Assembly: GCA_963809695.1 (NCBI GenBank)
Contig: CAWEKI010000001.1
Span: 21,018 to 85,017 of the forward strand
Source: an uncultured Bacteroidota bacterium
GTDB lineage: Bacteria > Bacteroidota > Ignavibacteria > UBA10030 > UBA6906
Direction: 5' to 3'
Length of the DNA stretch: 64,000 bases
Shown here: in pieces, positions 1-64,000 of the stretch
Position numbering within the stretch: position 1 is the first letter of the stretch
How the letters are laid out: the number at the start of each line of letters is the position of its first letter
The notes under the pieces: model-generated
What the model was told of the DNA's origin: nothing
Database searches by the model: none
Seen by the model: only the letters and a program-made list of their open reading frames with translations
Program-made: the position numbers and the translations under genes

Positions 1-1168
1 GGATACGGCGTATGCAAGAACGGAGTGGGCTGCAAACTCGTACTATCAGCTGGGGCTGCTGTACGAGACCCGCGTCGGACTCTACGATTCGGCCCGGGTT
101 GCTTACAACAAGGGGAGGATGGAAGCTGGCCCGGCTTTGACCGTGACGCCATTGCTTGCCAAGCGCGCAGACTACATGAACAGGTATGCGGGCTTCGCTC
201 TTGAAATCCGGAACATGGACAGCCTGCGCACCTTCTGGCTCACGCCGCGCGATACCGCCATGGTCTCCGCGGACACCGTTGCGCAGGACACGGCCCGGGG
301 GAAAAAGGTGGCTGCGGCAGACAGCGGAAAGGCCAAGCTTCCCCCGCGGCCTCCGTTGCCCCTGGACAGCGTTCTCGTTCGCATGGCATCCGCCAAGAGC
401 GAGCTTGCAACCCTGTTCTACACAACCATCGGCAGGACAGACTCGGCACTGTTCTGGTATCACAAACTCATCCAGGATCACCCGCTGAGCCCGCTTGTGC
501 CTCGGGCATTGTTCAGCATAGCTCAGATCTACAGCCAGGATACAACCGTGGCGAGGCAGGGGGTGGATTCACTCTACCGCCAGCTGGTGGAGCAGTACCC
601 TCAATCGCTGTATGCCGCAGAGGCGCGGCGGTTGCTCGGCTTGCCGGCCGTAACGGTGTCCCCGGATACGGCAGAGACCCTCTATCATCAGGCCGAACAG
701 GCAATCCTTGCCGGGCGGAACGAACATGCAATCGATACCTTGAGGCTGATCGTTGAAGCGTACCCATCTTCCGTCTTCGCTCCGCGCGCAGAGTATGCCG
801 CGGGCTGGTTGTACGAGCAGGTGCTCGACCAGCCGGACAGTGCGATCGCAAACTACCAGCGGCTGAGGGCCAAATACCCTTCTTCGTTGTATGCGGCCCG
901 GGTGCAGCCGAAGCTCATCGAAGTGGAGATGAGGAACAAGGCAGCCGCAGCGGCGGCCGACTCTGCGGCTCAGAAACAAAATCCTGTTCCGGAGGTGACC
1001 CAAAAGAAGGCAATCGCTGACACCGTATCGCCCGTCCGGCAACCGATGCAGGAAACAGGCGGCGGCCCTGACTCAACGGTCGTCCCGACGAACCGTCCCC
1101 CGGACACGACGGATGCTCGCCGGGAATTGCCCCCTATCTCAAATCAGGAAGAGCAGAAAAAAGAATGA
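1..1168 (+). CDS. TPR-repeat protein (5' end outside window; frame is open from position 2, first in-window Met at 119)
   Basis: The frame-2 ORF has no stop from the window start. Repeated TPR-like LYxxxxxYxxLG / YPxSxxAxxA motifs are present. Low-complexity Pro/Thr-rich C-terminus. Confidence 0.55.
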   Translation, partial: DTAYARTEWAANSYYQLGLLYETRVGLYDSARVAYNKGRMEAGPALTVTPLLAKRADYMNRYAGFALEIRNMDSLRTFWLTPRDTAMVSADTVAQDTARGKKVAAADSGKAKLPPRPPLPLDSVLVRMASAKSELATLFYTTIGRTDSALFWYHKLIQDHPLSPLVPRALFSIAQIYSQDTTVARQGVDSLYRQLVEQYPQSLYAAEARRLLGLPAVTVSPDTAETLYHQAEQAILAGRNEHAIDTLRLIVEAYPSSVFAPRAEYAAGWLYEQVLDQPDSAIANYQRLRAKYPSSLYAARVQPKLIEVEMRNKAAAAAADSAAQKQNPVPEVTQKKAIADTVSPVRQPMQETGGGPDSTVVPTNRPPDTTDARRELPPISNQEEQKKE

Positions 1169-1932
1169 TCCAGGAGTGCTGCCCCGTCAGGGGAGTGCGT
1201 GAGGTCGCAGAGAACGTGTATGTGCTTGCGTTCCAATCTCCCTTGATTAGCAACGAGGTGCGGCCTGGGCAATTTCTCAACATCAAGGTGGTGGAAGGAT
1301 CAGAACCGCTTCTGCGGCGCCCGTTCAGCGTGTACAACGTCGATGGCGAGAATCTCGAGATCGTGTTCAACGTGATCGGGCGCGGGACCGCGGTGCTCCG
1401 GACGAAGCAGCCTCATGAGTGCATTGATGTCATCGGGCCGTTGGGAAGGCCGTTCTCGTTTGCGGGGGAGGATTTCGATACGGGGATCATGCTGGCCGGG
1501 GGGCTCGGTGTTGCACCGATACCTATGCTGACGCGGGGGCTTCGGAGAGCGGGCAAGGAGGTGGTGACCTTCCTCGGGGCGCGCACGCGCAAGGCGGTGA
1601 CGCCGTTCTACCTTGAAAACCTGCACATTGCCACCGACGATGGGAGCGAAGGGCATCACGGCACGGTCGTTGACCTTGCCCGTCGCACGCTCGGGCACAT
1701 GGCGCTCCGTCGGCCAAAACTTTTCGCCTGCGGACCGACAGCGATGCTCCGTGCGGTCGCGGCACTCGCGGAAGAAACCGGATTTCCCTGTGAGGTCTCC
1801 CTCGAAGGTCCCATGGCATGTGGTTTCGGCATCTGCCAGGGGTGCCCCGTGGAGCTGAACGGCCAGGAGAAGAAATACGCCCTCATGTGCAAGGATGGAC
1901 CGGTGTTCGACGTGCGTACTATACGACTCTGA
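1165..1932 (+). CDS. pyrK: dihydroorotate dehydrogenase (class 1B) electron-transfer subunit PyrK
   Basis: FAD/NAD ferredoxin-reductase-like fold. C-terminal 2Fe-2S motif MACGFGICQGCPV. Start overlaps upstream stop (ATGA). Directly followed by pyrD. Confidence 0.8.
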   Translation: MIQECCPVRGVREVAENVYVLAFQSPLISNEVRPGQFLNIKVVEGSEPLLRRPFSVYNVDGENLEIVFNVIGRGTAVLRTKQPHECIDVIGPLGRPFSFAGEDFDTGIMLAGGLGVAPIPMLTRGLRRAGKEVVTFLGARTRKAVTPFYLENLHIATDDGSEGHHGTVVDLARRTLGHMALRRPKLFACGPTAMLRAVAALAEETGFPCEVSLEGPMACGFGICQGCPVELNGQEKKYALMCKDGPVFDVRTIRL

Positions 1933-1934
1933 CC

Positions 1935-2879
1935 ATGGCTCATACAGCGTTCACACTCGCCGGCGTCCACTTCAAGAACCGCGTCCTCGTAGCCTCCGGC
2001 ACCTACGGCTACGGCGATGATTGTCTCGAGCTTGCAGACGTCAACAAGCTCGGAGCGATCGTCACCAAATCGCTTTCTCTGAAACCGCGCGACGGGAACC
2101 CTCCCACGAGAATTGTCGGGACGCCGAGCGGAATGCTGAACTCGATCGGTCTCGCCAACATCGGGGTGTCGAGGTTCATCCAGGAGAAACTCCCGTTCCT
2201 GCGGACGGTCGACACGACCGTCATCGTGAACATCGCAGCCGGAACGGTGGAAGAGTACTGTGCGGTGCTCGAGCTTCTGGAACAACAGGAGGGGGTCGAC
2301 GGGTATGAGATCAATGTCTCTTGCCCGAATGTGAGGGAAGGGGGATTGAGTTTCGGCACAAGCTGTCCAATGACCGCAGACATTACCAGGAGGCTCCGGC
2401 GGCTGACCACGAAGCCCTTGATCATCAAACTGACACCCAATGTCACGCACATCTCCGAGTTTGCCAGGGCGGTGGAGGGGGAAGGGGCGGATGCGGTGTC
2501 AGTCATCAACACCCTCATCGGCATGGCAGTCGACGTGAGATCACGGAAGCCGGTCCTCTCGACGGTGACTGGCGGGCTCTCCGGACCGGCGATCAAGCCG
2601 GTCGCCCTGGCCAAGGTGTACGAGGTGGTGCGCTCGGTGAAAATACCCGTGATCGGCATTGGAGGGATTTGCAGCACCACCGATGCGCTCGAGTTCCTGA
2701 TCACCGGGGCGACGGCCGTCCAGGTGGGAACTGCCAACTTTGTCGATCCTGCCGCGGGCATCAAGATCGCTGCGGGGATCGAGCAGTATTGTGACGAACA
2801 GCATATCGAGGATACGGCCAAGCTCGTAGGTTCTCTCGACGCGAAGGAGGGTGTTTCCGTGGTGGAGAGCTGGCTGTAG
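1935..2879 (+). CDS. pyrD: dihydroorotate dehydrogenase catalytic subunit PyrD (class 1B)
   Basis: N-terminus MAHTAFTLAGVHFKNRVLVASGTYGYG; NSIGLAN and IGIGGI motifs typical of class 1 DHODH. The ORF track extends it artificially upstream to 1818; ATG at 1935 lies right after the pyrK stop. Confidence 0.85.
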   Translation: MAHTAFTLAGVHFKNRVLVASGTYGYGDDCLELADVNKLGAIVTKSLSLKPRDGNPPTRIVGTPSGMLNSIGLANIGVSRFIQEKLPFLRTVDTTVIVNIAAGTVEEYCAVLELLEQQEGVDGYEINVSCPNVREGGLSFGTSCPMTADITRRLRRLTTKPLIIKLTPNVTHISEFARAVEGEGADAVSVINTLIGMAVDVRSRKPVLSTVTGGLSGPAIKPVALAKVYEVVRSVKIPVIGIGGICSTTDALEFLITGATAVQVGTANFVDPAAGIKIAAGIEQYCDEQHIEDTAKLVGSLDAKEGVSVVESWL

Positions 2880-3024
2880 GCTGACCTCCGGTGTATTCCC
2901 AATTCATTGGTTCCCAAATCTTCATTGACCGGTTCCTCGTTCGCGATTTGCTGTTCGAACAGCTCATGATCAACGGGAACTGCTAATGAGGATTTGGGAA
3001 CCATTGAATTAAGAACTAACACCC

Positions 3025-4335
3025 GTGGCCCCACAAATCAGAAACTCAAGAACTCTCTCCTACCTCTACTCCCTGCAGTGGCGCGGGATGAAGTTCGGGC
3101 TCCGCAACATCCGGGTGCTCATGAAATACGCCGGACATCCGGAGCGTCGCTTTCCCTCTATCCACATTGCAGGAACCAATGGCAAGGGCTCCACGGCTTC
3201 CTTCGTGGCTTCGATCGCCATGGAAGGAGGATACAAGACAGGGCTCTATACATCGCCGCATCTGCTCCATTTCACGGAGCGAATAAAAATCGATGGGGTG
3301 GAACTTTCTGAGAAAAGACTGGTTTATTATGTCGAGGCCCTCCGCCCAGCCATAGAAGCCTCCCGCGCTACATTTTTCGAGGCTACTACCGCGGTCGCGT
3401 TCCTCTATTTTGCGGATGAGGATGTGGATTTGGCCGTCATTGAAACAGGCCTGGGCGGGCGGTTCGATGCTACCAATATTATTGTGCCGCTTGTCAGTGT
3501 CATCACGAACGTCGCACTCGACCACACAGAACACCTTGGCAACACAATCCCGAAGATCGCACGAGAAAAAGGGGGAATTATTAAGGCGGGCGTCCCTGTT
3601 ATCACTGGTACAGGGGACCGGCAGGTACTCGATGTGTTTCGCAGGATTGCACGGCGGAAGAAAACGCACGCGTTTCACATTGACCACATCGCCAGAACGG
3701 AGCATGTTCCCGAAGTTCATGGAGGGCGCGGTGTTCGTCTGACCACAGGCTTGATGCGAGGCGAAAAAATTTTCCCGGGGTTGCCCGGTGAGCATCAGGT
3801 GACGAACGCCCGGGTGGCGGTTGCGGCGTGCGATCTGCTGCTGCGGACAACGAAGAAGAAGTTTTCCGGGATAACCCCGGGAGCCATCAAGCGGGGGCTT
3901 GCGCGGGTGGTCCGCAACACCGGGCTGCGCGGGAGGCTGGAGAAGGTGAACTGGCAAGGAAGGTATCTCCTCGATGTTGCCCACAACCCGGCAGGAATCC
4001 AAACCTTGATGCGGTCTCTCCCCCCGTCTGCCGGCAGGCCGGAGGTCGCCGTTTTCGGTGTCATGAAGGATAAGGACTACGGCAGGATGTTGGAAGCGCT
4101 CTCGGAGACAGTTCCAGCGATTGTGGCTGTTGCGCCGAAGATCGGACGGGCTCTATCGGTTTCATTGTTGTTACGGGAGGCAAGAAAAACGGGCACGAAG
4201 GTGAGGCGTGGCGGAAGTGTCGATGCCGGCCTGAAAGCGGCCCGTCGCATCGCCGGCCGTACCGGGACGGTTCTGGTAACCGGATCGCATTATGTGGTCG
4301 CGGAAGCGCTGGAACTGATGCAAAAGAGAACTTGA
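3025..4335 (+). CDS. folC: bifunctional folylpolyglutamate synthase / dihydrofolate synthase FolC
   Basis: P-loop HIAGTNGKGST; Mur ligase family architecture. N-terminus LSYLYSL resembles the E. coli FolC N-terminus (WLSYLENL). Confidence 0.8.
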   Translation: MAPQIRNSRTLSYLYSLQWRGMKFGLRNIRVLMKYAGHPERRFPSIHIAGTNGKGSTASFVASIAMEGGYKTGLYTSPHLLHFTERIKIDGVELSEKRLVYYVEALRPAIEASRATFFEATTAVAFLYFADEDVDLAVIETGLGGRFDATNIIVPLVSVITNVALDHTEHLGNTIPKIAREKGGIIKAGVPVITGTGDRQVLDVFRRIARRKKTHAFHIDHIARTEHVPEVHGGRGVRLTTGLMRGEKIFPGLPGEHQVTNARVAVAACDLLLRTTKKKFSGITPGAIKRGLARVVRNTGLRGRLEKVNWQGRYLLDVAHNPAGIQTLMRSLPPSAGRPEVAVFGVMKDKDYGRMLEALSETVPAIVAVAPKIGRALSVSLLLREARKTGTKVRRGGSVDAGLKAARRIAGRTGTVLVTGSHYVVAEALELMQKRT

Positions 4336-4565
4336 CAATACTCAAGATTTGGAGTATATTGGGGAGGCTAATCCTGGCATATTTAGCCGGCAAATCTCTA
4401 CCGAAGTACCACCTGTTCGAGACTCATCGAAAAATCTCGGGTACCACCCAACCAACACTTCTTAGCTCGTCTCCATCGCCTTTGTCCGGCCTTTATCCTT
4501 AAGCCCCTGGCGATCAGGAGCCGTTTAAAGATGTCATTTTTCCCACGTTGAAAGGTTTTTCATCA

Positions 4566-5819
4566 ATGGCGATGGACATTGCAGAGCTCAAGTCCAAAAA
4601 GATTGCAGAGCTCAACCAAATAGCCAAGGATTTGAACATCTCCGGTTACAGCGACCTGCGAAAGCAGGAACTGATCTTCAAGATCCTTGAAGCTCAGACC
4701 GAGCAAGGAGGATTGACCTTCAGCCGCGGGGTGCTCGAAGTGCTTCCGGACGGCTATGGGTTCCTGCGCTCGGTAGATTACAATTATCTGCCCTCGCCCG
4801 ACGATATTTACGTTTCCCCGTCGCAGATCAAGAAATTCAATCTGCGGACAGGGGACACGGTGAGCGGACAGGTGCGACCCCCGAAGGAGGGGGAACGGTT
4901 CTTTGCGCTCCTGCGTGTGGAGGCGGTCAACGACGAGAACCCGGAAACCATCCGCGAGCGGGTGTTGTTCGACAACCTGACCCCGCTCTATCCGAACGTT
5001 CCGTTGAAGCTGGAGACGGCGCCGGGCGAATATGCGATGCGGATCATGGATCTGCTCGCCCCCATTGGCAAGGGGCAGCGCGGCATGATCGTGTCGCCGC
5101 CAAAGGCAGGAAAGACCATCCTCCTCCAGAAGATCGCGAACAGCATCACGCGGAACCACCCGGAGGTGAAGCTCATCGTGCTCCTGATCGATGAGCGCCC
5201 CGAGGAGGTGACCGACATGGAGCGCTCGGTGAATGCCGAGGTGGTCAGCTCCACGTTCGACGAGCCGCCGGAGCGCCACGTGCAGGTCTCCGACATGGTG
5301 CTGGAGAAGGCGAAACGTCTTATTGAAGCAAAGAAGGACGTTGTGATCCTGCTGGACAGCATCACGCGTCTGGCCCGTGCACATAATACAGTGGTCCCGC
5401 ACTCCGGCAAGATCCTCTCGGGAGGCGTGGACGCCAACGCGCTGCACAAGCCGAAGCGCTTCTTTGGCGCGGCCCGGAACATCGAAGAGGGAGGAAGCCT
5501 GACGATCGTGGCGACAGCCCTTGTGGAGACCGGCAGCCGTATGGACGAAGTGATCTTCGAGGAGTTCAAGGGAACGGGCAACATGGAAATCATCCTCGAC
5601 CGGAAGCTGAGCGACAAGCGCATTTTCCCGGCGATGGATATCAACCGGTCCGGGACCCGCAAGGAGGAGCTGCTGATCGATGCCGACGACCTGAACCGCA
5701 TCTGGATCCTGCGGAAGCTGCTGTCGGAGTTCAACACCGTGGACGCGATGGAGTTCATGCTGGAGAAGATGCGCGGCACAAAATCGAACAAGGAATTCCT
5801 CAAGTCGATGTCGAGCTGA
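4566..5819 (+). CDS. rho: transcription termination factor Rho
   Basis: Near-colinear similarity to E. coli Rho: N-terminal domain [22 protein letters not shown]-binding [15 protein letters not shown], Walker [29 protein letters not shown] track starts at TTG 4548; first ATG is 4566. A 210-bp structured leader lies upstream. Confidence 0.9.
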
Positions 5820-5838
5820 TGCACACAGAGACCCGCGC

Positions 5839-7020
5839 ATGAATGATGTTGTCATAGCCAGTGGCTGCAGGACGCCGATCGGCAGTTTCCGCGGGGCCCT
5901 GAGTTCCATCCCGGCACCGCGCCTTGGTGCCCTTGTCATACAAGAGGCGCTTCGTCGGGCAAACGTCCCGCCGGAGCAAGTCGATGAAGTGATCATGGGC
6001 AATGTGATCTCCGCGGGCCTCGGGCAGGCTCCTGCCAGGCAGGCGGCGATCTTCGCGGGACTCCCGACCTCCGTGGAGTGCATGACCGTGAACAAGGTCT
6101 GCGGTTCGGGGCTGAAGGCGGTGATGCTTGCGGCGCAGGCGGTGGCGCTGGGAGACGCGGAGGTGGTGGTAGCCGGCGGCATGGAAAGCATGTCGAACGC
6201 TCCCTACCTGCTGGACAAGGCGCGCGAGGGGTACCGGATGGGCAACGGCGAGCTCCTTGATGCCTTGATCAAGGACGGCCTGCTCGATGTGTACAACAAC
6301 TACCTGATGGGCAACGCGGCCGAAGTCTGTGCCCGGGAGTGCCAGGTGCCGCGCGAGGCGCAGGATGACTTTGCGATCATGAGTTACACGCGCGCGCAGG
6401 CTGCCCAGCGTGAAGGAAGATTTCGCAAAGAGATTGTCGGCGTCGAGGTGCGGGGGCCGAAGGGAGATCCCGTGAGCGTGCTCGACGACGAAGACGTTAC
6501 CAGGACGAATTTCGAGAAAATCCCCAAGCTCAAACCGGCGTTCATCAAGGATGGAACGGTGACCGCCGCCAACGCATCCAAGGTCAGCGATGGCGCCGCA
6601 GCCCTCGTCGTCACCTCCGCGCAAAAAGCGCGCGCGCTTGGCTTGACGCCTCTCGCCCGAATTATCGCCTACTGCTCCCACGCAAAGGACCCCGTGCACT
6701 TCACCACCGCCCCGGCCGATGCGATCACGAAAGTGCTATCCCGCGCAGGCCTGGACCGAAAAGACATTGACCTCTTTGAGGTCAACGAAGCGTTCGCCGT
6801 GGTCGCCCTGGCCGTGAACAAGCTGGTCGGGCTGGACCCTGCCAACGTGAACGTGAACGGGGGCGCGATTGCGCTGGGGCATCCCCTTGGCGCCAGCGGC
6901 GCGAGGATTCTCGTGACGCTTCTTCACGCACTGGAGCAGCGGAATGTGCGGCGCGGCCTGGCAACCCTCTGCATCGGCGGCGGGGAAGCGAGTGCCATCA
7001 TCGTGGAGCGTTTGCACTAG
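5839..7020 (+). CDS. acetyl-CoA C-acetyltransferase (thiolase II)
   Basis: Thiolase signature [11 protein letters not shown] (active-site Cys). C-terminal [11 protein letters not shown]-like motif. Length 393 aa. Confidence 0.85.
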
Positions 7021-7110
7021 ATGATGCAAGCTCTGTTCCCATGAATCGGGAGCCGGCGTGAATGTTCATTGAGGGATTTTCACCTTCATCCACAATGCGG
7101 GACTGCACCC

Positions 7111-7986
7111 GTGGAAATCAGGAACGTTACTGTCATTGGCGCAGGGACCATGGGGAACGGCATCGCCCACACCTTTGCGCAGAGCGGCTATGATGTGGTC
7201 CTGAACGATGTCTCGCATGAGGCCGCCGCAAAAGGGCTCGCAACGATCGGCGCAAACCTGGAGCGCCAGATCAAAAAGGGGGCGATCACCGGCGTTGAAA
7301 AGGATGCGGCGCTTGCCAGGATCAGCCTGAACCCCGACCTGGGGCGCGCCGCGGCTTCCGCCGATCTTGTTGTTGAGGCCGCGACGGAGAACCAGAAGAT
7401 CAAGAACGAGATCTTCCGGATCGTCGATGCCTCCTGCGCCGCACACACCATCATTGCCTCGAACACTTCCTCCATCTCCATCACTGAACTCGCTTCCACC
7501 ACCAGCCGCCCGGACAAGGTGATCGGCATGCACTTCATGAATCCGGTCCCGGTGATGAAGCTCGTGGAAATCGTCCGCGGACTCGCGACCTCGGATGAGA
7601 CCACTGCCGTTATCAGGGCGGTGTGCGAAAAGCTCGGGAAAGTCCCGGTCGAGGTCAACGATTATCCCGGATTCGTTTCCAACCGGATCCTGCTGCCCAT
7701 GCTGAACGAAGCGATGTACTGCGTCATGGAAGGCGTGGCCACGCCCGAGGCGATCGACCAGGTGATGAAACTCGGGATGAACCATCCCATGGGTCCGCTC
7801 ACCCTGGCGGATTTTATCGGGCTGGATGTCTGTCTCGCCATCATGGGCGTTCTCCATGATGGACTGGGCGATCCGAAGTATCGTCCCTGTCCGCTCCTGA
7901 AAAAGATGGTAGCCGCCGGATATCTTGGCCGGAAGTCTGGCAGAGGTTTCTACGATTACACTGACTCAAAAGCGGCACCACGATAG
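7111..7986 (+). CDS. hbd: 3-hydroxyacyl-CoA (3-hydroxybutyryl-CoA) dehydrogenase
   Basis: Rossmann [15 protein letters not shown]; 3HCDH N- and C-domains. ORF track starts at TTG 7069; GTG at 7111 gives the canonical (M)[12 protein letters not shown]-terminus. Confidence 0.8.
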
Positions 7987-8060
7987 CGGGTGCAACGCCC
8001 CCTGACACCGGCACTTACAGCCCAGATAGTTTTTCAGCACTTCCAGAGAAAGACCCGCGC

Positions 8061-9200
8061 ATGGAATTCAGCTTCTCGGAGACCCAACAGCTTATCCGCG
8101 ACACAGCGAGGAAATTTGCCGAAGAGCAGCTTGCTCCCGGGACCATTGAGCGGGACGAGAAAGAGGAATTCCCCTACGAGGCCGTCCAGGCAATGGGTGA
8201 ACTCGGCTTCATGGGCATGATGGTCCCCGAGCAATGGGGCGGTGCAGGCCTCGATACGACCAGCTACGTCCTGGCAATGGCGGAGATCTCCCGCGTCGAC
8301 GCGTCGTGCGGCGTCATCATGTCGGTGAACAACTCGCTCGTCTGCTACGGCATCAACCAGTATGGCACGGAAGATCAGAAGAAGCGCTACCTGTGGGACC
8401 TGGCATCCGGAAAAAAGCTCGGTGCGTTCGCGCTCTCCGAGCCGGAAGCCGGAAGCGATGCCTCCAACCAGAGGACGACCGCAGCTCGGGACGGCGATTT
8501 CTACGTGCTGAACGGGACCAAGAACTGGATCACGAACGGGTCGACGGCGGACCTGGTCCTCGTCATGGCCTCCACGGACCGCTCCAAAGAGGCAAAGGGG
8601 ATCAGCACGTTCATTGTGGAGAAAGGGACGCCCGGATTCAACGTTGCCAAGAAGGAGAGGAAGCTGGGTATCAGGAGCTCGGACACAGTGTCGCTCTCGT
8701 TCCAGGATTGCCGCGTTCCCGCGATCAACAGGATCGGGGCGGAAGGAGAGGGGTTCAGGTTTGCCATGAAGACCCTTGAAGGAGGGCGCATCGGGATTGC
8801 CGCGCAGGCATTGGGAATCGCGCAGGCATGCCTGGACGCATCCGTCCGTTATGCAAAAGAGCGAAAGGCGTTTGACCGGCCGATCGCCGAATTGCAGGCG
8901 ATCCAGTTCAAAATTGCTGACATGGCGACGAACGTCGACGCGGCACGGATGCTCACGCTGAAGGCGGCGACGTTGAAAGACGCCGGAAAACCGTTCGGGC
9001 GAGAGGCTGCCATGGCGAAATTGTTTGCCTCCAAGATTGCCGTGCAGGCGGCGCTCGAGGCGATCCAGATCCATGGTGGTTATGGCTATGTGCGCGAGTA
9101 CCTGGTCGAACGCTACCTGCGTGACGCGAAGATCACCGAGATCTACGAAGGGACGTCAGAGATTCAGAGGGTGGTGATCGCGCGATCCTTGCTTAAATGA
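8061..9200 (+). CDS. acyl-CoA dehydrogenase (short-chain / butyryl-CoA dehydrogenase-like)
   Basis: 379 aa. ACAD N/M/C domains and a YEGTSEIQR catalytic-Glu motif near the C-terminus. Confidence 0.85.
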   Translation: MEFSFSETQQLIRDTARKFAEEQLAPGTIERDEKEEFPYEAVQAMGELGFMGMMVPEQWGGAGLDTTSYVLAMAEISRVDASCGVIMSVNNSLVCYGINQYGTEDQKKRYLWDLASGKKLGAFALSEPEAGSDASNQRTTAARDGDFYVLNGTKNWITNGSTADLVLVMASTDRSKEAKGISTFIVEKGTPGFNVAKKERKLGIRSSDTVSLSFQDCRVPAINRIGAEGEGFRFAMKTLEGGRIGIAAQALGIAQACLDASVRYAKERKAFDRPIAELQAIQFKIADMATNVDAARMLTLKAATLKDAGKPFGREAAMAKLFASKIAVQAALEAIQIHGGYGYVREYLVERYLRDAKITEIYEGTSEIQRVVIARSLLK

Positions 9201-9265
9201 GTCCGCTTTCATAGATTGGCTACTGCCGTTTCAAAAAACCATATGATCATTAGGAGGAGGTCCTG

Positions 9266-9805
9266 ATGAAACAATTGCTGATTGCACTTGTCTTTCTGCT
9301 TCTCGCGTGCGGTATCCTGACCAACAGTGCCCAGTCCCAGACGCGCTGGATTGTTGGAGGAAGGCTTGGCATGTCACTCTATACCGTCAGCAGCTCGGCC
9401 CCGAACTATTATTATTACTATTATGGCACACCAACATCCACCTCGACGACTTCGGCGGGCCTTCAGATCGGACCGATGGGCGAAGTGATATTTGACAAGA
9501 AGTATGCGATCGGAACGGAATTCAACATCAACACGCAGGCAGGGACCCCGATCCAATGGGCGAGCTACTTCAAAATGTACTTCAACATTTCCGGATCGAC
9601 TATCAAGCCGTATGCGGATGCCGGGTTCTCCCTGTTTTTCGTTACCGGCGGGCCCTATTTCGGCATTCAAGCCGGCGGCGGCGCGATGTTTGAGATCACC
9701 AAGAACCTGTACATCCCGGCCGACATCGAGCTCGGCCCGGTGTTCCTGACAGGGACGACCGGATTCTATCTTGCGGTGACGAGCGGCATCCGCTACATAA
9801 TTTGA
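9266..9805 (+). CDS. small outer-membrane beta-barrel protein (paralog 1 of 4)
   Basis: Signal peptide MKQLLIALVFLLLACG; alternating hydrophobic beta-strand pattern; aromatic C-terminal residues. Poly-Tyr/Ser/Thr loop (YYYYYYGTPTSTSTTS). Confidence 0.5.
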   Translation: MKQLLIALVFLLLACGILTNSAQSQTRWIVGGRLGMSLYTVSSSAPNYYYYYYGTPTSTSTTSAGLQIGPMGEVIFDKKYAIGTEFNINTQAGTPIQWASYFKMYFNISGSTIKPYADAGFSLFFVTGGPYFGIQAGGGAMFEITKNLYIPADIELGPVFLTGTTGFYLAVTSGIRYII

Positions 9806-9854
9806 GCTGCAAATTAGTCCTCAGGGTAAAACGAATTCACATAAAGGAGTACGT

Positions 9855-10556
9855 ATGAAACGTGTTGCAACTGCATGTCTCGTCTCCCTCTTATTGCTAC
9901 TCGTTGCCAGCCAGGGAGCCGATTCGCAAATGCGGTTCGGCGTCGGACTCCGGACCGGAATGAACTTTGCCAGCATGTCCTTTGACCCCGAGTTGTTTGC
10001 GGGCAACACTCAGATCACACAGGGGGGGCGGACGTTGTTCATGGTAGGTGCAGCGGGAGAGATGTTCTTTACCAGTATGTTTGGGGCGGAGATAGACTTC
10101 CTGTACGTGGGAAAAGGAGCGGAGTTCACGCGAAGCACGGACCAGGCAAGCCAGACGATCAAACTGAGCGAGCTTGAGATCCCCATTCTCTTCAAAGCGA
10201 AATTCCTCACCGGGAAAATTCATCCCTACGGATTTGTCGGTCCAAGCATCGGAATCGTGACCAGCGCGAGTGCCGTGACCGAGATCCCGGGACAGCCTGT
10301 TCAAGATATCGACCTGAAGAGCAACCCGGGCGGAACTCAGGTCAGCGGCATGGACTTCTCGCTCCAATTCGGCGGCGGCGCTGAGTACCTTGTGACGCGC
10401 GAGATCGGTCTCTTCCTGGACCTCCGCTATGTCCTTGGCTTGAGCAACATCTATGACACCTCCCAGCAACAACAGATCCCCGGGCAGCAGACCGTTACGC
10501 AAACGTGGCACACGAGAGGGTTCATGATCCAGCTCGGGGGGATGTACCACATTTAG
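9855..10556 (+). CDS. small outer-membrane beta-barrel protein (paralog 2)
   Basis: Signal peptide; amphipathic beta strands; ends ...QLGGMYHI. Terminator hairpin follows. Confidence 0.5.
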   Translation: MKRVATACLVSLLLLLVASQGADSQMRFGVGLRTGMNFASMSFDPELFAGNTQITQGGRTLFMVGAAGEMFFTSMFGAEIDFLYVGKGAEFTRSTDQASQTIKLSELEIPILFKAKFLTGKIHPYGFVGPSIGIVTSASAVTEIPGQPVQDIDLKSNPGGTQVSGMDFSLQFGGGAEYLVTREIGLFLDLRYVLGLSNIYDTSQQQQIPGQQTVTQTWHTRGFMIQLGGMYHI

Positions 10557-10600
10557 TATCGCTTCAAGTATGCTGTCGCTAATGGGCAGCGAGATCTTCA

Positions 10601-10640
10601 AAGGGAACCCGTAGGTTCCCTTTGTTGTCATCGGGTTTTT
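10601..10640 (+). terminator. rho-independent terminator after OMP paralog 2
   Basis: aagggaacc-cgta-ggttccctt hairpin followed by a T-rich run. Confidence 0.55.
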
Positions 10641-10671
10641 GATTGTATAGGTGTGACTTCAATATCACAAG

Positions 10672-11259
10672 ATGGAGGAAACTATGAAGCAACTATTGCT
10701 TCTCCTATTCCTGCCGGCAGTCTGTATGGCTCAGTCAACGTACGGGACAGGCAAAAACACCGCTGGTCGGTTCTCTCTGGGCGCAGGCGTGGATTTTGTC
10801 CTGCCCGTCACTACAGGGTTCAAAGACGCGTATAGCATCGGGTTTGGCGGGACCGTGAGGGGCGAATACGCCTTCACCAATGATCTCTCGGGCATGCTGA
10901 CCGCAGGGTACATCACGTTCACCGGGAAGGACCTTGGGAACGGGATCACACTGGATAATGGCTCAATGATCCCTGTGGTCGCAGGCGTGAAGTATTACTT
11001 CGTGCCGGGTACTCTGCGGTTTTACGGAGCATTTGATCTGGGAATCACTTCCTTTACGACATCTACTGCACCTGTCAACATTCCTGGCGTGAGTACGGGA
11101 TCGGTGTCTGCAACGGCCTCGGAGTTCACCTGGGAGCCACAGCTGGGTGTCCTGGGCTACTTCTCCAACACTGCAGCATTCGACCTGAGTGTGCGTTGGA
11201 TCGGTATTTCGGATGCGAATTCCCTTGGAATTCGTTTTGGCGTCCTTTTTGATCTCTGA
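10672..11259 (+). CDS. small outer-membrane beta-barrel protein (paralog 3)
   Basis: Signal peptide MKQLLLLLFLPAVCMAQ; beta-strand periodicity; C-terminal FGVLFDL. Confidence 0.5.
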   Translation: MEETMKQLLLLLFLPAVCMAQSTYGTGKNTAGRFSLGAGVDFVLPVTTGFKDAYSIGFGGTVRGEYAFTNDLSGMLTAGYITFTGKDLGNGITLDNGSMIPVVAGVKYYFVPGTLRFYGAFDLGITSFTTSTAPVNIPGVSTGSVSATASEFTWEPQLGVLGYFSNTAAFDLSVRWIGISDANSLGIRFGVLFDL

Positions 11260-11492
11260 TGGGGGCCCTTTCTTCTATTTTTATGAGCCGAAGGGGTTGT
11301 CACCCATCCTGGCATCGCGTTCCCCCCGGACTGGTCGAAAAGGCATGTGTCGGCCGTCACAATTGTGCTCACGGATACTAATCCGAATGCCGTGCTATTG
11401 ACAAAGCGAATTGAATTTCGTAAAATTATGGATATTTGTGCTGGGGGGAGTGGGAACCAGATATCAACAACAACCTTTTATGGAGATGCTCA

Positions 11493-12056
11493 ATGAAGAA
11501 GGCCTTCTGCCTTGCCATGCTTCTTCTGCTGGCAGCCTCGATGGTTAGCACGTCGGCGGTTGCACAGACGACCATGTTTCACGAAAAAGATATGCTCATT
11601 TCCGCTGGTATAGGATTCGGCGGGTACGGCTACTACGGCGGGTCTCCGAGCCCCCCGATCTTTGGGATGTTTGAAATGGGTGTTGCACCGAAGATCAGCG
11701 TTGGCGCCATGGTCGGATATTCCGGATCCTCAGAAGACTTTGGATGGGGGAAGTACTCCTATTCGTATATTCCCTTCACCATCCGCGGCTCCTATCACTT
11801 CCTTGAGGGGCAGAAGAACATGGACGCATACGCCGGAGCCGGACTTGGCTTCAGCATTGTCTCAAGCTCGGCAGAGTACAAAGATCCGGCGCTCCAGCAG
11901 TTTGCATACGCCACGACGGCAAGCGGAAGCTACATGTACTTTGATCTGCATGTCGGCGGCCGGTACTTCTTTTCTCCCAAGTTCGCGGCATTGGCTGAGA
12001 TCGGTTACAGCGCCCTGGGCTTTGCCCGCATTGGCATCACCTATAAGCTCCAATAG
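11493..12056 (+). CDS. small outer-membrane beta-barrel protein (paralog 4)
   Basis: Internal ATG at 11493 gives signal peptide MKKAFCLAMLLLLAASMVSTSAVAQ; Gly/Tyr-rich strands; terminator downstream. Confidence 0.5.
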   Translation: MKKAFCLAMLLLLAASMVSTSAVAQTTMFHEKDMLISAGIGFGGYGYYGGSPSPPIFGMFEMGVAPKISVGAMVGYSGSSEDFGWGKYSYSYIPFTIRGSYHFLEGQKNMDAYAGAGLGFSIVSSSAEYKDPALQQFAYATTASGSYMYFDLHVGGRYFFSPKFAALAEIGYSALGFARIGITYKLQ

Positions 12057-12105
12057 TGACATCTACCGGGTTCCCCGTAGGGCTTGCCTGGAAAGTGTAC
12101 GATTC

Positions 12106-12137
12106 GAGGGGAGACGCAACACGTCTCCCCTTTTCTA
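12106..12137 (+). terminator. rho-independent terminator after the OMP array
   Basis: gaggggagacg-caaca-cgtctcccc hairpin followed by ttttct. Confidence 0.55.
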
Positions 12138-12193
12138 TATACCATCACCTTTCGCAAAAGGATGCTTCCATTCCTTAATGTGAACAGTAAACT

Positions 12194-13186
12194 ATGTTGA
12201 CGCTTTGCCTTAGTGCCAGCTTGCTTTTTGCGCAAGGTGTCGAGGGGGACAGCGCCGAGGGAGCCCCCTGTGTTTTGCGTTTTGGGGGGGATTGTCTCCT
12301 TGCCGGTCACTATGAGGAGGCAGTGGGCGAAAAGGGGGATTGGGCGTTCTCCGGTTTTGATCTCCTCAGCACGGCAGACCTCTCCGTGGTGAACCTTGAA
12401 TGTCCGGTCACTGCACGGGGAGAAAAGGTCAAGAAGCCGTTCAATTTCAGAATGAATCCCGCCTTCTTGAGCGCCCTTACCGGAGCCGGAATTGACGTTG
12501 CAAGCATTGCCAACAACCATATCTTCGACTACGGGAAGCAAGGACTTTTCGACACAATTTCGTATCTTGATTCTGTAGGGATCTGGCACGTCGGAGCAGG
12601 GCGGACTCAGGAGGAAGCGGCAACGCCCGTCATTGTGCAGGCCGGGCAACGGCGCATTGGCATCCAGGGCTACTATGGAGGGGGAGAGGCACCGGCGGCA
12701 GCCGGACAGAACCCCGGCGTTGTCGCAAGGAGCCTCCCCGTGATTCTTGCTGATATCGACAGGCTTCACAAGCGAGACTCCGTGGACTACGTCGTTGTGA
12801 TCCTCCACTGGGGGACAGAGAAAGCCACAATGCCTGATGACGGCCAGATACAATTCGCCCATGCGCTGATCGACGGAGGCGCTGACGCAGTGATTGGCCA
12901 CCATCCCCATGTGCTTCAGGGAATTGAGCTGTACAAATCAGGAGTCATCGTGTATTCGCTTGGGAATCTGGTTTTCGGGGGTAATTCAAGGGATACTTAC
13001 GACACAGGGCTGTTTGAGATTGCACTGGGGACGCGCTCTGTCAATTATCAGTTCATTCCCATCCGGCTGGAGGGGTGGAAGCTCACGACTCTTTCAGGTC
13101 GCGGAGCTGAGGAAGTGAGGAGCCGTATGGCCGAACGTTCTTCCATCTTTCCTCAAAGCATATTCACCACGAAGGAGACGCGATGA
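12194..13186 (+). CDS. CapA / PGA_cap family metallophosphatase-like protein
   Basis: Short signal peptide; NLECPVT...ANNH(I/V)FDYG...HWGTE..GHHPH metallophosphoesterase-like motifs characteristic of the CapA family. Confidence 0.65.
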   Translation: MLTLCLSASLLFAQGVEGDSAEGAPCVLRFGGDCLLAGHYEEAVGEKGDWAFSGFDLLSTADLSVVNLECPVTARGEKVKKPFNFRMNPAFLSALTGAGIDVASIANNHIFDYGKQGLFDTISYLDSVGIWHVGAGRTQEEAATPVIVQAGQRRIGIQGYYGGGEAPAAAGQNPGVVARSLPVILADIDRLHKRDSVDYVVVILHWGTEKATMPDDGQIQFAHALIDGGADAVIGHHPHVLQGIELYKSGVIVYSLGNLVFGGNSRDTYDTGLFEIALGTRSVNYQFIPIRLEGWKLTTLSGRGAEEVRSRMAERSSIFPQSIFTTKETR

Positions 13187-13782
13187 AATCACGCGGATGT
13201 CTGGTTGCACTGATTATCGTTGGAGTGATCGCCGTCGGTCTGGCCATGTGGGGCATGGGCGTGTATAATTCTTTGGTCGGCCTCGACGAGGGTGTCCGCT
13301 CCGCCTGGAGCCAGGTAGAAAGCCAATACCAGAGAAGGGCGGATCTTATACCCAACCTGGTGAACACCGTCAAAGGGTATGCCCAACAGGAAAAGGACGT
13401 GCTTCTGGGAGTGACAGAGGCGCGTGCACGGGTCGGTCAACTCACGGTGACCAAGGATGTGCTGGAAGACCCTGATGCCTTCTCCAAGTTCCAGGCGGCA
13501 CAGGATCAGCTTTCGGGAGCCCTCTCGCGATTGCTGGCTGTCGCTGAAAATTACCCCAACCTGAAATCGAACGAGAACTTCCTCGCATTGCAAACGCAGT
13601 TGGAAGGGACGGAGAACAGGATCACGGTGGAACGGCAGCGCTATAACCAGACTGTCCAGACATACAACACGACGATCCGGAGATTTCCGGGCTCCCTGAT
13701 CGCCAGCTTCACAGGCTTCCGGGACAAGCAGTATTTCAAAGCCAAGGAAGGTGCTGAGAACGTGCCGGAAGTGAAATTCTGA
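13183..13782 (+). CDS. LemA family protein
   Basis: N-terminal TM helix then YNSLV...W..VESQYQRRADLIPNLV...NYPNLK motifs typical of LemA. Overlaps the capA stop by 4 nt. Confidence 0.8.
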   Translation: MKSRGCLVALIIVGVIAVGLAMWGMGVYNSLVGLDEGVRSAWSQVESQYQRRADLIPNLVNTVKGYAQQEKDVLLGVTEARARVGQLTVTKDVLEDPDAFSKFQAAQDQLSGALSRLLAVAENYPNLKSNENFLALQTQLEGTENRITVERQRYNQTVQTYNTTIRRFPGSLIASFTGFRDKQYFKAKEGAENVPEVKF

Positions 13783-14528
13783 TGCATTCCAGCCGCCGAC
13801 TTCTTGCCGTCACACTGACGGTCCTCATTGTACACGCCCTCGTGCTTGCGCAGGAGCCGGCCGTTCCCACGCTGACGCGGCACGTGACGGATCTGAGCGG
13901 CACGCTGTCGCCACAGCAGGTGGAGTTGCTCGACGCCAAGCTGCGGTCCTTTGAAGACAGCACGTCCAACCAGATCGTGGTGCTCATGATCCCCACGATC
14001 GGTTCGGCATCCCTTGAGGATTTCTCACTGCGGGTGGCCGAGGCAAATCGCATCGGCGTGAAAGGACGGGACAATGGTGCGCTCCTGTTCATCGCCAAAG
14101 ACGACAGGCTGGCGAGGATCGAGGTTGGCTATGGATTGGAAGGCGCTCTTCCGGACATTCTCTCAGGACAGATCATCCGGAGAGAGCTGGGGCCTCATTT
14201 CAAGAACGGCGAATACTACGAGGGGATTGACGCCGCCGTCGATGCCATGATGGCTGCGACGAAGGGGGAGTACAAGGCGGAGAAAAAGGAGAGTTCGCCG
14301 GCCGGCCTGGTGCCATTGCTGATTGTTCTGTTCATCATATTTATGATCGTCCGCAATACATTCCAAGGTCCGCGGGGGCTCTTCGGCGGCAGGCGGTCTT
14401 ACTGGGGAGGCGGTCCTTTCATGGGAGGAGGATTTGGCGGGGGTGGTTTTGGTGGAGGCGGAGGTGGGGGCGGATTCTCAGGTGGCGGCGGGTCCTTTGG
14501 TGGCGGAGGGGCAAGCGGGAGTTGGTAG
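13782..14528 (+). CDS. TPM-domain (YgcG-like) protein with C-terminal TM segment and Gly-rich tail
   Basis: Signal peptide; TPM/phosphatase-like core (VTDLSGTLSPQQ...IVVLMIPT...EVGYGLEG); TM helix; GGGFGGGGFGGGGGGGGFSGGGG tail. A LemA-TPM pair is a conserved arrangement. Confidence 0.7.
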   Translation: MHSSRRLLAVTLTVLIVHALVLAQEPAVPTLTRHVTDLSGTLSPQQVELLDAKLRSFEDSTSNQIVVLMIPTIGSASLEDFSLRVAEANRIGVKGRDNGALLFIAKDDRLARIEVGYGLEGALPDILSGQIIRRELGPHFKNGEYYEGIDAAVDAMMAATKGEYKAEKKESSPAGLVPLLIVLFIIFMIVRNTFQGPRGLFGGRRSYWGGGPFMGGGFGGGGFGGGGGGGGFSGGGGSFGGGGASGSW

Positions 14529-14577
14529 GGAAAAGAATATCCGTCATCTGATATGGCATGGTTGATTTCCGTGTACT

Positions 14578-17500
14578 ATGAACAATCTGGTGAAATCAGC
14601 GGTACCAGTTTTGACATCCGCGGAAGATCTCCATGCTCTCCTGAAGGCTGGGGATCGTCTCGTGCTGGCGCTTCCGGCGGGGAGCAACCTTCTGCGTTCG
14701 CTCGGCGCGGCGCTCGCCCAGACCGTCCCGCACCCGCAGAAAAGCGCCTTAGTCACGGGAGAATCAGAACCACCAATCTCATCACTTCGCGTCATATCTC
14801 TTTCAGACACGAAGAGCCTGAATGAAGCTCTGACAAGGGTGCGTCGCCATGCCAAGGTACACACCCTTCTCGTGCAGGGGGGGTGCCACTTCGGTGCATG
14901 GGAGAAGAAGCCCGCACATCTGCGCGAGTTCTTCGAAAAGGTCTCCCGGGTGCTTTCACGGTCCCGCAACCGGGCCATCTGGCTGTTGGAGCGGGATCGG
15001 CTCCCTGAGGATGCATGGGCGTGGATAAAAGATGACGTGGAGTTCTTTGCCACTGCACACTCCGCCGGATCCGTGACGCTTCTTCAATTCCTTTCTGCAA
15101 AAGGGATTTTCTCTCCTGAGTTCTTCCTTCCGCGACGGGTCACTCCAGACGGGACTGACTTCAGATTCGAGGAGCCGTCGGTCCCGGCCACCGGGCCGGA
15201 GGGACAGCCGATTGACCTCCTTCAGGAACCATACCGCCGGGCATTTGGAGCAGCGGGAGACGGGATTATCCTGTTCGATCTGAAGGGGACGTACCGCGAG
15301 CCCAATGAACGCGCGTGCGAGATTCTGGGATACCCCGATGCCGACCTCCGGTCGGCGCCGATCCGCAGTCTCGTTGCACCGTCCTCCTACCGGGCCGTCT
15401 TGCGGGCAGTGCTCGTGCTCCGCAGGAAGGGAAGGACCGCATTGGACGTGCTCTGCAGGCGGAAGAGCGGGAGGGAAGTCACGATTGCGGTAAGCGCATC
15501 GAACGCCGGGTATGGGCAAATCATCCTGATACTCCGGGATGTCACTGCCGAAAGGCGGGCGCAGGATGATCTGCGCGAAGAGAGAGTGGCGCTCCGGGCA
15601 CGCCTCGATGCCGTGCCGTACCCGCAAGCGCTGTTTGCGGGGAAAAAACTCGTCTCTGCAAATCAGGCCCTTCGACGGAAGTTTCCCTGGGCGGCGCCGG
15701 ATGAGGCGGCGCCCACGCTGCTTCAATTCTTCGGCAAGCAAAACCAGGACGTTGCACGTGATCTTGCCCGTGTGCTTGATCAGACGGAACCTCCTTTCAC
15801 GGAAAAGCGGAGTATTCGACTGCGAGCCCCCGATGGCGCCAGGATGGATCTGGACCTTACAGTCGATGCGGTCAAGGCCGATGGGAGGACAGAAGCATGC
15901 CTGACGTTCGTGGAGACAACGGATTTCCTGAATGCGGTCAGGCGGCATGAAGACACCGCGCTGAACTTCAAGGGATTGATCGAGAGCAATGCCGTCGCTC
16001 TCGCGGTGATCCGTGACGGTCGCTGCCTCTTTGTCAACCGCGGGTTCCTGGCGGTCCTGGGGCGTTCGACGGCGGATGAACTGATCGGTCAGGAATTTTC
16101 CGCCTCTGTCGCATCGCGCGATCGGAAGAGCGTGTTGCACAAGCTGACTGCGGCAGCGCCCGCGCCGGGTGAGATCCATTCCTTCGAGTTTTCCGCGATG
16201 CGAAAGGATGGTTCGCAAACCAGGATCGATGCGACCTGCGCCTCTGTGGATTACGAGAGGCAGTCCGCGATACTGATGTCTTGCAGAGACGTGGGTGGAA
16301 CGCTCAAGTCCACCGAGGAAGTGCGGCGCCGGTTGGATGACGCGGAAGCCGTGGAGAGGATCGCGGACAGCGTCCGGTATCTCCTGGATCCCGCCGCGGT
16401 GGCAACCACGGCGCTCGACGCCGCCCTGAAGATGCTTGGCTTTGAAGCAGGAGGGATGTATCTTCCCGCCGCGGACAAGACCACTCTTGCCTTTGTGGAC
16501 CATCGGGCCCTGAGCGAGAACGCGCTCAAAGCGATAGGCATCCAGAGCACGCTGGAAGGGGTGACGGGCTTCATCGCGAAAACGCTCGAGCCGCAGGTCC
16601 TGAGCATCCAGAACTATCCTGCCCACCTGCCATACAAGTCGCTGTTTGAAGAGGAGCACTTTGCCACCGTCGTCTATCTGCCCCTGGTTGCCGGTGACGA
16701 GCTCGAGGGAATACTGCTGCTCTGTTCGGCGAAGCGGATTGATGCCGGGGACTTTGGGCGAACGCTCCTTCCGTCCGTGGGGAAAGTGCTCGGCAGCGCG
16801 CTGCGCAATGCGTCGGCCTACCACCTGACCGCCGAGTCCGAGCAGCGCTTCCGTTCAACGTTCGAGGGGATTCCTGACACGGTGTATGTCGCTTCTCCCA
16901 CCGGGGCGTTTCTATTCATTGCGCCTCAGGTGGAAGAGATGTCCGGCTTCAAGGCAAGGGACTTTGAGGGCAACCCGGAACTCTGGAGAAATTCGCTCCA
17001 CCCGGATGACCGGGTGAAATACTCCGAGCGCATCTCGAACCAGCATCTGGGCCTCGAGCGGCACGAGACGTTCTACCGCCTCCTTCCGAAAGGCAAGGCG
17101 GCGTACCGATGGATACGGGACGCGTACCGCTACCTCCGTGACGGAAACGGGACCATCGTTTCGATAGACGGGGTTCTTTCGGATGTGACCGAACGGATGG
17201 AAAAGGGAGCCGGGGTTTCCGGAGAAGCCGGCCTGCCGCAGGATGTTCTCGAGAGCGTACAGGAGGGAGTTCTTGTCCTGGACAAAGATCTCCAGTTCAT
17301 GGTCTGGAACAACGCGATGGTGGAGCTCACAGGCGTGCTGCGGGACGAGGTGATCGGCAGAAAAGCGTCAGAGCTTCCTCCCGGCCATCCCGTGGAAGTC
17401 CTGCGCAAGCTGCTTGACCGCGCGCTGGACGGAGACCAGGTGAGCCAGGACGATCTCTCCTTTGTGCGAGGCGACGAGACCCGGTACATCTGGGGCCGAT

Positions 17501-20500
17501 GTTCGCCGCTTCGGGACGGGAGCGGTGCCATCGTCGGAGTTGCGGGGACAGTCACCGATGTGACCGGAAGGAGAAACCTCGAGCACGAACTGCGCGAATC
17601 AGAAGAGACGTTACGCAACGTGATCGACGGGATGGGCGATGCCCTCATGATTTCGGATCTGCAGGGGAAGATCTGGGAAGTGAACCGGGAGTTTTCCCAC
17701 ATTACCGGCTATCCGCGCGGAGAAGTGTTGAGGATGGAGTTCCCGTATCCGTGGATCGTGGACGAGGAGATGGCAAATTTCGTGGCATGGATCGCCGCCT
17801 TGCGGGAAAAGAAATCGTTGCGCGATTTCGACATGATGTGGAAGCGGAAAGACGGGCATAAAGTCTCGATCAGCCTGAGCACCACGCTGCTGCGGACGGC
17901 AACCGGGGAGCCAATGGCGATGTTGAACCTGGCGCGGGACATCTCCGAGCGCAAGCAGCTTGCCAATGAGTTGTCGGCCAAGAACCGCCAGATCGAGATG
18001 TTGAACCGGATCATCAGCAAGGCGAACACGACGGTGGACTTCGGGACGATATTCGACATTATTGCCGTGGAAGTCCTGAACCTGCTCGCTTACGACCAGA
18101 TCGATGTTACGCTCCTTGCGGACGACGAGCAGAATGTCCGGTTGTTGGCCTGCATGAGTCCCGGGAGGCCTGATATGCCTGTTGGCCAGGTTATCCCGCT
18201 GAGCCGTTCGGTTTCGAAGGTGGCGATTGGCTCAAAAGGTCCTGCCGTCGTGGGGGACATCACTTCCGATCACCGGTTCGCAGCCGATTTGTTCACGCCG
18301 GTCGCGGGGTTGAAATCCCTGATCAGCATTCCAATCGTTCTGAACGATCGTATCCTGGGTGCCTTCAACGTGGCGACCGTTGTGGAGAACGCGTTCAGCG
18401 GGAGCGAGCTTGCCATTTTGCAGCCCATTGCCGACCAGATCGGGGCGTTGATCGACCGCACCCAGTTGTTCCAGCGGGTCAGCGATGACAGCAAGTATAT
18501 CCACACGCTCCTCAACTCCATTGACAGCGTGGTGTTGACGGTGGATCCCGGGCTTCACATACGGGAGGCCAACAAGGCCTGGCGCGAGTTTGCGGTGCTC
18601 CTCGGGCTGGACGAAATGGAGGAAGAATCGTCGATCATCGGGCGGGGGGCGGAGGAAATCCTTCTCGTCCCCGGCCTGTGGGAAGAGATGCACGGCGTCG
18701 TGCCCCGGCTCTTCGAACAGACCCTGGAAAACGTGACCCGGGAATTCAATCTGGAACGGGAAGGCGCCATGCGGACCTTCCAGCTCACCGTGACGCCGAT
18801 GTTGATCGGCGAGAAGGTGACCGGCCTGGTGTTCACGATCACCGATATCACCGAAAGCAAGAAGACCGAAGCGGAGATCAAGCAGCGGAACCGGGAGCTG
18901 CTCGCGCTGAATGCGGTAAACACGTCCATCACCAAATCGCTTAACATGGACGACGTCCTCAGCGTGGCGCTCGAGTCCATCAAGGACATTGCCGGTGCGG
19001 AATTGGTTCTCTGCTACCTGCGCGATGCGCAGCCGGGCAAGCTCCGCCTCGCCCGGTCGGTGGGCCTGCCGGACGACCTTGCGGCCGAAGTCCAGATCCT
19101 GGACGAATCCGCGAGCGCATTCGGGGGGGTCATTCGGCAGCGCCAGCCCCTCCTGATCAATGATCGTCCGTCGCTTGACCAGCGCCTGACCCAGGCCGGG
19201 CGGCGCGTCCTGGAGTCCCTGACAACGCAAAGCTTCATGGCGTTTCCGCTCCTCTCCAAAGAGCGTGTACTCGGAACGCTGGGCGTGGGATTTGGTCACG
19301 GACGTCCGTTCACCGATCAGGAGCAGTCGTTCCTGATGTTGATCGGGAGCCAGCTTGGCGCGGCGATCGAGAATGCACAGCTGTATGCGGAAATCCAGGC
19401 GCAGGTTCAGCGCATCACATCGCTCTACGAACTCGGCAAGGGACTCAGCGGAGCGATTGACACCCGCAGCGTGCTCGAAGTAGTCCATGGTGAGGCTGTA
19501 AAGGCTATTCCTTTTGATCTCTTCACGTATGATCTCTTCCATGAAGCTCCGGAGCGCTTCGAGCGGGTCTTCGCAGTGGGAGCGGACACAGGTGACGCGC
19601 ACAACCATGCGGATCCGGAACTACGCGCGTCCATCCAGAAGGTGGTGATGCAGAGGGCGTCATACATCGGTAACACGGAAGAGAGAGGGTCGATCATGGC
19701 CGTGCCGGTGCTCTCCAAGGAGAAGATCCTCGGAGTCCTCAGCGTCTGCAGGCGACCGGCGCACAGCTACAATGAGACTCACTTGCGTCTCTTGGAAAGT
19801 ATTGCTAATTTGACAGGAATCGCCGTTGATCGGGCTGTCCTCTATGAGGATACCGTGGCAAAGTCGATTGAGATCGAGAACCGCAATAAAGAGCTGGACG
19901 ACTTCACGTATGTAGTCTCGCACGATCTCAAGGAGCCGTTGATCACGATCGAGGGGTACAGCAAGATCGTCCTGAAGGAGTATCAGGAACGGATCGACCA
20001 GGAGGGAAAGGCATATCTCTCGGCGGTCGTTCAGTCCACGGCGAGGATGAAGAGCCTGATCGACGATTTGCTCACGCTCTCGCGTCTGGGACGGCTTGCG
20101 GAAGCCCCCCACGCCGTGTCGGTCAAGGCCATCCTGGCGGATGTTCTTCATGATTTCGAGTTCACGCTCCGCGAGAAGAATGCGGTGGTGGCCGTGCCGG
20201 AGATGCTTCCCGAAGTGATCTACGACGAAACGCAGCTGAGCATGGTCTTCCGGAATCTGATCTCGAATGCGATCAAGTTCAACGAGGGGCCGGAGCCGCG
20301 GGTCCAGATAGGAGTGAAGGACGAGGACAAGGAGTTTGTTTTCTCGGTGGCAGACAACGGCATCGGGATTGAGCCGCAGCATTTTGAGAAGATCTTCGTG
20401 ATCTTCCAGCGGCTGCATCGCAGCGAGGAATACCACGGCACCGGTGCAGGGCTGACGATCGTCAAGAAGATTATTGAACGCCATCACGGAAGAATCTGGG

Positions 20501-20553
20501 TGGAGTCGGCGGTAGGGAAGGGGACGACCTTCTTCTTCACTGTTCCCAAATAG
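14578..20553 (+). CDS. giant (1991 aa) multi-PAS/GAF sensor histidine kinase
   Basis: Several PAS-like segments and at least two GAF-like segments. HisKA H-box FTYVVSHDLKEPL. HATPase_c N/G boxes (NAIKFN..., DNGIGIEPQHFEKIF, GTGAGLTIVKKIIERHHGRIWVES). The N-terminal ~200 aa has no domain I can recognise. Confidence 0.85.
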   Translation: MNNLVKSAVPVLTSAEDLHALLKAGDRLVLALPAGSNLLRSLGAALAQTVPHPQKSALVTGESEPPISSLRVISLSDTKSLNEALTRVRRHAKVHTLLVQGGCHFGAWEKKPAHLREFFEKVSRVLSRSRNRAIWLLERDRLPEDAWAWIKDDVEFFATAHSAGSVTLLQFLSAKGIFSPEFFLPRRVTPDGTDFRFEEPSVPATGPEGQPIDLLQEPYRRAFGAAGDGIILFDLKGTYREPNERACEILGYPDADLRSAPIRSLVAPSSYRAVLRAVLVLRRKGRTALDVLCRRKSGREVTIAVSASNAGYGQIILILRDVTAERRAQDDLREERVALRARLDAVPYPQALFAGKKLVSANQALRRKFPWAAPDEAAPTLLQFFGKQNQDVARDLARVLDQTEPPFTEKRSIRLRAPDGARMDLDLTVDAVKADGRTEACLTFVETTDFLNAVRRHEDTALNFKGLIESNAVALAVIRDGRCLFVNRGFLAVLGRSTADELIGQEFSASVASRDRKSVLHKLTAAAPAPGEIHSFEFSAMRKDGSQTRIDATCASVDYERQSAILMSCRDVGGTLKSTEEVRRRLDDAEAVERIADSVRYLLDPAAVATTALDAALKMLGFEAGGMYLPAADKTTLAFVDHRALSENALKAIGIQSTLEGVTGFIAKTLEPQVLSIQNYPAHLPYKSLFEEEHFATVVYLPLVAGDELEGILLLCSAKRIDAGDFGRTLLPSVGKVLGSALRNASAYHLTAESEQRFRSTFEGIPDTVYVASPTGAFLFIAPQVEEMSGFKARDFEGNPELWRNSLHPDDRVKYSERISNQHLGLERHETFYRLLPKGKAAYRWIRDAYRYLRDGNGTIVSIDGVLSDVTERMEKGAGVSGEAGLPQDVLESVQEGVLVLDKDLQFMVWNNAMVELTGVLRDEVIGRKASELPPGHPVEVLRKLLDRALDGDQVSQDDLSFVRGDETRYIWGRCSPLRDGSGAIVGVAGTVTDVTGRRNLEHELRESEETLRNVIDGMGDALMISDLQGKIWEVNREFSHITGYPRGEVLRMEFPYPWIVDEEMANFVAWIAALREKKSLRDFDMMWKRKDGHKVSISLSTTLLRTATGEPMAMLNLARDISERKQLANELSAKNRQIEMLNRIISKANTTVDFGTIFDIIAVEVLNLLAYDQIDVTLLADDEQNVRLLACMSPGRPDMPVGQVIPLSRSVSKVAIGSKGPAVVGDITSDHRFAADLFTPVAGLKSLISIPIVLNDRILGAFNVATVVENAFSGSELAILQPIADQIGALIDRTQLFQRVSDDSKYIHTLLNSIDSVVLTVDPGLHIREANKAWREFAVLLGLDEMEEESSIIGRGAEEILLVPGLWEEMHGVVPRLFEQTLENVTREFNLEREGAMRTFQLTVTPMLIGEKVTGLVFTITDITESKKTEAEIKQRNRELLALNAVNTSITKSLNMDDVLSVALESIKDIAGAELVLCYLRDAQPGKLRLARSVGLPDDLAAEVQILDESASAFGGVIRQRQPLLINDRPSLDQRLTQAGRRVLESLTTQSFMAFPLLSKERVLGTLGVGFGHGRPFTDQEQSFLMLIGSQLGAAIENAQLYAEIQAQVQRITSLYELGKGLSGAIDTRSVLEVVHGEAVKAIPFDLFTYDLFHEAPERFERVFAVGADTGDAHNHADPELRASIQKVVMQRASYIGNTEERGSIMAVPVLSKEKILGVLSVCRRPAHSYNETHLRLLESIANLTGIAVDRAVLYEDTVAKSIEIENRNKELDDFTYVVSHDLKEPLITIEGYSKIVLKEYQERIDQEGKAYLSAVVQSTARMKSLIDDLLTLSRLGRLAEAPHAVSVKAILADVLHDFEFTLREKNAVVAVPEMLPEVIYDETQLSMVFRNLISNAIKFNEGPEPRVQIGVKDEDKEFVFSVADNGIGIEPQHFEKIFVIFQRLHRSEEYHGTGAGLTIVKKIIERHHGRIWVESAVGKGTTFFFTVPK

Positions 20554-20555
20554 AG

Positions 20556-21236
20556 ATGGATGACCACACTACCATAAAAGTCCTCCTCATCGAGGACAAC
20601 CGGGACTTCGCCAATCTGGTGGAGTTATTTCTCAGGAAGCACGAACCAGATCGGTTTCACGTCCTGTGGAAGGAGAACGGCCAGGAGGCGCTCGCGGAAC
20701 TCGCGACCAATAAGGCGTTCGACGTTATCCTGATGGACTATTTCCTTCCGGGGCAGAATGGCCTGGAAGTGACCCGCGCCATCCAGCAAATGGGAGTGTC
20801 GGTGCCGGTGATCTTCCTCACGGTGAACAAGGATTTCGACCTTGCCGTGGAGGTGATGAAATTGGGAGTGGAGGACTATCTGGTGAAGGAGGAAGTGTCG
20901 ACGCCCGTCCTTCCCAAGACGATCCTGAATGTCATCGAGCGCCGGCAATTGCGTGCGCAACTGACCGCCCTCGAGATCACGCAAAAGCGGCTCGAGGCCA
21001 TTCAGGAAATGGTCATGAAAATCACGCAGGAGATCAGGCTCCCGCTGGACGGCATGCGTTCGGGGGTGGACGCGCTGATCGGGGACCATGAGAACGACCA
21101 TCTCAAGACCTACCTGATCATCATCCGCGACAATTTGATCCGTATCGACAAGAAGATCTCGCAGTTGAAGGAGATGAAGACGGACAAGACGGTCCCGTAT
21201 ATCAGGGATATTCGGATGCTTGATCTCTCGGATTGA
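20556..21236 (+). CDS. response regulator: REC domain fused to a degenerate HisKA/DHp-like helix (His replaced by Gln), no ATPase domain
   Basis: REC motifs (LLIEDN..., DVILMDYFLPGQNGLEV, PVIFLTV). The C-terminus KRLEAIQEMVMKITQEIRLPLDGMRS aligns to the HisKA H-box (aHEiRnPLtaI) with Q in place of the phospho-accepting His. Starts 3 nt after the kinase stop. Confidence 0.7.
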   Translation: MDDHTTIKVLLIEDNRDFANLVELFLRKHEPDRFHVLWKENGQEALAELATNKAFDVILMDYFLPGQNGLEVTRAIQQMGVSVPVIFLTVNKDFDLAVEVMKLGVEDYLVKEEVSTPVLPKTILNVIERRQLRAQLTALEITQKRLEAIQEMVMKITQEIRLPLDGMRSGVDALIGDHENDHLKTYLIIIRDNLIRIDKKISQLKEMKTDKTVPYIRDIRMLDLSD

Positions 21237-21246
21237 TGCCACCGGC

Positions 21247-22107
21247 ATGAACTTCACCATCGCTCTTGCTCAGATCGATCCCGTGCTCGGGGATCTGGCG
21301 CGGAACATTGACAAGCACCTGGAATTTGTCGAGAAGGCGCGCGCGGCCGGTGCCGCACTCGTGCTCTTTCCAGAACTCAGTCTGTCGGGGTACTCGGTGC
21401 GAGACCTGCACTGGGACCTTGCCGTGAATGTCCGGAAGCTTCCGTCGGTGTTCGATCCGCTCCTGAAAGCAAGTCACGGCCTTTTGATCCTTGCCGGGGG
21501 AGTGGAGGAAGGCCCATCGTATGCCCTTCATAATGCCGCGTTTCTCTTTGAAGACGGGAACGTGCGCACCGTCCATCGCAAGGCGTATCCTCCTACCTAC
21601 GGGATGTTTGAGGAGCTCCGGTATTTCAGCCCCGGTTCTTCCGTACGGGCATTTGACACATCCCTGGGCCGGATCGGCGTTCTGATCTGTGAAGATCTCT
21701 GGCATCCGTCCTTGCCTTACATCCTTGCGCAGGACGGGGCGGAGTTGATCGCCACGCTTGTTGCAAGTCCCACGCGTGTCACCGGCGCGGAGGAGCGGCT
21801 CCAGATGGCCTCTTTGAACACCGAGAACCACAAGGCATACGCTCGGCTGCTGTCAACGTACATCGCCTTCTGCAACAGGGTGGGATACGAAGACGGGGTG
21901 AACTTCTGGGGAGGGTCGGAAGTGGTTGGCCCGGGGGGCAGTGTCATCGTGTCGGCACCTCTCTTTGACGAGAACCTGATCCTTGCACGCATTGAGGAGG
22001 AGGAGATCAGGCGTGCCCGGCGTCTGTCGAGGCATTTTCTGGACGAGAACCCGGATCTGGTTATGCGGGAGTTGGAAAGGATTAGGAAAAGGCGAGAGGA
22101 GCGCTAG
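21247..22107 (+). CDS. carbon-nitrogen hydrolase (nitrilase superfamily) protein
   Basis: E-K-C triad context: LVLFPELSLSGY, HRKAYPP, GVLICEDLWH. ATG at 21247 lies just after the response-regulator stop; the ORF-track start at 21220 overlaps. Confidence 0.75.
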   Translation: MNFTIALAQIDPVLGDLARNIDKHLEFVEKARAAGAALVLFPELSLSGYSVRDLHWDLAVNVRKLPSVFDPLLKASHGLLILAGGVEEGPSYALHNAAFLFEDGNVRTVHRKAYPPTYGMFEELRYFSPGSSVRAFDTSLGRIGVLICEDLWHPSLPYILAQDGAELIATLVASPTRVTGAEERLQMASLNTENHKAYARLLSTYIAFCNRVGYEDGVNFWGGSEVVGPGGSVIVSAPLFDENLILARIEEEEIRRARRLSRHFLDENPDLVMRELERIRKRREER

Positions 22108-22240
22108 GAAAAAGACGTACACAGCCCTTCGGCTCGCCTCAACACAGCACGATGGGGCTCGCTCAGGGTTACTTCGATTGATATTATCAAGGGTTGCAGG
22201 TACGTTCACATTTTCGTATTTTATACATCCAGATTTTCAC

Positions 22241-22313
22241 GGGCGCGTAGCTCAGGGGTAGAGCATCTGCCTTTTAAGCAGAGGGTCGTTGGTTCGAAGC
22301 CAACCGCGCTCAC
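22241..22313 (+). tRNA. tRNA-Lys (anticodon UUU)
   Basis: Cloverleaf folds by eye: acceptor GGGCGCG/CGCGCTC, D-arm GCTC..GAGC, anticodon stem TCTGC/GCAGA with loop CTTTTAA, T-arm GTTGG-TTCGAAG-CCAAC. Confidence 0.85.
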
Positions 22314-22328
22314 AATACCCCCCAGCAT

Positions 22329-22370
22329 TCAGACCGGGGTCTGACCCTGGTCTGACCCTGGTCTGTCCCT
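22329..22370 (+). repeat. REP-like palindromic repeat cluster (left), ggtctgaccc units
   Basis: tcagaccggggtctgaccctggtctgaccctggtctgtccct; contains a cagacc/ggtctg hairpin. A near-identical cluster lies at 23057-23116. Confidence 0.6.
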
Positions 22371-22598
22371 CAACCGCGGCGAGCTTTCCTGCGATTTTCC
22401 ATCTCTTCTAAAGCATTCCAGATTTTTCTCGCCTCTGGGGAAAGAAATGCCTGAGCTGACTCCGGGTCAGCGGTATTAAACTCCTGAAAGAAGTTGGCAT
22501 ATTTCGCAGGCCCTCCCACAAGAGACCATAGCAAGGAACGCTTGTCCGGGACTGTATCCGCTTTGTTGACGTACTCGCTGCAACTTGAGTACCGCCAT

Positions 22599-22961
22599 TT
22601 AATGCGAGAGGCGCAGAAGACTCTCTGGATCCGGCACAACTACTCCGCCATAGCGACCCTGGAAAACGTGCCCGCTTCTGTTCAGGCGTCTGTTGAGCCA
22701 CTGGGCATACGACTGGGTCACCTTCTTCATGAAACGTGAGATCGCATACGGCTCATGCTGCTGCACAATCAAATGAACATGATTGGGCATGAGCGAGTGG
22801 ACCAGCAGAGAGACAGCGATCGCCTTTTGTGCATCCAGCAGGAACTCCATGTACCGATCATACTCGCGACTGCAGTGAAAGAGTTGACCGCGGTTGACGC
22901 CCCGGTTGAAGGCGTGGACGATGATATTTGGAACGACAAGATAATCTCTGTTGCTTCGCAT
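22599..22961 (-). CDS. RAYT / IS200-like Y1 (HUH) transposase (REP-associated tyrosine transposase-like), 120 aa
   Basis: HUH motif PNHVHLIVQQ and catalytic-Tyr motif HVFQGRY (WQxR[Y/F] type, ~43 aa after HUH as in E. coli YafM-type RAYTs). N-terminal NIIVHAFNRGVNRGQLF. The ORF track runs the frame on to 23996 only because no stop occurs; ATG is at 22961. Confidence 0.65.
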   Translation of the reverse strand: MRSNRDYLVVPNIIVHAFNRGVNRGQLFHCSREYDRYMEFLLDAQKAIAVSLLVHSLMPNHVHLIVQQHEPYAISRFMKKVTQSYAQWLNRRLNRSGHVFQGRYGGVVVPDPESLLRLSH

Positions 22962-23056
22962 GGTGGCTATCTCCTTCTCGTTAGACTGCCCATATAGATA
23001 TACAACGGACGAGGCGTTTTTTCGAACAGGAATGAAGAAAAAGTCGTCGTCGTCTT

Positions 23057-23116
23057 TGGGGTCAGACCGGGGTCTGACCCTGGTCTGGCCCTGACCTGTC
23101 CCTGGTCTGACCCTCG
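23057..23116 (+). repeat. REP-like palindromic repeat cluster (right)
   Basis: ggggtcagaccggggtctgaccctggtctggccctgacctgtccctggtctgaccct; gggtcagacc/ggtctgaccc is a perfect hairpin; same family as 22329-22370. Confidence 0.6.
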
Positions 23117-23231
23117 TGGATGAAGGTAGAAAGTGCCATCCCTTGCGAAAAGCATTGGTTTTCGATATCTTGCTTCCTCCATCGCGTGATTTGCAGCAGC
23201 GGATCCCACTCCCAGCCGGAGGTACCCAACT

Positions 23232-25112
23232 GTGCATCTCGAGCTCATCGATTGGATCATTGTCGCGGTCTCTTTGATCGTTTGTTTCTTTCCAGCGCTT
23301 TTCTTTGGAAAGCGTGCGGGGAAGAACACCACCGAGTTCTTCGCTTCCGGTCGATCGGTCCCCTGGTGGCTCGCCGGCGTCTCCATGGTAGCCACGACGT
23401 TCAGCAGCGACACGCCAAACCTCGTGACGGATATCGTGAGACGCAACGGGGTAGCGGGCAACTGGGTCTGGTGGGCATTTGTGCTGACAGGTGTTGCGAC
23501 CGTCTTCTTCTATGCCCGCCTCTGGCGAAGGTCGGGCGTGATGACCGACCTTGAGTTCTATGAGATCCGCTATTCGGGCAAGGCCGCCAGCTTCGTCCGC
23601 GGCTTTCGCTCCGTCTATCTCGGACTCTTCTTTAACTGCATGATCATGGCCTCGGTGAACCTGGCCGCCTGCAAGATTGCGGGGGTGCTCTTTGGGCTGG
23701 ATCGATGGCAGACGCTTCTGTTTGTCGGAGTCCTGAACGTGGTCTTTGCCACCCACTCCGGCCTCTGGGGCGTGCTGGTGATCGACATGGTCCAGTTCGT
23801 TATCAAAATGACGGCGGTGATCGCGGCGGCCTATTTCGCGGTGAAACTTCCGCAGATCGGGGGGCTGACGGGCCTGGTGGACAAGCTCTCTGCACTTCCC
23901 GGACCGGGCGGATTGAATTACCTGAATATGCTCCCTGATTTTACCAACAATTGGGATCTTGCCGTCGCTGTATTCGTCATGCCAATCGCCGTGCAATGGT
24001 GGGCCGTCTGGTATCCCGGCGCGGAGCCGGGAGGAGGTAGTTACATCGCGCAGCGGATGCTGGCATCAAAGTCTGAAAAAGACTCGCTCGGTGCCGTCCT
24101 CTTCTTCAACATTGCTCATTACGTTCTGCGTCCCTGGCCCTGGATTCTTGTGGGGCTCTGCTCGCTGATCATTTACCCGCAACTCTCGGATATCCAGGCG
24201 GCATTTCCTCATCTCGACCCGACACTCATCGGCCATGATACCGCCTACCCGGCCATGCTCAAGTTTCTTCCGGTCGGGTTCATCGGCCTGATGGTCGGCG
24301 GCCTCATCGCTGCAAATTCTTCGACCATCCTGACTCATCTGAACTGGGGTGCGTCCTATCTGGTGCATGATTTTTACAGGCGATTCTGGAAGAAGAATGA
24401 AACGGAAAAACATTACGTCATGGCGGGCAGATTGGTGACCGTAGGGCTCTTCTTCTGCGCATCAGGGACGGTCTACCTGCTTGACACCGCGAAGGACACG
24501 TTCGATATCATTCTCCAGGTAGGCGCCGGGACCGGTCTGCTCTACCTCGTGCGATGGTTCTGGTGGCGCGTGAATGCCTGGGCAGAAGTGGTCGCAATGC
24601 TCTCTTCGTTTGCCGTCTCCGTGCTGATCCTCATCCTCAATAAGAATGGAGCCGGGATCAGCAGCCATAGCGCACTGCTCATCACGATTGCGTGCACGAC
24701 GATCTGCTGGGTAAGCGTGACGTTATGGGGCCCTCAGACCGACCGTCAGGTGTTGATCGACTTCTATAAGAAAGTGCGCCCCTTTGGCCCCGGTTGGACG
24801 CGCATCCGCAAAGAAGCCGGCATTTCCGTCAAAGATGCCGAGACGGGGGGACAGAATATCCCGCTCGCGCTTCTCGGTTGGTTTGCGGGGTGTGCGGTCA
24901 TTTGGTCAGCACTCTTCACTGTGGGGAACTTCCTGTACGGGCGCACGGGTATGGCCCTGCTGTTGCTCGGCGTTTTTATCGTAACCGGTCTGGTCCTTCT
25001 GTATGTGATCAACAGGGTCTGGGCGGACAGCACGATCTACGCCGCTGACCAGGCCAGACGCGAGAAACTCGAGTCTGGAGAAAAGGCCAACGGCAGCAGC
25101 GAGCCCGATTAG
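23232..25112 (+). CDS. sodium:solute symporter family (SSF) transporter
   Basis: 626 aa. Many TM helices; SSF signature region GRSVPWWLAGVSMVATTFSSDTPNLVTD. GTG start. Confidence 0.8.
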   Translation: MHLELIDWIIVAVSLIVCFFPALFFGKRAGKNTTEFFASGRSVPWWLAGVSMVATTFSSDTPNLVTDIVRRNGVAGNWVWWAFVLTGVATVFFYARLWRRSGVMTDLEFYEIRYSGKAASFVRGFRSVYLGLFFNCMIMASVNLAACKIAGVLFGLDRWQTLLFVGVLNVVFATHSGLWGVLVIDMVQFVIKMTAVIAAAYFAVKLPQIGGLTGLVDKLSALPGPGGLNYLNMLPDFTNNWDLAVAVFVMPIAVQWWAVWYPGAEPGGGSYIAQRMLASKSEKDSLGAVLFFNIAHYVLRPWPWILVGLCSLIIYPQLSDIQAAFPHLDPTLIGHDTAYPAMLKFLPVGFIGLMVGGLIAANSSTILTHLNWGASYLVHDFYRRFWKKNETEKHYVMAGRLVTVGLFFCASGTVYLLDTAKDTFDIILQVGAGTGLLYLVRWFWWRVNAWAEVVAMLSSFAVSVLILILNKNGAGISSHSALLITIACTTICWVSVTLWGPQTDRQVLIDFYKKVRPFGPGWTRIRKEAGISVKDAETGGQNIPLALLGWFAGCAVIWSALFTVGNFLYGRTGMALLLLGVFIVTGLVLLYVINRVWADSTIYAADQARREKLESGEKANGSSEPD

Positions 25113-25117
25113 CGACG

Positions 25118-26197
25118 ATGACGCCACGAACACTCCGTCTCTCGACTCCAGGCCGGGTATGCCTGTTCGGGGAGCATCAAGACTACCTCGCGCTGCCGGT
25201 CGTGCCCTGCGCGATCTCTTTGCGCGTCGGCATTGAAGGGAAAAAGCGCGGGGATCGATTGGCAGTCCTGGACCTGCCCGACATCGGCAGGCGCGAGACA
25301 TTTTCGCTGGAAACACCGCTTTCGTACGGAGCCGAACGGGATTACCTCCGTAGCTCCGTGAACGTCTTGCTCCGGCACGGGTTCACCTTCTCGCACGGCG
25401 TCGAGTGTACCGTGCATGGCAACATTCCGATCAACTCCGGAACTTCGAGCTCATCCGCCCTGATCATTACATGGGTCAATTTCTTGACGCGCATGAGCGA
25501 CCAGGAAGAGCAGGTGGGGGAAAAAAGACTGGCGGAGCTCGCGCACGAAGCCGAGGTGGTTGAGTTCGGGGAGCCGGGGGGGATGATGGACCACTACTCC
25601 ACCGCCTACGGCGGCGTGCTCGCCATAGATTTTTATCCGGCGATCACGGTGGAAAGGATCAATGTCACGACGGGGACGTTTGTCCTTGGTGATTCAGGGG
25701 AGCCGAAAGACACTACAACGATTCTCGGGAGAGTAAAAGGGGGGGTTCTCAACGCAGCCCGAAAGCTCGCCGAGTCCCGGCCGCAATTTACCCTCCAGAC
25801 GGCCACTGACGAGGAGATTGATGAGTTGAGCGGACATCTGTCGGCAACCGAGGTGGAATTGCTCCATGGCACCCTTCGCAATCGGAACTTCACCCGGGAA
25901 GCGCGGCTGATGTTGCAGCAATCCCCGTTGGATCACCGACGTTTGGGAAGGTTGCTCGGCGAACATCATGCCGTGCTCAGGGACGTTCAGGGTATTTCGA
26001 CGCGGAAGATCGAGCGCATGATGAATGCGGCTCTTGCCGCAGGAGCCTATGGTGGGAAGATCAACGGATCAGGGGGAGGAGGCTGCATGTTCGTTTACGC
26101 GCCGGAGAACCCGGAGGCGGTGGCCGCCGCGATTGAGCGAGAAGGAGGCAAAGCATATGTGGTGCATGCCGATGAAGGCACCCGGGTTGAGGAGTGA
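25118..26197 (+). CDS. GHMP kinase, galactokinase-like sugar 1-kinase
   Basis: Galactokinase signature PGRVCLFGEHQDYL (GRVNLIGEHTDY-like). GHMP ATP motif PINSGTSSSSAL. C-terminal GHMP domain with GSGGGG. Confidence 0.75.
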   Translation: MTPRTLRLSTPGRVCLFGEHQDYLALPVVPCAISLRVGIEGKKRGDRLAVLDLPDIGRRETFSLETPLSYGAERDYLRSSVNVLLRHGFTFSHGVECTVHGNIPINSGTSSSSALIITWVNFLTRMSDQEEQVGEKRLAELAHEAEVVEFGEPGGMMDHYSTAYGGVLAIDFYPAITVERINVTTGTFVLGDSGEPKDTTTILGRVKGGVLNAARKLAESRPQFTLQTATDEEIDELSGHLSATEVELLHGTLRNRNFTREARLMLQQSPLDHRRLGRLLGEHHAVLRDVQGISTRKIERMMNAALAAGAYGGKINGSGGGGCMFVYAPENPEAVAAAIEREGGKAYVVHADEGTRVEE

Positions 26198-26312
26198 ACC
26201 GGTCCAAGGATAGGTTTGGAACAAAACCCTCTCAGCACGATAAGCACACGTAGCTTGTCGTCCTTACATGCTCTTCGTCAGGACCCATCGGAGGTCTGAA
26301 GAAGAAAAGCCC

Positions 26313-27176
26313 ATGGAACCCAACCTCGTGATCCTCGCAGGCGGAATTTCCTCCCGGATGAGAAAAGCCGGTCCACCTGCGCTCGAACCGCGTCTTATGA
26401 AGGATGCCGATACCAAGTCGAAGTCGATGATCGGACTCGGGTCCGAAGGGCGTCCTTTTCTGGATTATCTTCTTTTCAGCGCATGGAAGGGAGGACACCG
26501 CGACGTGGTCATCGTGGTGTCGGAGAGCGATACATCCATTCGTTCTTACTACGCCGATCCGAAGCGAACGGCCAGCCTCACCGATGTCCGGATTACGTTT
26601 GCTGTCCAACTCATTCCATCCGGTCGCACAACACCGCTTGGAACGGCAGATGCGCTCCTGCAAGGGCTCCATGCTCGTCGTGATTGGCGGGGGCAGCATC
26701 TTACCGTCTGCAACAGTGATAACCTGTATTCCTCCCGCGCGTTCAAAATGATGTTGGAAGACCCATCGGGGTGTGCGATGGCGGATTATGATCGTGATGC
26801 GCTGGCGTTCGCTCGGTCGAGGGTTGAGCAGTTTGCAGTGGTTGTGAAGGATGAAAAGGGGGCAGTGCTGGGCATCATCGAGAAGCCGAGGGCCGAGGAA
26901 GTGCGGCGGGCGGCAGACAAGAATGGTCGGGTCGGGGTCAGCATGAATCTCTGGCGATTTCCGTATGACAGGATTTTACCGTGCCTGGAGGAGGTGCCGG
27001 CGCATCCCGTCCGCCGTGAGAAAGAGCTGCCCTCTGCGGTGCTCATGATGCTCCAACGATGGCCGGGGTCATTCGTCACGCTCCCAATATCGGAGCATGT
27101 GCCGGACCTGACGGACAGGGGAGACATTGAGATCGTCAGAGCGTACTTGGAAAGTGAATTCCCAGAAATGGGGTAA
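26313..27176 (+). CDS. sugar-phosphate nucleotidyltransferase (NTP_transferase family)
   Basis: N-terminal LVILAGGISSRM (GxGxR nucleotidyltransferase loop). Internal ATG 26313 preferred over ORF-track start 26268. Confidence 0.7.
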   Translation: MEPNLVILAGGISSRMRKAGPPALEPRLMKDADTKSKSMIGLGSEGRPFLDYLLFSAWKGGHRDVVIVVSESDTSIRSYYADPKRTASLTDVRITFAVQLIPSGRTTPLGTADALLQGLHARRDWRGQHLTVCNSDNLYSSRAFKMMLEDPSGCAMADYDRDALAFARSRVEQFAVVVKDEKGAVLGIIEKPRAEEVRRAADKNGRVGVSMNLWRFPYDRILPCLEEVPAHPVRREKELPSAVLMMLQRWPGSFVTLPISEHVPDLTDRGDIEIVRAYLESEFPEMG

Positions 27177-27420
27177 TGCCAGGTGCAAGACAAACACAAA
27201 GAACACGGAGGAAAGCGTATTAGTTTGGGAACAGCAAAAACAAAAGCAGAAACACGACATGTAGCTCCTGCGTCTGTTTATAAACTCTCTTTTCTAACTA
27301 CTCTTCCCCTCTGTGGCTCTTTGAGTCCTTTGGGTTCTCTCTGTTCGTCATGTACCAGAGAGTTCTCATTTTATCTTGCTTTTTTCTCCAAAATTTTCGA
27401 AATTCATACGCTCTTTCAAT

Positions 27421-27503
27421 GCGGAAGTGGCGAAATTGGCAGACGCACCATCTTGAGGGGGTGGCGCCCAAAAGGCATGCGGGTTCAAGTCCCGCCTTCC
27501 GCA
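27421..27503 (+). tRNA. tRNA-Leu (anticodon GAG), type II with long variable arm
   Basis: Acceptor GCGGAAG/CTTCCGC, anticodon stem CCATC/GGTGG with loop TTGAGGG, long variable arm, T-arm GCGGG-TTCAAGT-CCCGC. Confidence 0.85.
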
Positions 27504-27850
27504 CGAAAACGACCTCTCTAACCCCTTGTCAATCAAGGGGTTATTTGTTTTTCTCCCAGAAGGCGGGACTCTCTATGCGCCCCTGGTCCTGCCTCCGCAC
27601 GTGTCGGATCATCCAATCATTTCTCCGTCTAGGTCCTTTTCGTTCCCGCCATTCCTTCGTTGGGTCTTTGCTCCATGGGTGAGGGAAGGGAGACATCCGG
27701 TACGGCTCAACCAGTATGCTCGAGTGATTGCAGTAACGCCGGATCCCTGTCCACCTGTTACATGGCAGCCTCGGGCGACATGTTCATCGGCAGCGGGAGG
27801 TGATCGCTCGTAGGGCATCCTTGGAAAAGGTTCTGCACCGATACGAGCGA
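27481..27850 (+). repeat. tRNA-Leu 3'-end + terminator + ~350-bp flank module (copy A1)
   Basis: Diverged copies at 61684-62060 (A2), 46310-46410 (partial A3) and 62232-62300 (tRNA-3'/terminator-like). Shared motifs: ttcaagtcccgccttccgca, aaccccttgtcaatcaaggggttatttgttt, ctgtccacctgttacatgg, gctcgtagggcatcc. Confidence 0.6.
27520..27552 (+). terminator. rho-independent terminator after tRNA-Leu
   Basis: aacccctt-gtcaatc-aaggggtt hairpin followed by atttgttttt. Confidence 0.6.
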
Positions 27851-28514
27851 CGGCCGGGGATGATTGGGAACACGGGGTTGCTTCTATATCCCTAAGCGCT
27901 GGTCCTTATGTGGATAATGCCGACGTAGGGCCTCATCCTTGGTGCCTAAAGGCCAACGCAGCGTGGGTTGGCGGTCCATATCTCACATTTGCGGGTCCTA
28001 TTCCTGAAGAAGCTTGAACACCCCGCGTGCAAAGGCGCATCGCGTCGTTCCCTGGAGTATCTCCGCTTCTGCCCGGTAGGCATTACCATGCTTGTCTACG
28101 AACCAAGCGTTGACCGTGAGCGGTGTGAGTAGGGGTGTCGTGACGAAATAGCGAACATCCAACCTGCCCGTCAAAGGGTTGCCGCCGTACAGATCATGCA
28201 ACAGTCACACCATGGCGCTATCCAGGATTGTTGCCACGATCCCTCCCAGAGCGATGCCTTCATATCCTTTGAAGCGTTTGTCAATCGTAACCATGGTGGG
28301 CGCGGGTCTACGTGTGTTCGGGGTCTTTCTTGACCCCCGATTCTGCCGATTCATTCTCCAATTCCGCACCTGCACGACGTTTGCCTCTTTTCTCCCATTC
28401 CATTACCTTGGTGTACTTGCCTCGCCAAATGGCCCTATACATGATGGCCGCGCTGATCAACGGTCCAGCCGGTTCGTTGTAGCTGTTGCAGGCGAGAATA
28501 TAAGGAAAATCAGG

Positions 28515-30575
28515 ATGGACGTGACTCAACCAGGCGAATCAAAAGGCTCTCTCCCAGTCGTAAGTGATGACTTGTCGGCACGCAAGAAGGATCTGACCGG
28601 AGAAGACGAAAGGTCGACTGGATTGGAGGGGAGCCTGGAGGCGCGGCTGGAGTTTGAGATGTTGCTCACCGATCTTTCTGCCCGCTTTGTGAATATCCCC
28701 TCTGAGCGTATCGACAGTGAGATTGAGGATGCCGAGCGTCGCATTTGCGAATTCCTTGCCATTGATGTTGCGACGCTTTGGCAGTGGGAGGAAGTTGCGT
28801 CGGGTGCCTTCGCGTTGACCCACCTCTTCAACGCCAATGGAGATCAGGCCCCGCCAGAACGCAGGATTGATGCGATATATCCCTGGGCCCGGCAACAAAT
28901 GCTGCTCGGCCGCGTGGTTGCTTTTTCGTCTCCAAACGATCTGCCGCCCGAGGCAGCCCGCGACCGCGAATCCCTCCAACGTTTCGGCATCAAGTCAGGT
29001 TTGATACTTCCTCTCTCGGTAGGGGGTGGAGCGACCATCGGGATCTTCGGTCTTGAAACAGTGCGAGCGGAGCGTGACTGGCCGGACGATTTGAAAAAGC
29101 GGTTGCAGTTAGTTGCACAGGTCTTTGCTAATGCCCTGGCGCGAAAGCGCGCAGATCAGGCGTTGATTGACAGTGGCGAGCAATTGGCTCTGGCTGCCGA
29201 GGCAGGGGAAGTCGGCATCTGGGTGCGAGATTATACTCACAACCGAATCTTGGGATCGGAAAAATGGCATCGACTGTTCGGGTTTCCCCCTGGTTCCGAG
29301 GTGAGTCTCGACGATTTTATGCAGCGGATTCACGCAGATGACCATGAACAGGTGGAGCGGGCGATTCTACGCACTATGAAGGAGCGCGTTGATTATGCAG
29401 CAGAATTCCGCCTGGTTCTACCCGATGGAAGGATGCGTTGGATCATGTCCCGTGGGCGGATTCAGGAGGCCGCAAATGGGAAACCGCCCCGTATGTTGGG
29501 AGCAGCAATTGACATCACCGAACGCAAACTGTTGGAGGGACAGCTCATTGATCACCTCCAAGAGATCGAGGAGCTCAAGCAGCGCGTCGAACAAGAGAAC
29601 ACCTATCTGCAGGAAGAGATCGGGCTTCTGGTTGAACACGCGGATATTGTGGGGAAGAGTGCAGCTATCAAGCAGGTTCTCGTTCGGGCAAGCCAGGTGG
29701 CCGGGACAGATGCGACGGTCCTCCTGATGGGCGAGACCGGTACGGGAAAAGAACTACTCGCGAGGGCGATCCACAAGATGAGCCGCCGGAAAGAACGCAC
29801 CCTGGTGACAGTTAACTGCGCCTCGCTACCAGCCACACTGATCGAAAGCGAACTCTTTGGCCGTGAAAAGGGAGCCTACACGGATGCACTGACGAAAATG
29901 GTTGGGAGGTTCGAGCTTGCAGACGGGTCAACGCTTTTTCTCGATGAGATTGGCGAAGTTCCTCTTGAGGTACAGTCCAAGCTCCTGCGCGTCCTCGAGG
30001 AAGGACAGTTTGAACGATTGGGCTCCACAAAGACACTGCATGCGAACGTCCGCATCATTGCTGCCACAAACCGGGATCTCGGGCGGTTTGTGCAGGAAGG
30101 CAAATTTCGGCAAGACCTTTACTACAGGTTGAATGTTTTCCCCCTTGTCGTCCCACCGCTCCGCGAACGGCCGGAGGATATCCCGCTTCTGGTCTGGACC
30201 TTTGTCAGAGAGTTTGAGATGAAGATTGGCAAGCGGATCGATCGCATTTCCAGCAAGTCCATGGATTCCATGCAACGTTACCCCTGGCCGGGCAATGTCA
30301 GGGAATTGAGGAATATGATCGAACACGGGATGATTGTGAGCACCGGTAACACCCTCACGGTGAACTTGCCTCAAGATGACCTTTCAGGAAAAAACAAAGC
30401 TTCAGACCTTGACAGTATTGAACGAAGTCATATACTCAAGGTTCTGACAGGGTCCGGCTGGCGTATCGGCGGCAAAAGCGGGGCGGCAGAGGTCTTGGGA
30501 CTGCAAAGAACTACACTTCAGTCGCTGATGAAAAGACTCGGAATCAAACGTCCCCTCCCCGGGGGACGGCAATAA
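28515..30575 (+). CDS. sigma54-dependent transcriptional activator (enhancer-binding protein) with N-terminal GAF/PAS sensory domains
   Basis: AAA+ sigma54-interaction domain (GETGTGKE, ESELFGREKGAYT, GAFT-equivalent region). C-terminal Fis-type HTH. ATG 28515 chosen by colinearity with the paralog at 46943. Confidence 0.85.
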   Translation: MDVTQPGESKGSLPVVSDDLSARKKDLTGEDERSTGLEGSLEARLEFEMLLTDLSARFVNIPSERIDSEIEDAERRICEFLAIDVATLWQWEEVASGAFALTHLFNANGDQAPPERRIDAIYPWARQQMLLGRVVAFSSPNDLPPEAARDRESLQRFGIKSGLILPLSVGGGATIGIFGLETVRAERDWPDDLKKRLQLVAQVFANALARKRADQALIDSGEQLALAAEAGEVGIWVRDYTHNRILGSEKWHRLFGFPPGSEVSLDDFMQRIHADDHEQVERAILRTMKERVDYAAEFRLVLPDGRMRWIMSRGRIQEAANGKPPRMLGAAIDITERKLLEGQLIDHLQEIEELKQRVEQENTYLQEEIGLLVEHADIVGKSAAIKQVLVRASQVAGTDATVLLMGETGTGKELLARAIHKMSRRKERTLVTVNCASLPATLIESELFGREKGAYTDALTKMVGRFELADGSTLFLDEIGEVPLEVQSKLLRVLEEGQFERLGSTKTLHANVRIIAATNRDLGRFVQEGKFRQDLYYRLNVFPLVVPPLRERPEDIPLLVWTFVREFEMKIGKRIDRISSKSMDSMQRYPWPGNVRELRNMIEHGMIVSTGNTLTVNLPQDDLSGKNKASDLDSIERSHILKVLTGSGWRIGGKSGAAEVLGLQRTTLQSLMKRLGIKRPLPGGRQ

Positions 30576-30690
30576 GACCACGCTGCCGAAATGTCGGCAC
30601 GAGTCTGAAGTTATTCTCACTCTCCACGTTGCTCCCGCCATAAACACCCCCAAAGAGTGCGTTTTTCGTGCAGATCTCTCAGACCTTCTC

Positions 30691-30705
30691 TGGCATGATT
30701 CTCGC
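30691..30705 (+). promoter_or_regulatory. candidate sigma54 (-24/-12) promoter upstream of ABM gene 1
   Basis: TGGCAT-N5-TCGC with the GG-to-GC spacing of 12 expected for RpoN promoters; 75 bp upstream of the ABM start and downstream of the EBP gene. Confidence 0.4.
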
Positions 30706-30780
30706 CGCTTGGTCTCTAGTGTCGAGAGATAAGAGAAGGCTCTCCTTGGGGGAATTCTTCCTTCCCTTCCAGCAAACGAA

Positions 30781-31170
30781 ATGGTTCAATTGCGGTCAAC
30801 ATACCAGTTGGAAGCCAATCAAATGGTTCACACTACGATCAGGATGGAAATGTCTCCGGGAAAAGCAAGGGATGCATTGGAGGTCCTTCGCCCCCTGGCT
30901 GAACGAACCAGAGTCGAGCCCGGATGCATAAGTTGTAGGGTCTATCAAGACGTCCAGCAAGAACATACGATCATGATGGAGGAACTGTGGAGCACCCAGC
31001 AAGAGCTTCGCCGGCATCTCTGCTCTTCGGATTACCAGAGGATCCTCCTGGTGATCGAGATGGCAAAAGGGCAACCTGAGATTAGGTTCAATACGATTTC
31101 ACACTCAAGCGGTTTTGAAACCATAGCTGAGGCAAGAAATCACGATGTGATCGTGGCACACGGCCACTGA
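30781..31170 (+). CDS. ABM (antibiotic biosynthesis monooxygenase)-domain protein
   Basis: Pattern ...VEPGCISCRVYQDVQQEHTIMMEELWSTQQELRRHL... matches the ABM-domain consensus (EPGCL.Y........F...E.W.S.EA...H). Paralog at 49063. Confidence 0.65.
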   Translation: MVQLRSTYQLEANQMVHTTIRMEMSPGKARDALEVLRPLAERTRVEPGCISCRVYQDVQQEHTIMMEELWSTQQELRRHLCSSDYQRILLVIEMAKGQPEIRFNTISHSSGFETIAEARNHDVIVAHGH

Positions 31171-31222
31171 ATGAGAAACCGAATTCAACACACCGGAATA
31201 TAGATAAAGAGGAGAACACACA

Positions 31223-33643
31223 ATGGCACAAGCAAAGGCTGCAGAGAAGAGCTCCACAGGGCGCGTCAAGGCAGATAAAGCACGGATCGACCGGCTGAAA
31301 GAACAGCTCAGGAGCACGCCTGCCGAGGTCGATTTTGAACGCGTCAGGATTATGGCGGAGGTGTACGATGATGCTGCCGGCTATCAGACGATCATCTGTA
31401 GGGCCAAATTCATGGCAACCCTGCTTGAGAGGAAAAAGTTGTACATCGACGAAAATCTCTTTGTGGGCAGCATGGCAAGCACCGTCAATGGCATCTACAC
31501 CTATCCGGAATGGCAAGTGGATTGGATGATAGAGGAGAATACGATTGATGAGAAGTGTAAAACCCCGGAAGACAAGAAGGCCAACAAATGGGCGCTCGAA
31601 TACTGGGAAAAGCGTGCACTGAAGCCCCGCACGCTCGATATATTCGAAAGAAAATATGGTTTTGATCCGCGCCCTTCCTATGCTTCCGGCAATGTCGTTA
31701 GTTTCTTTGACTGGCCCGGTGGCGGAGGCAACCTGAACTATCCCCGGGTTTACAGGGAAGGGCTTGCCAGCATGATCAAAGAGGTAGAGGAGCGCGAGGC
31801 AGCCCTCGAAATGAGACTGCCGAATGCGGACAAGTTCGCCTTCTATGAAGCCAGTCTAATTGTCATGAGAGCCTTTATTCGCCTGGCTCACCGTTATGCT
31901 GAACTGGCAAGGGAGATGGCGGCTAAGGAAAAGGATGCAACCCGTAAGGCGGAGCTGATAGCAATTGCCGAAACCTGCGAATGGGTTCCTGAGCATCCGG
32001 CCCGCAATCTGCGGGAGGCTATGCAGTGCCATTTCTTCTGTCATATCGTTGCAGAAATAGAGCAGGTCGGTTGCGGCTATTCTGAGGCTTATCTGGGCCA
32101 GAATTTAGAGCCGTTCTATCAGGCTGACAAGGCTGCCGGTCTAATTGGATATGACGAGGCAGTCTATATGTTCGAGAACCTCGTCATCAAGCTGAACGAG
32201 ATCGGCTATTACTATGGCGAGAAGGTCGCCTTGCAGAACTCTGCCGACCTGGGTCAGAGCATCACGCTCGGTGGCTATACCGAAGATGGAGATGATGCCA
32301 CCGCTGAAATGGATTATGTGGTCCTGGATGCATGTAACTACCTTCACTTGCCACAGCCTCCACTGAGTTGCTGCTACACGGAGAGAATGAGCGGTAAATT
32401 CCTGGAGAAGGTCCTCGATGTAATAGGCACGGGTATCGGTATGCCTCAGTTCGTCAATGGCGAAGTGATGGTGAAGCGCGCCTTGAATCTCTTTGCAGAC
32501 TCCAAGAAGGGCCTCACACTCGAAAAAGCCAGACGCACCTGCATTGGCGCCTGCGTAGGTTCATACATTCCCTATGAGACAGGACACCCTGTTGAAGGGC
32601 AGCCCAACCTGGGGAAGGTCATCGAGTTGTTGATGAACAATGGCTTCGATCCCCGCACCAAGCAGCAGATCGGACCCAAGACCGGAGATCCCGAGACCTT
32701 CAAGACTTTCGAAGAACTATACGCTGCATTCCAAAAGCAGATCGATTTCAACGAGGAGGTTCTCCGCCGGGGTGCATGGATCGCCAGCATGTTGTGCGCG
32801 GACTTCCTGCCGACAACCTGGCGCTCGCTTCTTACCGGGGGCTGCATTGAAACCGGCACCGAGGTATGGAATGGCGGAGCCAATTACTACACAACTGCGC
32901 AAATCGTTGTCGGTGGTGTTGACGCCGCCAACTCGCTGATGGCGGTGAAAAAGTTGGTCTATGATGACAAAAAGATCACCATGGCCGAGCTGAAAAAGGC
33001 GCTGACTGCCAATTGGGTAGGATACGAGCATGTACGCAAGATGTGCTATGAAGCTCCCAAACATGGCAACGACATTCCTGAAATGAACAAGCTGACTCGT
33101 AAGGTGTTCAATAGTATCTATGAGGCTTTCCAAAAGGTAGATGGTGGTGGAAACTACATCAGCCAGGACATTAAATCAGCGCCTGATGCCTATACCAAGA
33201 GCATCCACAACCTGATGGGACTGGTGACGGGCGCGCTGCCGAACGGTAAATATGCCGGGGTTGCACTCACCGATGGAAGTCTGTCGGCCATGCCGGGAAC
33301 CGATGTCAATGGGCCTACCGCGTTGATTATGTCTGCAGCGAAGAGTCAGGATGCCATTAAGTATACAGCAACACACATGAACATGAAATTCCCGCCCGAT
33401 CAGCTGAAAACACGCAAGGGCCGGGATAACGTGCTGAATCTTATCAAGACCTATTTTGACAATGATGGCTATCACATTCAGTTTAATGTGCTCGATACCA
33501 ACATCCTGAGAGATGCACAGAAGCACCCTGAAAACTACCGTGACCTTGTGGTTCGGGTAGCTGGTTTCAGCGCTTTCTTCACCAAACTGGCCCCGGGTGT
33601 GCAGGAAGAGGTCATTGCCCGTACCTTGCAGAGTTTCAAATAA
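31223..33643 (+). CDS. glycyl radical enzyme (pyruvate formate-lyase fold), 806 aa, with non-canonical active-site loop
   Basis: C-terminal glycyl-radical motif VRVAGFSAFF. The C-terminal ~350 aa are colinear with E. coli PflB. The catalytic loop aligns as IGACVGSY against PflB IACCVSPM: a single Cys, neither the CC of PFL nor the CxE of the eliminases. Confidence 0.85.
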   Translation: MAQAKAAEKSSTGRVKADKARIDRLKEQLRSTPAEVDFERVRIMAEVYDDAAGYQTIICRAKFMATLLERKKLYIDENLFVGSMASTVNGIYTYPEWQVDWMIEENTIDEKCKTPEDKKANKWALEYWEKRALKPRTLDIFERKYGFDPRPSYASGNVVSFFDWPGGGGNLNYPRVYREGLASMIKEVEEREAALEMRLPNADKFAFYEASLIVMRAFIRLAHRYAELAREMAAKEKDATRKAELIAIAETCEWVPEHPARNLREAMQCHFFCHIVAEIEQVGCGYSEAYLGQNLEPFYQADKAAGLIGYDEAVYMFENLVIKLNEIGYYYGEKVALQNSADLGQSITLGGYTEDGDDATAEMDYVVLDACNYLHLPQPPLSCCYTERMSGKFLEKVLDVIGTGIGMPQFVNGEVMVKRALNLFADSKKGLTLEKARRTCIGACVGSYIPYETGHPVEGQPNLGKVIELLMNNGFDPRTKQQIGPKTGDPETFKTFEELYAAFQKQIDFNEEVLRRGAWIASMLCADFLPTTWRSLLTGGCIETGTEVWNGGANYYTTAQIVVGGVDAANSLMAVKKLVYDDKKITMAELKKALTANWVGYEHVRKMCYEAPKHGNDIPEMNKLTRKVFNSIYEAFQKVDGGGNYISQDIKSAPDAYTKSIHNLMGLVTGALPNGKYAGVALTDGSLSAMPGTDVNGPTALIMSAAKSQDAIKYTATHMNMKFPPDQLKTRKGRDNVLNLIKTYFDNDGYHIQFNVLDTNILRDAQKHPENYRDLVVRVAGFSAFFTKLAPGVQEEVIARTLQSFK

Positions 33644-33663
33644 TCTGAAGATCAAGGAAGCTC

Positions 33664-33702
33664 ATGTAAGGCATGGCACTTGGTCATGCCTTACATTTTG
33701 TT
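33664..33702 (+). terminator. rho-independent terminator after the GRE gene
   Basis: Perfect 12-bp inverted repeat atgtaaggcatg ... catgccttacat followed by tttgtt. Confidence 0.6.
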
Positions 33703-33704
33703 CC

Positions 33705-34045
33705 GTCAACACCCTTTCCTGTCCCGCCCAAGCGGGAGCCTTAGTTTCGGGGTTGACTAAGAAGCAGCAGTAGTCATTTCGGGAGAGCGAAGCGACGAAG
33801 CAGTCTCTTATCGGCTCTGGGGTTGCTTCGCCCCGCCAAGGCGGGGCTCGCAGTGACAGGAAAGCAGTCAGATTGTGCGCCAGAGGTTCATCCCTTGGGG
33901 GCTTCGGGCCCACAGGTCCGGTCCTTCGGACCGAGACTCTCGGTCTGAAAGGCCGGAGCAGGCTCGCAATGACAGTTGGAGGACTTTTGGGTCACTCCCG
34001 AAGAGTGTGATTTGAGCGCAACCGAACAGAAGTTAATCAAGGAGG
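33705..34045 (+). promoter_or_regulatory. repeat- and hairpin-rich structured leader upstream of the PFK-like gene (possible cis-regulatory RNA or clustered palindromic elements)
   Basis: Multiple GC-rich hairpins (tcccgc-ccaa-gcggga; ccccgcc-aa-ggcgggg; ggtcc-ttc-ggacc; ccgaga-c-tctcgg) and a twice-repeated ggctcgcaRtgacag motif (33845, 33961). Confidence 0.35.
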
Positions 34046-34051
34046 CACATT

Positions 34052-35224
34052 ATGAGTACGGAAATTGGTCATGGTAGTTTTCTCAGGCGCATTGCTATCA
34101 ATGTTGGCGCCGGCTACGTTCCTGGCATAAATGCCGTTATTACGGGTGCTGCGATGGCGGCCGGTAAAATGGGATGGGAGATGGTCGGTGTTTGCGATGG
34201 GTTTGAAGGTTTACTTCACCCCGAAAAATATCCTGAGGGTGGACTGGTTACACTCAGCCCTCGGCTGATAGAAAATCTTGATCCTTCTGCAGGGGGTATA
34301 CTTGGCCAATCGGTCCGGGTCGATCCGTTTCATGTCCGCACGGTAAACAAAGACGACATGGTGGAAGAAGTGGACATGTCCGATGATCTCTTGAAAAGGC
34401 TGAAGGAAGAAAAGATTGACGGATTGATTTCAGTGGTTGGCGGACTTGGGCTGAGTATTCTCTACAAGCTCCACCGCAAAGGGCTCAATGCGGTGTGCAT
34501 CCCAAGGTCGATCGATAATGATATCGCCTGTACTTCGGTGTCATTCGGATTCAACAGCGCCCTCACCTTCACCATCGAAATGCTGGACCGTGCCCGTCAG
34601 GCGGCCCAGTCTGCACGCAAAATTGCAGTAGTCGAGGTACAGGGAGAGCAGGCTGGATGGATTGCACTCCAGGCAGGTATAGCAGCTTGTGCTGATGTCA
34701 TCATGATCCCCGAGATCCCTGTTGATCTCAAGAATGTGGCACGGAGATTAAAAGATAAGATGTCACCCAGAAGGCCGTACGGGCTTGTTGTGGTGGCCCA
34801 GGGAGCGAAACTTATCAGTCAAACTAAGAAGGAAGGGGCCACATCCTCCCTAAAAGCTACTCTGTCGCCACTGGCTACCGGTGATTCCAGCAGTGAGCAC
34901 GTCATTCAGAGTTCTGGCCAGGCAGCAGAGACTGTGGCAAGAGAACTTCAGCTGCTGATAGCCGAGGAAACCTATCCGCTCGTCATCGGTCCCTGGGTCA
35001 GGGGTGGTACCCCAACTGCTGTCGACCGCCAACTGGGGATGGCGTACGGAGCCGGGGCATTGCAGGCGCTGAAAGCGGGGAAGAATGGAGTAATGGTTGC
35101 TTTTGTTCCTCCTGAAATCAGGTTCGTGCCGCTGGCAGAAGCAATCAACAAAGTCAGAACGGTGTCTGCGGACAGCGAATTCCTGAAGATTGCTCATTCA
35201 CTTGGCATTTATTGTGGAAAATAA
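34052..35224 (+). CDS. phosphofructokinase-fold protein with degenerate catalytic motifs (PFK-like)
   Basis: Colinear with ATP-PFK (PGINAVITGAAMAA ~ PGMNAAIRGVVRAA; IPRSIDNDI ~ LPGTIDNDI; KIAVVEVQG ~ RISVVEVMG). GGDGS is replaced by GGLGL. The MGR fructose-6-P arginine is replaced by QGE. The N-terminal SGGD is replaced by VGAG. Confidence 0.7.
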   Translation: MSTEIGHGSFLRRIAINVGAGYVPGINAVITGAAMAAGKMGWEMVGVCDGFEGLLHPEKYPEGGLVTLSPRLIENLDPSAGGILGQSVRVDPFHVRTVNKDDMVEEVDMSDDLLKRLKEEKIDGLISVVGGLGLSILYKLHRKGLNAVCIPRSIDNDIACTSVSFGFNSALTFTIEMLDRARQAAQSARKIAVVEVQGEQAGWIALQAGIAACADVIMIPEIPVDLKNVARRLKDKMSPRRPYGLVVVAQGAKLISQTKKEGATSSLKATLSPLATGDSSSEHVIQSSGQAAETVARELQLLIAEETYPLVIGPWVRGGTPTAVDRQLGMAYGAGALQALKAGKNGVMVAFVPPEIRFVPLAEAINKVRTVSADSEFLKIAHSLGIYCGK

Positions 35225-35236
35225 GGAGGAAGAATT

Positions 35237-36211
35237 GTGAACAATCAAACAATAAACCCAAGCGATATGACAGGGACGGTGCTGAATATCCAACGATACT
35301 GCAGCCACGACGGTCCGGGCATCCGCACTACCGTCTTCCTGAAGGGTTGCTCGCTGCGCTGCAAATGGTGCGGCAATCCTGAAAGCATCCGGATAAAACC
35401 GGAAATGTCCTACGATTCCAGGAAATGTACGGGCAAGAAGGCATGTGGAGTTTGCCTGAAGTCGCCCTTCCCGGAAGGCGCCTTCTATGTTGTGGAGGGC
35501 GACGATGACAAAGTAAAAGTCAACTGGCATCTGGCCATGGATTGCGACGAGACATTGACATCGCTCTGCCCGACAGGAGCGCTCGAAATGTTTGGCAAAA
35601 AGATGACAGTAAAAGAGGTGTTGGACGAGGTGGAGAAGGATGCTTCCTTTTACCGAAATACAGGGGGTGGAATGACATTGAGTGGCGGTGAGATCATGCT
35701 GCAGCCTGATTTCAGCGCAGGTTTGCTGAAGGAAGCGCACGATCGTGGCTTCAATACGGCCATAGAAACAGCGTGCAACGCTCCATGGCCTTTCCTGGAG
35801 AAGGTGCTGCCCCACGTTGATACGATGCTGCATGACCACAAGCTGACCATCCCGGAGAGGCACAAGAAATGGACCGGCGTGGACAACAAGCGTATACTCG
35901 AGAACTTCAAGAAAGCTTACGAGACGTTTCCCAACATTGACTTCATCGCCCGCACGCCGCTGATTCCCGGCATCAATGCCGATGAGGAACATATACGAGC
36001 AGTGCTGGCGTTCATTCGCCCTCACAAGAACGTGATTGACTATGAGCTGTTGCCGTATCACCGCTTCGGCCTGGGCAAGTACGAATACCTGGGCAAGGTG
36101 TATGAACTGGATGATTACAAAACGCCGTCTGATGAATTGGTTAAACATTTACAGGCCATCATCGACGAGGCCTTCGGCCGAAGTGCCCAGACAGCCGCGG
36201 TCGTGAAATAG
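35237..36211 (+). CDS. glycyl-radical enzyme activating enzyme (radical SAM, PflA family with extra ferredoxin-like Cys clusters)
   Basis: CSHDGPGIRTTVFLKGCSLRCKWCGNPES (PFL-AE signature with CxxxCxxC). Additional CxxCxxC clusters. GTG start preceded by an aaggagga SD-like sequence. Confidence 0.85.
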   Translation: MNNQTINPSDMTGTVLNIQRYCSHDGPGIRTTVFLKGCSLRCKWCGNPESIRIKPEMSYDSRKCTGKKACGVCLKSPFPEGAFYVVEGDDDKVKVNWHLAMDCDETLTSLCPTGALEMFGKKMTVKEVLDEVEKDASFYRNTGGGMTLSGGEIMLQPDFSAGLLKEAHDRGFNTAIETACNAPWPFLEKVLPHVDTMLHDHKLTIPERHKKWTGVDNKRILENFKKAYETFPNIDFIARTPLIPGINADEEHIRAVLAFIRPHKNVIDYELLPYHRFGLGKYEYLGKVYELDDYKTPSDELVKHLQAIIDEAFGRSAQTAAVVK

Positions 36212-36250
36212 GTTCGTGTTCGAGGTCGCAATCTAAGAACCGGGGTATTT

Positions 36251-37390
36251 ATGAGCAATGAGGACAAATCGTTAGATATATACGAACGACTGGCGGCGGC
36301 GCAGGAGGCGCTTCCGCATGGCTTCCCCAGGACGAAATCTGGGGTGGAAATACAGCTGATAAAGATGGCGTTCACACCCGAGGAAGTTTCGCTTGCGGGC
36401 CAGCTGACCCGCTTCCCGGAGACCGCAGCCGATATCGCGAAACGGGTTGGTATGGAGGAAGCCGATGTAACAGCCCTACTCGAGAGTCTGATACCACGAC
36501 GGCTGGTACGTCTCGACTCAAAGGGGATGGCAGCTCCCGGTATGGTGCCTACAGCCGAAGGCGAGAAAAAGTACCGGCTGGGTCCTTTTCTGGTTGGCTG
36601 GTACGAAGCCAATATGCGGCTGCTGGATAAGGAATTTGCGGAGCTCTTCGAGCAATTCGTGATCGAGGGCGGCGGGGAGAAGATCCTTGCGCCCCGGCCC
36701 GGCGTGCTGGGCGTTGTACCTGTGCGCGGCTCTCTGAAACCTGAGCTGATGGCGGCTATGGAGCCCCACCTGGATATCGATGCCCATTTCAAACGCCACG
36801 AGCGTTTTCTCGTGATCCCCTGTGTGTGCAAAAAGGAGCGGGAGGATCTGGGGCACTTCGACTGCAAGTTCCCCATGAAACGATGTGGGTTTGTAGGATT
36901 GCCACCTCACACCCCGCTCTCAGAAACCGTGCTTGACAGGGAGGAGGCGAACAAGCTCCTTTATGAACTTGAGGAGATGGGACACGTTCACCTTGCGTTT
37001 TACGGATACACAATGGGAGCGGATATACCTCAGTTTGTAGGCACCTGTAACTGCGATGGCTGTTGCTGTGGGGTATTGCACGGACAGAAACTCTCCGGCA
37101 TATCGGAAGGGGCGCAACGGTCGAACTACCGCGCTGTCATCGATCCAGAGAAGTGCATTTCCTGCGGCGTGTGCCAGGGGCGTTGCCCGGTGGACGCCAT
37201 CGCTGATGATGAGAATGGCAAGTCGAATGTGGAACGGGCAAAGTGCATCGGTTGTGGTGTGTGCGTGATCGGATGTGTAAGCGTTGCGATCGAGATGCTG
37301 CCGGTATCAAAGGAGGAGTGGTTCCATGTGCCTTCCAGCATGGCGGAATGGGAGGAGAGGCGCCTGGAGTATTTGGCAGCGCAGAAGTAG
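36251..37390 (+). CDS. Cys-rich iron-sulfur protein with two C-terminal 4Fe-4S ferredoxin motifs (possible GRE-associated electron-transfer / accessory protein)
   Basis: CISCGVCQGRCP and CIGCGVCVIGC ferredoxin motifs. Additional Cys clusters CVCKK...C..C and CNCDGCCCG. N-terminal helical, HTH-like region. Confidence 0.55.
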   Translation: MSNEDKSLDIYERLAAAQEALPHGFPRTKSGVEIQLIKMAFTPEEVSLAGQLTRFPETAADIAKRVGMEEADVTALLESLIPRRLVRLDSKGMAAPGMVPTAEGEKKYRLGPFLVGWYEANMRLLDKEFAELFEQFVIEGGGEKILAPRPGVLGVVPVRGSLKPELMAAMEPHLDIDAHFKRHERFLVIPCVCKKEREDLGHFDCKFPMKRCGFVGLPPHTPLSETVLDREEANKLLYELEEMGHVHLAFYGYTMGADIPQFVGTCNCDGCCCGVLHGQKLSGISEGAQRSNYRAVIDPEKCISCGVCQGRCPVDAIADDENGKSNVERAKCIGCGVCVIGCVSVAIEMLPVSKEEWFHVPSSMAEWEERRLEYLAAQK

Positions 37391-37449
37391 CGTGCGGGCC
37401 GGACCGGGAGAGCTCGATATCTCCCGAATCCTAAATTGATTTTCGATAA

Positions 37450-38202
37450 ATGAACGCCAGGTATAACTTTCATTTTATATGGTTAGTACTCTGTGTTCTA
37501 GTGAGTTCTGCAAGCAACAGCTATGCCCAAGATTCATCATTCGAATTATGGCCCGAAACGGATATTTGGTACAGGATAAACCCGTCCTGGCGGCTGTCAG
37601 CTTTTATTCCTATCACAAAATACCACGAAAGCCAAAACCGGGACTTGAATATATATCTGCAGGCCGATTATGCATGGGGCCGGACAACATTCTCCCTGTA
37701 CAGGAGGTTACGAGATGAAGAGAGAGCGGCGCAGATGAGATCTTGGTTACTGCGCTGGGGTTTCATGGAAGGATGGAGCCTGGGTGATAACCCAAGCAAC
37801 TATACGGAAGATATGCTCTTCGCCGAAATCCACAAAAGAGATCCTCTCATAGGAGGCATATTACTCTCGCATCGTATTCGTGTCGACCTCCGGTGGGTTG
37901 GCGAAGATCCGGACCTTTCTTATCGGTTCCGTTACCGTGTCATGCTTGAAAAGGAATATACCTCCGGCAATAGTTCGATTGTTCCTTATGTGAACATAGA
38001 ACCTTTCTGGGACTCGCGCTATGCAACTTTCAGTCGTGTGCGCATTATCGGAGGCGCTACCTTTTCCTGGGGACCACGCTGGGCGTTTGAAGGCAACCTG
38101 ACATATCAGTACGATTCACATTATGATACAAGCAATCTCTATGCGCTCAACCTGATCGTGCACTTGTTTTTTGAAGCAGAGAATGACGATGATACAAATT
38201 AA
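37450..38202 (+). CDS. hypothetical secreted protein (signal peptide; Trp/Tyr-rich)
   Basis: N-terminal signal peptide MNARYNFHFIWLVLCVLVSSASNSYAQ; no catalytic motif recognised. Confidence 0.4.
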   Translation: MNARYNFHFIWLVLCVLVSSASNSYAQDSSFELWPETDIWYRINPSWRLSAFIPITKYHESQNRDLNIYLQADYAWGRTTFSLYRRLRDEERAAQMRSWLLRWGFMEGWSLGDNPSNYTEDMLFAEIHKRDPLIGGILLSHRIRVDLRWVGEDPDLSYRFRYRVMLEKEYTSGNSSIVPYVNIEPFWDSRYATFSRVRIIGGATFSWGPRWAFEGNLTYQYDSHYDTSNLYALNLIVHLFFEAENDDDTN

Positions 38203-38249
38203 CCGGCTGCAGTAAGTCAACAGGGAACGCGAAATTCAGGAGGATATTC

Positions 38250-41030
38250 ATGGGCAAAAACGCTGAAGTAACACGACTTGACGAGGCCCGAACAAAGCGG
38301 GCTCTCTGGAAGAAATGGGGCCCCTACCTGAGCGAACGGCAGTGGGGGACTGTTCGGGAAGACTACAGCCACAGTGGCGACGCCTGGTCGTACTTCACAC
38401 ATGATCAGGCACGGTCGCGCGCATACCGCTGGGGTGAGGACGGACTTGCAGGGATCTCCGACGATCACCAGGTGCTCTGCTTCGCGCTTGCACTCTGGAA
38501 TGGAAAGGACCCGATCCTGAAGGAGCGAGCTTTCGGGTTGAGCAACGGAGAAGGAAATCATGGCGAAGACGTCAAGGAGTATTACTTCTACCTTGACAGT
38601 ACCCCCACGCATTCCTACATGAAATACCTCTACAAGTATCCGCAGGCAGCGTTCCCCTATGCCGATCTTGTTGAGACAAACCGCAGGCGCTCCAAGCAGG
38701 AACTTGAGTACGAGTTGCTGGACACCGGTATCTTTGATGGCGATCGGTACTTCGATGTGCTCGTTGAATATGCCAAGGGCGGCCCCGAAGACGTTCTCGT
38801 CAAGATCAGCGTGTCCAATCGCGGTCCGGAACCGGCCGAGCTCCATGTGCTCCCGACACTATGGTTTCGCAATACCTGGTCCTGGCAGGGCGGTGGTACC
38901 AAGCCCATGCTTGCACAAACTGATCATGCGGGTGGGAGCGTTATGTCAGCCCGTCATACTGACCCACTCTTTCAGCAGTTCATGTCAGACTACAAGCTCT
39001 TCTGCGAGGGGACGCCAGCTCTACTGTTCACTGAGAATGAGACCAACAACGAGAGGTTATTTGGCGGCACAAACGCTTCACCTTATGTCAAGGACGGCAT
39101 CAACAACTATGTGGTGCGCGGAGAGAAAGATGCGGTGAATCCCGCCAACAACGGAACAAAAGCCGCCGCACACTACCCGTTGACCATCAATGCTGGCGAG
39201 ACCAGGATTGTCCGATTGCGCCTTGCGAGGGCAGTGCCGGATGCGGAAGGCACCCCCTTCCGGGAATATGACGATATCTTCGACAAGCGGATTCGCGAAG
39301 CCGATGAGTTCTATGACGGCATTACTCCGCCTGCGGTCAAAGCCGCTCCTGATCGGGCCCGTGTGTTGCGTCAGGCGCTTGCCGGCATGCTGTGGAGCAA
39401 GCAGTACTATTACTATGATCTCCATACGTGGCTGAAAGAACACAATACCGGACCGGGGTCGACACCTGCTACGCGCGGCGACCAGCGCAACGGCGCGTGG
39501 TTCCATATGCTGAACGACGATATTTTCTCGATGCCAGATAAGTGGGAATACCCCTGGTATGCGGCGTGGGACCTCGCGTTCCACACGCTTCCTCTGGCGT
39601 CGGTGGACCCGGATTTTGCGAAGTCACAGCTGGGCCTTCTGCTGCGCAATGAGTATCTGCATCCGAACGGTCAGATACCAGCCTACGAGTGGAACTTCGG
39701 AGATGTCAATCCGCCTGTTCATGCCTATGCCACCATCCAGATCTATTTACAGGATAAGGCCAGGAACAACGGAAAAGGCGATATCGCATTCCTGAAGGCT
39801 GCATTCGAAAAACTCCTGCTGAACCACACCTGGTGGGTGAATCGGAAGGATCGTTACGGGAGTAACGTTTTCGAAGGAGGCTTTCTAGGTCTGGACAATA
39901 TCGGGGTCTTCGACCGGAGCGCTCCGCTACCGACAGGCGGGTATCTTGAGCAGGCAGACGGAACGGCCTGGATGGTCTTCTTCAGCCAGCAGATGGTTCG
40001 CATTGCCACGGAACTCGCGCTGCATGAGCCCCACTATGAGCAATTCGTCTCGAAGTTCGCCGAGAACACGATGTGGATCGCAGGGTCGATGGACCGGATC
40101 GGTGGGGGGAGTGAAGGGATGTGGGACGACGAGGATGGATTCTTCTATGACGTGCTGCGCCTTCCTGACGGTAACTCAATGCGGCTCAAAGTCCGGTCGA
40201 TGGTTGGTCTCCTGCCGCTTGCGGCGGTGGCCATATTCGAAGAGGACATCTTGAAACAGCTCCCGACATTCAGAAAATATGCTGCAAGGTTCATGGCCCG
40301 TCATCCGGAGCTTGCTGCGAATGTGCATATTCCTACAGAGCCGGGCATGGGTGGCAGGCGCATGCTTTCCATCCTCAATGAAGACAAACTGCGTCGCATC
40401 CTGGCGCGTATGTTGGATGAGAACGAGTTCCTCGGTCCCCATGGCATTCGCGCCCTTTCGCGTTATCACCTGGATCACCCGTTCATTTTCAGGCAGGGCG
40501 ACCAGGAGTTCAGTGTTTCGTATCTCCCGGCTGATTCCGACAGCGGTATGTTCGGCGGGAACTCCAACTGGAGAGGTCCTGTCTGGATGCCGGTGAACCT
40601 CATGTTGTACAACGCGCTTCTCCGGCTGGGTGCATACTATGGTGATTCATTCATGGTAGAGTGCCCGACCGGTTCCGGACGGCAGATGAACCTGATCGAG
40701 GTGGCGCACGAGCTTGCCGAGCGGCTGATCTCGACGTTCGAGCTGGATGGCGAGGGGCACCGGCCAGTCTTCGGCGGCATGGAGAAGTTCCGGAACGACC
40801 CGCTCTGGCGAGATTGCATACTGTTCAACGAGTATTTTCACGGCGACAACGGCGCTGGCATTGGCGCCAGCCATCAGACCGGCTGGACCGGCTGCATCGC
40901 CCGGATCATCCAGAGCAATGGGCTCATCACAAAAGAGATGGTGCAGGATAGTGATTTCGAGCGCAGGGTGTTGAAGGCCTCAGTGTCTGTTGAGTCTGAT
41001 TCGCACAAAGTGAAGGAAACGCGCATATGA
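38250..41030 (+). CDS. large (alpha/alpha)6-barrel glycoside hydrolase, GH63-like (mannosyl-/glucosyl-glycerate hydrolase or processing alpha-glucosidase-like)
   Basis: 926 aa. N-terminal [18 protein letters not shown]-type motif and a long Trp-rich C-terminal catalytic-domain pattern that I associate with GH63 / MGH-family enzymes. Assignment is from memory, not a search. Confidence 0.45.
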
Positions 41031-42076
41031 AGGCTATTACCGTAGAGCCCTTGAAACCGGGGACTGCTCAACTGGAGGAGATCCCGGAACCCGATGTTCA
41101 CCAGGGATCGGTTCTGGTCGAAGCAGTGGCGGTGGGCGTTTGTGGCACTGATGTCGAGATTGTGGAAGGAAAGTATGGCTGGGCTCCTCCAGGTAGGACC
41201 CGCCTCGTTCTCGGCCACGAATCTCTCGGCCGCGTGCTCGACCCGGGTCTGTCCGGCGGGCTGAAGAAGGGTGATCTCGTCGTGGGCATTGTCCGGCGTC
41301 CTGACCCCGTTCCGTGTCCCAATTGCGGAGTGGGGGAGTGGGACATGTGTCGCAATGGCCAGTACACCGAGAGGGGGATCAAACAGATTGACGGTTACAT
41401 GTCGGAGCGCTGGAGGATCGAACCCGAGTACGCGATGAAAGTAGATCCTACTCTGGGAATTCTCGGCGTGCTACTTGAACCGACAACAGTTGTGGCCAAG
41501 GCGTGGGAGATGGTCAAGGCGATAGGCCAGCGCTCTTTCTGGGAGCCGCAAAATGTGCTTGTAACAGGTGCTGGGCCTATTGGCCTGCTGGCGGCTCTCA
41601 TCGGGGTGCAAAAGGGGCTGGATGTCCATGTCCTGGATCGCGTCACATCGGGTCCCAAGGTGGAACTGGTGAAGGCTCTTGGTGCAACCTACCATTCGGG
41701 CTCTGTTAAGGACGTCGGCTTCGAGCCGGATATTATTGTCGAGTGTACCGGTGTGGGGCAAGTCGTCGCCGAATCCATACTTAAGGTGGGGGCCGGTGGA
41801 ATCGTATGTCTCACGGGTGTCGGAAGCGGTGGTGCGGCAGCGGGATCGGCCATTGCAGATGTTGCAGCGGGAGCTGTGCTGAGGAATAACGTAATCGTTG
41901 GAAGTGTGAATGCCAACAAGAGGCACTGGTACAAGGCCGGTCAAGCGTTGGCCCAGGCTGATCGGGCATGGCTGGCACGGCTCCTCACGAGACGCGAAAG
42001 ACCGGAGAATTTCAGCAAGGCTTTAAATCGACAACCCGATGACATCAAGGTTATCATTCAGTTCTCAGATCTGTAG
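41027..42076 (+). CDS. zinc-dependent medium-chain dehydrogenase, glucose (aldose) 1-dehydrogenase-like
   Basis: CGTD..I..G (catalytic Zn), GHE, second Zn site CPNCGVGEWDMC. Overall colinearity with archaeal glucose 1-dehydrogenases (MKAI.V.P...). Overlaps the upstream stop (ATGA). Confidence 0.7.
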   Translation: MKAITVEPLKPGTAQLEEIPEPDVHQGSVLVEAVAVGVCGTDVEIVEGKYGWAPPGRTRLVLGHESLGRVLDPGLSGGLKKGDLVVGIVRRPDPVPCPNCGVGEWDMCRNGQYTERGIKQIDGYMSERWRIEPEYAMKVDPTLGILGVLLEPTTVVAKAWEMVKAIGQRSFWEPQNVLVTGAGPIGLLAALIGVQKGLDVHVLDRVTSGPKVELVKALGATYHSGSVKDVGFEPDIIVECTGVGQVVAESILKVGAGGIVCLTGVGSGGAAAGSAIADVAAGAVLRNNVIVGSVNANKRHWYKAGQALAQADRAWLARLLTRRERPENFSKALNRQPDDIKVIIQFSDL

Positions 42077-42089
42077 TCGGCAACCGTGA

Positions 42090-42869
42090 ATGACAATGGA
42101 TAGCAGCACGCACAGGGCATTCCCGTGGCAGGTATACCTCTCAGAACTCATTGGTACAGCAGCCCTCCTTCTGGTGGGGCTGTCGCTGGTGATTGCCATG
42201 TTTGGAAGTGGCAGCCCGATCCCCGGGCTCATGCCGAACGATGCTCTGCGCCGGGCAATCACGGGATTTCTGTTCGGCACAACAGGGGCACTCATCGCGC
42301 TCTCTCCGGTCGGCAAGAGAAGCGGCGCACACATCAACCCGGTGGTCACCCTCGGATTCCGGCTCGCAGGAAAACTCGAATTGAATGTGGCGCTGGGGTA
42401 CATCGCTGCACAGCTTCTCGGCGGGATACTGGGCTGTATCCCACTTCTCCTCTGGGGAACGACCGGCCTCAGTGTTGCCTACGGAGCTACGTTACCCGGA
42501 GTGGGGTACAGTACATTGACCGTTGTGATGGGTGAAGTGGCGACGACCTTTGCGATGGTCTCCCTCCTGGTGCTGTTCCTGGCATTCCGGAAGATCCGCC
42601 GATTCACACCGGCCCTTTTTCCGCCCCTCTATTCGATCATGGTCTGGGCCGAGTCGCCGATATCGGGTACGAGTACCAATCCGGCCAGGAGCCTCGGTCC
42701 TGCTGTGGTCTCAGGACAGTGGGAGGGGTGGTGGATCTACTGGGTAGGACCGGTGCTCGGGGCACTTCTGGCGATGCTTGCGTGCAGTTTTCTTGTCAAG
42801 AAGATTGAGGTGGCAAAGCTTTATCATTTCGACAGTGATCGTGACAGACTATTTCGAAAATCTCAATAA
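42090..42869 (+). CDS. MIP-family channel (aquaporin / aquaglyceroporin)
   Basis: Two half-helix motifs: HINPVVT (NPV variant of the first NPA) and TNPARSLGPA (second NPA). Six TM segments. Confidence 0.8.
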   Translation: MTMDSSTHRAFPWQVYLSELIGTAALLLVGLSLVIAMFGSGSPIPGLMPNDALRRAITGFLFGTTGALIALSPVGKRSGAHINPVVTLGFRLAGKLELNVALGYIAAQLLGGILGCIPLLLWGTTGLSVAYGATLPGVGYSTLTVVMGEVATTFAMVSLLVLFLAFRKIRRFTPALFPPLYSIMVWAESPISGTSTNPARSLGPAVVSGQWEGWWIYWVGPVLGALLAMLACSFLVKKIEVAKLYHFDSDRDRLFRKSQ

Positions 42870-42881
42870 GGAGAATGTCCC

Positions 42882-44567
42882 ATGAAAGTCATCATCGTTG
42901 GTGGAGTAGCCGGGGGTGCGTCGTGTGCGGCGCGTCTGCGCAGACTGGAGGAGAAGGCTGAAATCGTCCTCGTGGAACGCGGACCGTATGTCTCATACGC
43001 GAACTGCGGCCTTCCGTACCATGTCGGGGGTTCGATCGAGCAAGAGGGGAGCCTCCTGGTGGCGACGGAGGAGATGTTCCGGGCAGTGTTCGCGGTTGAT
43101 TGCCGAACGAACTGCGAGGTGGTCGGGATCTCGGCAAAGGCGAAAACAGTGGACCTGAAGAACACCCAAACGGGTACAGTCACGACAGAGAAATATGACA
43201 AGCTTGTGCTTTCCCCCGGTGCGGCGCCGATCCGCCCGCCGCTTCCCGGTATCGACCTTCCGGGCGTGTTCTCTGTGAGAACCGTGCCTGACGCACGTGA
43301 GATCCGCCAGTGGCTTGACCGGGACTCGGACCGTTCCGTAGGGAATCCCTTCACAGGCGTCGACACGGTGTCGAAGCCAAAACATGCGGTAGTGGTCGGA
43401 GGAGGGTTCATTGGTCTGGAGATGGTCGAAAACTTCGTGGACCGCGGGCTTGGTGTCACGCTCTTGGAGAAGCTCGATCAGGTCATGCCGCCGCTCGATC
43501 CCGAAATGGCGCGCCTGGTGGAGCGCTACCTGGTCAGGCACGGCGTTCAGCTTGTGCTCAATGATGGTGTTGCCGGATTCCGTAAGCCGGCTGCCGGGGG
43601 GCTGGAAGTCATGACGGAATCAGGCAAGGCCTTCCCGGCGGACATCGTGATCCTGGCCATCGGTGTGCGTCCGGAAACCGCGCTGGCGAAGATGGCTGGC
43701 ATCGAGATCGGGAAGCGGGGCGGGATTCGGGTCGATGAGCAAATGCGTACGTCCGATCCGGATATCTTTGCCGTCGGCGATGCGGTGGAAGTCAAGGACT
43801 TTGTGACAGGACAGTGGACGCTCATCCCGCTCGCCGGGCCGGCAAATCGCCAAGGGCGGATTGTCGCTGACGTGATCGCCGGCCGCACATCCCGATTCCG
43901 GGGGACGCAGGGAACCTCGATCTGCAAGCTCTTCGATGCGGCGATCGCTCAGACCGGCGTCAGCGAGAAAATGCTGAAGCAGCTGGGTGACGCCGATTAC
44001 GAGAAGATCTATCTCTACCCGAACTCGCACGCGGGGTACTACCCGGGTGCCAAGCTGCTCCCCATGAAGGTCATATTCCGGAAGTCGAACGGTCGGCTCC
44101 TCGGGGCGCAAGTGCTTGGCGAGGATGGGGTCGCCAAACGGATCGATTCCTTTGCCATGGCGATCCAGATGGGGTGCACGATCTACGACCTGGAGGAATC
44201 GGAGTTGAGTTACGCGCCGCCGTTCGGCAGTGCCAAGGACCCGGTGAACTTCGCGGGCATGGTCGCGGCCGATATTCTCCGGGGCGACATGCCGATCACC
44301 CACTGGGAGTCGTTGAATGGCGCTTTCCTGCTTGATGTACGGAATCCGCAGGAAGTGGACGCTGAGGCGGTTCCTGGCGCGGTCAACATCCCGCTGCCTC
44401 AACTCCGCGCCCGCTTGGGTGACCTTCCCCGCGATCGGGAAATCAACATTATTTGTCGATCGGCGGTGCGAGCCTATTTTGCGACGCGGATTCTCCTGCA
44501 AAGTGGGTTCAAGGCAAAGAATATTTCCGGCGGCATGCTGGCACGGTCGCATTGTACCGGGGATTGA
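42882..44567 (+). CDS. CoA-disulfide reductase family flavoprotein with C-terminal rhodanese domain (CoADR-RHD / NADH-dependent persulfide reductase-like), copy 1
   Basis: FAD motif VIIVGGVAGGAS; redox Cys in SYANCGLPYHVGG; NAD(P) motif VVVGGGFIGLE; C-terminal rhodanese with active Cys (ICRSAVRAY). Confidence 0.8.
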   Translation: MKVIIVGGVAGGASCAARLRRLEEKAEIVLVERGPYVSYANCGLPYHVGGSIEQEGSLLVATEEMFRAVFAVDCRTNCEVVGISAKAKTVDLKNTQTGTVTTEKYDKLVLSPGAAPIRPPLPGIDLPGVFSVRTVPDAREIRQWLDRDSDRSVGNPFTGVDTVSKPKHAVVVGGGFIGLEMVENFVDRGLGVTLLEKLDQVMPPLDPEMARLVERYLVRHGVQLVLNDGVAGFRKPAAGGLEVMTESGKAFPADIVILAIGVRPETALAKMAGIEIGKRGGIRVDEQMRTSDPDIFAVGDAVEVKDFVTGQWTLIPLAGPANRQGRIVADVIAGRTSRFRGTQGTSICKLFDAAIAQTGVSEKMLKQLGDADYEKIYLYPNSHAGYYPGAKLLPMKVIFRKSNGRLLGAQVLGEDGVAKRIDSFAMAIQMGCTIYDLEESELSYAPPFGSAKDPVNFAGMVAADILRGDMPITHWESLNGAFLLDVRNPQEVDAEAVPGAVNIPLPQLRARLGDLPRDREINIICRSAVRAYFATRILLQSGFKAKNISGGMLARSHCTGD

Positions 44568-44630
44568 GTTCGCCCTGTACATGTCAGGGGCAGTTCTTCG
44601 CGTGATGGACTAAGCATACATTCAGGAGGA

Positions 44631-45569
44631 GTGATGCCCGAACCCGAGGTCCCGCAGGAAACACCCGACTTCTCACTGGTCCTGGGTGGTCCACTGTTTC
44701 AGCTGTTCCGACGGACACATCTGTCCGGAGCTGGATTGGAGCTGATGAAGCGGCGGATCGTGTTCATCGCTCTTTTCGCGTGGCTGCCGTTGCTGGTGTT
44801 GGCCTTACTGAGTGGGCGCGCTTTGGGTGGCGGAGTCAAAATCCCGTTCTTGTTCGACATCGAGACACATGCTCGATTCCTGATCGCACTGCCGGTATTA
44901 ATTGCAGCGGAAGTGATCGTCCACCGTCATATCCGACCGGTGGTTCAACAGTTCATGGCGCGGCGCATGATCGTCGCGGAGCAAGTTCCGAAATTTCATG
45001 CGGACATCAAGTCGGCAATGCGAGTGCGCAACTCGCCTGTGGTGGAATTGGCATTGCTTGTTTTCGTTTACACGCTAGGACATTGGACTTGGCGGGACGG
45101 GGTTGCAATGGAACAGGCAAGTTGGTATGCAATGCCGGACGGGAAGAGCCTCAATCTCACCTATGCCGGTTACTGGTTGGCCTTCGTCAGCGTACCGCTG
45201 TTTCAGTTTATCCTGTTGCGCTGGTATTTGCGGCTTTTGACCTGGTCCTGGCTCTTGTGGCGTATCTCGAAATTGAGCCTGCGGCTCACCCCTACTCACC
45301 CGGATCGGGCCGGCGGGCTGGGCTTTCTGGGTGATAGTGCCCACGCCTTCGCGCCGATCCTCTTTGCCCAGGGCGCACTTCTTGCAGGGTTGATCGCCAG
45401 CCGGATCTGCTACGACGGTCAGGCCTTGATGACATTCAAGGGAGAGGCCTTAGGGTTCGTGATCGTTTTTGTTCTCTTCATCCTGGGCCCACTCACGGTC
45501 TTTTCCGGCCATCTCGCACGAGCAAAGCGAAAGGGCTTGCGCGAGTACGGAATGCTCGCCAGCCGCTAG
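44631..45569 (+). CDS. hypothetical polytopic membrane protein, apparently frameshifted near 45560 (continues as the 45569-45823 frame)
   Basis: Several hydrophobic helices. The reading frame ends ...EYGMLASR* while the adjacent frame continues ...VQEFDDKWVQGG... with more TM-like sequence. This suggests a frameshift (pseudogene or sequencing error). Confidence 0.4.
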   Translation: MMPEPEVPQETPDFSLVLGGPLFQLFRRTHLSGAGLELMKRRIVFIALFAWLPLLVLALLSGRALGGGVKIPFLFDIETHARFLIALPVLIAAEVIVHRHIRPVVQQFMARRMIVAEQVPKFHADIKSAMRVRNSPVVELALLVFVYTLGHWTWRDGVAMEQASWYAMPDGKSLNLTYAGYWLAFVSVPLFQFILLRWYLRLLTWSWLLWRISKLSLRLTPTHPDRAGGLGFLGDSAHAFAPILFAQGALLAGLIASRICYDGQALMTFKGEALGFVIVFVLFILGPLTVFSGHLARAKRKGLREYGMLASR

Positions 45570-46133
45570 TGCAGGAATTTGATGATAAGTGGGTCCAGGG
45601 GGGTGCATCCGGTACTGAGGAACTCCTGGGGAGCGGCGATATTCAATCACTGGCCGATCTGGGAAACAGTATTGCGACCGTGCGTGGGATGCGCCTCGTG
45701 CCTTTCGGACCAAATGCCGTGATAACGCTGGCAGTAGTGACCGTGGCGCCTCTGCTCCCCCTGACGCTGACAATCTTCTCAGCTGAGGAGTTGCTGCTCA
45801 AGGTGATCCAGATACTATTGTGATCCAGCAAGTAGGGGGAAATATACACCGCCATCAAAGAAGCGGGAGATTTCGTTCAGACGCCCAAATTCTGCCTTAT
45901 CCGGTAGGGGAGGGTGATCGTCCGGACGCATCGTGGACACCTATTACAAATGCTCCAAGCTGAGCCGGAATCTTGTCCACCTGTTATCTGCAGCGATCGG
46001 CAATCTTCTGCCTCGGCAAAAGAAGACAATCATTTGTAGGGCGTCCTCGGAATAAATTCGGGCACTCAGAAAATTCAGACCGCGCATCTCTCACAGCGCG
46101 AGATTTGAACCACTTCATCACACGTCGGTGGAT

Positions 46134-46162
46134 AAAATCATGCGCCCTTATTGCGCCCTTGG
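46134..46162 (+). repeat. 29-bp exact repeat aaaatcatgcgcccttattgcgcccttgg (second copy at 61476-61504)
   Basis: Exact match between two noncoding regions; the motif itself contains a direct repeat gcgccctt x2. Confidence 0.7.
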
Positions 46163-46477
46163 TGCCGCCTTCTTCAGTGTTGATCATCTGCAATCACTTC
46201 AACGTCAAGACTTTTTTTGTTTCCTGCCGTTCCTTGACTGGACCGCGCTGCATGTTGGTGGTGGATGACGATCAGTTCGGTCGTGGATCCATGATGCATT
46301 CCTCTCATTGCGCCGGAACCTTGTCCACCTGTTATATGGCCTCCTCGGCTGACACATGGGGGGTCGGCTCCGGGAGATCACGGCTCGTGGTGCATCCTAG
46401 AAAGGGCCCCGAGCGAGCGAATTCTAGTGAGCGAGCCGAGGGACCTCGGAACCATGAATTTCACATGAGAACGAGTA

Positions 46478-46512
46478 GACTCGCCCCACCAAAACACAAG
46501 GTGGGGCGAGTC
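46478..46512 (+). repeat. hairpin repeat gactcgccccacc-loop-ggtggggcgagtc (homologous copy at 62535-62572, where it is followed by a T-run, terminator-like)
   Basis: Same 10-12 bp stem sequence in both copies, followed in both by ttggtgggg. Confidence 0.6.
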
Positions 46513-46670
46513 TATTTCCTTGGTGGGGAAGATGCGACTCGCTCAGGGCATTGCCCCGACCTTTGCCTCCGGGGAACTGGGCGAGCGGGAGGAGGGGTTG
46601 CGGCCTAAGCCCCTTTCGTTCTTCCGCGGGCCCGCCAAGCATTTGTAGCTACAGGAGCTCCCCGCAACTT

Positions 46671-46811
46671 ATAGACATTCCCCATTTTCCAGGAAAACTC
46701 TGTGGGTTTTCCTGAACACCTGGTGGAAGCAGGTTCCTGGAACCATCCTGGAACCTTCCTGGAACGTTCCTGGAACGATCTTGGAGCCACGTGCAAATGG
46801 GGAATGTCCAT
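46671..46811. mobile_element. MITE-like 141-bp element with ~15-bp terminal inverted repeats and 8-bp target-site duplication
   Basis: TIRs atagacattccccattt / aaatggggaatgtccat. Flanked by the direct repeat cgcaactt (46663-46670 and 46812-46819). Interior carries tandem tcctggaac repeats (46728-46780). Confidence 0.45.
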
Positions 46812-46942
46812 CGCAACTTCTTTTGCATCTCAAATGGATTTTGGATAATTTCCTGTTGACGCAATTTCTCGGGCGCCGAATCAGTCCCGGCAGCACCTCG
46901 GTAGCCCTTGCGATACCGACAACCCCATCATCTGAAGCAAGT

Positions 46943-48922
46943 ATGACAACATTCGCTCGGAGCGAGCCAGAGGAACTTACTTCAAGCCAGCTGAAGTTCG
47001 AGATGGTTCTGGCCGACATCGCTGCCCGATTCCTGAGAATGATCCCGCAGGATGTAAACGAAGAGATCGACCGCGCACTCGGGCAGATTCGCGAGTTTTT
47101 TGAATCCAACATGTGTGGCTTGTTCCGCGTCAACCCTCAGGCCGACGAGCTCATGCTGTCACACGTGGCTGTCACTGAAGCCATACGCATGATTCCGGAT
47201 AAAACGAACTATGCTCCTCGGTCTCCGTGGAGATTTCCCAAGGTGGTCCGGGGAGAAGTCGTTCTGGTGAACAACCTCGATGAGCTTCCGAAGGAAGCAG
47301 ATGTGGACCGGCGCTCAAGTGAGTCGCTGGGGATTCAAGCCTACTTGAGCATACCTGTACCAGTTGGAGGCGTCACGGCCTATCTTCTCCATCTGGCATT
47401 TACGCGGCCGGGACCAGCGTGGCTCGCTACGTATATTCCCAGATTACGCGTGCTTGCGGAAGTTCTGGTCACCGCACTGGAACGTAACAGGGAAATCGCA
47501 GCCCGGGAGGAGACGGAGGCCCGTCTCGAACTCGCGACGGGAATGGCCGGCGCCGGGATGTGGGATCTCGACCTGAGGACCAACGCCTTTTGGGGGACGG
47601 CCCGGGCGAGGGAACTCTACGGGATTGTCGAGGGCGAGAAGGTGAGCCTTGAGACGTTGTACAGCAAGATTCACGCTGATGACATCGAACGACTGAAGCG
47701 GGACCTGGAAGAATCCATGCAGACGGGGGCTTCCCTGGTAACCGAGTACCGAGTTGTACTGCCAGATGGAGGAATTCGATGGGTTGCGGTGCGGGGGGCC
47801 CGTTCTCCAAAACCCGTCCATGGCGGCGAGCACATCCTCGGCGTGTCCGTGGACGTCACGGAGCGGAAGAGCGCGGAAGAAAATACCAGACGTTCGCTTG
47901 AAGAGATCAAACGGCTGAAGGAGATGCTCGAAGTCGAGGCTCGCTTTCTTCGCAAGGAGATAGGCCTTTCGCACTCCCACCTTGACATCGTCGGCAAGAG
48001 CGAAGCAATCAGGATTGTGTTGCACCAGATCGAACAGGTGGCGCCGACTGACTCCACGGTCTTGATCGGGGGGGAGACCGGGACAGGGAAAGAGTTGGTG
48101 GCACGTGCGATTCATTCGCTGGGCAAGAGGAAAGACCGATTAATGGTCAAGGTCGATTGTGCATCCCTTCCGACCACGCTTATCGAAAGCGAGCTCTTTG
48201 GCCGGGAGCGCGGTGCCTACACCGGGGCGATTACCAAACAAGTTGGCCGTTTCCAGATTGCCGATAAGGGGACTGTCTTCCTGGATGAGATCGCTGAGCT
48301 GCCGAGAGAGACGCAGTCCAAGCTCCTCCGGGTCCTGCAGGACGGTTGTTTTGAAATTCTCGGCAGTCCCAAAACGGTGCTTGTGGATGTGCGCGTCATT
48401 GCGGCGACAAACCGTGATCTAGCCAAAGAAGTCAAGGAAGGTCGCTTTCGGGAGGATCTCTACTACCGGCTCAACGTTTTTCCCATCCAGGTTCCTCCGC
48501 TCAGGGAGCGAAAAGAGGACATTCCGATGCTGGTATGGCATTTTGTAGAATTCTTTGCAAAGGAAATGCGCAAGGACATCCGGCGCATCCCCAGGGAGAC
48601 TATGGATGCCCTGGTGAACTACCCCTGGCCGGGGAACGTCCGGGAGATGAAAAACCTCATCGAACAAGGATTCATTATCAGTTCGGATGATCGGTTAACC
48701 GTTCGATTGCCCCAATCCCCAATTGCCGCCTCACGTTCTCCTCAGACGCTCGAGGCGATCGAACGACAGCACATTCTGGATATCCTGAATCAGCAACAGT
48801 GGCGCATCAAGGGGGCAGGAGGGGCCGCCGCGCTACTCGGCATGAATCCTTCCAGCCTCTACTCGAAGATGAAACGCCTCGGTATTCCCACCAAACACAA
48901 AAAAGACGATAGTACAACCTAG
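46943..48922 (+). CDS. sigma54-dependent transcriptional activator with GAF/PAS domains (paralog of 28515-30575)
   Basis: GETGTGKE, ESELFGRERGAYT, C-terminal HTH. Colinear with the first EBP. ATG 46943 preferred over ORF-track start 46781. Confidence 0.85.
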   Translation: MTTFARSEPEELTSSQLKFEMVLADIAARFLRMIPQDVNEEIDRALGQIREFFESNMCGLFRVNPQADELMLSHVAVTEAIRMIPDKTNYAPRSPWRFPKVVRGEVVLVNNLDELPKEADVDRRSSESLGIQAYLSIPVPVGGVTAYLLHLAFTRPGPAWLATYIPRLRVLAEVLVTALERNREIAAREETEARLELATGMAGAGMWDLDLRTNAFWGTARARELYGIVEGEKVSLETLYSKIHADDIERLKRDLEESMQTGASLVTEYRVVLPDGGIRWVAVRGARSPKPVHGGEHILGVSVDVTERKSAEENTRRSLEEIKRLKEMLEVEARFLRKEIGLSHSHLDIVGKSEAIRIVLHQIEQVAPTDSTVLIGGETGTGKELVARAIHSLGKRKDRLMVKVDCASLPTTLIESELFGRERGAYTGAITKQVGRFQIADKGTVFLDEIAELPRETQSKLLRVLQDGCFEILGSPKTVLVDVRVIAATNRDLAKEVKEGRFREDLYYRLNVFPIQVPPLRERKEDIPMLVWHFVEFFAKEMRKDIRRIPRETMDALVNYPWPGNVREMKNLIEQGFIISSDDRLTVRLPQSPIAASRSPQTLEAIERQHILDILNQQQWRIKGAGGAAALLGMNPSSLYSKMKRLGIPTKHKKDDSTT

Positions 48923-49034
48923 GGACGGTATTAAACCCTTTCCCGGGCACGATCCAATTCTCAATTGTTCCAGCAATCGCCCCAACCTGTTGCTCCGCTG
49001 CAGATTCTCGATAACTCCTCCCATATCTGCAATG

Positions 49035-49049
49035 TGGCACGCGCAATGC
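49035..49049 (+). promoter_or_regulatory. candidate sigma54 promoter upstream of ABM gene 2
   Basis: TGGCAC-gcgca-aTGCg; GG/GC spacing 12; ~14 nt upstream of the ABM start codon (nearly leaderless). Confidence 0.45.
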
Positions 49050-49062
49050 GTACTTCTCAGGC

Positions 49063-49410
49063 ATGTTCCTCACCATCGTACGCATTTTTCCTCCTACTGC
49101 TGAACTAGAGGCGATCCGGGCTTACCTGTCGGGTTTCCTGGGACCAACCGGCGTTCAACCAGGTTGCCTGGGTTGCACGTTGGCTGAGGAGTCTGACCCG
49201 GAGGCGCTCGTCTATACGGAAACGTGGCAGACGGAGGAAGAATTCTTGTGTCGACTGCAATCAGGGAAATTCGCGAAGATACTTGAGATTTCCGAGATGT
49301 CCGTTGGGAGACCCGATGTCTGGATTTGCGAAGTCATCAATCAACAAGGGTTGGAGTTTGTCGATAAACTCAGAAAGGATCGCCCGGAGGAGACGCAATC
49401 AACGACATGA
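49063..49410 (+). CDS. ABM-domain protein (paralog of 30781-31170)
   Basis: ...VQPGCLGCTLAEESDPEALVYTETWQTEEEFLCRLQSGKF... matches the ABM consensus. Confidence 0.6.
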   Translation: MFLTIVRIFPPTAELEAIRAYLSGFLGPTGVQPGCLGCTLAEESDPEALVYTETWQTEEEFLCRLQSGKFAKILEISEMSVGRPDVWICEVINQQGLEFVDKLRKDRPEETQSTT

Positions 49411-50141
49411 GAGAGAAGACAATATTGACGATGTCACTGGCGGCGGGAATGTTGCTGCATGCCATGCCGGTGATTGCTCAGGAACAATCAAACGCTTGGA
49501 GGTTCCGGGTGACCCCTTACTTTGTGGGTGCGGCCATGAACGGCGACCTCACCATCCATGGCCGTACTGCGACGGTGGATGTCGGCTTTGACAAGATCCT
49601 GGAGAACCTCAAGTTTGCGGCTATGCTGCAACTTCAGGCACAGAAAGGCCGATGGAGCATCGGGTTGGATGGGATTTATATGGGGCTTGGTGCCACGGCA
49701 AGTAAGCCAGAGGCAGATGTCACCATGGATCAGTGGATGGTAGAGCTTTCGGGAGCCTATCAACTTGCACCCGGGATCGAGATGCTGGCTGGGGTGCGCT
49801 ACAATGCCTTGTCCAGCTCGATCACGTTTGAAAATCCCCGCCTCGCTGAGAAAAGTGGGAATGTGGATTGGTTCGATCCGGTAGTGGGCACGCGCCTGAC
49901 GGCTCGCCTGAGCACTCAGTGGACGCTGCGTGGCCGGGCAGATATCGGCGGATTTAATGTCGGGTCGTACATGACGTGGCAGGCTGCGGCCTATGTCGAT
50001 TTTCGGGCCAGTGATCTCATTGCTATCGTCGGGGGCTATCGTGCGTTGAGCAATAACTTTGAGACCGGCAGTGGAGACGAACTGTTTCGATATGACGTGA
50101 CCGTGTCCGGTCCAACGCTGGGAGTGTCGTTTGCCTTTTAA
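49407..50141 (+). CDS. outer-membrane beta-barrel protein
   Basis: Signal peptide; amphipathic strands; C-terminal ...LGVSFAF (terminal Phe). Confidence 0.5.
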   Translation: MREKTILTMSLAAGMLLHAMPVIAQEQSNAWRFRVTPYFVGAAMNGDLTIHGRTATVDVGFDKILENLKFAAMLQLQAQKGRWSIGLDGIYMGLGATASKPEADVTMDQWMVELSGAYQLAPGIEMLAGVRYNALSSSITFENPRLAEKSGNVDWFDPVVGTRLTARLSTQWTLRGRADIGGFNVGSYMTWQAAAYVDFRASDLIAIVGGYRALSNNFETGSGDELFRYDVTVSGPTLGVSFAF

Positions 50142-50186
50142 TAATCGAATTCAGCAATCGTGATCATCATACCAAAGGAGGCCCAC

Positions 50187-50717
50187 ATGATACGTAATCT
50201 CACCGCAATTCTTGCAGCTCTTGCTATCTGTCCGCTTCTGGCCTTCGCTCAGGGAGAACCAGGGTTCAGCAAGATGTCTCTCGGCGCAAACTTTGAGGTC
50301 TCTCTTCCCATGGGGGATTTCTCCGACTGGGCTGGCACCGGCTATGGCGGCAATGTCCGGTATCAGTATGGAACCGACTCGCGCACCGTCTTTACCGCCA
50401 CGGCGGGCTACCTTGCCTGGACGACAAAGGAGATGGCCGCCAATACCTCCTCCCAGCCCAAGGCCTTCAACATTTTTCTCGGGGGCAAATACTACCTGGC
50501 GCCGGGTTTCTACGGCAGCCTGGAAGGGGGACTGTATTTCATGACGTTCACCTACACCGGCAATGTGATCGGTGCAAAGGGGAATCAGACCTATTTCATG
50601 TTGCCCATCGGCCTGGGATTCCAGAAATCCGGTTTCGAGCTCGGCGTCCGCTATATGCTGTACTACCATGGCTTCAACTCATTCTCGTTCACTGCGGGGT
50701 ACAACTTCGCCCTGTAA
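50187..50717 (+). CDS. small outer-membrane beta-barrel protein (parent copy of the pseudogene at 57832-58160)
   Basis: SD aaggagg then ATG 50187; signal peptide MIRNLTAILAALAICPLLAFAQ; KAFNIFLGGKYY motif shared with the fragment at 58060. Confidence 0.5.
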   Translation: MIRNLTAILAALAICPLLAFAQGEPGFSKMSLGANFEVSLPMGDFSDWAGTGYGGNVRYQYGTDSRTVFTATAGYLAWTTKEMAANTSSQPKAFNIFLGGKYYLAPGFYGSLEGGLYFMTFTYTGNVIGAKGNQTYFMLPIGLGFQKSGFELGVRYMLYYHGFNSFSFTAGYNFAL

Positions 50718-50792
50718 GACGGCCGCTGCACTGCTCATGCTTCCTGTGGCTTTGCTGTTGAAATGCATCGATCGTTTTGAGGAGACAATACC

Positions 50793-52478
50793 ATGAAAGT
50801 CATTATAGTTGGTGGAGTGGCAGGCGGAGCCTCCTGTGCGGCGCGTCTGCGCAGATTGGATGAGAAGGCTGAAATCGTGCTCGTGGAACGCGGACCGTAT
50901 GTCTCATACGCGAATTGCGGCCTTCCGTACCATGTCGGGGGTTCGATAGAACAGGAATCCAGCCTCCTGGTGGCGACGGAACAGATGTTCCGTGCAGTAT
51001 TCGCGATCGATTGCAGGACAAGCTGCGAAGTAATCGGCATTTCAGCCAAAGAGAAAACAGTCAAGCTCAAGAATCACGCAAATGGTGAAGTGACCACTGA
51101 GAAATATGACAAACTGGTGCTTTCCCCCGGGGCGGCGCCGATCCGTCCGCCGCTTCCGGGGATTGATCTCCCGGGAATATTTTCTGTAAGAACAGTACCT
51201 GATGCGAGACATATGCGCGAATGGTTAGACCGTGATATATTAAATACCGGAATGAATGAATACAGCGGCGTTAACACAATTGCAAAACCCCTCAATGCAG
51301 TTGTCGTTGGAGGTGGATTCATAGGTCTGGAGATGGTTGAAAACTTAGTGCATCGCGGACTTAATGTAATATTGGTTGAAAAGTTAGATCAGGTTATGCC
51401 GCCGCTCGATCCTGAAATGGCTCTTGTAGTAAAACGTTATATGGAAAGACACGGCGTTAAAGTTGAACTTAATGATGGCGTTGCAGGATTTCGTAAATCT
51501 GATGATGGAATGATTGAAGTACGTACGGAATCAGGAAAAGTTTACCCTGCAGAAATTGTTATCCTTGCAATCGGTGTTAAGCCCGAAACAGAATTAGCGA
51601 AGATGGCAGGAATCGAACTCGGTAAAAGAGGAGGATTTAAAGTTGATGATCAGATGCGGACTTCAAACGCAGATATCTTTGCTGTTGGTGATGCAGTTGA
51701 AGTAAAAGATTTCGTTACCGGAGAAATGACTCTTATTCCCCTTGCAGGACCGGCAAACCGGCAAGGAAGAATTGTCGCTGATGTTCTTTGCGGTCGTAAT
51801 TCGCGCTATCGTGGTACACAGGGGACCTCAATCTGCAAAATATTTGATGCGGCAATTTCACAAACAGGTGTGAGTGAAAAAACACTTACAAGACTTGGTG
51901 TGACCGACTATGAAAAGATTTACACATATCCGAACTCGCACGCGGGATATTATCCCGGCGCAAAAATACTTGTTATAAAAACTCTGTTCCGCAAATCCGA
52001 CGGGAAAGTGCTTGGTGCCCAGGTGCTTGGTGAAGAGGGTGTTCCCAAAAGAATTGACTCTTTTGCAATGGCCATTCAGATGGGCTGCACTATTTACGAT
52101 CTGGAAGAATCAGAACTCTGTTACGCCCCGCCATTTGGTAGTGCCAAAGACCCGGTTAACTTTGCAGGCATGGTTGCAGGAGATATTCTGCGGGACGATA
52201 TGCCGATCATCCACTGGGATACGCTTGGTAACGGGTTCATTTTAGATGTGCGTAATCCGCAAGAACTTGAAGTAGAGTCTGTTCCCGGCGCTGTGAATAT
52301 CCCTTTGCCGCAACTTCGGTCCCGTCTGGGAGAACTTCCTCGTGATCGAGAAATCCATGTCCTTTGCCGTTCAGCTCAGCGAGCCTATTATGCCACTCGC
52401 ATACTTCTGCAAAATGGATTCACAGCAAAGAATATTTCCGGCGGAATGCTTGCGCGTTCACATCGTGCGGTGAGTTAG
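50793..52478 (+). CDS. CoADR-RHD flavoprotein, copy 2 (mosaic: high-GC 5' ~390 bp nearly identical to copy 1, remainder low-GC)
   Basis: Same motifs as copy 1. First ~390 nt are near-identical to 42882-43270 at nucleotide level. From ~51180 codon usage shifts to A/T-rich (tta, aaa, gat). Confidence 0.8.
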   Translation: MKVIIVGGVAGGASCAARLRRLDEKAEIVLVERGPYVSYANCGLPYHVGGSIEQESSLLVATEQMFRAVFAIDCRTSCEVIGISAKEKTVKLKNHANGEVTTEKYDKLVLSPGAAPIRPPLPGIDLPGIFSVRTVPDARHMREWLDRDILNTGMNEYSGVNTIAKPLNAVVVGGGFIGLEMVENLVHRGLNVILVEKLDQVMPPLDPEMALVVKRYMERHGVKVELNDGVAGFRKSDDGMIEVRTESGKVYPAEIVILAIGVKPETELAKMAGIELGKRGGFKVDDQMRTSNADIFAVGDAVEVKDFVTGEMTLIPLAGPANRQGRIVADVLCGRNSRYRGTQGTSICKIFDAAISQTGVSEKTLTRLGVTDYEKIYTYPNSHAGYYPGAKILVIKTLFRKSDGKVLGAQVLGEEGVPKRIDSFAMAIQMGCTIYDLEESELCYAPPFGSAKDPVNFAGMVAGDILRDDMPIIHWDTLGNGFILDVRNPQELEVESVPGAVNIPLPQLRSRLGELPRDREIHVLCRSAQRAYYATRILLQNGFTAKNISGGMLARSHRAVS

Positions 52479-52492
52479 AAAGGAGATCTTTC

Positions 52493-53371
52493 ATGAACGA
52501 AATCTTGGAGTTTTGTCAGTCTATATTTAATCCACTGGTAATTGTATTTACTGTTTCAAACCTCTTAAGCATGGGCCTTCAGGTTAACCTGGGCAAGATG
52601 TTCAAAAAAATTGGAGATCTGAAGTTCCTGGGACTTACGTTCGGATACGGCTGGGTGGTAGGCCCCGCTGTCGCTTATCTGATCACCTTGTTAATTCCAC
52701 TGGATTCAACATATGTAATCGTGTTGTTCATCGGTAGTCTGGCCCCGTGTGCACCATTTCTCCCACCGCTTCTCCCCAAAGCGCATGGAGACGTTGTCTT
52801 CGCAGGAGCCTTCATACCGGTTGCGGCGATCGGCACATCCGTGCTAATGCCACTATTTGCACCGTTCCTGGCAAAGGGCATAGAATTGAGCGTAATGTCG
52901 CTCCTGAAACCGCTCTTTATGACGGTGCTCGTACCTTTGCTGATTGGCGCTTTAATCAAGACTTATGCTAGTAAAGTGGTCGACAAAATCTTCCAGCCTG
53001 TAAAGAAACTGGCGGGCTTGGCTACGTTGTTGACAATTGTTTTCTGTCTTTTGCTCTATTACAAACAGATGTGGGCTACTGCCGGCAGCTTTGCAATGCT
53101 TTCGCTGACCATTTTTATGGTTGTGATGGCACTGCTCTCCTTTTATTTCGGATTCGGCCTTAAGCGGGGTGAGAGAATAGTCCTGTCACTGGGAATGGGC
53201 ACACGGAACATAGCCGCTGTCTTGATAGGAGTTCTTGCTATTCCGGATGTAAAACCAAATATGGTGGCGATGGTTATCATTTGGACGTTGTGGTCTTTCA
53301 TCCTCAGCGTAGTTGTTGCCCCGCTTATGGGTAAAAAGGATGGCAAGGCAGGCGAGGAAGTTAAAGCATGA
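52493..53371 (+). CDS. bile acid:sodium symporter (BASS/SBF)-like transporter
   Basis: ~290 aa polytopic membrane protein with BASS-like helix pattern. ATG 52493 sits after the upstream stop; the ORF-track start 52364 overlaps the CoADR gene. Low-GC. Confidence 0.5.
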   Translation: MNEILEFCQSIFNPLVIVFTVSNLLSMGLQVNLGKMFKKIGDLKFLGLTFGYGWVVGPAVAYLITLLIPLDSTYVIVLFIGSLAPCAPFLPPLLPKAHGDVVFAGAFIPVAAIGTSVLMPLFAPFLAKGIELSVMSLLKPLFMTVLVPLLIGALIKTYASKVVDKIFQPVKKLAGLATLLTIVFCLLLYYKQMWATAGSFAMLSLTIFMVVMALLSFYFGFGLKRGERIVLSLGMGTRNIAAVLIGVLAIPDVKPNMVAMVIIWTLWSFILSVVVAPLMGKKDGKAGEEVKA

Positions 53372-53456
53372 GCTCACCCGGTAAACAATGAAGACCATGA
53401 AAAGCTTATTAATGATTCGCCACGAAGGTAGAAGCGTATGAGGGCACAGGATATTT

Positions 53457-53770
53457 TTGGCATTGCTGCAATCCTCTACTGCGCCTATGTTACCCATTTT
53501 GATCAGGAAAGCCATGGCAGATATGGACGTCTCCGCCGCTATGATGCCCTTAGCGGTGGTAGGGACGGTGGTGTTGATGCCACTGATCGCACCCATGCTG
53601 ATTTCCAGGGTATCGGTCAGCAGTTTCGCGCTCGCCAAACAACTTGTTCTCACGGTGCTGCTGCCGCTTGTAGTCGGCGTTGTTATTAAGGTATATGCGA
53701 TCAAATTGGCAGATAAAATTTTGCCCTATTTCAAAAGACTCGCAGGCCTTACTTGTATTCAGGTGCAACT
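53457..53770 (+). pseudogene. duplicated fragment of the BASS-like gene (C-terminal half), fused in frame to the next gene
   Basis: ...AMMPLAVVGTVVLMPLIAPML...LLPLVVGVVIKVYAIKLADKILPYFKRLAGL parallels residues ~150-230 of the 52493 protein (...FIPVAAIGTSVLMPLFAPFLA...LVPLLIGALIKTYASKVVDKIFQPVKKLAGL). Confidence 0.45.
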
Positions 53771-53774
53771 AACA

Positions 53775-54581
53775 ATGAAACTAATCATCCTGTTGATCAG
53801 TATTTTCATTACCGTTTCTGCATTAGCACAGGAGGAACAAAAACCGGCATCAAATGATCCAGCAGAAATTGCCAAAGCACTGGCAAATCCTATTGGAGCA
53901 CTAATTAGTGTGCCCTTTCAGAATAATATGGACATAGGAATCGGAGAAACCAATGGTTCGCGAAACACACTTAACTTTCAACCAATCATTCCGTTTAGCC
54001 TAAGTGAAAAATTCAGTCTGATTACAAGATATATTCTACCTGTAATAGCACAATATGACATTACAGGCGAAGGCACTCAGCAAACTGGACTGGCTGATGC
54101 ACTGGTGAGTGGATGGATTTCTAATGCTGTAGTAAAAGATGGATTTGTATGGGGATTGGGCTCTGCATTTCTAATTCCCACTGCAACCAATGATATGTTA
54201 GGCACAACAAAGTTTGGTATTGGCCCAACTGCGATAGCTCTAAAACAAGCGAATGGCTGGACATATGGCGCGTTGATAAATCAAGTCTGGTCAGTTGCCG
54301 GCGATGAAAACAGAGCGGATGTTAACCAGATGTATTTGCAGCCTTTTGTAACTTATAACTGGAAAAGTGGAACGGGATTAACCGTGAACGCGGAATTAAC
54401 TCAAAACTGGCAGGCTAGTAGTACAACAGCTTTTATCAATATAGTGGCAGGGGGATTATTAAAGTTCGGTGAACAATTAATTCAATTCCAAGTTGGTCCA
54501 CGGCTACAGGTAGCCGCCCCTGAAGGAGGCAGATCTGATTTTGGTGTTAGGACTGCAGTGATATTTGTTTTTCCGAAGTAA
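53775..54581 (+). CDS. secreted / outer-membrane protein of unknown function
   Basis: Signal peptide MKLIILLISIFITVSALAQE; beta-rich; ends ...VIFVFPK. Lowest-GC gene in the window. Confidence 0.4.
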   Translation: MKLIILLISIFITVSALAQEEQKPASNDPAEIAKALANPIGALISVPFQNNMDIGIGETNGSRNTLNFQPIIPFSLSEKFSLITRYILPVIAQYDITGEGTQQTGLADALVSGWISNAVVKDGFVWGLGSAFLIPTATNDMLGTTKFGIGPTAIALKQANGWTYGALINQVWSVAGDENRADVNQMYLQPFVTYNWKSGTGLTVNAELTQNWQASSTTAFINIVAGGLLKFGEQLIQFQVGPRLQVAAPEGGRSDFGVRTAVIFVFPK

Positions 54582-54603
54582 TGAATATATATCTTAAACA
54601 CCT

Positions 54604-56406
54604 ATGAAAATGAATTCAATAGATGAAGCAGAAGGCAAAACGGGAAAGGCATCCCTGATGGGAGTGCTTAGGGGTTATTTGCCCATCCTTGATTGGGGAG
54701 CAAAATACACCAGCAAGACATTTACAAACGACATGATCGTTGCGCTGATTGTAACGATGATGTTGATCCCGCAGTCGCTGGCCTATGCGTTGCTTGCGGG
54801 GCTGCCGGCAGAGGTCGGACTGTATGCCTCGATGGCGCCGCTCGTGCTCTATGCGATCTTCGGCACATCCCGCACGCTCGCGGTCGGTCCCGTGGCGGTG
54901 GCCAGCCTCATGACCGCGGCAGCAGCCGGACAGCTCGCCTCCCAGGGAACACCGGAATATCTGGGGGCTGCCATCGCGCTCGCTATGGTCTCAGGTTTGT
55001 TGCTGCTCGCAATGGGGTTTCTGAAGCTTGGGTTTCTTGCAAATTTCCTCAGCCACCCCGTCATCTCGGGATTCATTACAGCTTCCGGTATTCAGATCGC
55101 TGCAGGTCAGCTCGGACCCGTTCTCGGGATACATGTTGAAGGAGAAAGTTTTCTGGATATTGTTATTTCGTTATGGCACACTATTACTCACATCCATCTC
55201 GCAACCGCAGCCATCGGTATCGGCTCTCTCATCTTTCTCTTCTGGGTTCGCAGCGGACTGAAGCCGCTTCTGGTCCACTTCGGACTGGGTGCGCGTGTCT
55301 CCGACATACTGGTTAAAGTTGGTCCTGTTGTGGCCATCATTGCAGCTATTCTCATAGTGTGGACCTTTGGTCTGTCTGATAAAGGGGTAAAAATTGTCGG
55401 AACGGTGCCCGGTGGTTTACCAAAACTTGCCATGCCGCCGATGGATATGGCACTCTGGATGAAGATCCTCGTGCCGGCGCTTCTGATCTCCATAATAGGC
55501 TATGTTGAGTCAATCTCGGTTGCTCTTACTCTTGCTGCCAAACGTCGTCATCGCGTCGACCCCGACCAGGAGTTGATCGCGCTTGGCATGTCCAACGTCG
55601 GTGCGGCCCTGTCGGGCGGATTTCCGGTGACGGGCGGCTTCGCTCGCTCGGTGGTAAACTTTGAAGCTGGCGCTGAGACGCCCGCTGCCGGGGCATTCAC
55701 GGCGGTCGGCATCGCTCTCACCACGATGTTTCTTACTCCGCTTCTGTTCTTTCTGCCGAACGCAACGCTCGCCGCCACCATTATCGTTGCGGTCCTGTCG
55801 CTGGTGAATCTCAGCGCGCTCAAGCTCACGTGGCACTATTCGTGGACCGATGGCGCGGCGATGGCCGCCACTATCCTCCTCACCTTGGTCGAGGGCGTGG
55901 AAGCGGGGCTGTTGGCGGGCGTGGGTCTCGCCATCTTCCTCCATCTTTACCAAACGTCGAAGCCGCATGTGGCGGTCGTGGGCCAGATCCCGGGCACCAT
56001 GAATTTCCGCAACGTGGCCCGGCATACGGTGGTGACTGATCCCGAGTTTCTATCGCTCCGGGTGGACGCCAGTCTCTATTTCCCGAACGCACGCTTCATC
56101 GAGGACTACATCAACGGGGCGGTTGCGGCCAACCCGACTGTCCGCCACGTCATCCTTGAATGCGCGGCGGTGAATGCGATTGACGCCTCGGCGCTGGAAA
56201 GCCTCGAGGCGATTAACCACCGGCTCAAGGATGGCGGAATTACCCTCCACCTCTCCGAGGTAAAGGGCCCAATCATGGACCGCCTGAAGCGGTCGCATTT
56301 CCTGGAAGAGCTGACCGGCAAAGTCCACCTTACCCAATATGATGCCGTTTCCAGTATCAAACCAGATTTGGCGTCGCATACGTTGGAAGCAAAGAGACCT
56401 TCATGA
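54604..56406 (+). CDS. SulP-family anion transporter with C-terminal STAS domain
   Basis: 600 aa; SulP TM core; C-terminal STAS region (...VILECAAVNAIDASALESLEAINHRLKDGGITLHLSEVKGP...). Confidence 0.85.
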   Translation: MKMNSIDEAEGKTGKASLMGVLRGYLPILDWGAKYTSKTFTNDMIVALIVTMMLIPQSLAYALLAGLPAEVGLYASMAPLVLYAIFGTSRTLAVGPVAVASLMTAAAAGQLASQGTPEYLGAAIALAMVSGLLLLAMGFLKLGFLANFLSHPVISGFITASGIQIAAGQLGPVLGIHVEGESFLDIVISLWHTITHIHLATAAIGIGSLIFLFWVRSGLKPLLVHFGLGARVSDILVKVGPVVAIIAAILIVWTFGLSDKGVKIVGTVPGGLPKLAMPPMDMALWMKILVPALLISIIGYVESISVALTLAAKRRHRVDPDQELIALGMSNVGAALSGGFPVTGGFARSVVNFEAGAETPAAGAFTAVGIALTTMFLTPLLFFLPNATLAATIIVAVLSLVNLSALKLTWHYSWTDGAAMAATILLTLVEGVEAGLLAGVGLAIFLHLYQTSKPHVAVVGQIPGTMNFRNVARHTVVTDPEFLSLRVDASLYFPNARFIEDYINGAVAANPTVRHVILECAAVNAIDASALESLEAINHRLKDGGITLHLSEVKGPIMDRLKRSHFLEELTGKVHLTQYDAVSSIKPDLASHTLEAKRPS

Positions 56407-56586
56407 AAGGAGACAAGAGACATTCAAGAGGATAGGGCAGTCCCTGTAACTTGACTTCCAAGTCGTCACACCATAGAACAGTTTTATCCACGCGATCGGT
56501 CACGGTTGAAGAGAAACCACCATCACTTCCGGTCCGGTGAGCGTCAACACAACATATCGCCACACATGTGAAAAGGAGACATTATC

Positions 56587-57774
56587 ATGACAGACGCAAA
56601 AGTGAAAGCGACGACGTTCGAAAATACGAAAATGAGCGTTGTCCCATTGAAATGGAACGAGGTGTATTACACCAACTGTCCGCTCGTGTCCGCCAGCAAT
56701 GTGGACCAGGAACTCGGCTGGACCAGAGAGGAGTTCAAGAAGATCGGCGTGAAGTACGCCTTTATGCGCTCCGCCCGCGAGAACGACTGGTACCCGCACT
56801 ACATCCATAACCTCGACAACCTCATTCGTTTCGGCGGTTTATTCCCGCCCATCCATGTTCACGCCGACATCCGCCGGACCAGGCTCCTGGGGGTGACGCA
56901 TGTATACGAAGGCGGCGTAATGCTGGTGCGCTCCAGGGACAAGATCTACCGGATGACCGATCTGAAAGGAAAGAAGATCGGCCTCTCGAAGAGCATGAAC
57001 ACCATCAAGACCGACTGGTGGCGCATCCAGGAGGAACAAGGCATCGAGCTTATGCTCATGATGAACGGCATGACCCGCAAGGACGTCGAGATCGTTGAGT
57101 TCCCCTACCCGGATGACTGGTACAACGATGCCAGGATGCTGGATCCTATGGAAAACCCATCTGAACTCTGGCTTAAGCGTGATCACAAGCGCGACCTGGC
57201 CTTCCGTCCATTGGAGACGGCCCTGGAAAAGGGCGTGGTCGATGCCGTCTATAGCCAAAGCAAAGTCTTGAGTGTTCTCTCAGAGGCAACAGGCAAGTTC
57301 AAGGCGATCGAGGACCTGTCCCGGTATCCGGACTGGACCCTGCAGGTGGCCAATGTCCCCGCCGTCATCACCTGTACGGACGTCATGGCCGAGAAACATC
57401 CCGAGCTGGTCGTCGCGTTCATGAAGGGCATGATTAAGGTGGGGCGCTGGGCCAACGAGAACAAGCACGCTGCGGCCGCGATCCTCGACAAGCAAACGTT
57501 CTATTTAGACGTCGAAGATACGTACAGAGGCATCAAAAACATCGACATGGTGCCCAACCTGTCGCCCCAGAACCTGGTCTCCGTTGAGATCGGGAAAGAC
57601 TTTATGCTGAGTCACGGATATATCAAGCACGACTTCGAAGTACAGAAGTGGGCCGCGCCGGAGTTCCTCGAACGGGCAGCCAGAGAATTGTTGGAAGAAC
57701 AATGGAAAAAGGTGACCACGTCAAAGCTTCCCGAGACGGCTTCGCCTCTGGCATCTGGAGATCGGCTCGGGTAG
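56587..57774 (+). CDS. SBP-fold protein (SsuA/NMT1/THI5-like), candidate DszB-type sulfinate desulfinase homolog
   Basis: No signal peptide. YTNCPLVSA (cf. DszB YSNCPVP with catalytic Cys), RFGGLFPPI (cf. RFGGEIPPL), RRTRLLGVT, C-terminal QKWAAPEFL (cf. DszB QWAAPEFL). Comparison is to DszB recalled from memory. Confidence 0.4.
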   Translation: MTDAKVKATTFENTKMSVVPLKWNEVYYTNCPLVSASNVDQELGWTREEFKKIGVKYAFMRSARENDWYPHYIHNLDNLIRFGGLFPPIHVHADIRRTRLLGVTHVYEGGVMLVRSRDKIYRMTDLKGKKIGLSKSMNTIKTDWWRIQEEQGIELMLMMNGMTRKDVEIVEFPYPDDWYNDARMLDPMENPSELWLKRDHKRDLAFRPLETALEKGVVDAVYSQSKVLSVLSEATGKFKAIEDLSRYPDWTLQVANVPAVITCTDVMAEKHPELVVAFMKGMIKVGRWANENKHAAAAILDKQTFYLDVEDTYRGIKNIDMVPNLSPQNLVSVEIGKDFMLSHGYIKHDFEVQKWAAPEFLERAARELLEEQWKKVTTSKLPETASPLASGDRLG

Positions 57775-57831
57775 TCAGGAGGAGACATGATGAGGAGGAA
57801 AACGATGAGACGGTCATGATGTGTTCTTGAG

Positions 57832-58160
57832 TTGTGTCTGTTGTTCATTCCCGTGATTACACTGACCCAGGGGGAGCCTGGGTGGGGCAAGATGTCCCTC
57901 GGCACGAGCGTCGAGCTGAATCTTCCTGTCGGAGATTTCAGCCCTATCGCAGGTACCGGGTACGGTGGCGACGTTCGATGCCGTATGGAAGCGATTCACG
58001 CACGGCCTTTGCGGCCACGGCAGAGTACCTTGTCTGGGGGAAGAAGGATTGGACGACCAATCCGTTGGTTCAGCCAAAGGCTTTCAACATTTTCCTCGGA
58101 GGGAAGTACTATTCAGATCGAGTGAATCCAAAGTCCAGGGAAATATCGTACAACCGGAGG
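57832..58160 (+). pseudogene. frameshifted, truncated copy of the OMP gene at 50187-50717
   Basis: Two overlapping frames each carry part of the OMP sequence (GEPGWGKMSLGTSVELNLPVGDFSPIAGTGYGGDVR / SRTAFAATAEYLVWGKKDWTTNPLVQPKAFNIFLGGKYY), then it terminates early. Confidence 0.55.
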
Positions 58161-58164
58161 ACGT

Positions 58165-58947
58165 ATGATGTACACGACCATGCTTGTGGGCGTGATTACA
58201 CTCGTCGGGCTCTTCCTGGGAATGATCATCTTCCTGGAGATCGGCCGCCGTCTCAGACAACGGTTATTGTCCCAGGATATCGAGAAGGTCAGCGGCGCTT
58301 TGAGCGTGGTGGAAGGGGCACTCTTCGGCTTGATGGGCCTGGTCATTGCGTTCACATTCTCGGGGGCGGCCTCTCGATTCGATGAGAGGCGGCATCTGAT
58401 AGTGGAGGAGGCCAATGACATCGGTACTGCGTACCTGCGTCTCGACGTACTTGCGAAAGAATCTCAGCCGCAGATTCGGGAGATGATGCGCCGGTACGTC
58501 GACGCCCGGATTCAAACCTACAGGGTATTGCCCGATTATGATGCGGCGCTCGTTCAGATCGCGAAGGCCAATGAAATCCAGCGGGAGATCTGGAATCACG
58601 CCGTCGGCGCTACGAGTGAAGCAACGAACCCGCAAGCGGCGATGATCCTCCTCCCTGCACTGAACGAAATGTTCGATATCGCGAACACACGTTTCTGGGC
58701 TGGCCAGATCCACCCCCCGCCGTTGATCTTTGGGCTCCTCGGCGTTCTCGCACTTGTCTGCGCACTCCTAGCCGGGTATGGCATGGCGGGAAGGACAACG
58801 CGGAGCTGGATCCATATCGTGGCCTTCGCCATCATCCTTACCCTCACTGTCTACGTCATCGTCGACATGGAGTACCCGCGTATGGGATTCATCCGAGTCG
58901 ACTCGTTTGACCAGGCCCTGGTGGACGTACGGGCAGCCATGCAGTGA
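58165..58947 (+). CDS. hypothetical membrane protein (TM segments at both termini)
   Basis: N- and C-terminal hydrophobic helices around a charged helical core; no motif recognised. Confidence 0.4.
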   Translation: MMYTTMLVGVITLVGLFLGMIIFLEIGRRLRQRLLSQDIEKVSGALSVVEGALFGLMGLVIAFTFSGAASRFDERRHLIVEEANDIGTAYLRLDVLAKESQPQIREMMRRYVDARIQTYRVLPDYDAALVQIAKANEIQREIWNHAVGATSEATNPQAAMILLPALNEMFDIANTRFWAGQIHPPPLIFGLLGVLALVCALLAGYGMAGRTTRSWIHIVAFAIILTLTVYVIVDMEYPRMGFIRVDSFDQALVDVRAAMQ

Positions 58948-59263
58948 GTCGCCGCCCCGGGGGTCCGGATGGCCTAGCTTGGACTGGAAATCCATTGAAC
59001 CTTGGAAACACAAAGAGAACAGGGGAGCAGCTGGAGAAAAGGATTCCTGCGTGGCTTTCTCCGCCGCTATTTCCCCATCCCGACATGGGGCGCTGAAAAC
59101 TAAGGCAGGACGTTCACGGTGCCCTATCGTTTACAGGAAATGATAGTTGATGGGGCATTAGATTCTCGAACACTCCACGATGCGCGAGGTCGGGGATTGT
59201 GGGCTCCGGATTCGCACACAACAACTCACAGACCAATTCCTGATCGGGAAGCTCGGAACGTTT

Positions 59264-60217
59264 ATGACCAGACTCTTCGAAGTGACCCGGACCGGTCTTG
59301 TTGAGCAGCGCCCGACCGGCCGCACGGGCTTCCATTTGCCCCGCAAGTCAGTCTCCTGGTTCCTCATTCGTCGCGCCGGCCCATCATGGGACATCATGCA
59401 GGAGGGGCTGCCGTTCGACGACGCCACGCTTGCATGGATCGCGGCCCCCGACCAGCGGCCGACATTTCGCGTAAAGGGGAATCTCGCGCTCGTGGATTTC
59501 GCACTATACAATGGAGCCAACGATGAGCACCCGGATTACGTGAGAATAGCAATCGGAAGGAACCTCCTCATCACTATCGGCTCAGCCGAGTCAAACATGC
59601 TCGATTCGATGGCCGAGGCGCTCGGGCAGATCACATCCCCCGTCCAGCCAGTCGTTGAGGACATCCTCTACAACCTTATCAATGCTATGATCGCCGCTCA
59701 TGCGGAGGCTGCAGCGAACGTGAGGCGGCTCGTGAATGACATTGCCCTGAAGGTGGACAGCGACATTTCCTCCGTGGAAGTCAGAGAAATCCTGAAGGCC
59801 AAGACGCGGCTCGACCGTCTCTCGTATGTTCTGGAGGAACAGTCCATCAGCATCGGATTCTCGCCCCACATACGGTGGCGAGGAAGATCGGACCGAGTAC
59901 GCATCGAGTTTGCGAACCTCCGGACCTCATTGCGATCGTTAGAGACCTCCATGGACAACACCAGGAGCCGCCTGGATACTATCCATCACCAGTACGAACT
60001 CGTACTCCAGGAAGCGTCCAATAAGCGGCTGAACGTGCTGACGATCGTGCAAACGATTTTCGTGCCGCTGACGTTCCTCGCCGGGATCTATGGGATGAAC
60101 TTCAGCTACATGCCCGGGCTGGAATGGCGGTACGGATACTTTGCCGCGCTGGGCGTCATGTTGTTGATCACAGCCTTCTCCCTCCGTTACTTCGCCCGCC
60201 GTGGGTGGTTCAAGTAG
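59264..60217 (+). CDS. corA: CorA-family divalent cation (Mg2+/Co2+) transporter
   Basis: C-terminal two-TM region with the signature LAGIYGMNF (GMN motif). ATG 59264 preferred over ORF-track start 59180. Confidence 0.8.
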   Translation: MTRLFEVTRTGLVEQRPTGRTGFHLPRKSVSWFLIRRAGPSWDIMQEGLPFDDATLAWIAAPDQRPTFRVKGNLALVDFALYNGANDEHPDYVRIAIGRNLLITIGSAESNMLDSMAEALGQITSPVQPVVEDILYNLINAMIAAHAEAAANVRRLVNDIALKVDSDISSVEVREILKAKTRLDRLSYVLEEQSISIGFSPHIRWRGRSDRVRIEFANLRTSLRSLETSMDNTRSRLDTIHHQYELVLQEASNKRLNVLTIVQTIFVPLTFLAGIYGMNFSYMPGLEWRYGYFAALGVMLLITAFSLRYFARRGWFK

Positions 60218-60226
60218 GCGCCATGC

Positions 60227-60712
60227 TCACCCGGACCCTGCTGACACCCAGGTGACGGGCCAGGACCGCCTGGCTATCTTGGCAAACCAGCCAAGGCGGT
60301 CAGGATTGTAGCGATCAAAGATGGGAACGTATGGTTTGATATCCAGCAGTGGCGTTCCGTCCAGGATATCCACGTCTTCGATCCAAAGCACCCGGCCTTT
60401 GACGCCTGTTAGTCTCACGACGGATATCCCAATGGGGTTGGGTCGTTCAGGCGCTCGTGTGGCAAAGATGCCGTGCGGGCGTTTGTCCAGGAAGGGCGTG
60501 ACCTCCAGAGAACACCTCGTGGTGCGATGGAAATGGTAAAGGAGGATGACATGTGACAGTCCCCGAATACCTTTCAGGCCTTTGGCATACTTTGCCTTCA
60601 GTTCTATTGTTCCTTTGACACCTTTTGCGCCCCGAGGTTGAATTGGCATCCCCTTGGGATCAGTAAAGGGTGAGCGGATAGTGCCGATTGGAGTGTACCG
60701 TATCTGTTTCAT
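60227..60712 (-). CDS. tsaA: tRNA (adenine37-N6)-methyltransferase TrmO/TsaA (YaeB family)
   Basis: MKQIRYTPIGTIRSPFTDPKGMPIQP...GLSHVILLYHFH...RPNPIGISVVRL...LDGTPLLDIKPY: TsaA-like fold motifs. ATG 60712 preferred over the longer ORF to 60820. Confidence 0.8.
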   Translation of the reverse strand: MKQIRYTPIGTIRSPFTDPKGMPIQPRGAKGVKGTIELKAKYAKGLKGIRGLSHVILLYHFHRTTRCSLEVTPFLDKRPHGIFATRAPERPNPIGISVVRLTGVKGRVLWIEDVDILDGTPLLDIKPYVPIFDRYNPDRLGWFAKIARRSWPVTWVSAGSG

Positions 60713-61067
60713 AGGGTTTCGGCGTATGATACGGGCCACATTTCTCACCACGAAGCATCTGGGACGAGCGGTCCGTGTTTCCTTGCCGGACAACATAGTA
60801 ATGGGAACCTGCACAGTCAAGCCATGGCGTGCCTGTCGCTACGACATCCGCGAAGTGTATAAGAGATTTCACGTGATTTGAAAGCGAAGAAATGTAGGAC
60901 GCCTGCATCCTGACGAATGGGTTCCAGATCCGCCGTCCTCAGTAAGCAAAAGGTGACGCATTACTGGGCCACCGTTTTCTTTTGCTCCGGAGCTCCGTGT
61001 CGCAGGGGGTAAGAGGTGAGTTGCCTGTCAACGACTAAACTTCCTATGGAGGTCCTGTAGTGATGGC

Positions 61068-61469
61068 ATGAGTGACCGCACGGGCACATGTCTTGCCATT
61101 GATGCATCAGGAACAGTCTACATGGGAAATTACAATGGCCTTTTTAGAACGCTCGAAACGACCTTCACTGAAATCCCCGTTTCTTCTACTGAGGTGCGGG
61201 CCGCCTCGTTCCAGCATTGCCCCAACTACTCCAATTATCCTTTCAACCTTACGACAATTATTCACTACGACCTGACGTATAGGTCATACGTGACCCTTGC
61301 GGGCTTCAATACGGTCGGGCAGCAGATGGTCACACTGGTCAACGGCGAGGGCGAGGAGGAGTACCATGAGGTCACATTCATTGCAGAAGGCCTAGCATCA
61401 GGGGTCTACTTCTACCGGATTCAGGCCAGTGGCTATACCCAGACGCGTAGGCTCTGCCCAATTCGGTAG
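61068..61469 (+). pseudogene. orphan 3' fragment encoding a T9SS C-terminal sorting domain (CTD)
   Basis: C-terminal ~80 aa match the T9SS CTD pattern (NYPNPFN.TT.I.Y.L......V.L..YN..G..V.TLVN......G.H.V.F.A..LASGVYFYR.QA..F..T.K). Only ~50 aa of cargo precede it, and the upstream frame is open but has no start. Confidence 0.55.
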
Positions 61470-61683
61470 GTTGAAAAAATCATGCGCCCTTATTGCGCCC
61501 TTGGCTGTGCAATACATGTAAGAGATGGAAGAGATGAACGTGGCGATCTGGCGAATACGGCCTAGATTTCGCTGATCGCCACATCCGTCTTTGGTCCCGG
61601 TCTCCGCCCGAGGGCGTAGACCGAGGATCCTCGTCCCGACATCGAAGTTAGCATCGGCCTCAGCCTCGCTAACTTCGGTCGGG

Positions 61684-61709
61684 ACGGGATTCAAGTCCCG
61701 CCTTCCGCA
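61684..61709 (+). other. fossil tRNA-Leu 3' fragment (T-arm + acceptor 3' strand), part of module copy A2
   Basis: cgggattcaagtcccgccttccgca matches the last ~23 nt of tRNA-Leu(27421-27503). Followed at 61734-61764 by a copy of the same terminator hairpin (aacccctt-gtcaatc-aaggggtt-atttgttt). Preceded by an 18-bp bulged hairpin (61635-61683). Confidence 0.55.
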
Positions 61710-62807
61710 CAAAACCTCTTCTCTAACCCCTTGTCAATCAAGGGGTTATTTGTTTGGCCCCCAGAAGTCCGGACTCTCTGTGCGCCCTTGATCCCGCCCT
61801 CCAAATCGTTACATCACGCAACCGCTTCTCCCTCGAGGTGATATTCCTATTGGCTGATCCTTCGTTCGGAATTTGCTGCATGGGCTATAGAAGGGAGACT
61901 CCTGAAGACTGAATCATCATCTGCAAGTGATTCCCATTGTTCCTGAACCATGTCCATCTGATAAACGGAATCCTTCGATGACATCCTCATCTGCCCGTGG
62001 AATCGGTCGCTTGTAGGGCATCGTCGGAAGAAATTCCGACTCCACGTGGCGACAGAAGAGCCGCCCGGCTCACGATGAACTGAGAGCACGAGCGGTCTTT
62101 GTGTTTCGACATCAATCGCTGCGTCCGTATCGGTACCTTGACGTGGGAAAGAGATGCATCAGATACAAGAGATGGAAGCTGCCATTTGGCGAAAGCCGGG
62201 AAATTCCGCTCCATGCGCAAATGATCTTTGGTTCGAGTCCTGCTCGCGGAGCGAGAATCCCCTTGGTAACACAAGGGGATTTTCATTTCTATTTCGGGGT
62301 GTACCCTTATCTGTACCCCTGACGTATCGACCTGTACCCTTCATTCGATTGATACAAACTGAAACGTACCAAATCCATTTAAAAAAGGCCAGATAAGGGT
62401 TCACCGACCGTTTCGCCGTCCCGATCCGAAGGATCGGGACGAGCCTCGTCCCTCCACCGAAGGTGGAGGGACGGGAGTCCGGCCTGCCCGCCGAAACTGA
62501 TTCACAAGTGCAGGCGGGCTCGCGGACCTGCTCGACTCGCCCCACCAAAGCCAATGGTGGGGCGATTTTTTTGGTGGGGCTCACTCGCGGCTCCTTCGGA
62601 ACCCCGCCACAATCCGATGTTGAGTACATCCTTCGCTATCATGTCATTATTACACTGATGGGTAAAAATGCCACCAGGGTATTGTTCACGGGGCATATTT
62701 CAGCCCTGTTGGTCCAAATCCGCATCTGGCATGAATCATGCGCTGTTCACAATGCCGAATAGGACAATAGTGCGGAAGGACATCTGAGAACAAAAGGACT
62801 CCGGGCA

Positions 62808-64000
62808 ATGAACCCCAAGAACTTGAGACACCTTGTCGCGCTATCGTTCCTCTCGCTGGCATTCATGCTGACCTCATATTCATTGTCCCCCGCACAGGCT
62901 CGGTTCCACAGTCAGGCCAGCGGTTCATGGAACACAGCAAGTACCTGGGTGATCGTGACGGGCTCTGATGCCGATGGCATACCGGACGCAGATGATACCG
63001 TTGAAGTCGGTGGAGGAACAACGGTCACTGTCGGATCGTCAGCTGTCGACTGTGCGATTCTCATCGTCTCACCAGCTGCGCAGTTGGACGTAAACGGTGC
63101 GGGCGATATAAGGGTCAACGGGAATCCCGGGTCGGCTTCGATCTCGGGGACGGTTACGCTGAGTGCAGGCGGTACGTTGAAGAAGCAGGGCGCCGGGACA
63201 AAATCAATCTCGGTCAGCAGTACCGGCAAGGTCACTATAAGCGCCGGTGCGGCTGGCCCCTCTTTCGACAACTACAGTCTTGATCCAAGTAGCACATTCG
63301 AGTATACCGCTTCAGCGAACCAAAACGTTCTCTCCGGTTTTCAATATGGAAATCTCACACTTGGAGGAAGCGGCACGAAGACCGTGTCACCTCTGCCCCC
63401 GGATACCGCATTCAGGTGCGCGGGTAAACTCTCCGTTGGCAGCGGAGCGATTTTCGATGTTTCGACAAATGTCCTTTGCATCTATTTCGGAGGAGATGTG
63501 GAGAACAGCGGAACAATTGACGCCTCCGTTGGGATCACGGTGGTTCGGATGAGCGGCGCGCACTGGATCAACAACGGCACATACCTCCCAAGCTCCACGC
63601 CGGGCTTTGGCTATCAACCAAAAACTACCTTCTCCAATTCCGAAATCAGCGGGACCCCCGTCTCCCAGTCATTCTACGACCTTGACTTTGAAGGAACAAC
63701 TACGGCGATGTGCAATCTTGTCGCCGGCCGCCACATCACGATTGCGCCAGGCGCGACGTTCAATGGCGGGACTGGACTCGTTCATCAGTTGGCCGGGAAT
63801 TGGACCAACTCGGGGACATTCAACTGCGGAACCTGCACCATCAGTCTCAAGGGCAGTGCGGCCGAAAGTACCAACGCATCGACATTCTACAATCTCGCCT
63901 TGGACAACCCGGGATCCATTAGCCTCGCCGGGAACATTGCGATTGCGCCTGGTGGAATCCTTACGATCAATAATGGAGCCCTTTCGACCGGTGCTTATTC
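62808..64000 (+). CDS. large secreted repeat protein, beta-helix / adhesin-like (3' end beyond window)
   Basis: Signal peptide MNPKNLRHLVALSFLSLAFMLTSYSLSPAQA. Gly/Thr/Ser/Asn-rich repetitive sequence (SGSWNTASTW...TVGS..V...I.V...A.L) with no stop to the window end. Absent from the ORF track because it has no in-window stop. Confidence 0.55.
   Translation, partial: MNPKNLRHLVALSFLSLAFMLTSYSLSPAQARFHSQASGSWNTASTWVIVTGSDADGIPDADDTVEVGGGTTVTVGSSAVDCAILIVSPAAQLDVNGAGDIRVNGNPGSASISGTVTLSAGGTLKKQGAGTKSISVSSTGKVTISAGAAGPSFDNYSLDPSSTFEYTASANQNVLSGFQYGNLTLGGSGTKTVSPLPPDTAFRCAGKLSVGSGAIFDVSTNVLCIYFGGDVENSGTIDASVGITVVRMSGAHWINNGTYLPSSTPGFGYQPKTTFSNSEISGTPVSQSFYDLDFEGTTTAMCNLVAGRHITIAPGATFNGGTGLVHQLAGNWTNSGTFNCGTCTISLKGSAAESTNASTFYNLALDNPGSISLAGNIAIAPGGILTINNGALSTGAY

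Follow-up and report, generated by a model that had tools for sequence, protein, structure and literature searches.

A receiver protein with a histidine-independent DHp-like hairpin and a conserved C-terminal tail, encoded beside a giant sensor kinase in Ignavibacteriota

DivL, RcsD and RetS are pseudo-kinases or DHp-based modulators, in which a HisKA-type module serves purposes other than autophosphorylation. LvrB of Leptospira is the prototype of the Rec-controlled histidine kinases, with a receiver (REC), a signalling helix, the DHp domain and the CA domain in that order (PMC13269768). Regulators of the REC-(PAS)n-HisKA type without HATPase, such as AF_1472, were catalogued in archaea by Galperin et al. 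in 2018 and have dimerisation and contacts with other proteins as their predicted mode of action; experimental studies of them are lacking, and related "HisKA, no HATPase" proteins are described as keeping the conserved His (PMC5847659). RedE, a further HisKA-type protein, retains a functional His24 (PMC2755868).

The response regulator described here shares with LvrB the order of receiver, long helix and HisKA-type hairpin, its family profile matches the LvrB DHp, and the formation of a coiled coil upon phosphorylation is a plausible common switch. Unlike LvrB, it has no CA/ATPase domain, its phospho-acceptor His is not conserved, and the place at which the CA domain would start is taken by a conserved 18-residue tail; lacking both CA and a conserved His, it cannot be a kinase. 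In common with the AF_1472 type it joins a receiver to a HisKA dimerisation domain in the absence of the ATPase, but those proteins are archaeal and carry PAS or GAF domains between REC and HisKA, whereas the family described here comes from bacteria, lacks PAS domains, no longer constrains the His and possesses a specific conserved tail. Furthermore, it resembles DivL, RcsD, RetS and RedE in using a HisKA-type module beyond autophosphorylation, although those proteins retain an ATPase-like domain and most of them have no N-terminal receiver controlling the bundle.

Gene order around the kinase and regulator

The window, that is, the whole 64,000-nt stretch of DNA analysed, was subjected to ORF calling and translation, and all three genes of interest (kinase, regulator and CN hydrolase) were found where the first-pass annotation had placed them. 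The region reads:

12106..12132, + strand: hairpin resembling a terminator, with an 11-bp stem and a T-run behind it (consensus scan only)
12194..13186, + strand: PGA_cap (CapA-like) gene, first of a probable six-gene operon (Pfam PF09587, E 3e-72)
13183..13782, + strand: LemA-family gene (Pfam PF04011, E 3e-62), with a 4-nt overlap with the PGA_cap gene
13782..14528, + strand: TPM-domain gene (Pfam PF04536, E 2e-37), with a 1-nt overlap with the LemA gene
14578..20553, + strand: soluble sensor histidine kinase, 1991 aa, stop TAG (ORF, translation, Pfam domains)
20556..21236, + strand: response regulator, 226 aa (ORF), ATG 2 nt past the kinase stop, stop TGA
21247..22107, + strand: CN hydrolase of the nitrilase superfamily, 286 aa (Pfam E 4e-36), alternative start TTG 21220
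22241..22312, + strand: tRNA gene marking the operon end (Rfam RF00005, 68.8 bits)

The hairpin probably closes an upstream transcription unit, so that the operon start lies after it, and the six genes PGA_cap-LemA-TPM-kinase-regulator-CN hydrolase are probably co-transcribed in this order. The first three recur upstream of the kinase in related loci (PGA_cap in 34, LemA in 39 and TPM in 33). For the hydrolase, ATG 21247, which lies 10 nt past the regulator TGA, is a likelier start than the overlapping TTG 21220, because orthologues are called at 284–286 aa with a start about 10 nt past the regulator. The translational coupling of the hydrolase claimed at first pass stands in that the two genes are tightly coupled with either start, but they are probably separated by a 10-nt spacer and do not overlap.

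At least 889 relatives of the regulator are present in the database, all the named ones in Ignavibacteriota or "Bacteroidota" MAGs, and a kinase of the cognate type lies directly upstream of the regulator in 75 of 80 Ignavibacteriota loci. Given this number of relatives and the recurrence of the kinase-regulator-hydrolase order across 80 Ignavibacteriota genomes, the arrangement is more than chance. Judged by where its relatives occur, the two-component system is specific to the phylum Ignavibacteriota.

The sensor kinase and its N-terminal domain

The kinase, whose orthologues measure 1988–1990 aa, is divided as follows:

14605..15192, + strand: inactivated KaiC/RecA-like domain, residues ~10–205 (structure-based)
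15232..19833, + strand: sensor array, residues 219–1752 (Pfam, full length and 200-aa pieces)
19894..20091, + strand: HisKA/DHp, residues 1773–1838 (Pfam E 1e-10, 41.7 bits, above threshold)
20224..20547, + strand: HATPase_c (catalytic ATP-binding), residues 1883–1990 (Pfam E 1e-27, 96.8 bits, above threshold)

The description of a multi-PAS/GAF kinase is borne out by Pfam, which recovers PAS, GAF, HisKA and HATPase_c domains. Five PAS domains are clear (residues 219–327, 464–572, 756–866, 888–999 and 1011–1127), a sixth is a weak match (~1307–1425), and four GAF domains lie at residues 604–744, ~1150–1293, 1455–1599 and 1642–1752. The phospho-acceptor is His1782 (codon 19921–19923) in the H-box SHDLKEPL, and it is invariant across 26 diverse cognate kinases. 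No segment of transmembrane-grade hydrophobicity was found in the 1991 aa, and we rejected transmembrane sensing on this ground; the kinase is thus predicted to be a soluble multi-sensor protein with a canonical HisKA/HATPase core. Its most likely substrate is Asp61 of the adjoining regulator, to judge from the adjacency of the two genes and their intact catalytic residues.

The N-terminal ~200 residues had been called unassignable. That holds for sequence, since residues 1–218 have no Pfam match even at E <= 10, but structure assigns them to an inactivated KaiC/RecA-like domain. A RecA-like alpha/beta core fold is present, while the P-loop position reads LPAGSN (LPAGSNLL) in the window protein and none of 31 family members has a Walker A GK[ST] after strand 1. 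At the Walker B position the window protein has Gln100; relatives have Asp (19/31) or Glu (6/31), apparently a remnant of the motif. Domains of the iKaiC type have already been described as sensor modules in kinases, the signalling families being MEDS (PF14417), entered there as a kinase sensor domain, DUF835 (PF05763) and divergent KaiC (PF06745) (PMC5847659). Like these, the present domain has a RecA/KaiC-like fold without a working P-loop and lies at the sensory terminus of a signalling protein. Unlike them, it has no sequence match to the MEDS, DUF835 or KaiC Pfam models: neither the window domain nor 13 family members, each searched singly, matched PF14417, PF05763 or PF06745 at E <= 10. 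Assignment by sequence alone was accordingly rejected, as both Pfam (window and 13 members) and a profile search against PDB sequences gave noise.

A word-indexed search with residues 1–217 returned zero matches, although orthologues of 1988–1990 aa exist. This empty result is a sensitivity artefact, because the domain diverges very quickly: by exhaustive search and local BLAST/HMM its identity is down to 71% at a regulator identity of 89%, and to about 30% at a regulator identity of 72%. It is not evidence for reading the region as non-coding. Among 1.84 billion proteins the domain has 16 cluster representatives, 14 of which represent the N-terminus of kinases of this family or a fragment of it, and the other two are repetitive and likely spurious.

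A DHp-like hairpin and a conserved tail in the regulator

Four segments make up the regulator:

20580..20891, + strand: receiver domain, residues 9–112 (Pfam PF00072, E 5e-22, 78.5 bits against a cutoff of 30.2)
20907..21005, + strand: coiled-coil linker helix, residues ~118–150 (conservation and AlphaFold)
21003..21176, + strand: DHp-like helical hairpin, residues 150–207 (HisKA profile positions 3–60)
21177..21230, + strand: C-terminal tail KTDKTVPYIRDIRMLDLS, residues 208–225, the best-conserved segment of the regulator

The receiver has a complete active site (Glu13, Asp14, Asp61 at 20736–20738, Thr89 and Lys111), in which Asp61, Thr89 and Lys111 are invariant in 81/81 relatives and Glu13/Asp14 nearly so. 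It is followed by a single continuous helix, modelled by AlphaFold over residues 118–177, and a conserved a/d heptad pattern runs through linker and hairpin (L132, L136, L139, L146, I149, V153, I156). In the AlphaFold monomer, helices 118–177 and 182–209 form a hairpin with pLDDT 79–89, in agreement with the heptad conservation. No DNA-binding or enzymatic domain was found in the regulator with Pfam or NCBIfam.

The window regulator itself matches PF00512 HisKA below threshold (whole-protein E 0.013, domain E 0.0013; 16–19 bits against a cutoff of 26.9). In addition, the family profile draws unrelated helical proteins, namely Swallow (E 8e-4) and Tom1 (E 2.5e-3), and both observations would suit a generic dimerising coiled coil whose likeness to HisKA is compositional chance. 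We regard this as very unlikely. The Pfam domain search that was to decide on an ordinary coiled coil finds HisKA similarity across the family: 32 of 46 members match HisKA at E <= 0.05 (best E 2.5e-7), whereas any other Pfam family is matched by at most 4, and about a dozen of 120 relatives listed carry a precomputed PF00512 match. The same profile finds ThkA at E 1.7e-5, followed by KinB, HK853 and LvrB (DHp). Furthermore, the register that sets Gln158 against the H-box His is identical in Pfam, in the ThkA profile alignment and in the alignment to the cognate kinase DHp, the proline at H+5 (Pro163) is kept in 80/81 relatives although it lies within a helix, and the loop position and helix lengths of the modelled hairpin fit a DHp. 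On these matches the C-terminus of the regulator is very probably a true relative of HisKA/DHp domains, as opposed to a generic coiled coil, which supports the original description of a REC fused to a HisKA-related segment. Its statement that the regulator has no ATPase domain likewise agrees with our searches, as neither Pfam nor NCBIfam gives an HATPase_c match and the protein ends 17 residues past helix 2. A profile search with the C-terminal module alone recovered only fragments of proteins from this family, none with a new architecture.

In the pseudo-H-box, TQEIRLPL, Gln158 (codon CAG, 21027–21029) occupies the phospho-histidine position. The first-pass annotation had described a His-to-Gln replacement; the His is indeed missing and Gln indeed takes its place, but the substitution is not a specific one, since the position is unconstrained in 81 relatives (Q20, G17, H10, K8, N7, A5, T5, S4). 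Because it varies freely, position 158 is not a phosphotransfer site, and a phosphorelay intermediate such as Spo0B or ChpT was rejected because the His is not conserved. The His present in 10 of 81 members makes residual phosphotransfer possible in some lineages.

Other functions of the bundle can be weighed against the same alignment. It could act on another receiver, either as a phosphatase that needs no histidine or as a docking sink. One candidate is the extra single-domain receiver of 148 aa whose gene lies between those of kinase and regulator in the clade of Ignavibacterium album (L066). The phosphatase activity of HisKA-type proteins is not strictly His-dependent, as shown for RedE H24A, with EnvZ and NtrB cited alongside (PMC2755868), and the acidic residue at H+1 is conserved in the family (position 159: Glu 62/81, Asp 9/81). 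However, the Thr/Asn at H+4 of the HisKA phosphatase motif is not conserved (position 162: L20, K12, A12, S9, V6, E6, T4, D4; n = 81), RedE required ADP and its ATPase domain (PMC2755868), the latter absent from the regulator, and no second receiver gene was found in the window operon. We therefore hold this function to be highly improbable.

The proposal made at first pass, that the His-less DHp heterodimerises with or caps the kinase DHp and so provides phosphorylation-dependent feedback, is quite unlikely in our judgement and finds no specific support here. The regulator domain is DHp-derived, the kinase is the sole partner that is always present (directly upstream in 75/80 loci), and a precedent is RetS, which reportedly disrupts the GacS DHp dimer (PMC8498467). 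Nevertheless, in a profile–profile comparison (hhalign) the DHp families of regulator and cognate kinase align in register but are 14% identical with E 0.013; the kinase DHp is very conserved while helix 1 and the loop are the least conserved parts of the regulator (0.41–0.54); and the invariance of the tail would be left unexplained. The weak profile–profile score, despite the correct register, also ruled out a recent duplication of the neighbouring kinase DHp.

The tail, which the first-pass annotation did not mention, is the constrained part of the regulator. Its 18-residue consensus in the family is KTDKTVxYIKDIRMxDLS, and its mean column conservation is 0.82 as against 0.54 for the H-box region. 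AlphaFold confidence is low over this segment (pLDDT 43–51). A variant, YIKGIKMIDL[NT], characterises one clade (L061, L068, L071, L074, L077 and L080).

Output of the regulator and its candidate partners

A kinase core without an ATPase domain, in which the His is no longer constrained, implies an output that is neither phosphotransfer, nor DNA binding, nor catalysis. We consider it fairly probable that the regulator acts through phosphorylation-dependent protein-protein interaction, in an Ignavibacteriota-specific system built on a REC, a histidine-independent DHp bundle and a tail. The regulator would descend from a Rec-controlled kinase in which the ATPase domain was lost and the His was no longer needed. 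The remaining module would consist of a coiled coil, presumably dimeric, and a helical bundle, followed by the nearly invariant 18-residue peptide, and the tail may serve as a binding peptide. By analogy with the switching mechanism of LvrB (PMC13269768), phosphorylation of the receiver would alter how the linker coiled coil packs, and bundle and tail would be repositioned as a result.

The leading candidate for the partner is the co-transcribed CN hydrolase, and the second candidate is the kinase itself. The hydrolase matches PF00795 at 125 bits (cutoff 23.2) and possesses a Glu43-Lys112-Cys148 triad that is invariant in 63–64 orthologues, so that the enzyme looks active. Among solved structures it is closest to the glutaminase domains of glutamine-dependent NAD+ synthetases (5kha, E 4e-30), and NCBIfam PRK13981 is matched over the N-terminal half only (158 bits against a cutoff of 479). 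It therefore resembles the NadE glutaminase domain in its best solved-structure and NCBIfam matches and in the intact triad, but unlike NadE it is a stand-alone protein of 286 aa without a fused synthetase domain.

The regulator could thus be an allosteric partner of the hydrolase, a dimer that, phosphorylated or not, switches amide hydrolysis by means of its tail. In favour of this, a hydrolase with an invariant triad follows the regulator in 63–65 of 80 loci (~80%), mostly within tens of nucleotides and usually with overlapping genes or very short spacers; the regulator has no other recognisable output; and the clade with the variant tail is the clade without an adjoining hydrolase. On the other hand, about 15 of the 80 loci have no adjacent hydrolase and most of these retain the canonical tail. 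In its place stands a glutamate dehydrogenase (two loci) or elsewhere a tRNA synthetase or a protein of no known kind, and a TPM gene intervenes between regulator and hydrolase in the clade of Ignavibacterium album. In addition, a gene order kept within one phylum may reflect inheritance and not function. Since the tail is conserved in clades without an adjacent hydrolase, the enzyme may not be the partner, and we consider this explanation unlikely. If it were true, the two-component system would control an enzyme directly and not transcription. Somewhat more doubtful still is the fuller proposal of a new output type, an adaptor made from a decayed kinase core whose tail switches a glutaminase-like hydrolase on or off under the gating of phosphorylation. 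Were it correct, a giant cytoplasmic PAS/GAF/iKaiC sensor would act on amide or nitrogen metabolism post-translationally, without a transcription factor. Ignavibacterium album is cultivable and has a shorter version of the system, which opens the question of the partner to bench work.

The structure-based evidence for the kinase N-terminus points to an inactivated KaiC-like sensor domain, an orphan by sequence, in a kinase from bacteria, and would extend the group of KaiC-like signalling modules, which have been described mainly in archaea. For the regulator, the reading we favour, phosphorylation-dependent interaction through the bundle and tail, bears on how receivers exert their effects. 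In most response regulators the C-terminal domain binds DNA or is an enzyme, whereas the sole output of the present family is a DHp remnant with an invariant peptide. The REC-HisKA architecture without an ATPase, previously catalogued only in archaea, thus exists in bacteria, where it is histidine-independent in this family, and the regulators would represent a natural case of a kinase core reused purely for interaction.

Operon organization and gene boundaries

The three open reading frames of the first-pass annotation, for a sensor histidine kinase, a response regulator and a CN hydrolase, are all present as described. The hydrolase start, placed there at a regulator-overlapping TTG (21220), is more likely ATG 21247, since product length and spacing then match the orthologues (284–286 aa, with starts called ~10 nt after the regulator on two related contigs). 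Given the gene overlaps and short gaps, the hairpin before and the tRNA after, the six genes are likely to form an operon (12194–22107).

Features of the likely operon and its flanks
12106–12132, + strand, strong terminator-like hairpin, preceding the PGA_cap gene
12194–13186, + strand, PGA_cap gene, upstream of the kinase
13183–13782, + strand, LemA gene, 4-nt overlap with the PGA_cap gene
13782–14528, + strand, TPM gene, 1-nt overlap with the LemA gene, 49 nt before the kinase
14578–20553, + strand, sensor histidine kinase ORF, 1991 aa, stop TAG
20556–21236, + strand, response regulator, 226 aa, ATG 2 nt past the kinase TAG, stop TGA
21247–22107, + strand, CN hydrolase, 286 aa from ATG 21247, 10 nt past the regulator TGA
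22241–22312, + strand, tRNA gene, after the CN hydrolase

The spot after this tRNA is variable: the window has an IS200-like Y1 transposase ORF (22599–23234, − strand), the closest genome (locus L001) lacks it, and in other relatives an HD_4 (RelA/SpoT-type HD) gene sits there. Elsewhere in the window, a direct repeat of ~345 nt (27481–27826 and 61687–62029, 72.7% identity), both copies in regions without long ORFs and the first starting at the 3′ end of a tRNA gene (27421–27503), may represent an integration-site remnant or a non-coding element present twice. Two paralogous 561-aa genes (42882–44567 and 50793–52478; 73% nucleotide identity over 1.7 kb) encode CoA-disulphide-reductase-like proteins, in each of which a pyridine-nucleotide disulphide oxidoreductase is followed by a C-terminal rhodanese domain. 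Upstream of a pyruvate-formate-lyase-like glycyl radical enzyme is a sigma-54 activator that carries GAF and PAS sensors (28179–30575, 31223–33643, 46781–48922), and 48035–48669, 65% identical to part of the activator, probably belongs to an activator paralogue.

The kinase and its N-terminal domain

Pfam searches with the entire kinase and with 200-aa fragments gave the following map.

Kinase domains
Residues 219–327, 464–572, 756–866, 888–999 and 1011–1127, PAS domains
Residues ~1307–1425, PAS domain, weak match
Residues 604–744, ~1150–1293, 1455–1599 and 1642–1752, GAF domains
Residues 1773–1838, HisKA
Residues 1883–1990, HATPase_c

The phospho-acceptor, His1782 within the H-box SHDLKEPL, is invariant in 26 of 26 diverse cognate kinases. 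A scan of hydrophobic segments found none of transmembrane grade, which indicates a soluble protein. At 1991 aa the kinase is long, as first described, but it is no one-off, kinases adjoining the regulator family typically having 1850–2080 aa.

The N-terminal ~200 aa had been called unassignable, and indeed neither the window domain nor 13 relatives matched any Pfam model at E ≤ 10, while its profile found only noise among PDB sequences. When 1.84 billion cluster representatives were searched exhaustively, only 16 proteins matched: 14 belong to the same kinase family, as N-termini or N-terminal fragments, and the remaining two are repetitive and likely spurious. With a domain HMM, 36 loci have the domain at the start of the kinase next to the regulator, the most distant ones (regulator identity only 50%) among them. 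Structure prediction does, however, provide an assignment: AlphaFold with a 13-sequence alignment gave a confident alpha/beta model (pLDDT 86.3, pTM 0.83), with which Foldseek retrieved KaiC and FlaH (E ~1e-8 to 1e-7, probability 1.00, TM 0.6–0.67). The P-loop is absent (GK[ST] after strand 1 in 0 of 31 members; LPAGSNLL in the window), and at the Walker B position, where the window has Gln100, 25 of 31 relatives carry Asp or Glu, apparently a remnant of the motif. The model thus identifies the N-terminal ~205 residues as an inactivated KaiC-like domain, of the same class as the ‘iKaiC’ modules (MEDS, DUF835) catalogued for archaeal two-component proteins as sensors or outputs (PMC5847659), but a sequence orphan.

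The regulator and its HisKA-like bundle

The receiver (residues 9–112) has a full active site, with Asp61, Thr89 and Lys111 invariant in all 81 aligned family sequences and Glu13/Asp14 nearly so. AlphaFold predicts a long helix (118–177), a second helix (182–209) and an ill-defined end (pLDDT 43–51). In two stretches, L132–L174 and Y186–L204, the conserved hydrophobics are spaced in a 3-4 heptad pattern. Pfam HisKA matches residues 150–207 below threshold (E 0.0013, 19 bits); among 46 non-redundant family members, 32 match it (best E 2.5e-7) and at most four match any other Pfam family. The family profile finds ThkA (3a0r, E 1.7e-5), then KinB, LvrB (a Leptospira Rec-controlled histidine kinase) and HK853, and every comparison gives one and the same register, which places residue 158 opposite the phospho-histidine, Glu159 at H+1 and Pro163 at H+5. 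Together, these matches argue that residues 150–207 are homologous to HisKA, bearing out the earlier proposal of a HisKA-like C-terminus with Gln158 at the histidine position; chance resemblance of a generic coiled coil is unlikely given the family-wide matches and the ThkA hit.

Constraint on the histidine has been lost. Position 158 is Q in 20 sequences, G in 17, H in 10, K in 8, N in 7, A and T in 5 each and S in 4, with the His-bearing members scattered over at least three clades. H+4, the defining position of the HisKA phosphatase motif, varies just as freely; 80 of 81 sequences retain Pro163. Averaged over alignment columns, conservation is highest in the tail (208–225, 0.82), followed by the linker helix (0.74), receiver (0.72), helix 2 (0.68), H-box region (0.54) and the end of helix 1 with the loop (0.41). 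This pattern and the free position 158 indicate that selection acts on the scaffold and the tail, KTDKTVxYIKDIRMxDLS, not on a phosphotransfer site.

We found no specific support for the first-pass suggestion that this pseudo-DHp heterodimerises with the kinase DHp: the two families share 14% identity (E 0.013), and helix 1 is the regulator's least conserved part whereas the kinase DHp is highly conserved. A histidine-independent phosphatase is conceivable, RedE H24A being a precedent (PMC2755868), although the regulator lacks both the H+4 motif and a nucleotide-binding domain. We favour an LvrB-type switch, in which the kinase would phosphorylate Asp61 of a presumably dimeric regulator, and receiver phosphorylation would repack the linker coiled coil and reposition the bundle. 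The bundle, bearing the conserved peptide and no catalytic domain, would act through protein-protein interaction, with the tail as putative binding element.

The hydrolase, gene neighbourhood and related systems

The hydrolase matches Pfam CN_hydrolase (E 4e-36), its Glu43-Lys112-Cys148 triad is invariant in 63–64 orthologues, and it is a stand-alone amidase, probably active. Among solved structures it is closest to NAD+ synthetases of the glutamine-dependent type, in their glutaminase domain (5kha, E 4e-30; next 3n05 and 4f4h); unlike these it stands alone, matching only the N-terminal half of NCBIfam PRK13981.

Databases hold at least 889 regulator relatives. The 80 genome loci retrieved (regulator identity 50–89%) all come from Ignavibacteriota or MAGs labelled Bacteroidota/Chlorobi, Ignavibacterium album included. 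Synteny is conserved, with a cognate-type kinase core directly upstream in 75 loci, the hydrolase downstream in 63–65 (mostly with overlaps or tens-of-nt spacers) and PGA_cap, LemA and TPM upstream in 33–39. The I. album clade has an 826-aa kinase; between it and the regulator an additional stand-alone receiver (148 aa) is encoded, and regulator and hydrolase are separated by a TPM gene. In an I. album MAG (locus L066, 7085–12010), this shorter system comprises genes for a PAS-PAS-GAF-HisKA-HATPase kinase, the receiver, the regulator, a TPM-domain protein (151 aa), the CN hydrolase and an M48 peptidase; DAHP synthase lies between the kinase and an upstream TPM gene.

Direct control of the hydrolase by the regulator fits this linkage, but loci with a canonical tail and no adjacent hydrolase disagree with it. 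The tail is changed to YIKGIKMIDL[NT] in one hydrolase-less clade, a correlation confounded by phylogeny because a single clade is involved. Two hydrolase-less loci have a glutamate dehydrogenase as the next gene; at others that place is taken by a class II tRNA synthetase, by BamD or by an unknown protein. The two glutamate dehydrogenase loci are unrelated (L042, 10723–12024; L061, 10841–12199), and the enzyme's presence in place of the glutaminase-like hydrolase is a hint, from two cases only, of a connection with glutamine/glutamate metabolism.

Among described systems, three classes come closest: Rec-controlled kinases; the archaeal REC-(PAS)n-HisKA regulators that lack an ATPase domain, all of them uncharacterised (PMC5847659); and iKaiC sensor domains. 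The window system differs in being bacterial and histidine-independent, with a specific invariant tail and a sequence-orphan iKaiC domain; it is real and conserved, not categorically new. The kinase H-box (19912–19944) has Glu at H+4, not Thr/Asn, invariantly among orthologues. By the usual HisKA rule, the cognate kinase may lack a canonical phosphatase motif, in which case the regulator would have to be dephosphorylated by other means.

Follow-up and report, generated by a model that had tools for sequence, protein, structure and literature searches.

The locus lies in a window of 64 kb (the whole stretch of DNA that was analysed) and contains a tRNA-Lys gene, two frames of a disrupted minus-strand Y1 gene, and two arrays of a short repeat which bracket that gene (Table 1). 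An Rfam scan of the locus returned the tRNA as its sole match. The neighbours of the Y1 remnant in the window are an SSF transporter, the tRNA-Lys and a CN-hydrolase; no tnpB was found among these neighbouring genes, no integrase ORF was found between 20.5 and 25 kb of the window, and tblastn recovered one Y1 copy in the 64-kb window. The original stop codon of the Y1 gene (TGA, 22372-22370) directly adjoins the 3' repeat array, which itself begins 16 nt past the tRNA-Lys. The repeats share no sequence with the 3' end of the tRNA-Lys, and the tRNA is a neighbour of the element and no part of it. Elsewhere in the window, the duplicate of a tRNA-Leu 3' end at 61.7 kb was searched for an accompanying integrase and none was found. 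The closest named relatives of the FolC encoded in the window were from Bacteroidota/Ignavibacteria MAGs, at 50-56% identity.

Table 1. Features of the locus in window coordinates
Feature	Position	Strand	Basis
tRNA-Lys, anticodon TTT	22241-22313	+	ARAGORN; Rfam tRNA, 68.8 bits
Repeat array 3' of the Y1 gene	22329-22370		Repeat family and inverted pair found
C-terminal Y1 remnant, out of frame, 76 codons, KWRYSS...RRG-stop	22370-22600	-	Translation
Deletion junction and premature stop, CAT TA/A ATG (slash, junction)	22599-22601	-	DNA alignment, sequence
N-terminal 120-aa stump of the Y1 (HUH) gene	22599-22961	-	Translation, Pfam Y1_Tnp
5' untranslated and promoter-like region	22962-23058	-	Alignment of relatives
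Repeat array 5' of the Y1 gene	23059-23114		Repeat family and inverted pairs found

Flanking repeat arrays

The repeat unit is 11 nt long (GGGTCAGACC/GGTCTGACCC) and forms two clusters, one on either side of the Y1 gene, in agreement with the earlier note on this DNA, which had described two clusters of one palindromic unit bracketing the gene. The two flanking arrays match each other at 93% identity over a stretch of 42 nt, with a unit period of 11 nt. When GGTCTGACCC was matched against the 64-kb window with up to one mismatch, 11 matches were obtained, 9 of which fall in the two clusters; the other two are isolated 1-mismatch matches, and no further copy of the unit is present in the 64 kb. 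Shuffled windows gave a mean of 5.07 such matches and 4 of 100 shuffles reached 11, so the window-wide total is weak evidence and it is the clustering that carries the signal.

In the orientation of the gene, the 3' array reads (TGA)GGGACAGACC AGGGTCAGACC AGGGTCAGACC CCGGTCTGAa, which corresponds to three 11-nt A-units followed by one truncated inverted unit and makes it an eroded hairpin, and the 5' array reads AGGGTCAGACC AGGGACAGGTC AGGGCCAGACC AGGGTCAGACC CCGGTCTGACCCC, which corresponds to four A-units and one inverted unit with the terminal hairpin GGGTCAGACC-NN-GGTCTGACCC. The two arrays are mainly direct repeats of one another, with one inverted unit each. The repeats start with GGGGTCAG, the units open with (A/G)GGGTCAG, the terminal hairpin can be written as GGGGTCAGACC-NN-GGTCTGACCCC, and the flanks of the arrays read ACCCCCCAGCAT / CAACCGCGGCGA and TCGTCGTCTTTG / CGTGGATGAAGG. 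No GT[AG]G was found at the hairpin foot on either strand (GTAG/GTGG) of both window arrays, and it was absent in the relatives too. The direct orientation of the flanks, the missing GT[AG]G and the lack of copies elsewhere in the 64 kb speak against the RAYT-plus-REP (REPIN) arrangement that the earlier note had proposed. A literature search with the repeat sequence returned primers and viral sequences only.

Both arrays folded as DNA, with -16.1 kcal/mol (z -2.7) for the 5' array and -11.8 kcal/mol (z -2.3) for the 3' array; these folds were, however, much weaker than those of the corresponding arrays at L001, the locus of a syntenic relative, for which we obtained -29.0 kcal/mol (z -7.8) and -35.1 kcal/mol (z -9.5), respectively. 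The window arrays are eroded, and both hairpins are short of most of one arm.

Disruption and class of the Y1 gene

The minus-strand ORF of 120 aa (22961..22599) contains 'NHVHLIV', which holds the HUH motif (N60-H61-V62-H63, with His61/His63), and 'HVFQGRY'. It scored 46.2 bits against Pfam Y1_Tnp (PF01797, cut-off 23), in comparison to 44.9 bits for the intact relative P0002, and the HUH protein announced by the earlier note is to that extent confirmed. An exact look-up of the ORF in the assembly collection found no identical record. The ORF is not the whole protein for which it had been taken, since its homologues are 210-211 aa long and, when the two window frames are put together, span 95-99% of them. 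Residues 1-120 and 137-210 of P0001 fall in different window frames (tblastn), and the C-terminal remnant aligns to residues 137-210 of P0001 and P0002. The protein alignment showed that about 15 aa are absent from the window copy after 'LLRLSH', and the DNA alignment against three relatives showed 47 gapped columns in the window copy. This 47-nt deletion is known from one assembly; the window junction reads CATTA/AATGG, the slash marking the junction, and a sequence of the TATATCCA... type would represent the version with the 47 nt present. Through the loss the codon of the catalytic Tyr, TAT, became TAA, with the position of the junction read from the sequence.

The segment deleted in the window is the YIHxNP helix, which was aligned to the catalytic Tyr115 and Asn119 of E. 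coli TnpA_REP. In the alignment of the family profile with 4ER8, 'YIHxNPV' corresponds to 'Y115-IYI-N119-PV' and 'FQGRY' to 'WQPRF', and the window HUH motif N60-H61-V62-H63 aligns to H59-M60-H61; the active site of TnpA_REP is formed by Y115, H59/H61, N119 and H123 (Messing 2012). The relatives carry the catalytic Tyr as Y121 in 'YIHxNP', and the AF2 model of P0002 (pLDDT 91.6) places Tyr121 within the helix 112-128. The motif 'HVFQGRY', read by the earlier note as that of the catalytic Tyr, is instead matched in E. coli TnpA_REP by 'IWQPRF', with a Phe at the aligned position, and the true Tyr is deleted. The stump keeps the HUH motif and the FQGRY strand and has lost the second half of helix alpha-D, and with it the catalytic Tyr and the metal-binding Asn. 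Because the deletion took both residues and shifted the frame, the window copy would be unable to cleave DNA, and the working system implied by the earlier note does not hold for this copy. The pN of the C-terminal remnant is well under its pS, as in the intact pairs, suggesting that the disruption is recent. As judged from these alignments, the Y1 gene of the window is a pseudogene by a 47-nt frameshifting deletion.

With respect to the class of the protein, the NCBIfam RAYT equivalog NF047646 (cut-off 80) gave 27.1 bits for the window and 56.3 bits for the intact P0002, and rose above its cut-off, to 82.2 bits, for the more distant relatives P0007 and P0015, while the NCBIfam IS200 HMM (cut-off 55) gave 20.6 bits for the window and 18.2 bits for P0002. 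The search of the PDB with the family profile returned 4ER8 (TnpA_REP) as the best match (E 1e-7), in comparison to 0.024 for ISDra2, and Foldseek likewise placed 4ER8 first (TMt 0.74), with IS200-type TnpA at about 0.6. A phmmer match of P0002 to VapD in the PDB was rejected as spurious, the family profile being needed to find 4ER8. These comparisons of sequence and predicted fold support a class-2, RAYT-like HUH enzyme rather than an IS200/IS605 TnpA. Of the earlier note's choice of RAYT over IS200, the part that stands is that the RAYT model and fold are the closer ones (27.1 vs 20.6 bits) and that no TnpB lies nearby; the formal RAYT assignment does not, as the window ORF scores under the cut-off of NF047646.

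The signature NHVH / FQ (FQGRY) / YIH(M/T)NP / W(R/K)YSS is present in P0001-P0003, and the window has all of it but the Y motif. In the general form NHVH / FQ / Y[IV]HxNP / SS it matches the subclass 2.1 row of Table 1 in Quentin 2018, where the signature includes NHVH, FQ or W[EQ], a Y[IV]HLNP-type motif and an SS tail (PMC6006769). According to the same study, TIRYT probably corresponds to TnpA_Y1 subclass 2.1, for which Bertels group 1 is given as the equivalent. Our repeats begin with GGGGTCAG, which fits the TIR consensus of TIRYTs, GGGGWSAS (Di Nocera 2013, BMC Genomics 14:522, PMC3733652). Members of subclass 2.1 typically have a C-terminal HTH (DnaA_C/HTH_23/HTH_28-like) and a median length of about 238 aa, and no REP-like structures were reported by Quentin et al. 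around their genes (PMC6006769). Pfam found no HTH in P0002 (211 aa) and weak matches only in P0007 (256 aa) and P0015 (283 aa). Assigned from motif signatures, TIRYT/TIRtron, i.e., TnpA_Y1 subclass 2.1, appears to be the better-fitting category. Such genes are known well beyond Proteobacteria, among others in Acidobacteria, Planctomycetes, Bacteroidetes and Cyanobacteria (PMC3733652, PMC6006769). The unusual taxonomic setting claimed by the earlier note is thus a weak argument for novelty, and since TIR-flanked tyrosine transposases have already been described, the locus is an ordinary one.

Relatives of the gene and copies of the palindrome

In three relatives an intact Y1 gene occupies the corresponding site of the chromosome, with 59-71% amino acid identity (BLASTP). 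The order of genes in the relatives is SSF transporter, repeats, Y1, repeats, an HD-domain gene (HD_4), tRNA-Lys, CN-hydrolase, response regulator and a 1990-aa PAS kinase; the full order was seen from the gene list of the 41-kb contig of P0002 taken together with L001, and shorter parts of the order are visible at L126 and L127. The window has the same order minus HD_4. L001 has the 3' end of this tRNA as well (96% over 46 nt), and there the HD_4 gene lies between the tRNA and the element; by parsimony from the identity ranks HD_4 was probably lost in the window rather than gained in the relatives. Since HD_4 separates the element from the tRNA-Lys in the relatives, the adjacency to the tRNA is incidental or secondary; the tRNA 3'-end location of the earlier note holds as a description of the window, but not as a property of the element.

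The syntenic copies have pN of 0.15 to 0.26 in comparison to pS of 0.64 to 0.79, and as synonymous sites are saturated between copies these values say that pN is well under pS and are not a dN/dS. Despite this saturation, L001, L126 and L127 carry the same units on both sides of the Y1 gene, and the recurrence of gene plus repeats in three syntenic relatives shows that the arrangement is not due to chance. A block 5' of the gene is conserved in 6 of the 6 relatives examined, consisting of a T-run ... TCG(G/A)AAAAAC ... TTGTA(A)TA..TATA ... and an RBS-like GGAG, and may represent the promoter. The clade is small, as 1.8 billion proteins yielded just 19 representative clusters at E<=1e-30, and the protein-alignment scan of metagenomes returned four loci only.

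Among the wider homologues, the same units flank the gene in the unrelated contexts of L034 and L130, a Saccharibacteria genome of 38% GC has a Y1 gene of 32% identity with GGGTCAGACCC units on both sides, and the TIRs at L131 are plain ones, made of AGGGGTCAGGTCTTGACATTGA and an inverted copy of it. A sister clade carries GGGCCAGGCC as the unit at two loci (L122 and L123), with a compensatory T:A to C:G change inside the half-site. On these sequence comparisons, the repeats belong to the Y1 gene, and differences between repeats track the protein clade among the relatives. In five distinct proteins of the sister clade (P0004, P0005 and P0136-P0138) neither of the HUH histidines nor the Tyr remains, and the ORFs have stayed full-length; for L122/L123, the sole HUH-less pair with DNA, pN was 0.34 vs a pS of 0.81. 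In the window copy's own clade (P0001-P0003 and P0139-P0141), HUH, Tyr and Asn are intact.

Several to many copies of the hairpin GGGTCAGACC-NN-GGTCTGACCC were also found in genomes of Acidobacteriota, Actinomycetota, Proteobacteria, Planctomycetota and CPR, which suggests that this subclass could have kept one recognition motif across phyla. Among the matches listed, at least 120 stretches of the genome collection, the palindrome occurs in at least nine 8-kb tiles of one Acidobacteriota MAG (MFD02840.bin.1.397) and in at least five tiles each of Massilia sp. TWR1-2-2 and a Gaiellaceae MAG (SMAG_U6153). No Bacteroidota/Ignavibacteria genome was among the matches listed, and among these a Y1 gene stands beside the palindrome in 1 of 120 tiles, that of L034.

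Interpretation and comparison with known systems

Taken together, the analysis suggested that the locus very probably holds, in decay, a domesticated RAYT-like Y1 (HUH) gene for a single-strand DNA nuclease/transposase, which had been fixed in the chromosome and passed on vertically and is of the TIRYT/TIRtron kind (subclass 2.1, Bertels group 1). In the intact relatives, the gene encodes a protein of about 210 aa between two arrays of the 11-nt unit GGGGTCAGACC, and each array, because it ends in an inverted unit, can fold into a long hairpin on single-stranded DNA. By analogy with E. coli TnpA_REP and IS608 TnpA, the enzyme would bind the array hairpins in single-stranded DNA and would cut and rejoin the DNA beside them through a covalent Tyr-5'-phosphate intermediate, with a metal ion presumably held by the HUH histidines and the Asn of helix alpha-D. 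In the window, the 47-nt deletion, the wear of both arrays and the absence of HD_4 would leave a relic whose position at the tRNA is incidental.

Three other readings of the locus take the gene or its surroundings as mobile. The most probable of these, though itself very unlikely, is a working RAYT-REP (REPIN) system, in which an active single-copy RAYT scatters REPs through the genome, and the RAYT-like HMM scores and fold, the cognate palindromes on both flanks, the single-copy and syntenic gene, as for domesticated RAYTs, and the several to many copies of the palindrome in Acidobacteriota, Massilia and Gaiellaceae are all in its favour; the frameshifted window gene without catalytic Tyr and Asn nevertheless refutes it here unless the deletion is an assembly artefact, and it has further against it the hairpin foot without GT[AG]G, the lack of more unit copies in the 64 kb, a RAYT score (27 bits, and 56 in the intact relative) that falls short of the cut-off of 80, and flanks made of tandem direct units rather than of inverted REP pairs. 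That an IS200/IS605-type insertion sequence with subterminal direct hairpins inserted beside the tRNA-Lys would explain the same orientation of the two arrays, which resembles that of left-end and right-end hairpins, and the membership in Pfam Y1_Tnp, but such an origin is more doubtful still, as the IS200 HMM stays far below its cut-off, the relatives carry Y---NP (class 2) and not Y---Q (class 1), there is no tnpB nearby and one copy in the window, the fold is nearer to TnpA_REP than to the TnpA of IS608 or ISDra2, and the gene occupies the same site in three relatives at 59-71% amino acid identity with synonymous sites saturated. The least credible reading, to which we give almost no weight, is the remnant of an integrative element or genomic island at the tRNA-Lys 3' end with the direct repeats as att sites; it would fit the start of the array 16 nt past the tRNA and the direct flanks of 93% identity over 42 nt, against which stand repeats that are unlike the tRNA 3' end, the lack of an integrase ORF between 20.5 and 25 kb of the window, an enclosed segment of about 0.7 kb with the Y1 gene only, the HD_4 gene between array and tRNA in the relatives, and the same units around the homologues of unrelated context at L034 and L130.

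A different kind of question is what the family does. The sister subclade without HUH and Tyr, with its full-length ORFs, the pN well below pS in its one pair with DNA and the compensatory palindromes of the two loci examined, points to a possible non-catalytic exaptation for DNA binding. If extended to the whole family, this would make it no longer a transposase but a domesticated DNA-binding factor acting on its own phased 11-nt repeats, e.g., in local regulation or structuring, with the window as one lineage that lost it. The five sister proteins, the pN and pS of L122/L123 and their retained palindromes with the compensatory change agree with such a role, as do the fixed chromosomal position, the conserved upstream block and a unit period near one helical turn; on the other hand, the clade of the window copy keeps HUH, Tyr and Asn, which would argue for retained catalysis there, and the saturated synonymous sites make the pN/pS signal coarse, and we regard the extension to the whole family as very unlikely. 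The broader statement that the clade is a fixed, domesticated Y1 protein selected for action on its own GGGGTCAGACC arrays, phased at 11 nt, and not for transposition is somewhat less improbable, but we hold it as no better than a tentative one.

Returning to the preferred reading of a decaying TIRYT-like relic, the significance of the locus itself is small, and the suited annotation is that of a Y1/RAYT-like pseudogene, and neither a REP system in activity nor an insertion aimed at the tRNA should be annotated; the observation of the earlier note is in this sense partly confirmed and its interpretation partly supported. Three modest points go beyond the locus. At least one branch with motifs of the subclass-2.1/TIRYT type has strongly folding hairpin arrays in a subclass reported without REP-like structures, the GGGGTCAG-type motif, common to homologues of distant phyla and repeated several to many times in some genomes, could offer a defined substrate for the first TIRYT biochemistry, and the HUH/Tyr-less sister clade, if constrained, would clearly exemplify a domesticated Y1 protein that is catalytically dead.

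In comparison to known systems, the protein shares with the IS200/IS605 TnpA (IS608 and ISDra2, subclass 1.1) the HUH/Tyr core fold, and the locus shares with these elements the same-strand orientation of the flanking structures and, by analogy, an expected recognition of hairpins in single-stranded DNA. The Y---Q motif, the frequent tnpB partner, the multiple copies and the mobility of the IS200/IS605 group were not seen here, and the IS200 HMM score of 20.6 bits against 55 is a further difference. The likeness to canonical RAYTs (E. coli YafM, 4ER8; the Pseudomonas RAYTs; subclasses 2.2 and 2.5) is closer, and consists of the Y1 HUH fold with the best PDB match, the class-2 Y---NP motif, and a single-copy, vertically inherited gene with its own palindromes on both sides which track the protein clade. 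Unlike canonical RAYTs, the locus has no GT[AG]G guide tetranucleotide, FQ replaces the conserved WQ, the scores are under the NF047646 cut-off, no dispersed REP is found in the 64 kb, and the flanks are 11-nt tandem units rather than REP doublets in inverted orientation.

Several differences also separate the locus from TIRYT/TIRtron of subclass 2.1. The closest members are 210 aa long and without the distal HTH domain, the flanks consist of 11-nt units in tandem with an inverted unit as their cap and not of simple terminal inverted repeats, the flank hairpins of the relatives reach -29 to -35 kcal/mol in a subclass for which REP-like structures are unreported, and the window copy is a pseudogene. 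The likeness is found in the motifs, namely NHVH (HuH), FQ replacing WQ, Y[IV]HxNP and the 'SS' tail motif, and in the low copy number, the absence of a GTAG REP and the GGGGTCAG start of the repeats. Some published TIRs are moreover self-complementary and belong to moderately abundant families, in which they resemble the multi-copy palindrome of Acidobacteriota, Gaiellaceae and Massilia.

Disruption of the Y1 gene and position of its active site

The 120-aa open reading frame, which the earlier note described correctly together with its coordinates and the bracketing palindromes (see table), contains both MPNHVHLIV and GHVFQGRY and is the stump of a longer Y1 gene. When the two minus-strand frames were joined for a protein search, homologues of 210-211 aa were found with 95-99% query coverage. 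Alignment to these proteins showed that about 15 residues following LLRLSH are missing from the window copy, and that the reading resumes in another frame as KWRYSS...RRG*. At the DNA level, 47 nt present in three relatives are missing, and the junction reads CAT TA/A ATG, which turns the TAT codon for Tyr into a TAA stop. A tblastn search with P0001, one of three intact homologues (P0001-P0003), confirmed the disruption, as residues 1-120 matched 22961-22602 and residues 137-210 matched 22600-22379 in a different frame; it found no second Y1 copy in the 64-kb window. Since the out-of-frame C-terminal part keeps a pN/pS pattern like that of intact pairs, the disruption is, on this pattern, recent.

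Features of the window and of related loci
Feature	Position	Strand	Remarks
tRNA-Lys(ttt)	22241-22313	+	ARAGORN and Rfam
HD_4 gap	window 22314-22335 vs L001 1744-2580		HD_4 (PF13328) in three relatives, absent from window
Repeat array downstream of gene	22329-22370		unit period 11 nt
120-aa ORF	ATG at 22961 to TAA at 22601-22599	minus	translation
Conserved upstream block	window 22962-23058; homologous in L001, L126, L127, L122, L123		between hairpin and start codon
Repeat array upstream of gene	23059-23114		unit period 11 nt
tRNA-Leu(gag)	27421-27504
tRNA-Leu 3' end and its duplicate	27481-27508 / 61687-61714		93% identity
Stretches past the tRNA-Leu 3' end	27506-27694 / 61711-61899		~190 nt, 75-81% similar
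Short intergenic repeats	27735-27764, 45961-45990, 46309-46338
Short intergenic repeat pairs	46124-46162 / 61466-61504; 46478-46516 / 62534-62572
Two paralogous 561-aa genes	42882-44567 and 50793-52478		Pyr_redox_2 + rhodanese domains
Sister-clade genes	L122 136-816; L123 2524-3153
L034 (Saccharibacteria MAG, 38% GC)	units 22-45 and 538-561; Y1 gene 85-516

A family profile built from 15 members was compared with solved structures, and the best relative was E. coli TnpA_REP (PDB 4ER8, E 1e-7). In the profile alignment, the family motifs nhvhL, vFqgRY and yihrnPvkAglv align with EHMHC, IWQPRF and Y115-IYI-N119-PVKHGWV of 4ER8, respectively, and the published active site of this enzyme comprises Y115, H59/H61, N119, H123 and E161 (Messing et al. 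2012, PMC3479197). The FQGRY tyrosine, which had been proposed as catalytic, thus falls at a Phe position of the reference enzyme, and by homology the actual catalytic Tyr sits, with the Asn ligand, in the YIHxNP stretch deleted from the window copy; with these residues removed and the frame shifted, the earlier view of a working element does not hold. In an AlphaFold2 model of intact P0002 (pLDDT 91.6), Tyr121 lies within helix 112-128, and the best PDB fold match was also 4ER8 (TM 0.74 normalised to target), followed by the IS200, IS608 and ISDra2 TnpAs at TM ~0.6.

Flanking repeats and chromosomal site

The two flanking arrays have the same orientation and are 93% identical across a 42-nt stretch. 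In gene orientation, the upstream array reads AGGGTCAGACC AGGGACAGGTC AGGGCCAGACC AGGGTCAGACC CCGGTCTGACCCC, and the downstream array, from the original stop codon, (TGA)GGGACAGACC AGGGTCAGACC AGGGTCAGACC CCGGTCTGAa, so that each is a run of 'A' units with one closing inverted unit; the core GGTCWGACC is a 9-nt palindrome by itself. Allowing at most one mismatch, GGTCTGACCC has 11 matches in the window in comparison to a mean of 5.07 in shuffles (4 of 100 reach 11), a total barely above shuffles, and the signal is therefore the clustering: nine matches lie inside the two flanking clusters, and the other two are isolated, with one mismatch each. The REPIN label given earlier does not suit this arrangement, in which the foot sequences of the arrays lack GT[AG]G and dispersed copies of the unit are absent from the 64-kb window.

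Folding of the repeats, a check proposed in the earlier note, gave strong hairpins only in a relative. The arrays of L001, the locus of P0002, are longer and symmetrical, and as single-stranded DNA reach -29.0 kcal/mol (z -7.8) and -35.1 kcal/mol (z -9.5), in comparison to -16.1 (z -2.7) and -11.8 kcal/mol (z -2.3) for the window arrays, from which most of the inverted arm is gone, hence the weaker fold. Like units stand on both sides of the gene in L126 and L127, the loci of P0001 and P0003, which bears out the claim that the gene carries its own palindromes. Because these intergenic units are recognisable despite saturated synonymous sites, they must be maintained, through selection or continual homogenisation, and on sequence comparison the repeats belong to the Y1 gene. 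Related flanks occur with more distant homologues: the gene of P0009 stands between copies of another palindrome, plain terminal inverted repeats AGGGGTCAGGTCTTGACATTGA enclose that of P0015, and that of P0014 has GGTCTGACCC units upstream. The conserved upstream block (T-run, TCGGAAAAAC, TTGTAATACATATA) was found in all six loci examined, including those of the apparently catalytically dead clade, and is probably a promoter or operator of the Y1 gene.

The 41-kb contig of P0002 carries, in this order, NTP-transferase, GHMP kinase, SSF transporter, Y1, HD_4 and CN-hydrolase, followed by a response regulator, a 1990-aa PAS/GAF kinase, TPM phosphatase and LemA, and the window has the same order, HD_4 excepted. 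The HD_4 gene is convergent with Y1 in L001, L126 and L127, and L001 ends inside tRNA-Lys (96% identity over 46 nt with window 22271-22316), giving for the relatives the order SSF, repeats, Y1, repeats, HD_4, tRNA-Lys, CN-hydrolase. No HD_4 homologue was found anywhere in the 64-kb window. Homology between the window and L001 breaks about 3 nt past the tRNA and restarts inside the repeat array; since the break reaches into the first arm of the array, one end-point of the HD_4 deletion would lie within the palindrome. The HD_4 gene is present also next to the gene of P0003, which is the most distant relative among the three, so that loss in the window lineage is the simpler reading, by parsimony from an unrooted comparison. 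The adjacency to the tRNA-Lys 3' end to which the earlier note drew attention is real, but with HD_4 intervening in the relatives it is a secondary consequence rather than an insertion signature. Between the copies at this site, pN is 0.15-0.26 in comparison to a saturated pS of 0.64-0.79, which indicates long-term purifying selection on the Y1 gene.

Other repeats were observed in the window. The 3' end of tRNA-Leu recurs 34.2 kb downstream, with the terminator-like hairpin AACCCCTTGTCAATCAAGGGGTT in both stretches that follow, a pattern that resembles the boundary of an island or a segmental duplication; no integrase was found among the ORFs at 56.5-62.6 kb, whose products are CorA, TrmO and a bestrophin-like protein. 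Short intergenic repeats at ~27.7, 46.0-46.5 and 61.5-62.6 kb (30-39 nt, 82-92% identical), one being the hairpin GACTCGCCCCACC..GGTGGGGCGAGTC, suggest a non-coding module that is present several times and has no relation to the repeats of the Y1 gene. The two Pyr_redox_2/rhodanese paralogues lie 7.9 kb apart, with 70-83% nucleotide identity over the stretches compared.

Sister clade and occurrence of the palindrome

The whole family comprises 21,960 representatives at E<=1e-3, and the immediate clade 19 at E<=1e-30. In five sister-clade proteins (P0004, P0005, P0136, P0137, P0138), NHxHL is replaced by NQFDL, TRFDL, CRFDL or EQFQM, with loss of both HUH histidines, and the catalytic Tyr by S or D, while the reading frames remain full-length at 210-245 aa. 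For the gene pair from the sister-clade loci L122 and L123, pN is 0.34 in comparison to pS of 0.81; their flanks carry GGGGCCAGGCC-CG-GGCCTGGCCCC, with a compensatory change of a T:A pair to C:G in the half-site, and the C-terminus GARPGPGPP of several sister-clade proteins is the palindrome translated. These features suggest a catalytically dead but retained derivative.

GTDB species genomes were scanned for GGGTCWGACCNNGGTCWGACCC, for which a chance expectation of about 2-11 sites was estimated from base composition, and at least 120 stretches were obtained. Those listed include no Bacteroidota/Ignavibacteria genome; among them are Gaiellaceae and other Thermoleophilia, Ilumatobacteraceae and other Acidimicrobiia, Hyphomicrobiaceae, Pirellulaceae, Saccharibacteria and others, with at least nine tiles from one Acidobacteriota MAG, all tgGGGTCAGACCATGGTCTGACCCCac, and at least five from Massilia sp. 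TWR1-2-2. At least three units at 11-nt spacing occur in 24 of the 120 tiles listed. Multi-copy families of the palindrome thus exist. The hairpin GGGTCAGACC-NN-GGTCTGACCC, often with further 11-nt-spaced units, was seen in at least several to many copies per genome in Acidobacteriota, Thermoleophilia including Gaiellaceae, Acidimicrobiia, Massilia, Hyphomicrobiaceae, Pirellulaceae and CPR, and copies of one genome have extended flanks in common (L002-L121). Among the matches listed, only L034 has a Y1 gene inside its 8-kb tile; it encodes 143 aa, ~32% identical to P0014, with GGGTCAGACCC units on both sides, a G+C-rich motif conspicuous against the local composition in this AT-rich CPR genome.

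Activity and class assignment

The analysis established family membership, fold and active-site residues for the relatives, and showed that the hairpin-forming flanks vary in step with protein clade, that the gene keeps a constant chromosomal site and that it has been under purifying selection. By analogy with E. coli TnpA_REP and IS608, an intact enzyme would bind the flanking hairpins on single-stranded DNA and would cleave and rejoin beside them via a Tyr-5'-phosphate intermediate, with participation of an HUH-bound metal ion. In the window, where Tyr and Asn are lost, the frame is shifted, the hairpins are eroded and HD_4 is absent, the copy is incapable of such cleavage and rejoining.

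The earlier assignment to a RAYT-like rather than an IS200 protein was upheld by the best fold match and by the higher RAYT scores, and its proposed HMM search succeeded with Pfam Y1_Tnp (46.2 bits for the stump, cut-off 23) but not with the NCBIfam RAYT equivalog, which scored the stump at 27.1 bits and P0002 at 56.3, both below the cut-off of 80. The NCBIfam IS200 model gave 20.6 and 18.2 bits, respectively, both below its cut-off of 55. On the RAYT model, 82.2 bits were reached by the distant relatives P0007 and P0015. Among the subclasses into which TnpA_Y1 was split by Quentin et al. (2018, PMC6006769), subclass 2.1 (Bertels group 1) has the signature NHVH / FQ / Y[IV]HLNP / SS tail. According to these authors, it probably corresponds to the TIRYTs, for which Di Nocera et al. 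(2013, PMC3733652) gave GGGGWSAS as common to the terminal inverted repeats. Placed by this motif signature, the window gene belongs to the known TIRYT/TIRtron kind as a new, decayed member. In comparison to subclass 2.1, the closest members here lack a C-terminal HTH and have strong hairpins, whereas no REP-like structures were seen near 2.1 genes (PMC6006769). The window units start with GGGGTCAG, which fits the TIR consensus GGGGWSAS, and the palindrome forms multi-copy families, a behaviour that some TIRs also show in the account of Di Nocera et al. (PMC3733652).

Follow-up and report, generated by a model that had tools for sequence, protein, structure and literature searches.

The region between 27.5 and 62.6 kb of the window (the whole 64-kb stretch of DNA analysed here) is probably an array of old cargo islands that follow one another in tandem and lack integrases, at an integration hot spot of this uncultured Bacteroidota lineage, the gene of tRNA-Leu(GAG), and serial site-specific integration fits it better than one ancient duplication. 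The array forms an accessory block of approximately 34 kb, made up of metabolic genes, which lies beside the tRNA gene and is both bounded and subdivided by copies of the tRNA end and its flank. Tandem, decayed, CIME-like islands at tRNA genes are an already known kind of structure, and in this sense the footprint is ordinary. A preliminary description of this DNA had put forward repeated integration at a tRNA attachment site and/or a duplication; integration is supported by the break in homology at the tRNA end, the layout of the junctions and the cores found in viral contigs, whereas duplication is not.

Repeats at three junctions

At the first junction (J1), next to the left flank, the features are:

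27421..27504, + strand: intact tRNA-Leu(GAG) gene (ARAGORN; Rfam, 48.9 bits; 99-100% identical in relatives L001, L097, L098 and L102)
27481-27504, + strand: core copy A, the last ~23 nt of the tRNA
27519..27543, + strand: terminator hairpin A, TAACCCCTTG-TCAAT-CAAGGGGTTA plus a T run (terminator scan)
27551..27826, + strand: flank F_A, non-coding, with an inverted core 12-mer (27559-27570), a TGCGCCCCTG box (27576-27585) and sub-motif M
27737-27826, + strand: conserved sub-motif M, ~90 bp, within F_A

At the middle junction (J2) they are:

45964..46052, + strand: C1, a flank-motif copy with M only, 72 bp upstream of R (four-way alignment)
46124..46162, + strand: R copy 1, with an exact 29-mer at 46134-46162 and two tandem TGCGCCCTT(A/G) boxes
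46152..46398, + strand: flank copy F_C (two collinear matches, offsets 18576 and 18574; box positions; alignment)
46478..46528, + strand: hairpin H copy 1, GACTCGCCCCACC...GGTGGGGCGAGTC

And at the third junction (J3):

61466..61504, + strand: R copy 2, 92.3% identical to 46124-46162
61505..61686, + strand: spacer between R and core, rich in perfect hairpins (fold of 61556-61760, z=-7.5)
61687..61710, + strand: core copy B, an orphan tRNA-Leu 3' end, exact over 21 nt (61690-61710)
61724..61748, + strand: terminator hairpin B
61751..62029, + strand: flank copy F_B, with sub-motif M at 61945-62036
62534..62579, + strand: hairpin H copy 2, terminator-like with a T run

Self-BLASTN of the window recovered the claimed junction repeats with E values between 3e-45 and 5.5e-4. 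In particular, 61687-62029 matches 27481-27826 at 72.7% over 348 bp (E=3e-45), in line with the roughly 70% previously judged by eye, the flank part being ~280 bp long. Copy B begins at the tRNA T-arm, with the 5' half of the tRNA absent, as is typical of tRNA attachment sites; this speaks for serial integration, and a tRNA search calls no gene at that position. The identity between copies A and B is stepped, namely 94% over 27481-27550 (tRNA end and terminator) and 66% over 27551-27826 (flank), and the longest exact stretches that they share are 21 and 36 nt. In the flank, their alignment needs just 2 gap columns and shows no periodicity of 3 bases, and no conserved ORF was found on either strand of F_A. 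Terminator hairpin A, 93-94% identical to copy B, is found in L001 too.

Turning to J2, the flank motifs that had been pointed out at 45965-46000 and 46310-46410 correspond to BLAST matches of C1 (45964-46052) with 27738-27826 (69%, E=8e-4, search limited to the three intergenic regions) and of 46311-46398 with 27737-27821 (73.9%, E=3e-7, self-BLAST). A further match, of 46152-46235 with 27576-27657 (72%, E=2e-5, again limited to the three intergenic regions), is collinear with that at 46311, and the middle flank copy is therefore taken to be 46152-46398. F_C is joined to R via a common 10-mer, TGCGCCCTTG, and in comparison with J3 it is missing 287 bp (spacer, tRNA 3' fragment and terminator). 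J2 is without a core, so that its status as an attachment junction depends on R and F only.

The exact 29-bp repeat described earlier at 46134 and 61476 lies inside the 39-bp match between the two R copies (92.3%, E=2.5e-8), and the hairpin said to be shared by 46478 and 62535 is likewise recovered, its copies at 62534-62579 and 46478-46528 being 78.4% identical (E=5.5e-4, self-BLAST). All repeat copies are direct and keep the constant order R, core, terminator, F, H, which again speaks for serial integration. What is more, the junctions are alike on both sides of the core, with R on its 5' side and terminator and F on its 3' side.

Beyond F_B, the distal region contains the following:

62120..62193, + strand: R', a tentative, diverged second copy of the R region (69% to 61483-61555, E=0.02)
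62230..62252, + strand: orphan tRNA-Asn(GTT) 3' end, 23/23 identical to the tRNA-Asn(GTT) gene of L100
62253..62284, + strand: terminator hairpin past the tRNA-Asn fragment, with stem CCCCTTG/CAAGGGG, the same as that of the tRNA-Leu terminator
62300..62339, + strand: three TGTACCC repeats in 40 bp
62410..62530, + strand: hairpin array X (fold z=-8.6)

R' starts 84 bp past M, in the same order as C1 and R at 46 kb, and is called tentative because the match is weak. The stretch at 62232-62300 had been taken for a further degraded copy of the tRNA-Leu 3' end and terminator; this assignment is rejected, since 62230-62252 is identical at all 23 positions to the 3' end of the tRNA-Asn(GTT) gene that viral contig L100 carries intact. 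Directly upstream of X, 62381-62410 is possibly a very degraded tRNA-Leu relic, judging by an alignment. X itself resembles what comes after a partial tRNA-Leu copy in L098 (local score 34 vs 19.6 +/- 2.2 for shuffles, maximum 27). Terminator-like hairpins stand at 27519-27543, 61724-61748, 62253-62284 and 62537-65. An IS200-like (RAYT-type) gene with flanking repeats of its own lies 5 kb upstream.

One could argue that F, R, H and the hairpin arrays are dispersed non-coding repeats (REP-like or MITE-like, or terminator modules) accumulating in long intergenic regions, and that only the 23-nt tRNA piece is an attachment-site remnant. The perfect GC-rich hairpins packed into the junctions, with the two z-scores given above, favour this, as do the X-like sequence of L098, the IS200-like gene and the occurrence of CCCCTTG-stem terminators after two different tRNA ends. 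However, within the 64 kb F, R and H are confined to the three junctions, where their order and orientation never change, two of the F copies run on from the tRNA end without a break, and no tRNA, F, R or H lies beside the block genes in 22 kb each of relatives L095 and L101, so that we consider this reading improbable.

That said, several observations count against serial integration itself, among them the missing core of J2 and, as described below, the lack of integrase genes and of an empty site and the distance of the relatives. F is homologous at all three junctions, the most distal one included, which calls for three or more related elements, or else one into which chromosomal flank had been captured. 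Also, outside a low-GC patch at 50.8-54.6 kb, the GC and GC3 of the block are just mildly lower than those of the left flank. In addition, simple serial integration does not explain the tRNA-Asn fragment beside the tRNA-Leu-type scar.

Cargo and the ages of its paralogues

The junctions divide the block in two:

28515..45569, + strand: sub-block 1 (Pfam), ending with CoADR-rhodanese 1 and a 312-aa membrane ORF
46781..61469, + strand: sub-block 2 (Pfam), with TrmO on the minus strand

Sub-block 1 starts with sigma-54 EBP1, whose start lies near 28515 and not 28179 (from the 686-aa database entry P0121), ABM1, a glycyl-radical enzyme, a PFK-like gene, an activating enzyme and Fer4, and continues with DUF2490, a GH63-like gene, glucose dehydrogenase and MIP up to its two terminal genes. 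Sub-block 2 starts with EBP2, ABM2, a 244-aa ORF, an OMP-like gene, CoADR-rhodanese 2, SBF and an SBF-like gene, followed by SulP-STAS, an NMT1-like gene, a truncated OMP-like copy, a bestrophin-like gene, CorA, TrmO and finally a 133-aa ORF with a weak T9SS-tail match. The Pfam content thus agrees with the earlier statement that each sub-block begins with a flank copy, followed by a sigma-54 EBP and an ABM gene, and contains a CoADR-rhodanese.

It was this parallel, together with the direct orientation of all copies, that could suggest that a scar-EBP-ABM-...-CoADR unit was duplicated in tandem in a single ancient event and that its cargo then diverged, the reading preferred in the preliminary description. 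We now hold it to be very improbable, because parts expected to have been copied together differ widely in divergence. Namely, the ABM pair shares 28.6% amino-acid identity, the EBP pair 45.9% and the CoADR pair 80.2-80.8%, while the R copies are 92% identical in nucleotides; the four-fold sites of the CoADR genes differ at 62% (Jukes-Cantor distance ~1.3, near saturation), and the same distance between copies A and B is 0.45 for flank F and 0.06 for core and terminator, a discordance of more than an order of magnitude. Moreover, CoADR2 has a GC content of 47.6% and a GC3 of 0.41 vs 61% and 0.73 for CoADR1, CoADR1 is nearer to the CoADR of L101 (84.9% amino-acid identity) than to CoADR2, and EBP1 has orthologues at 70-74% identity in other genomes. 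Finally, an EBP-ABM start with a CoADR is a recurring cluster type in relatives without any scar.

Comparison with relatives

The relatives available for comparison are 75-80% distant in amino-acid sequence and are not same-species strains of the window. The tRNA-Leu gene is 99-100% identical in five relatives or lineages, and homology stops exactly at its 3' end: the five lineages carry four unrelated downstream sequences, each starting right past ...CCTTCCGCAC, which argues for serial integration. The identity among these sequences (48-64%) is at the random level (56 +/- 4%). Their distribution contradicts the upstream phylogeny; L097 and L098 are 100% identical upstream and unrelated downstream, and the window groups with L102 by its upstream sequence (75%) but with L001 by its downstream sequence (93%). 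Synteny of the left flank is kept up to the tRNA, past which the genes differ in each relative. L098 has a second partial tRNA-Leu 94 bp past the gene, followed by its X-like sequence, again in favour of serial integration. An empty site, with tRNA-Leu directly joined to the right-hand flank, was found in no relative.

The contigs of five of the seven relatives with the neighbouring NTP-transferase gene end within ~500 bp or less past that gene, and in the four relatives read the end falls 42-178 bp after the tRNA, which suggests that assemblies break off here because the site is variable or repeated. Given that the window comes from a metagenome-assembled contig, such breaks at tRNA-Leu could also mean that contigs of different strains were joined through a common tRNA end and terminator. 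We find such a chimera scarcely credible: the longest exact A/B stretches are too short at 21 and 36 nt, copy B is preceded by R and spacer and not by the tRNA 5' half, J2, being partial and carrying a deletion, could not have arisen from a misjoin, and long reads are suggested by the way the contigs are named and by frameshifts in genes of sister assemblies.

Genes of the block are present in L095 and L101 inside contigs of 0.9-2.5 Mb, in other orders, which fits serial integration. In L101 the order is EBP-ABM-GH63-GDH-CoADR-SBF-SulP-NMT1, which becomes collinear with that of the window when 31.2-38.2 kb and 44.6-54.6 kb are treated as insertions, and the nucleotide identity to L095 is mosaic (68-91%). 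Such shuffling would also suit a hypervariable locus remodelled mainly by homologous recombination and gene conversion rather than by integrases that act on the blocks; anchors would be the tRNA, F, R and paralogues such as CoADR and EBP, cassettes of a common sulfur- and sugar-metabolism cluster would have been swapped, duplicated or inserted, and the tRNA-end copies would be old scars carried along. Also compatible with this are the lack of mobility genes in the block, the J2 deletion, seen as recombination at short repeats, and the identity of CoADR1 and CoADR2, 83% over the first 300 nt vs ~70% elsewhere. Nevertheless, we judge it unlikely as the main process. It leaves unexplained the end of homology at the exact last tRNA base in relatives, the precise start of the repeat in the T-arm and the 94%/66% identity step; the CoADR genes show no sign of chimeric crossovers; and the first orphan tRNA end would still require some integrase-made junction.

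The earlier remark that integrase genes are gone holds for the window: an ORF domain search found no integrase, excisionase, relaxase or phage gene anywhere in 27.5-64 kb, and the intergenic ORFs of the block hold no pseudogene trace. Searches of viral, phage and plasmid collections yielded neither a circular form nor an attP form. An identical core of 20-29 nt occurs as an orphan adjoining tyrosine integrases (PF00589) in three viral contigs, L083, L088 and L094, which speaks for serial integration.

Relation to known systems and proposed mechanism

Among Bacteroidota, NBU1 of Bacteroides is a mobilizable element with a tyrosine integrase, and its reported target is the 3' end of a tRNA-Leu gene; unlike in NBU1, an IntN1-like integrase, oriT and relaxase are absent here. 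The tycheposon-seeded islands of Prochlorococcus adjoin a tRNA gene, repeated integrations at the same tRNA displace older elements distally, the islands are strewn with partial tRNA copies and degenerate remnants, and metabolic cargo outlives its vector (bioRxiv 10.1101/2020.12.28.424599). The present block resembles them in its position beside a tRNA, serial integrations, partial tRNA copies and metabolic cargo. It differs in phylum, in that tycheposons carry integrases, also fragmented ones, and none is seen here, in the ~0.5 kb conserved around the core (R on one side, terminator-F on the other) and in the admixed tRNA-Asn-type scar. The ssrA islands of Dehalococcoides lie, several in tandem, downstream of one small-RNA gene, are inserted in its T-loop region and are delimited by direct repeats of the gene 3' end with extra conserved bases around; some are without an integration module, and their authors suggest that these are cis-mobilizable or fixed (PMC3146451). 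All of these traits have counterparts here, namely tandem arrangement, 3'-end direct repeats, T-loop-region insertion and an absent integration module. On the other hand, their target is tmRNA, many carry a serine integrase and the repeats are 20 bp long (PMC3146451), whereas here the target is tRNA-Leu, no integrase is present and the repeat comprises 23 nt, terminator and ~280 bp of flank. The definition of CIMEs and site-specific accretion, as given for ICESt1/ICESt3 of Streptococcus thermophilus, fits the sub-blocks (PMC5704250); cis-mobilization was demonstrated experimentally for CIMEs, and would be no more than a possibility here.

In the serial integration that we favour, an integrase would have made the junctions, and each incoming element would have carried an attachment region of ~0.5 kb, consisting of R, spacer, core (the last ~23 nt of the tRNA), terminator and F, with R and F as the attachment arms. 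Recombination within the stretch from the T-arm to the 3' end of the tRNA would have rebuilt the tRNA from the element's copy, and each new integration would have moved the older junction distally. J1 would then be the intact tRNA followed by terminator and F_A; J2 would be R, F_C and H, its core and terminator lost by a later 287-bp deletion between two TGCGCCCTTG boxes; and J3 would be R, spacer, core, terminator and F_B, beyond which come a scar left by a related site of the tRNA-Asn type and, as the oldest flank, X-H. The flank arms would have drifted down to 66%, and we propose that the element-borne tRNA end and terminator are still 94% identical because a working tRNA must be restored. 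The mobility genes would have been lost, or may be located outside the window. The two sub-blocks may now act as fixed or cis-mobilizable, CIME-like metabolic islands and, since the J2 core is lost, could at best move as a single unit.

Results

Direct repeats of the tRNA-Leu end and its flank

The recurrence of the tRNA-Leu 3' end, its terminator and its downstream flank near 61.7 kb, previously judged by eye, is borne out by self-BLASTN of the window, which recovers the repeats involved (tRNA end with flank F, the short repeat R and the hairpin repeat H) exclusively in direct orientation. The features on which the argument rests are the following, M being the best-conserved ~90 bp of F.

Features at the tRNA-Leu gene and the distal junctions
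27421-27504: tRNA-Leu(GAG), intact (ARAGORN and Rfam; 99-100% identical in relatives)
61687-62029: match to tRNA end, terminator and F at 27481-27826, 72.7% over 348 bp, E=3e-45
46311-46398: match to F at 27737-27821, 73.9%, E=3e-7
61466-61504: R, match to 46124-46162, 92.3% over 39 bp, including 29 identical bp (from 46134 and 61476)
62534-62579: H, match to 46478-46528, 78.4%
45964-46052: short fourth copy of M, 72 bp ahead of R
27519, 61724, 62253 and 62537: terminator-like hairpins

The distal copy of the tRNA 3' end (copy B, 61687-61710, direct) is identical at 23 of 24 positions and lacks the tRNA 5' half; namely, the large repeat starts at the tRNA T-arm, with no 5' part of the gene ahead of copy B. 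Identity along the repeat is stepped, amounting to 94% in the tRNA end and terminator hairpin (27481-27550) and 66% in F (27551-27826), where the proximal and distal flank copies, F_A and F_B, align with two gap columns and similarity is gone past 27826. One could also imagine F, R and H to be dispersed repeats by origin, a reading that has to be set beside their uniform order and orientation, and which we consider improbable.

Several functions were considered for F itself. As a coding sequence it was rejected: neither strand has an ORF that the copies share, Pfam gives no match, and mismatches per phase (34/26/32) have no 3-base periodicity. A structured RNA in F or M found no support, RNAalifold (four copies, both strands) giving about -4 kcal/mol and almost no covariation, and Rfam returned only the two tRNAs at gathering score and only chance hairpin matches for the junction regions at E<=5. 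As a promoter or leader of the sigma-54 EBP genes it was likewise rejected, since no F similarity lies upstream of the EBP orthologues on two relatives' contigs (L095 and L101). Separately, a 12-mer of the tRNA T-arm/acceptor, AGTCCCGCCTTC, recurs inverted at 27559-27570, 55 bp beyond the tRNA end and past the terminator, and is retained in F_B with two mismatches.

Anatomy of the junctions at 46 kb and 61.5-62.6 kb

A finer comparison, restricted to the three long intergenic regions, adds a match of 46152-46235 to 27576-27657 (72%), which is collinear with the match at 46311, so that the two together outline F_C (46152-46398), the third copy of the flank. In the 46-kb region, R passes directly into F_C via the 10-mer TGCGCCCTTG; at 61.5 kb, the same box closes R (61494) and reappears within F_B (61781). 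In this sense, the junction at ~46 kb (J2) resembles that at ~61.7 kb (J3) minus the 287 bp between the boxes. J2 (46124-46528) keeps the arms R and F_C as well as H, the tRNA core and terminator being absent, and this arrangement would fit a 287-bp deletion between TGCGCCCTTG boxes, by which spacer, tRNA fragment and terminator appear to have been lost. An assembly chimera is an unlikely source of such a structure, given that the exact shared stretches measure just 21 and 36 nt and that a misjoin cannot produce J2.

Beyond the M of F_B, 84 bp on, the 62-kb region bears a faint resemblance to R (R', 62120-62193, 69%, E=0.02), after which comes a further orphan tRNA end. The preliminary description took 62232-62300 for a degraded tRNA-Leu copy, an assignment that has to be given up: over its 23 nt, 62230-62252 is identical to the 3' terminus of a tRNA-Asn(GTT) gene that is intact on a viral contig (L100). 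The terminator after this fragment shares its CCCCTTG/CAAGGGG stem with that of tRNA-Leu, and beyond it come three TGTACCC repeats, a stable hairpin array (X, z=-8.6) and H.

Near-perfect GC-rich hairpin runs, many of them beginning with GTCCCG and having GAA loops, occupy 62395-62585 and 61556-61760 and are much more stably folded than shuffled sequence (z=-8.6 and z=-7.5, respectively). The former ends in a terminator and may represent a small RNA gene or a set of REP-like elements; in a relative (L098), a partial tRNA-Leu is followed by a portion of this run.

The tRNA-Leu locus in relatives

To the left of tRNA-Leu the relatives share an order, namely giant PAS-GAF protein, response regulator, CN-hydrolase, SSF, GalK and NTP-transferase, the last of these (26268-27176) having homologues at 75-80% identity; the closest named relative of the gene beside the tRNA is 'Bacteroidetes bacterium CTSoil_037'. 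To the right, the content is different in every relative, with a PAS-kinase and response regulators in one and GDPD and a porin in another. Five of the seven relatives' contigs stop within ~500 bp beyond the NTP-transferase gene, and the four with readable DNA end 42-178 bp past the tRNA.

In the relatives with available DNA (L001, L097, L098 and L102) the 84-nt tRNA is 99-100% identical to that of the window, and four mutually unrelated classes are distinguished in the 42 nt that follow, each starting right after ...CCTTCCGCAC, with an identity between classes of 48-64% (random 42-mers: 56 +/- 4%). In particular, L097 and L098, which come from two samples and carry the same NTP-transferase, are 100% identical up to the tRNA-Leu 3' end and unrelated downstream. 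What is more, the window pairs with L102 upstream (75%), but has its terminator in common with L001 downstream (93%). Since the downstream classes are discordant with the upstream sequence, the terminator-F class behaves as imported DNA and not as ancestral flank.

In L098 (1697-1874) the gene is followed by a 94-bp insert with its own terminator and then by a second partial tRNA-Leu (28 nt, 96%). The sequence after the latter resembles X (score 34; shuffles 19.6 +/- 2.2, maximum 27), which suggests that X-H may be the oldest, shared flank.

Regarding the presence or absence of the block in relatives, on which the preliminary description was to be judged, the synteny break at the tRNA 3' end is clear and the downstream content differs in each of them, but the searches yielded no true empty site next to the right flank of the window. 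A scan of genome contigs for such a site gave one relative, truncated; of the 80 loci from the metagenome scan, at <=63% aa apart from a truncated one at 78%, none has tRNA-Leu(GAG) beside the gene; and the contigs with homologues of the right-flank ORF measure 3.6 kb at most and give no useful context. The terminator, R and M motifs matched nothing in IMG/VR, nor did junction DNA match anything in phage and plasmid collections.

Further upstream, just downstream of tRNA-Lys(TTT), an IS200-like Y1 transposase ORF of RAYT type (22599-22961, minus strand, Pfam E=5.8e-12) appears frameshifted (region 22241-23103). It is flanked by tandem GGTCTGACCC(T)G repeats (22329-22370 and 23062-23103, 93% over 42 bp), and a Y1_Tnp gene occupies the same place in relatives.

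Cargo genes and the question of a duplication

Gene content of the block and of related clusters (window genes by Pfam)
28515-45569, sub-block 1: sigma-54 EBP, ABM, glycyl-radical enzyme and activase, PFK-like, Fer4, DUF2490, GH63-like, glucose dehydrogenase, MIP, CoADR-rhodanese
46781-61469, sub-block 2: second EBP, ABM, CoADR-rhodanese, SBF, SulP, NMT1-like, bestrophin-like, CorA, TrmO
L095 (947-kb contig): CoADR-SBF-...-EBP-ABM-GRE-PFK-activase-Fer4-amylase-GDH-MIP
L101 (2.47-Mb contig): EBP-ABM-GH63-GDH-CoADR-SBF-SulP-NMT1
JGI contig: CorA-bestrophin-DUF4833-EBP-ABM-...-NMT1

The first EBP has a database entry of 686 aa, which places its start near 28515. The earlier statement that integrase genes are no longer present holds: in the major and intergenic ORFs of 27.5-64 kb Pfam finds no recombinase domain, and none for excisionase, relaxase or phage functions either; nor does the window show a helper element. 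A secreted ORF from 62808 extends past the window end, and its few homologues bear T9SS sorting domains.

The preliminary description favoured an ancient single duplication of a scar-EBP-ABM-...-CoADR unit, a proposal that fails on two counts: the divergences are discordant, and the paralogues are not each other's closest relatives. Namely, the ABM pair is 28.6% identical in amino acids, the EBP pair 45.9% and the CoADR pair 80.8%; four-fold sites of the CoADR pair differ at 62% (JC ~1.3), as compared with JC distances of 0.45 in F and 0.06 in the core with its terminator. This spread is too wide for one event, and a single duplication is therefore rejected. CoADR1 (sub-block 1, GC 61.0%, vs 47.6% for CoADR2) is nearer to the CoADR of L101 (84.9% aa) than to CoADR2 (80.2%). 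Orthologues of EBP1 (66-74% aa) sit in other contexts, and L095 and L101 have no tRNA, F, R or H within 22 kb; because the cluster type thus recurs scar-free in relatives, a start with EBP-ABM together with a CoADR is no evidence for local duplication. A Campbell-type insertion via crossover inside CoADR found no support either, there being no chimeric identity pattern.

The nucleotide identity of L095 and L101 to the window is a mosaic (66-91%). One could take the whole block for a recombination-driven mosaic rather than for blocks made by integrases; placing this identity pattern beside the homology break at the tRNA 3' end, we regard that as rather unlikely.

Within L095, 15373-18848 (PFK-like, activase and Fer4) is 90-91% nt identical to window 34028-37388, and the genes beside it are far more diverged (EBP 74%, GDH-MIP 70%); this contrast suggests that the glycyl-radical-enzyme core may have been exchanged recently between lineages. 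The L095 glycyl-radical enzyme is broken into four ORFs, reflecting either a pseudogene or long-read indel errors.

In composition, only 50.8-54.6 kb is atypical (GC3 0.40-0.54), the remaining block lying slightly under the left flank. This patch (50793-54581; CoADR2, SBF and SBF-like) has a GC of 44-48% and a GC3 of 0.40-0.54, vs 0.57-0.78 for most window genes; it has no scar at its edges and seems to have been acquired more recently, from a donor of lower GC. Three local features complete the description. About five tandem ~11-bp units TTCCTGGAACN at 46716-46790 overlap the listed TTG start of EBP2 and may be a regulator-binding array; the OMP-like gene at 50160-50717 has a truncated second copy (71% nt) at 57866-58111, overlapping the bestrophin-like gene at its start; and a 312-aa membrane ORF without Pfam match, followed directly by an 84-aa ORF in a different frame (44631-45823), may form with it a single frameshifted gene.

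Discussion

The earlier reading of the scars as traces of integration is supported by the direct repeats of the tRNA end, by the homology break at the tRNA 3' end in relatives and by the occurrence of the core beside integrases. Namely, the same 20-29-nt core is found as an orphan fragment directly adjoining PF00589 tyrosine integrases in three viral contigs (L083, L088 and L094), evidence for the integration reading that comes from beyond this lineage. In our view, the most likely history is that related elements integrated serially and site-specifically at the 3' end of tRNA-Leu. The incoming elements would have carried an attachment region of the form R-spacer-core-terminator-F, and after integration mobility genes would have been lost and local deletions would have followed. 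The step from 94% to 66% is what we would expect if an element must provide a working tRNA end and terminator, its arms being freer to drift, and the TGCGCCCTTG boxes, two in R and one in F, might, speculatively, be arm-type sites. The present terminator and downstream flank of tRNA-Leu appear imported rather than ancestral.

It should still be noted that this history has points against it: there is no recombinase trace in 27.5-64 kb, neither an empty site nor a circular form was observed, and it does not account for the homology of F even at the most distal junction, nor for a tRNA-Asn-type scar beside a tRNA-Leu-type one. A bolder reading, which we hold to be unlikely, is that R, spacer, core, terminator and F make up a conserved attachment cassette of ~0.5 kb belonging to an undescribed and still active element family of uncultured Bacteroidota, whose recombinase-less cargo islands would depend for movement on an integrase acting in trans from another locus. 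An exchange of tRNA specificity between sister cassettes would then be suggested by the cores at 61687 (Leu) and 62230 (Asn), whose R/R' and terminators are homologous; TGCGCCCTTG, M and the three TGTACCC repeats would be putative arm-type binding sites, and the element terminator would be selected to keep the rebuilt tRNA functional.

Serial integration has parallels in known systems. At the sequence level, the whole 27.5-61.7 kb unit keeps attL and attR without integration or transfer genes, as a CIME does, and resembles the CIME/accretion scheme of streptococcal elements (PMC5704250). As no integrase lies inside them, the sub-blocks are best called decayed or cis-mobilizable islands, not intact integrative elements. 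The tandem ssrA islands of Dehalococcoides, some without an integration module, are similar (PMC3146451), as are the tycheposon-seeded islands of Prochlorococcus, with partial tRNAs scattered in islands and older elements pushed distally by new ones (bioRxiv 10.1101/2020.12.28.424599).

The general phenomenon of tRNA-seeded islands is already well described in other phyla. Island seeding at tRNA-Leu would explain why assemblies of this lineage break there. For annotation, the two EBP-ABM-CoADR sets are not to be read as a recent in-genome duplication. The window offers, from an uncultured lineage of Bacteroidota, a well-resolved case of a tRNA gene as the seed of a metabolic island that persists, with junction scars that are datable relative to a cargo of a glycyl-radical-enzyme cluster, CoA-disulfide-reductase/rhodanese genes and anion transporters.
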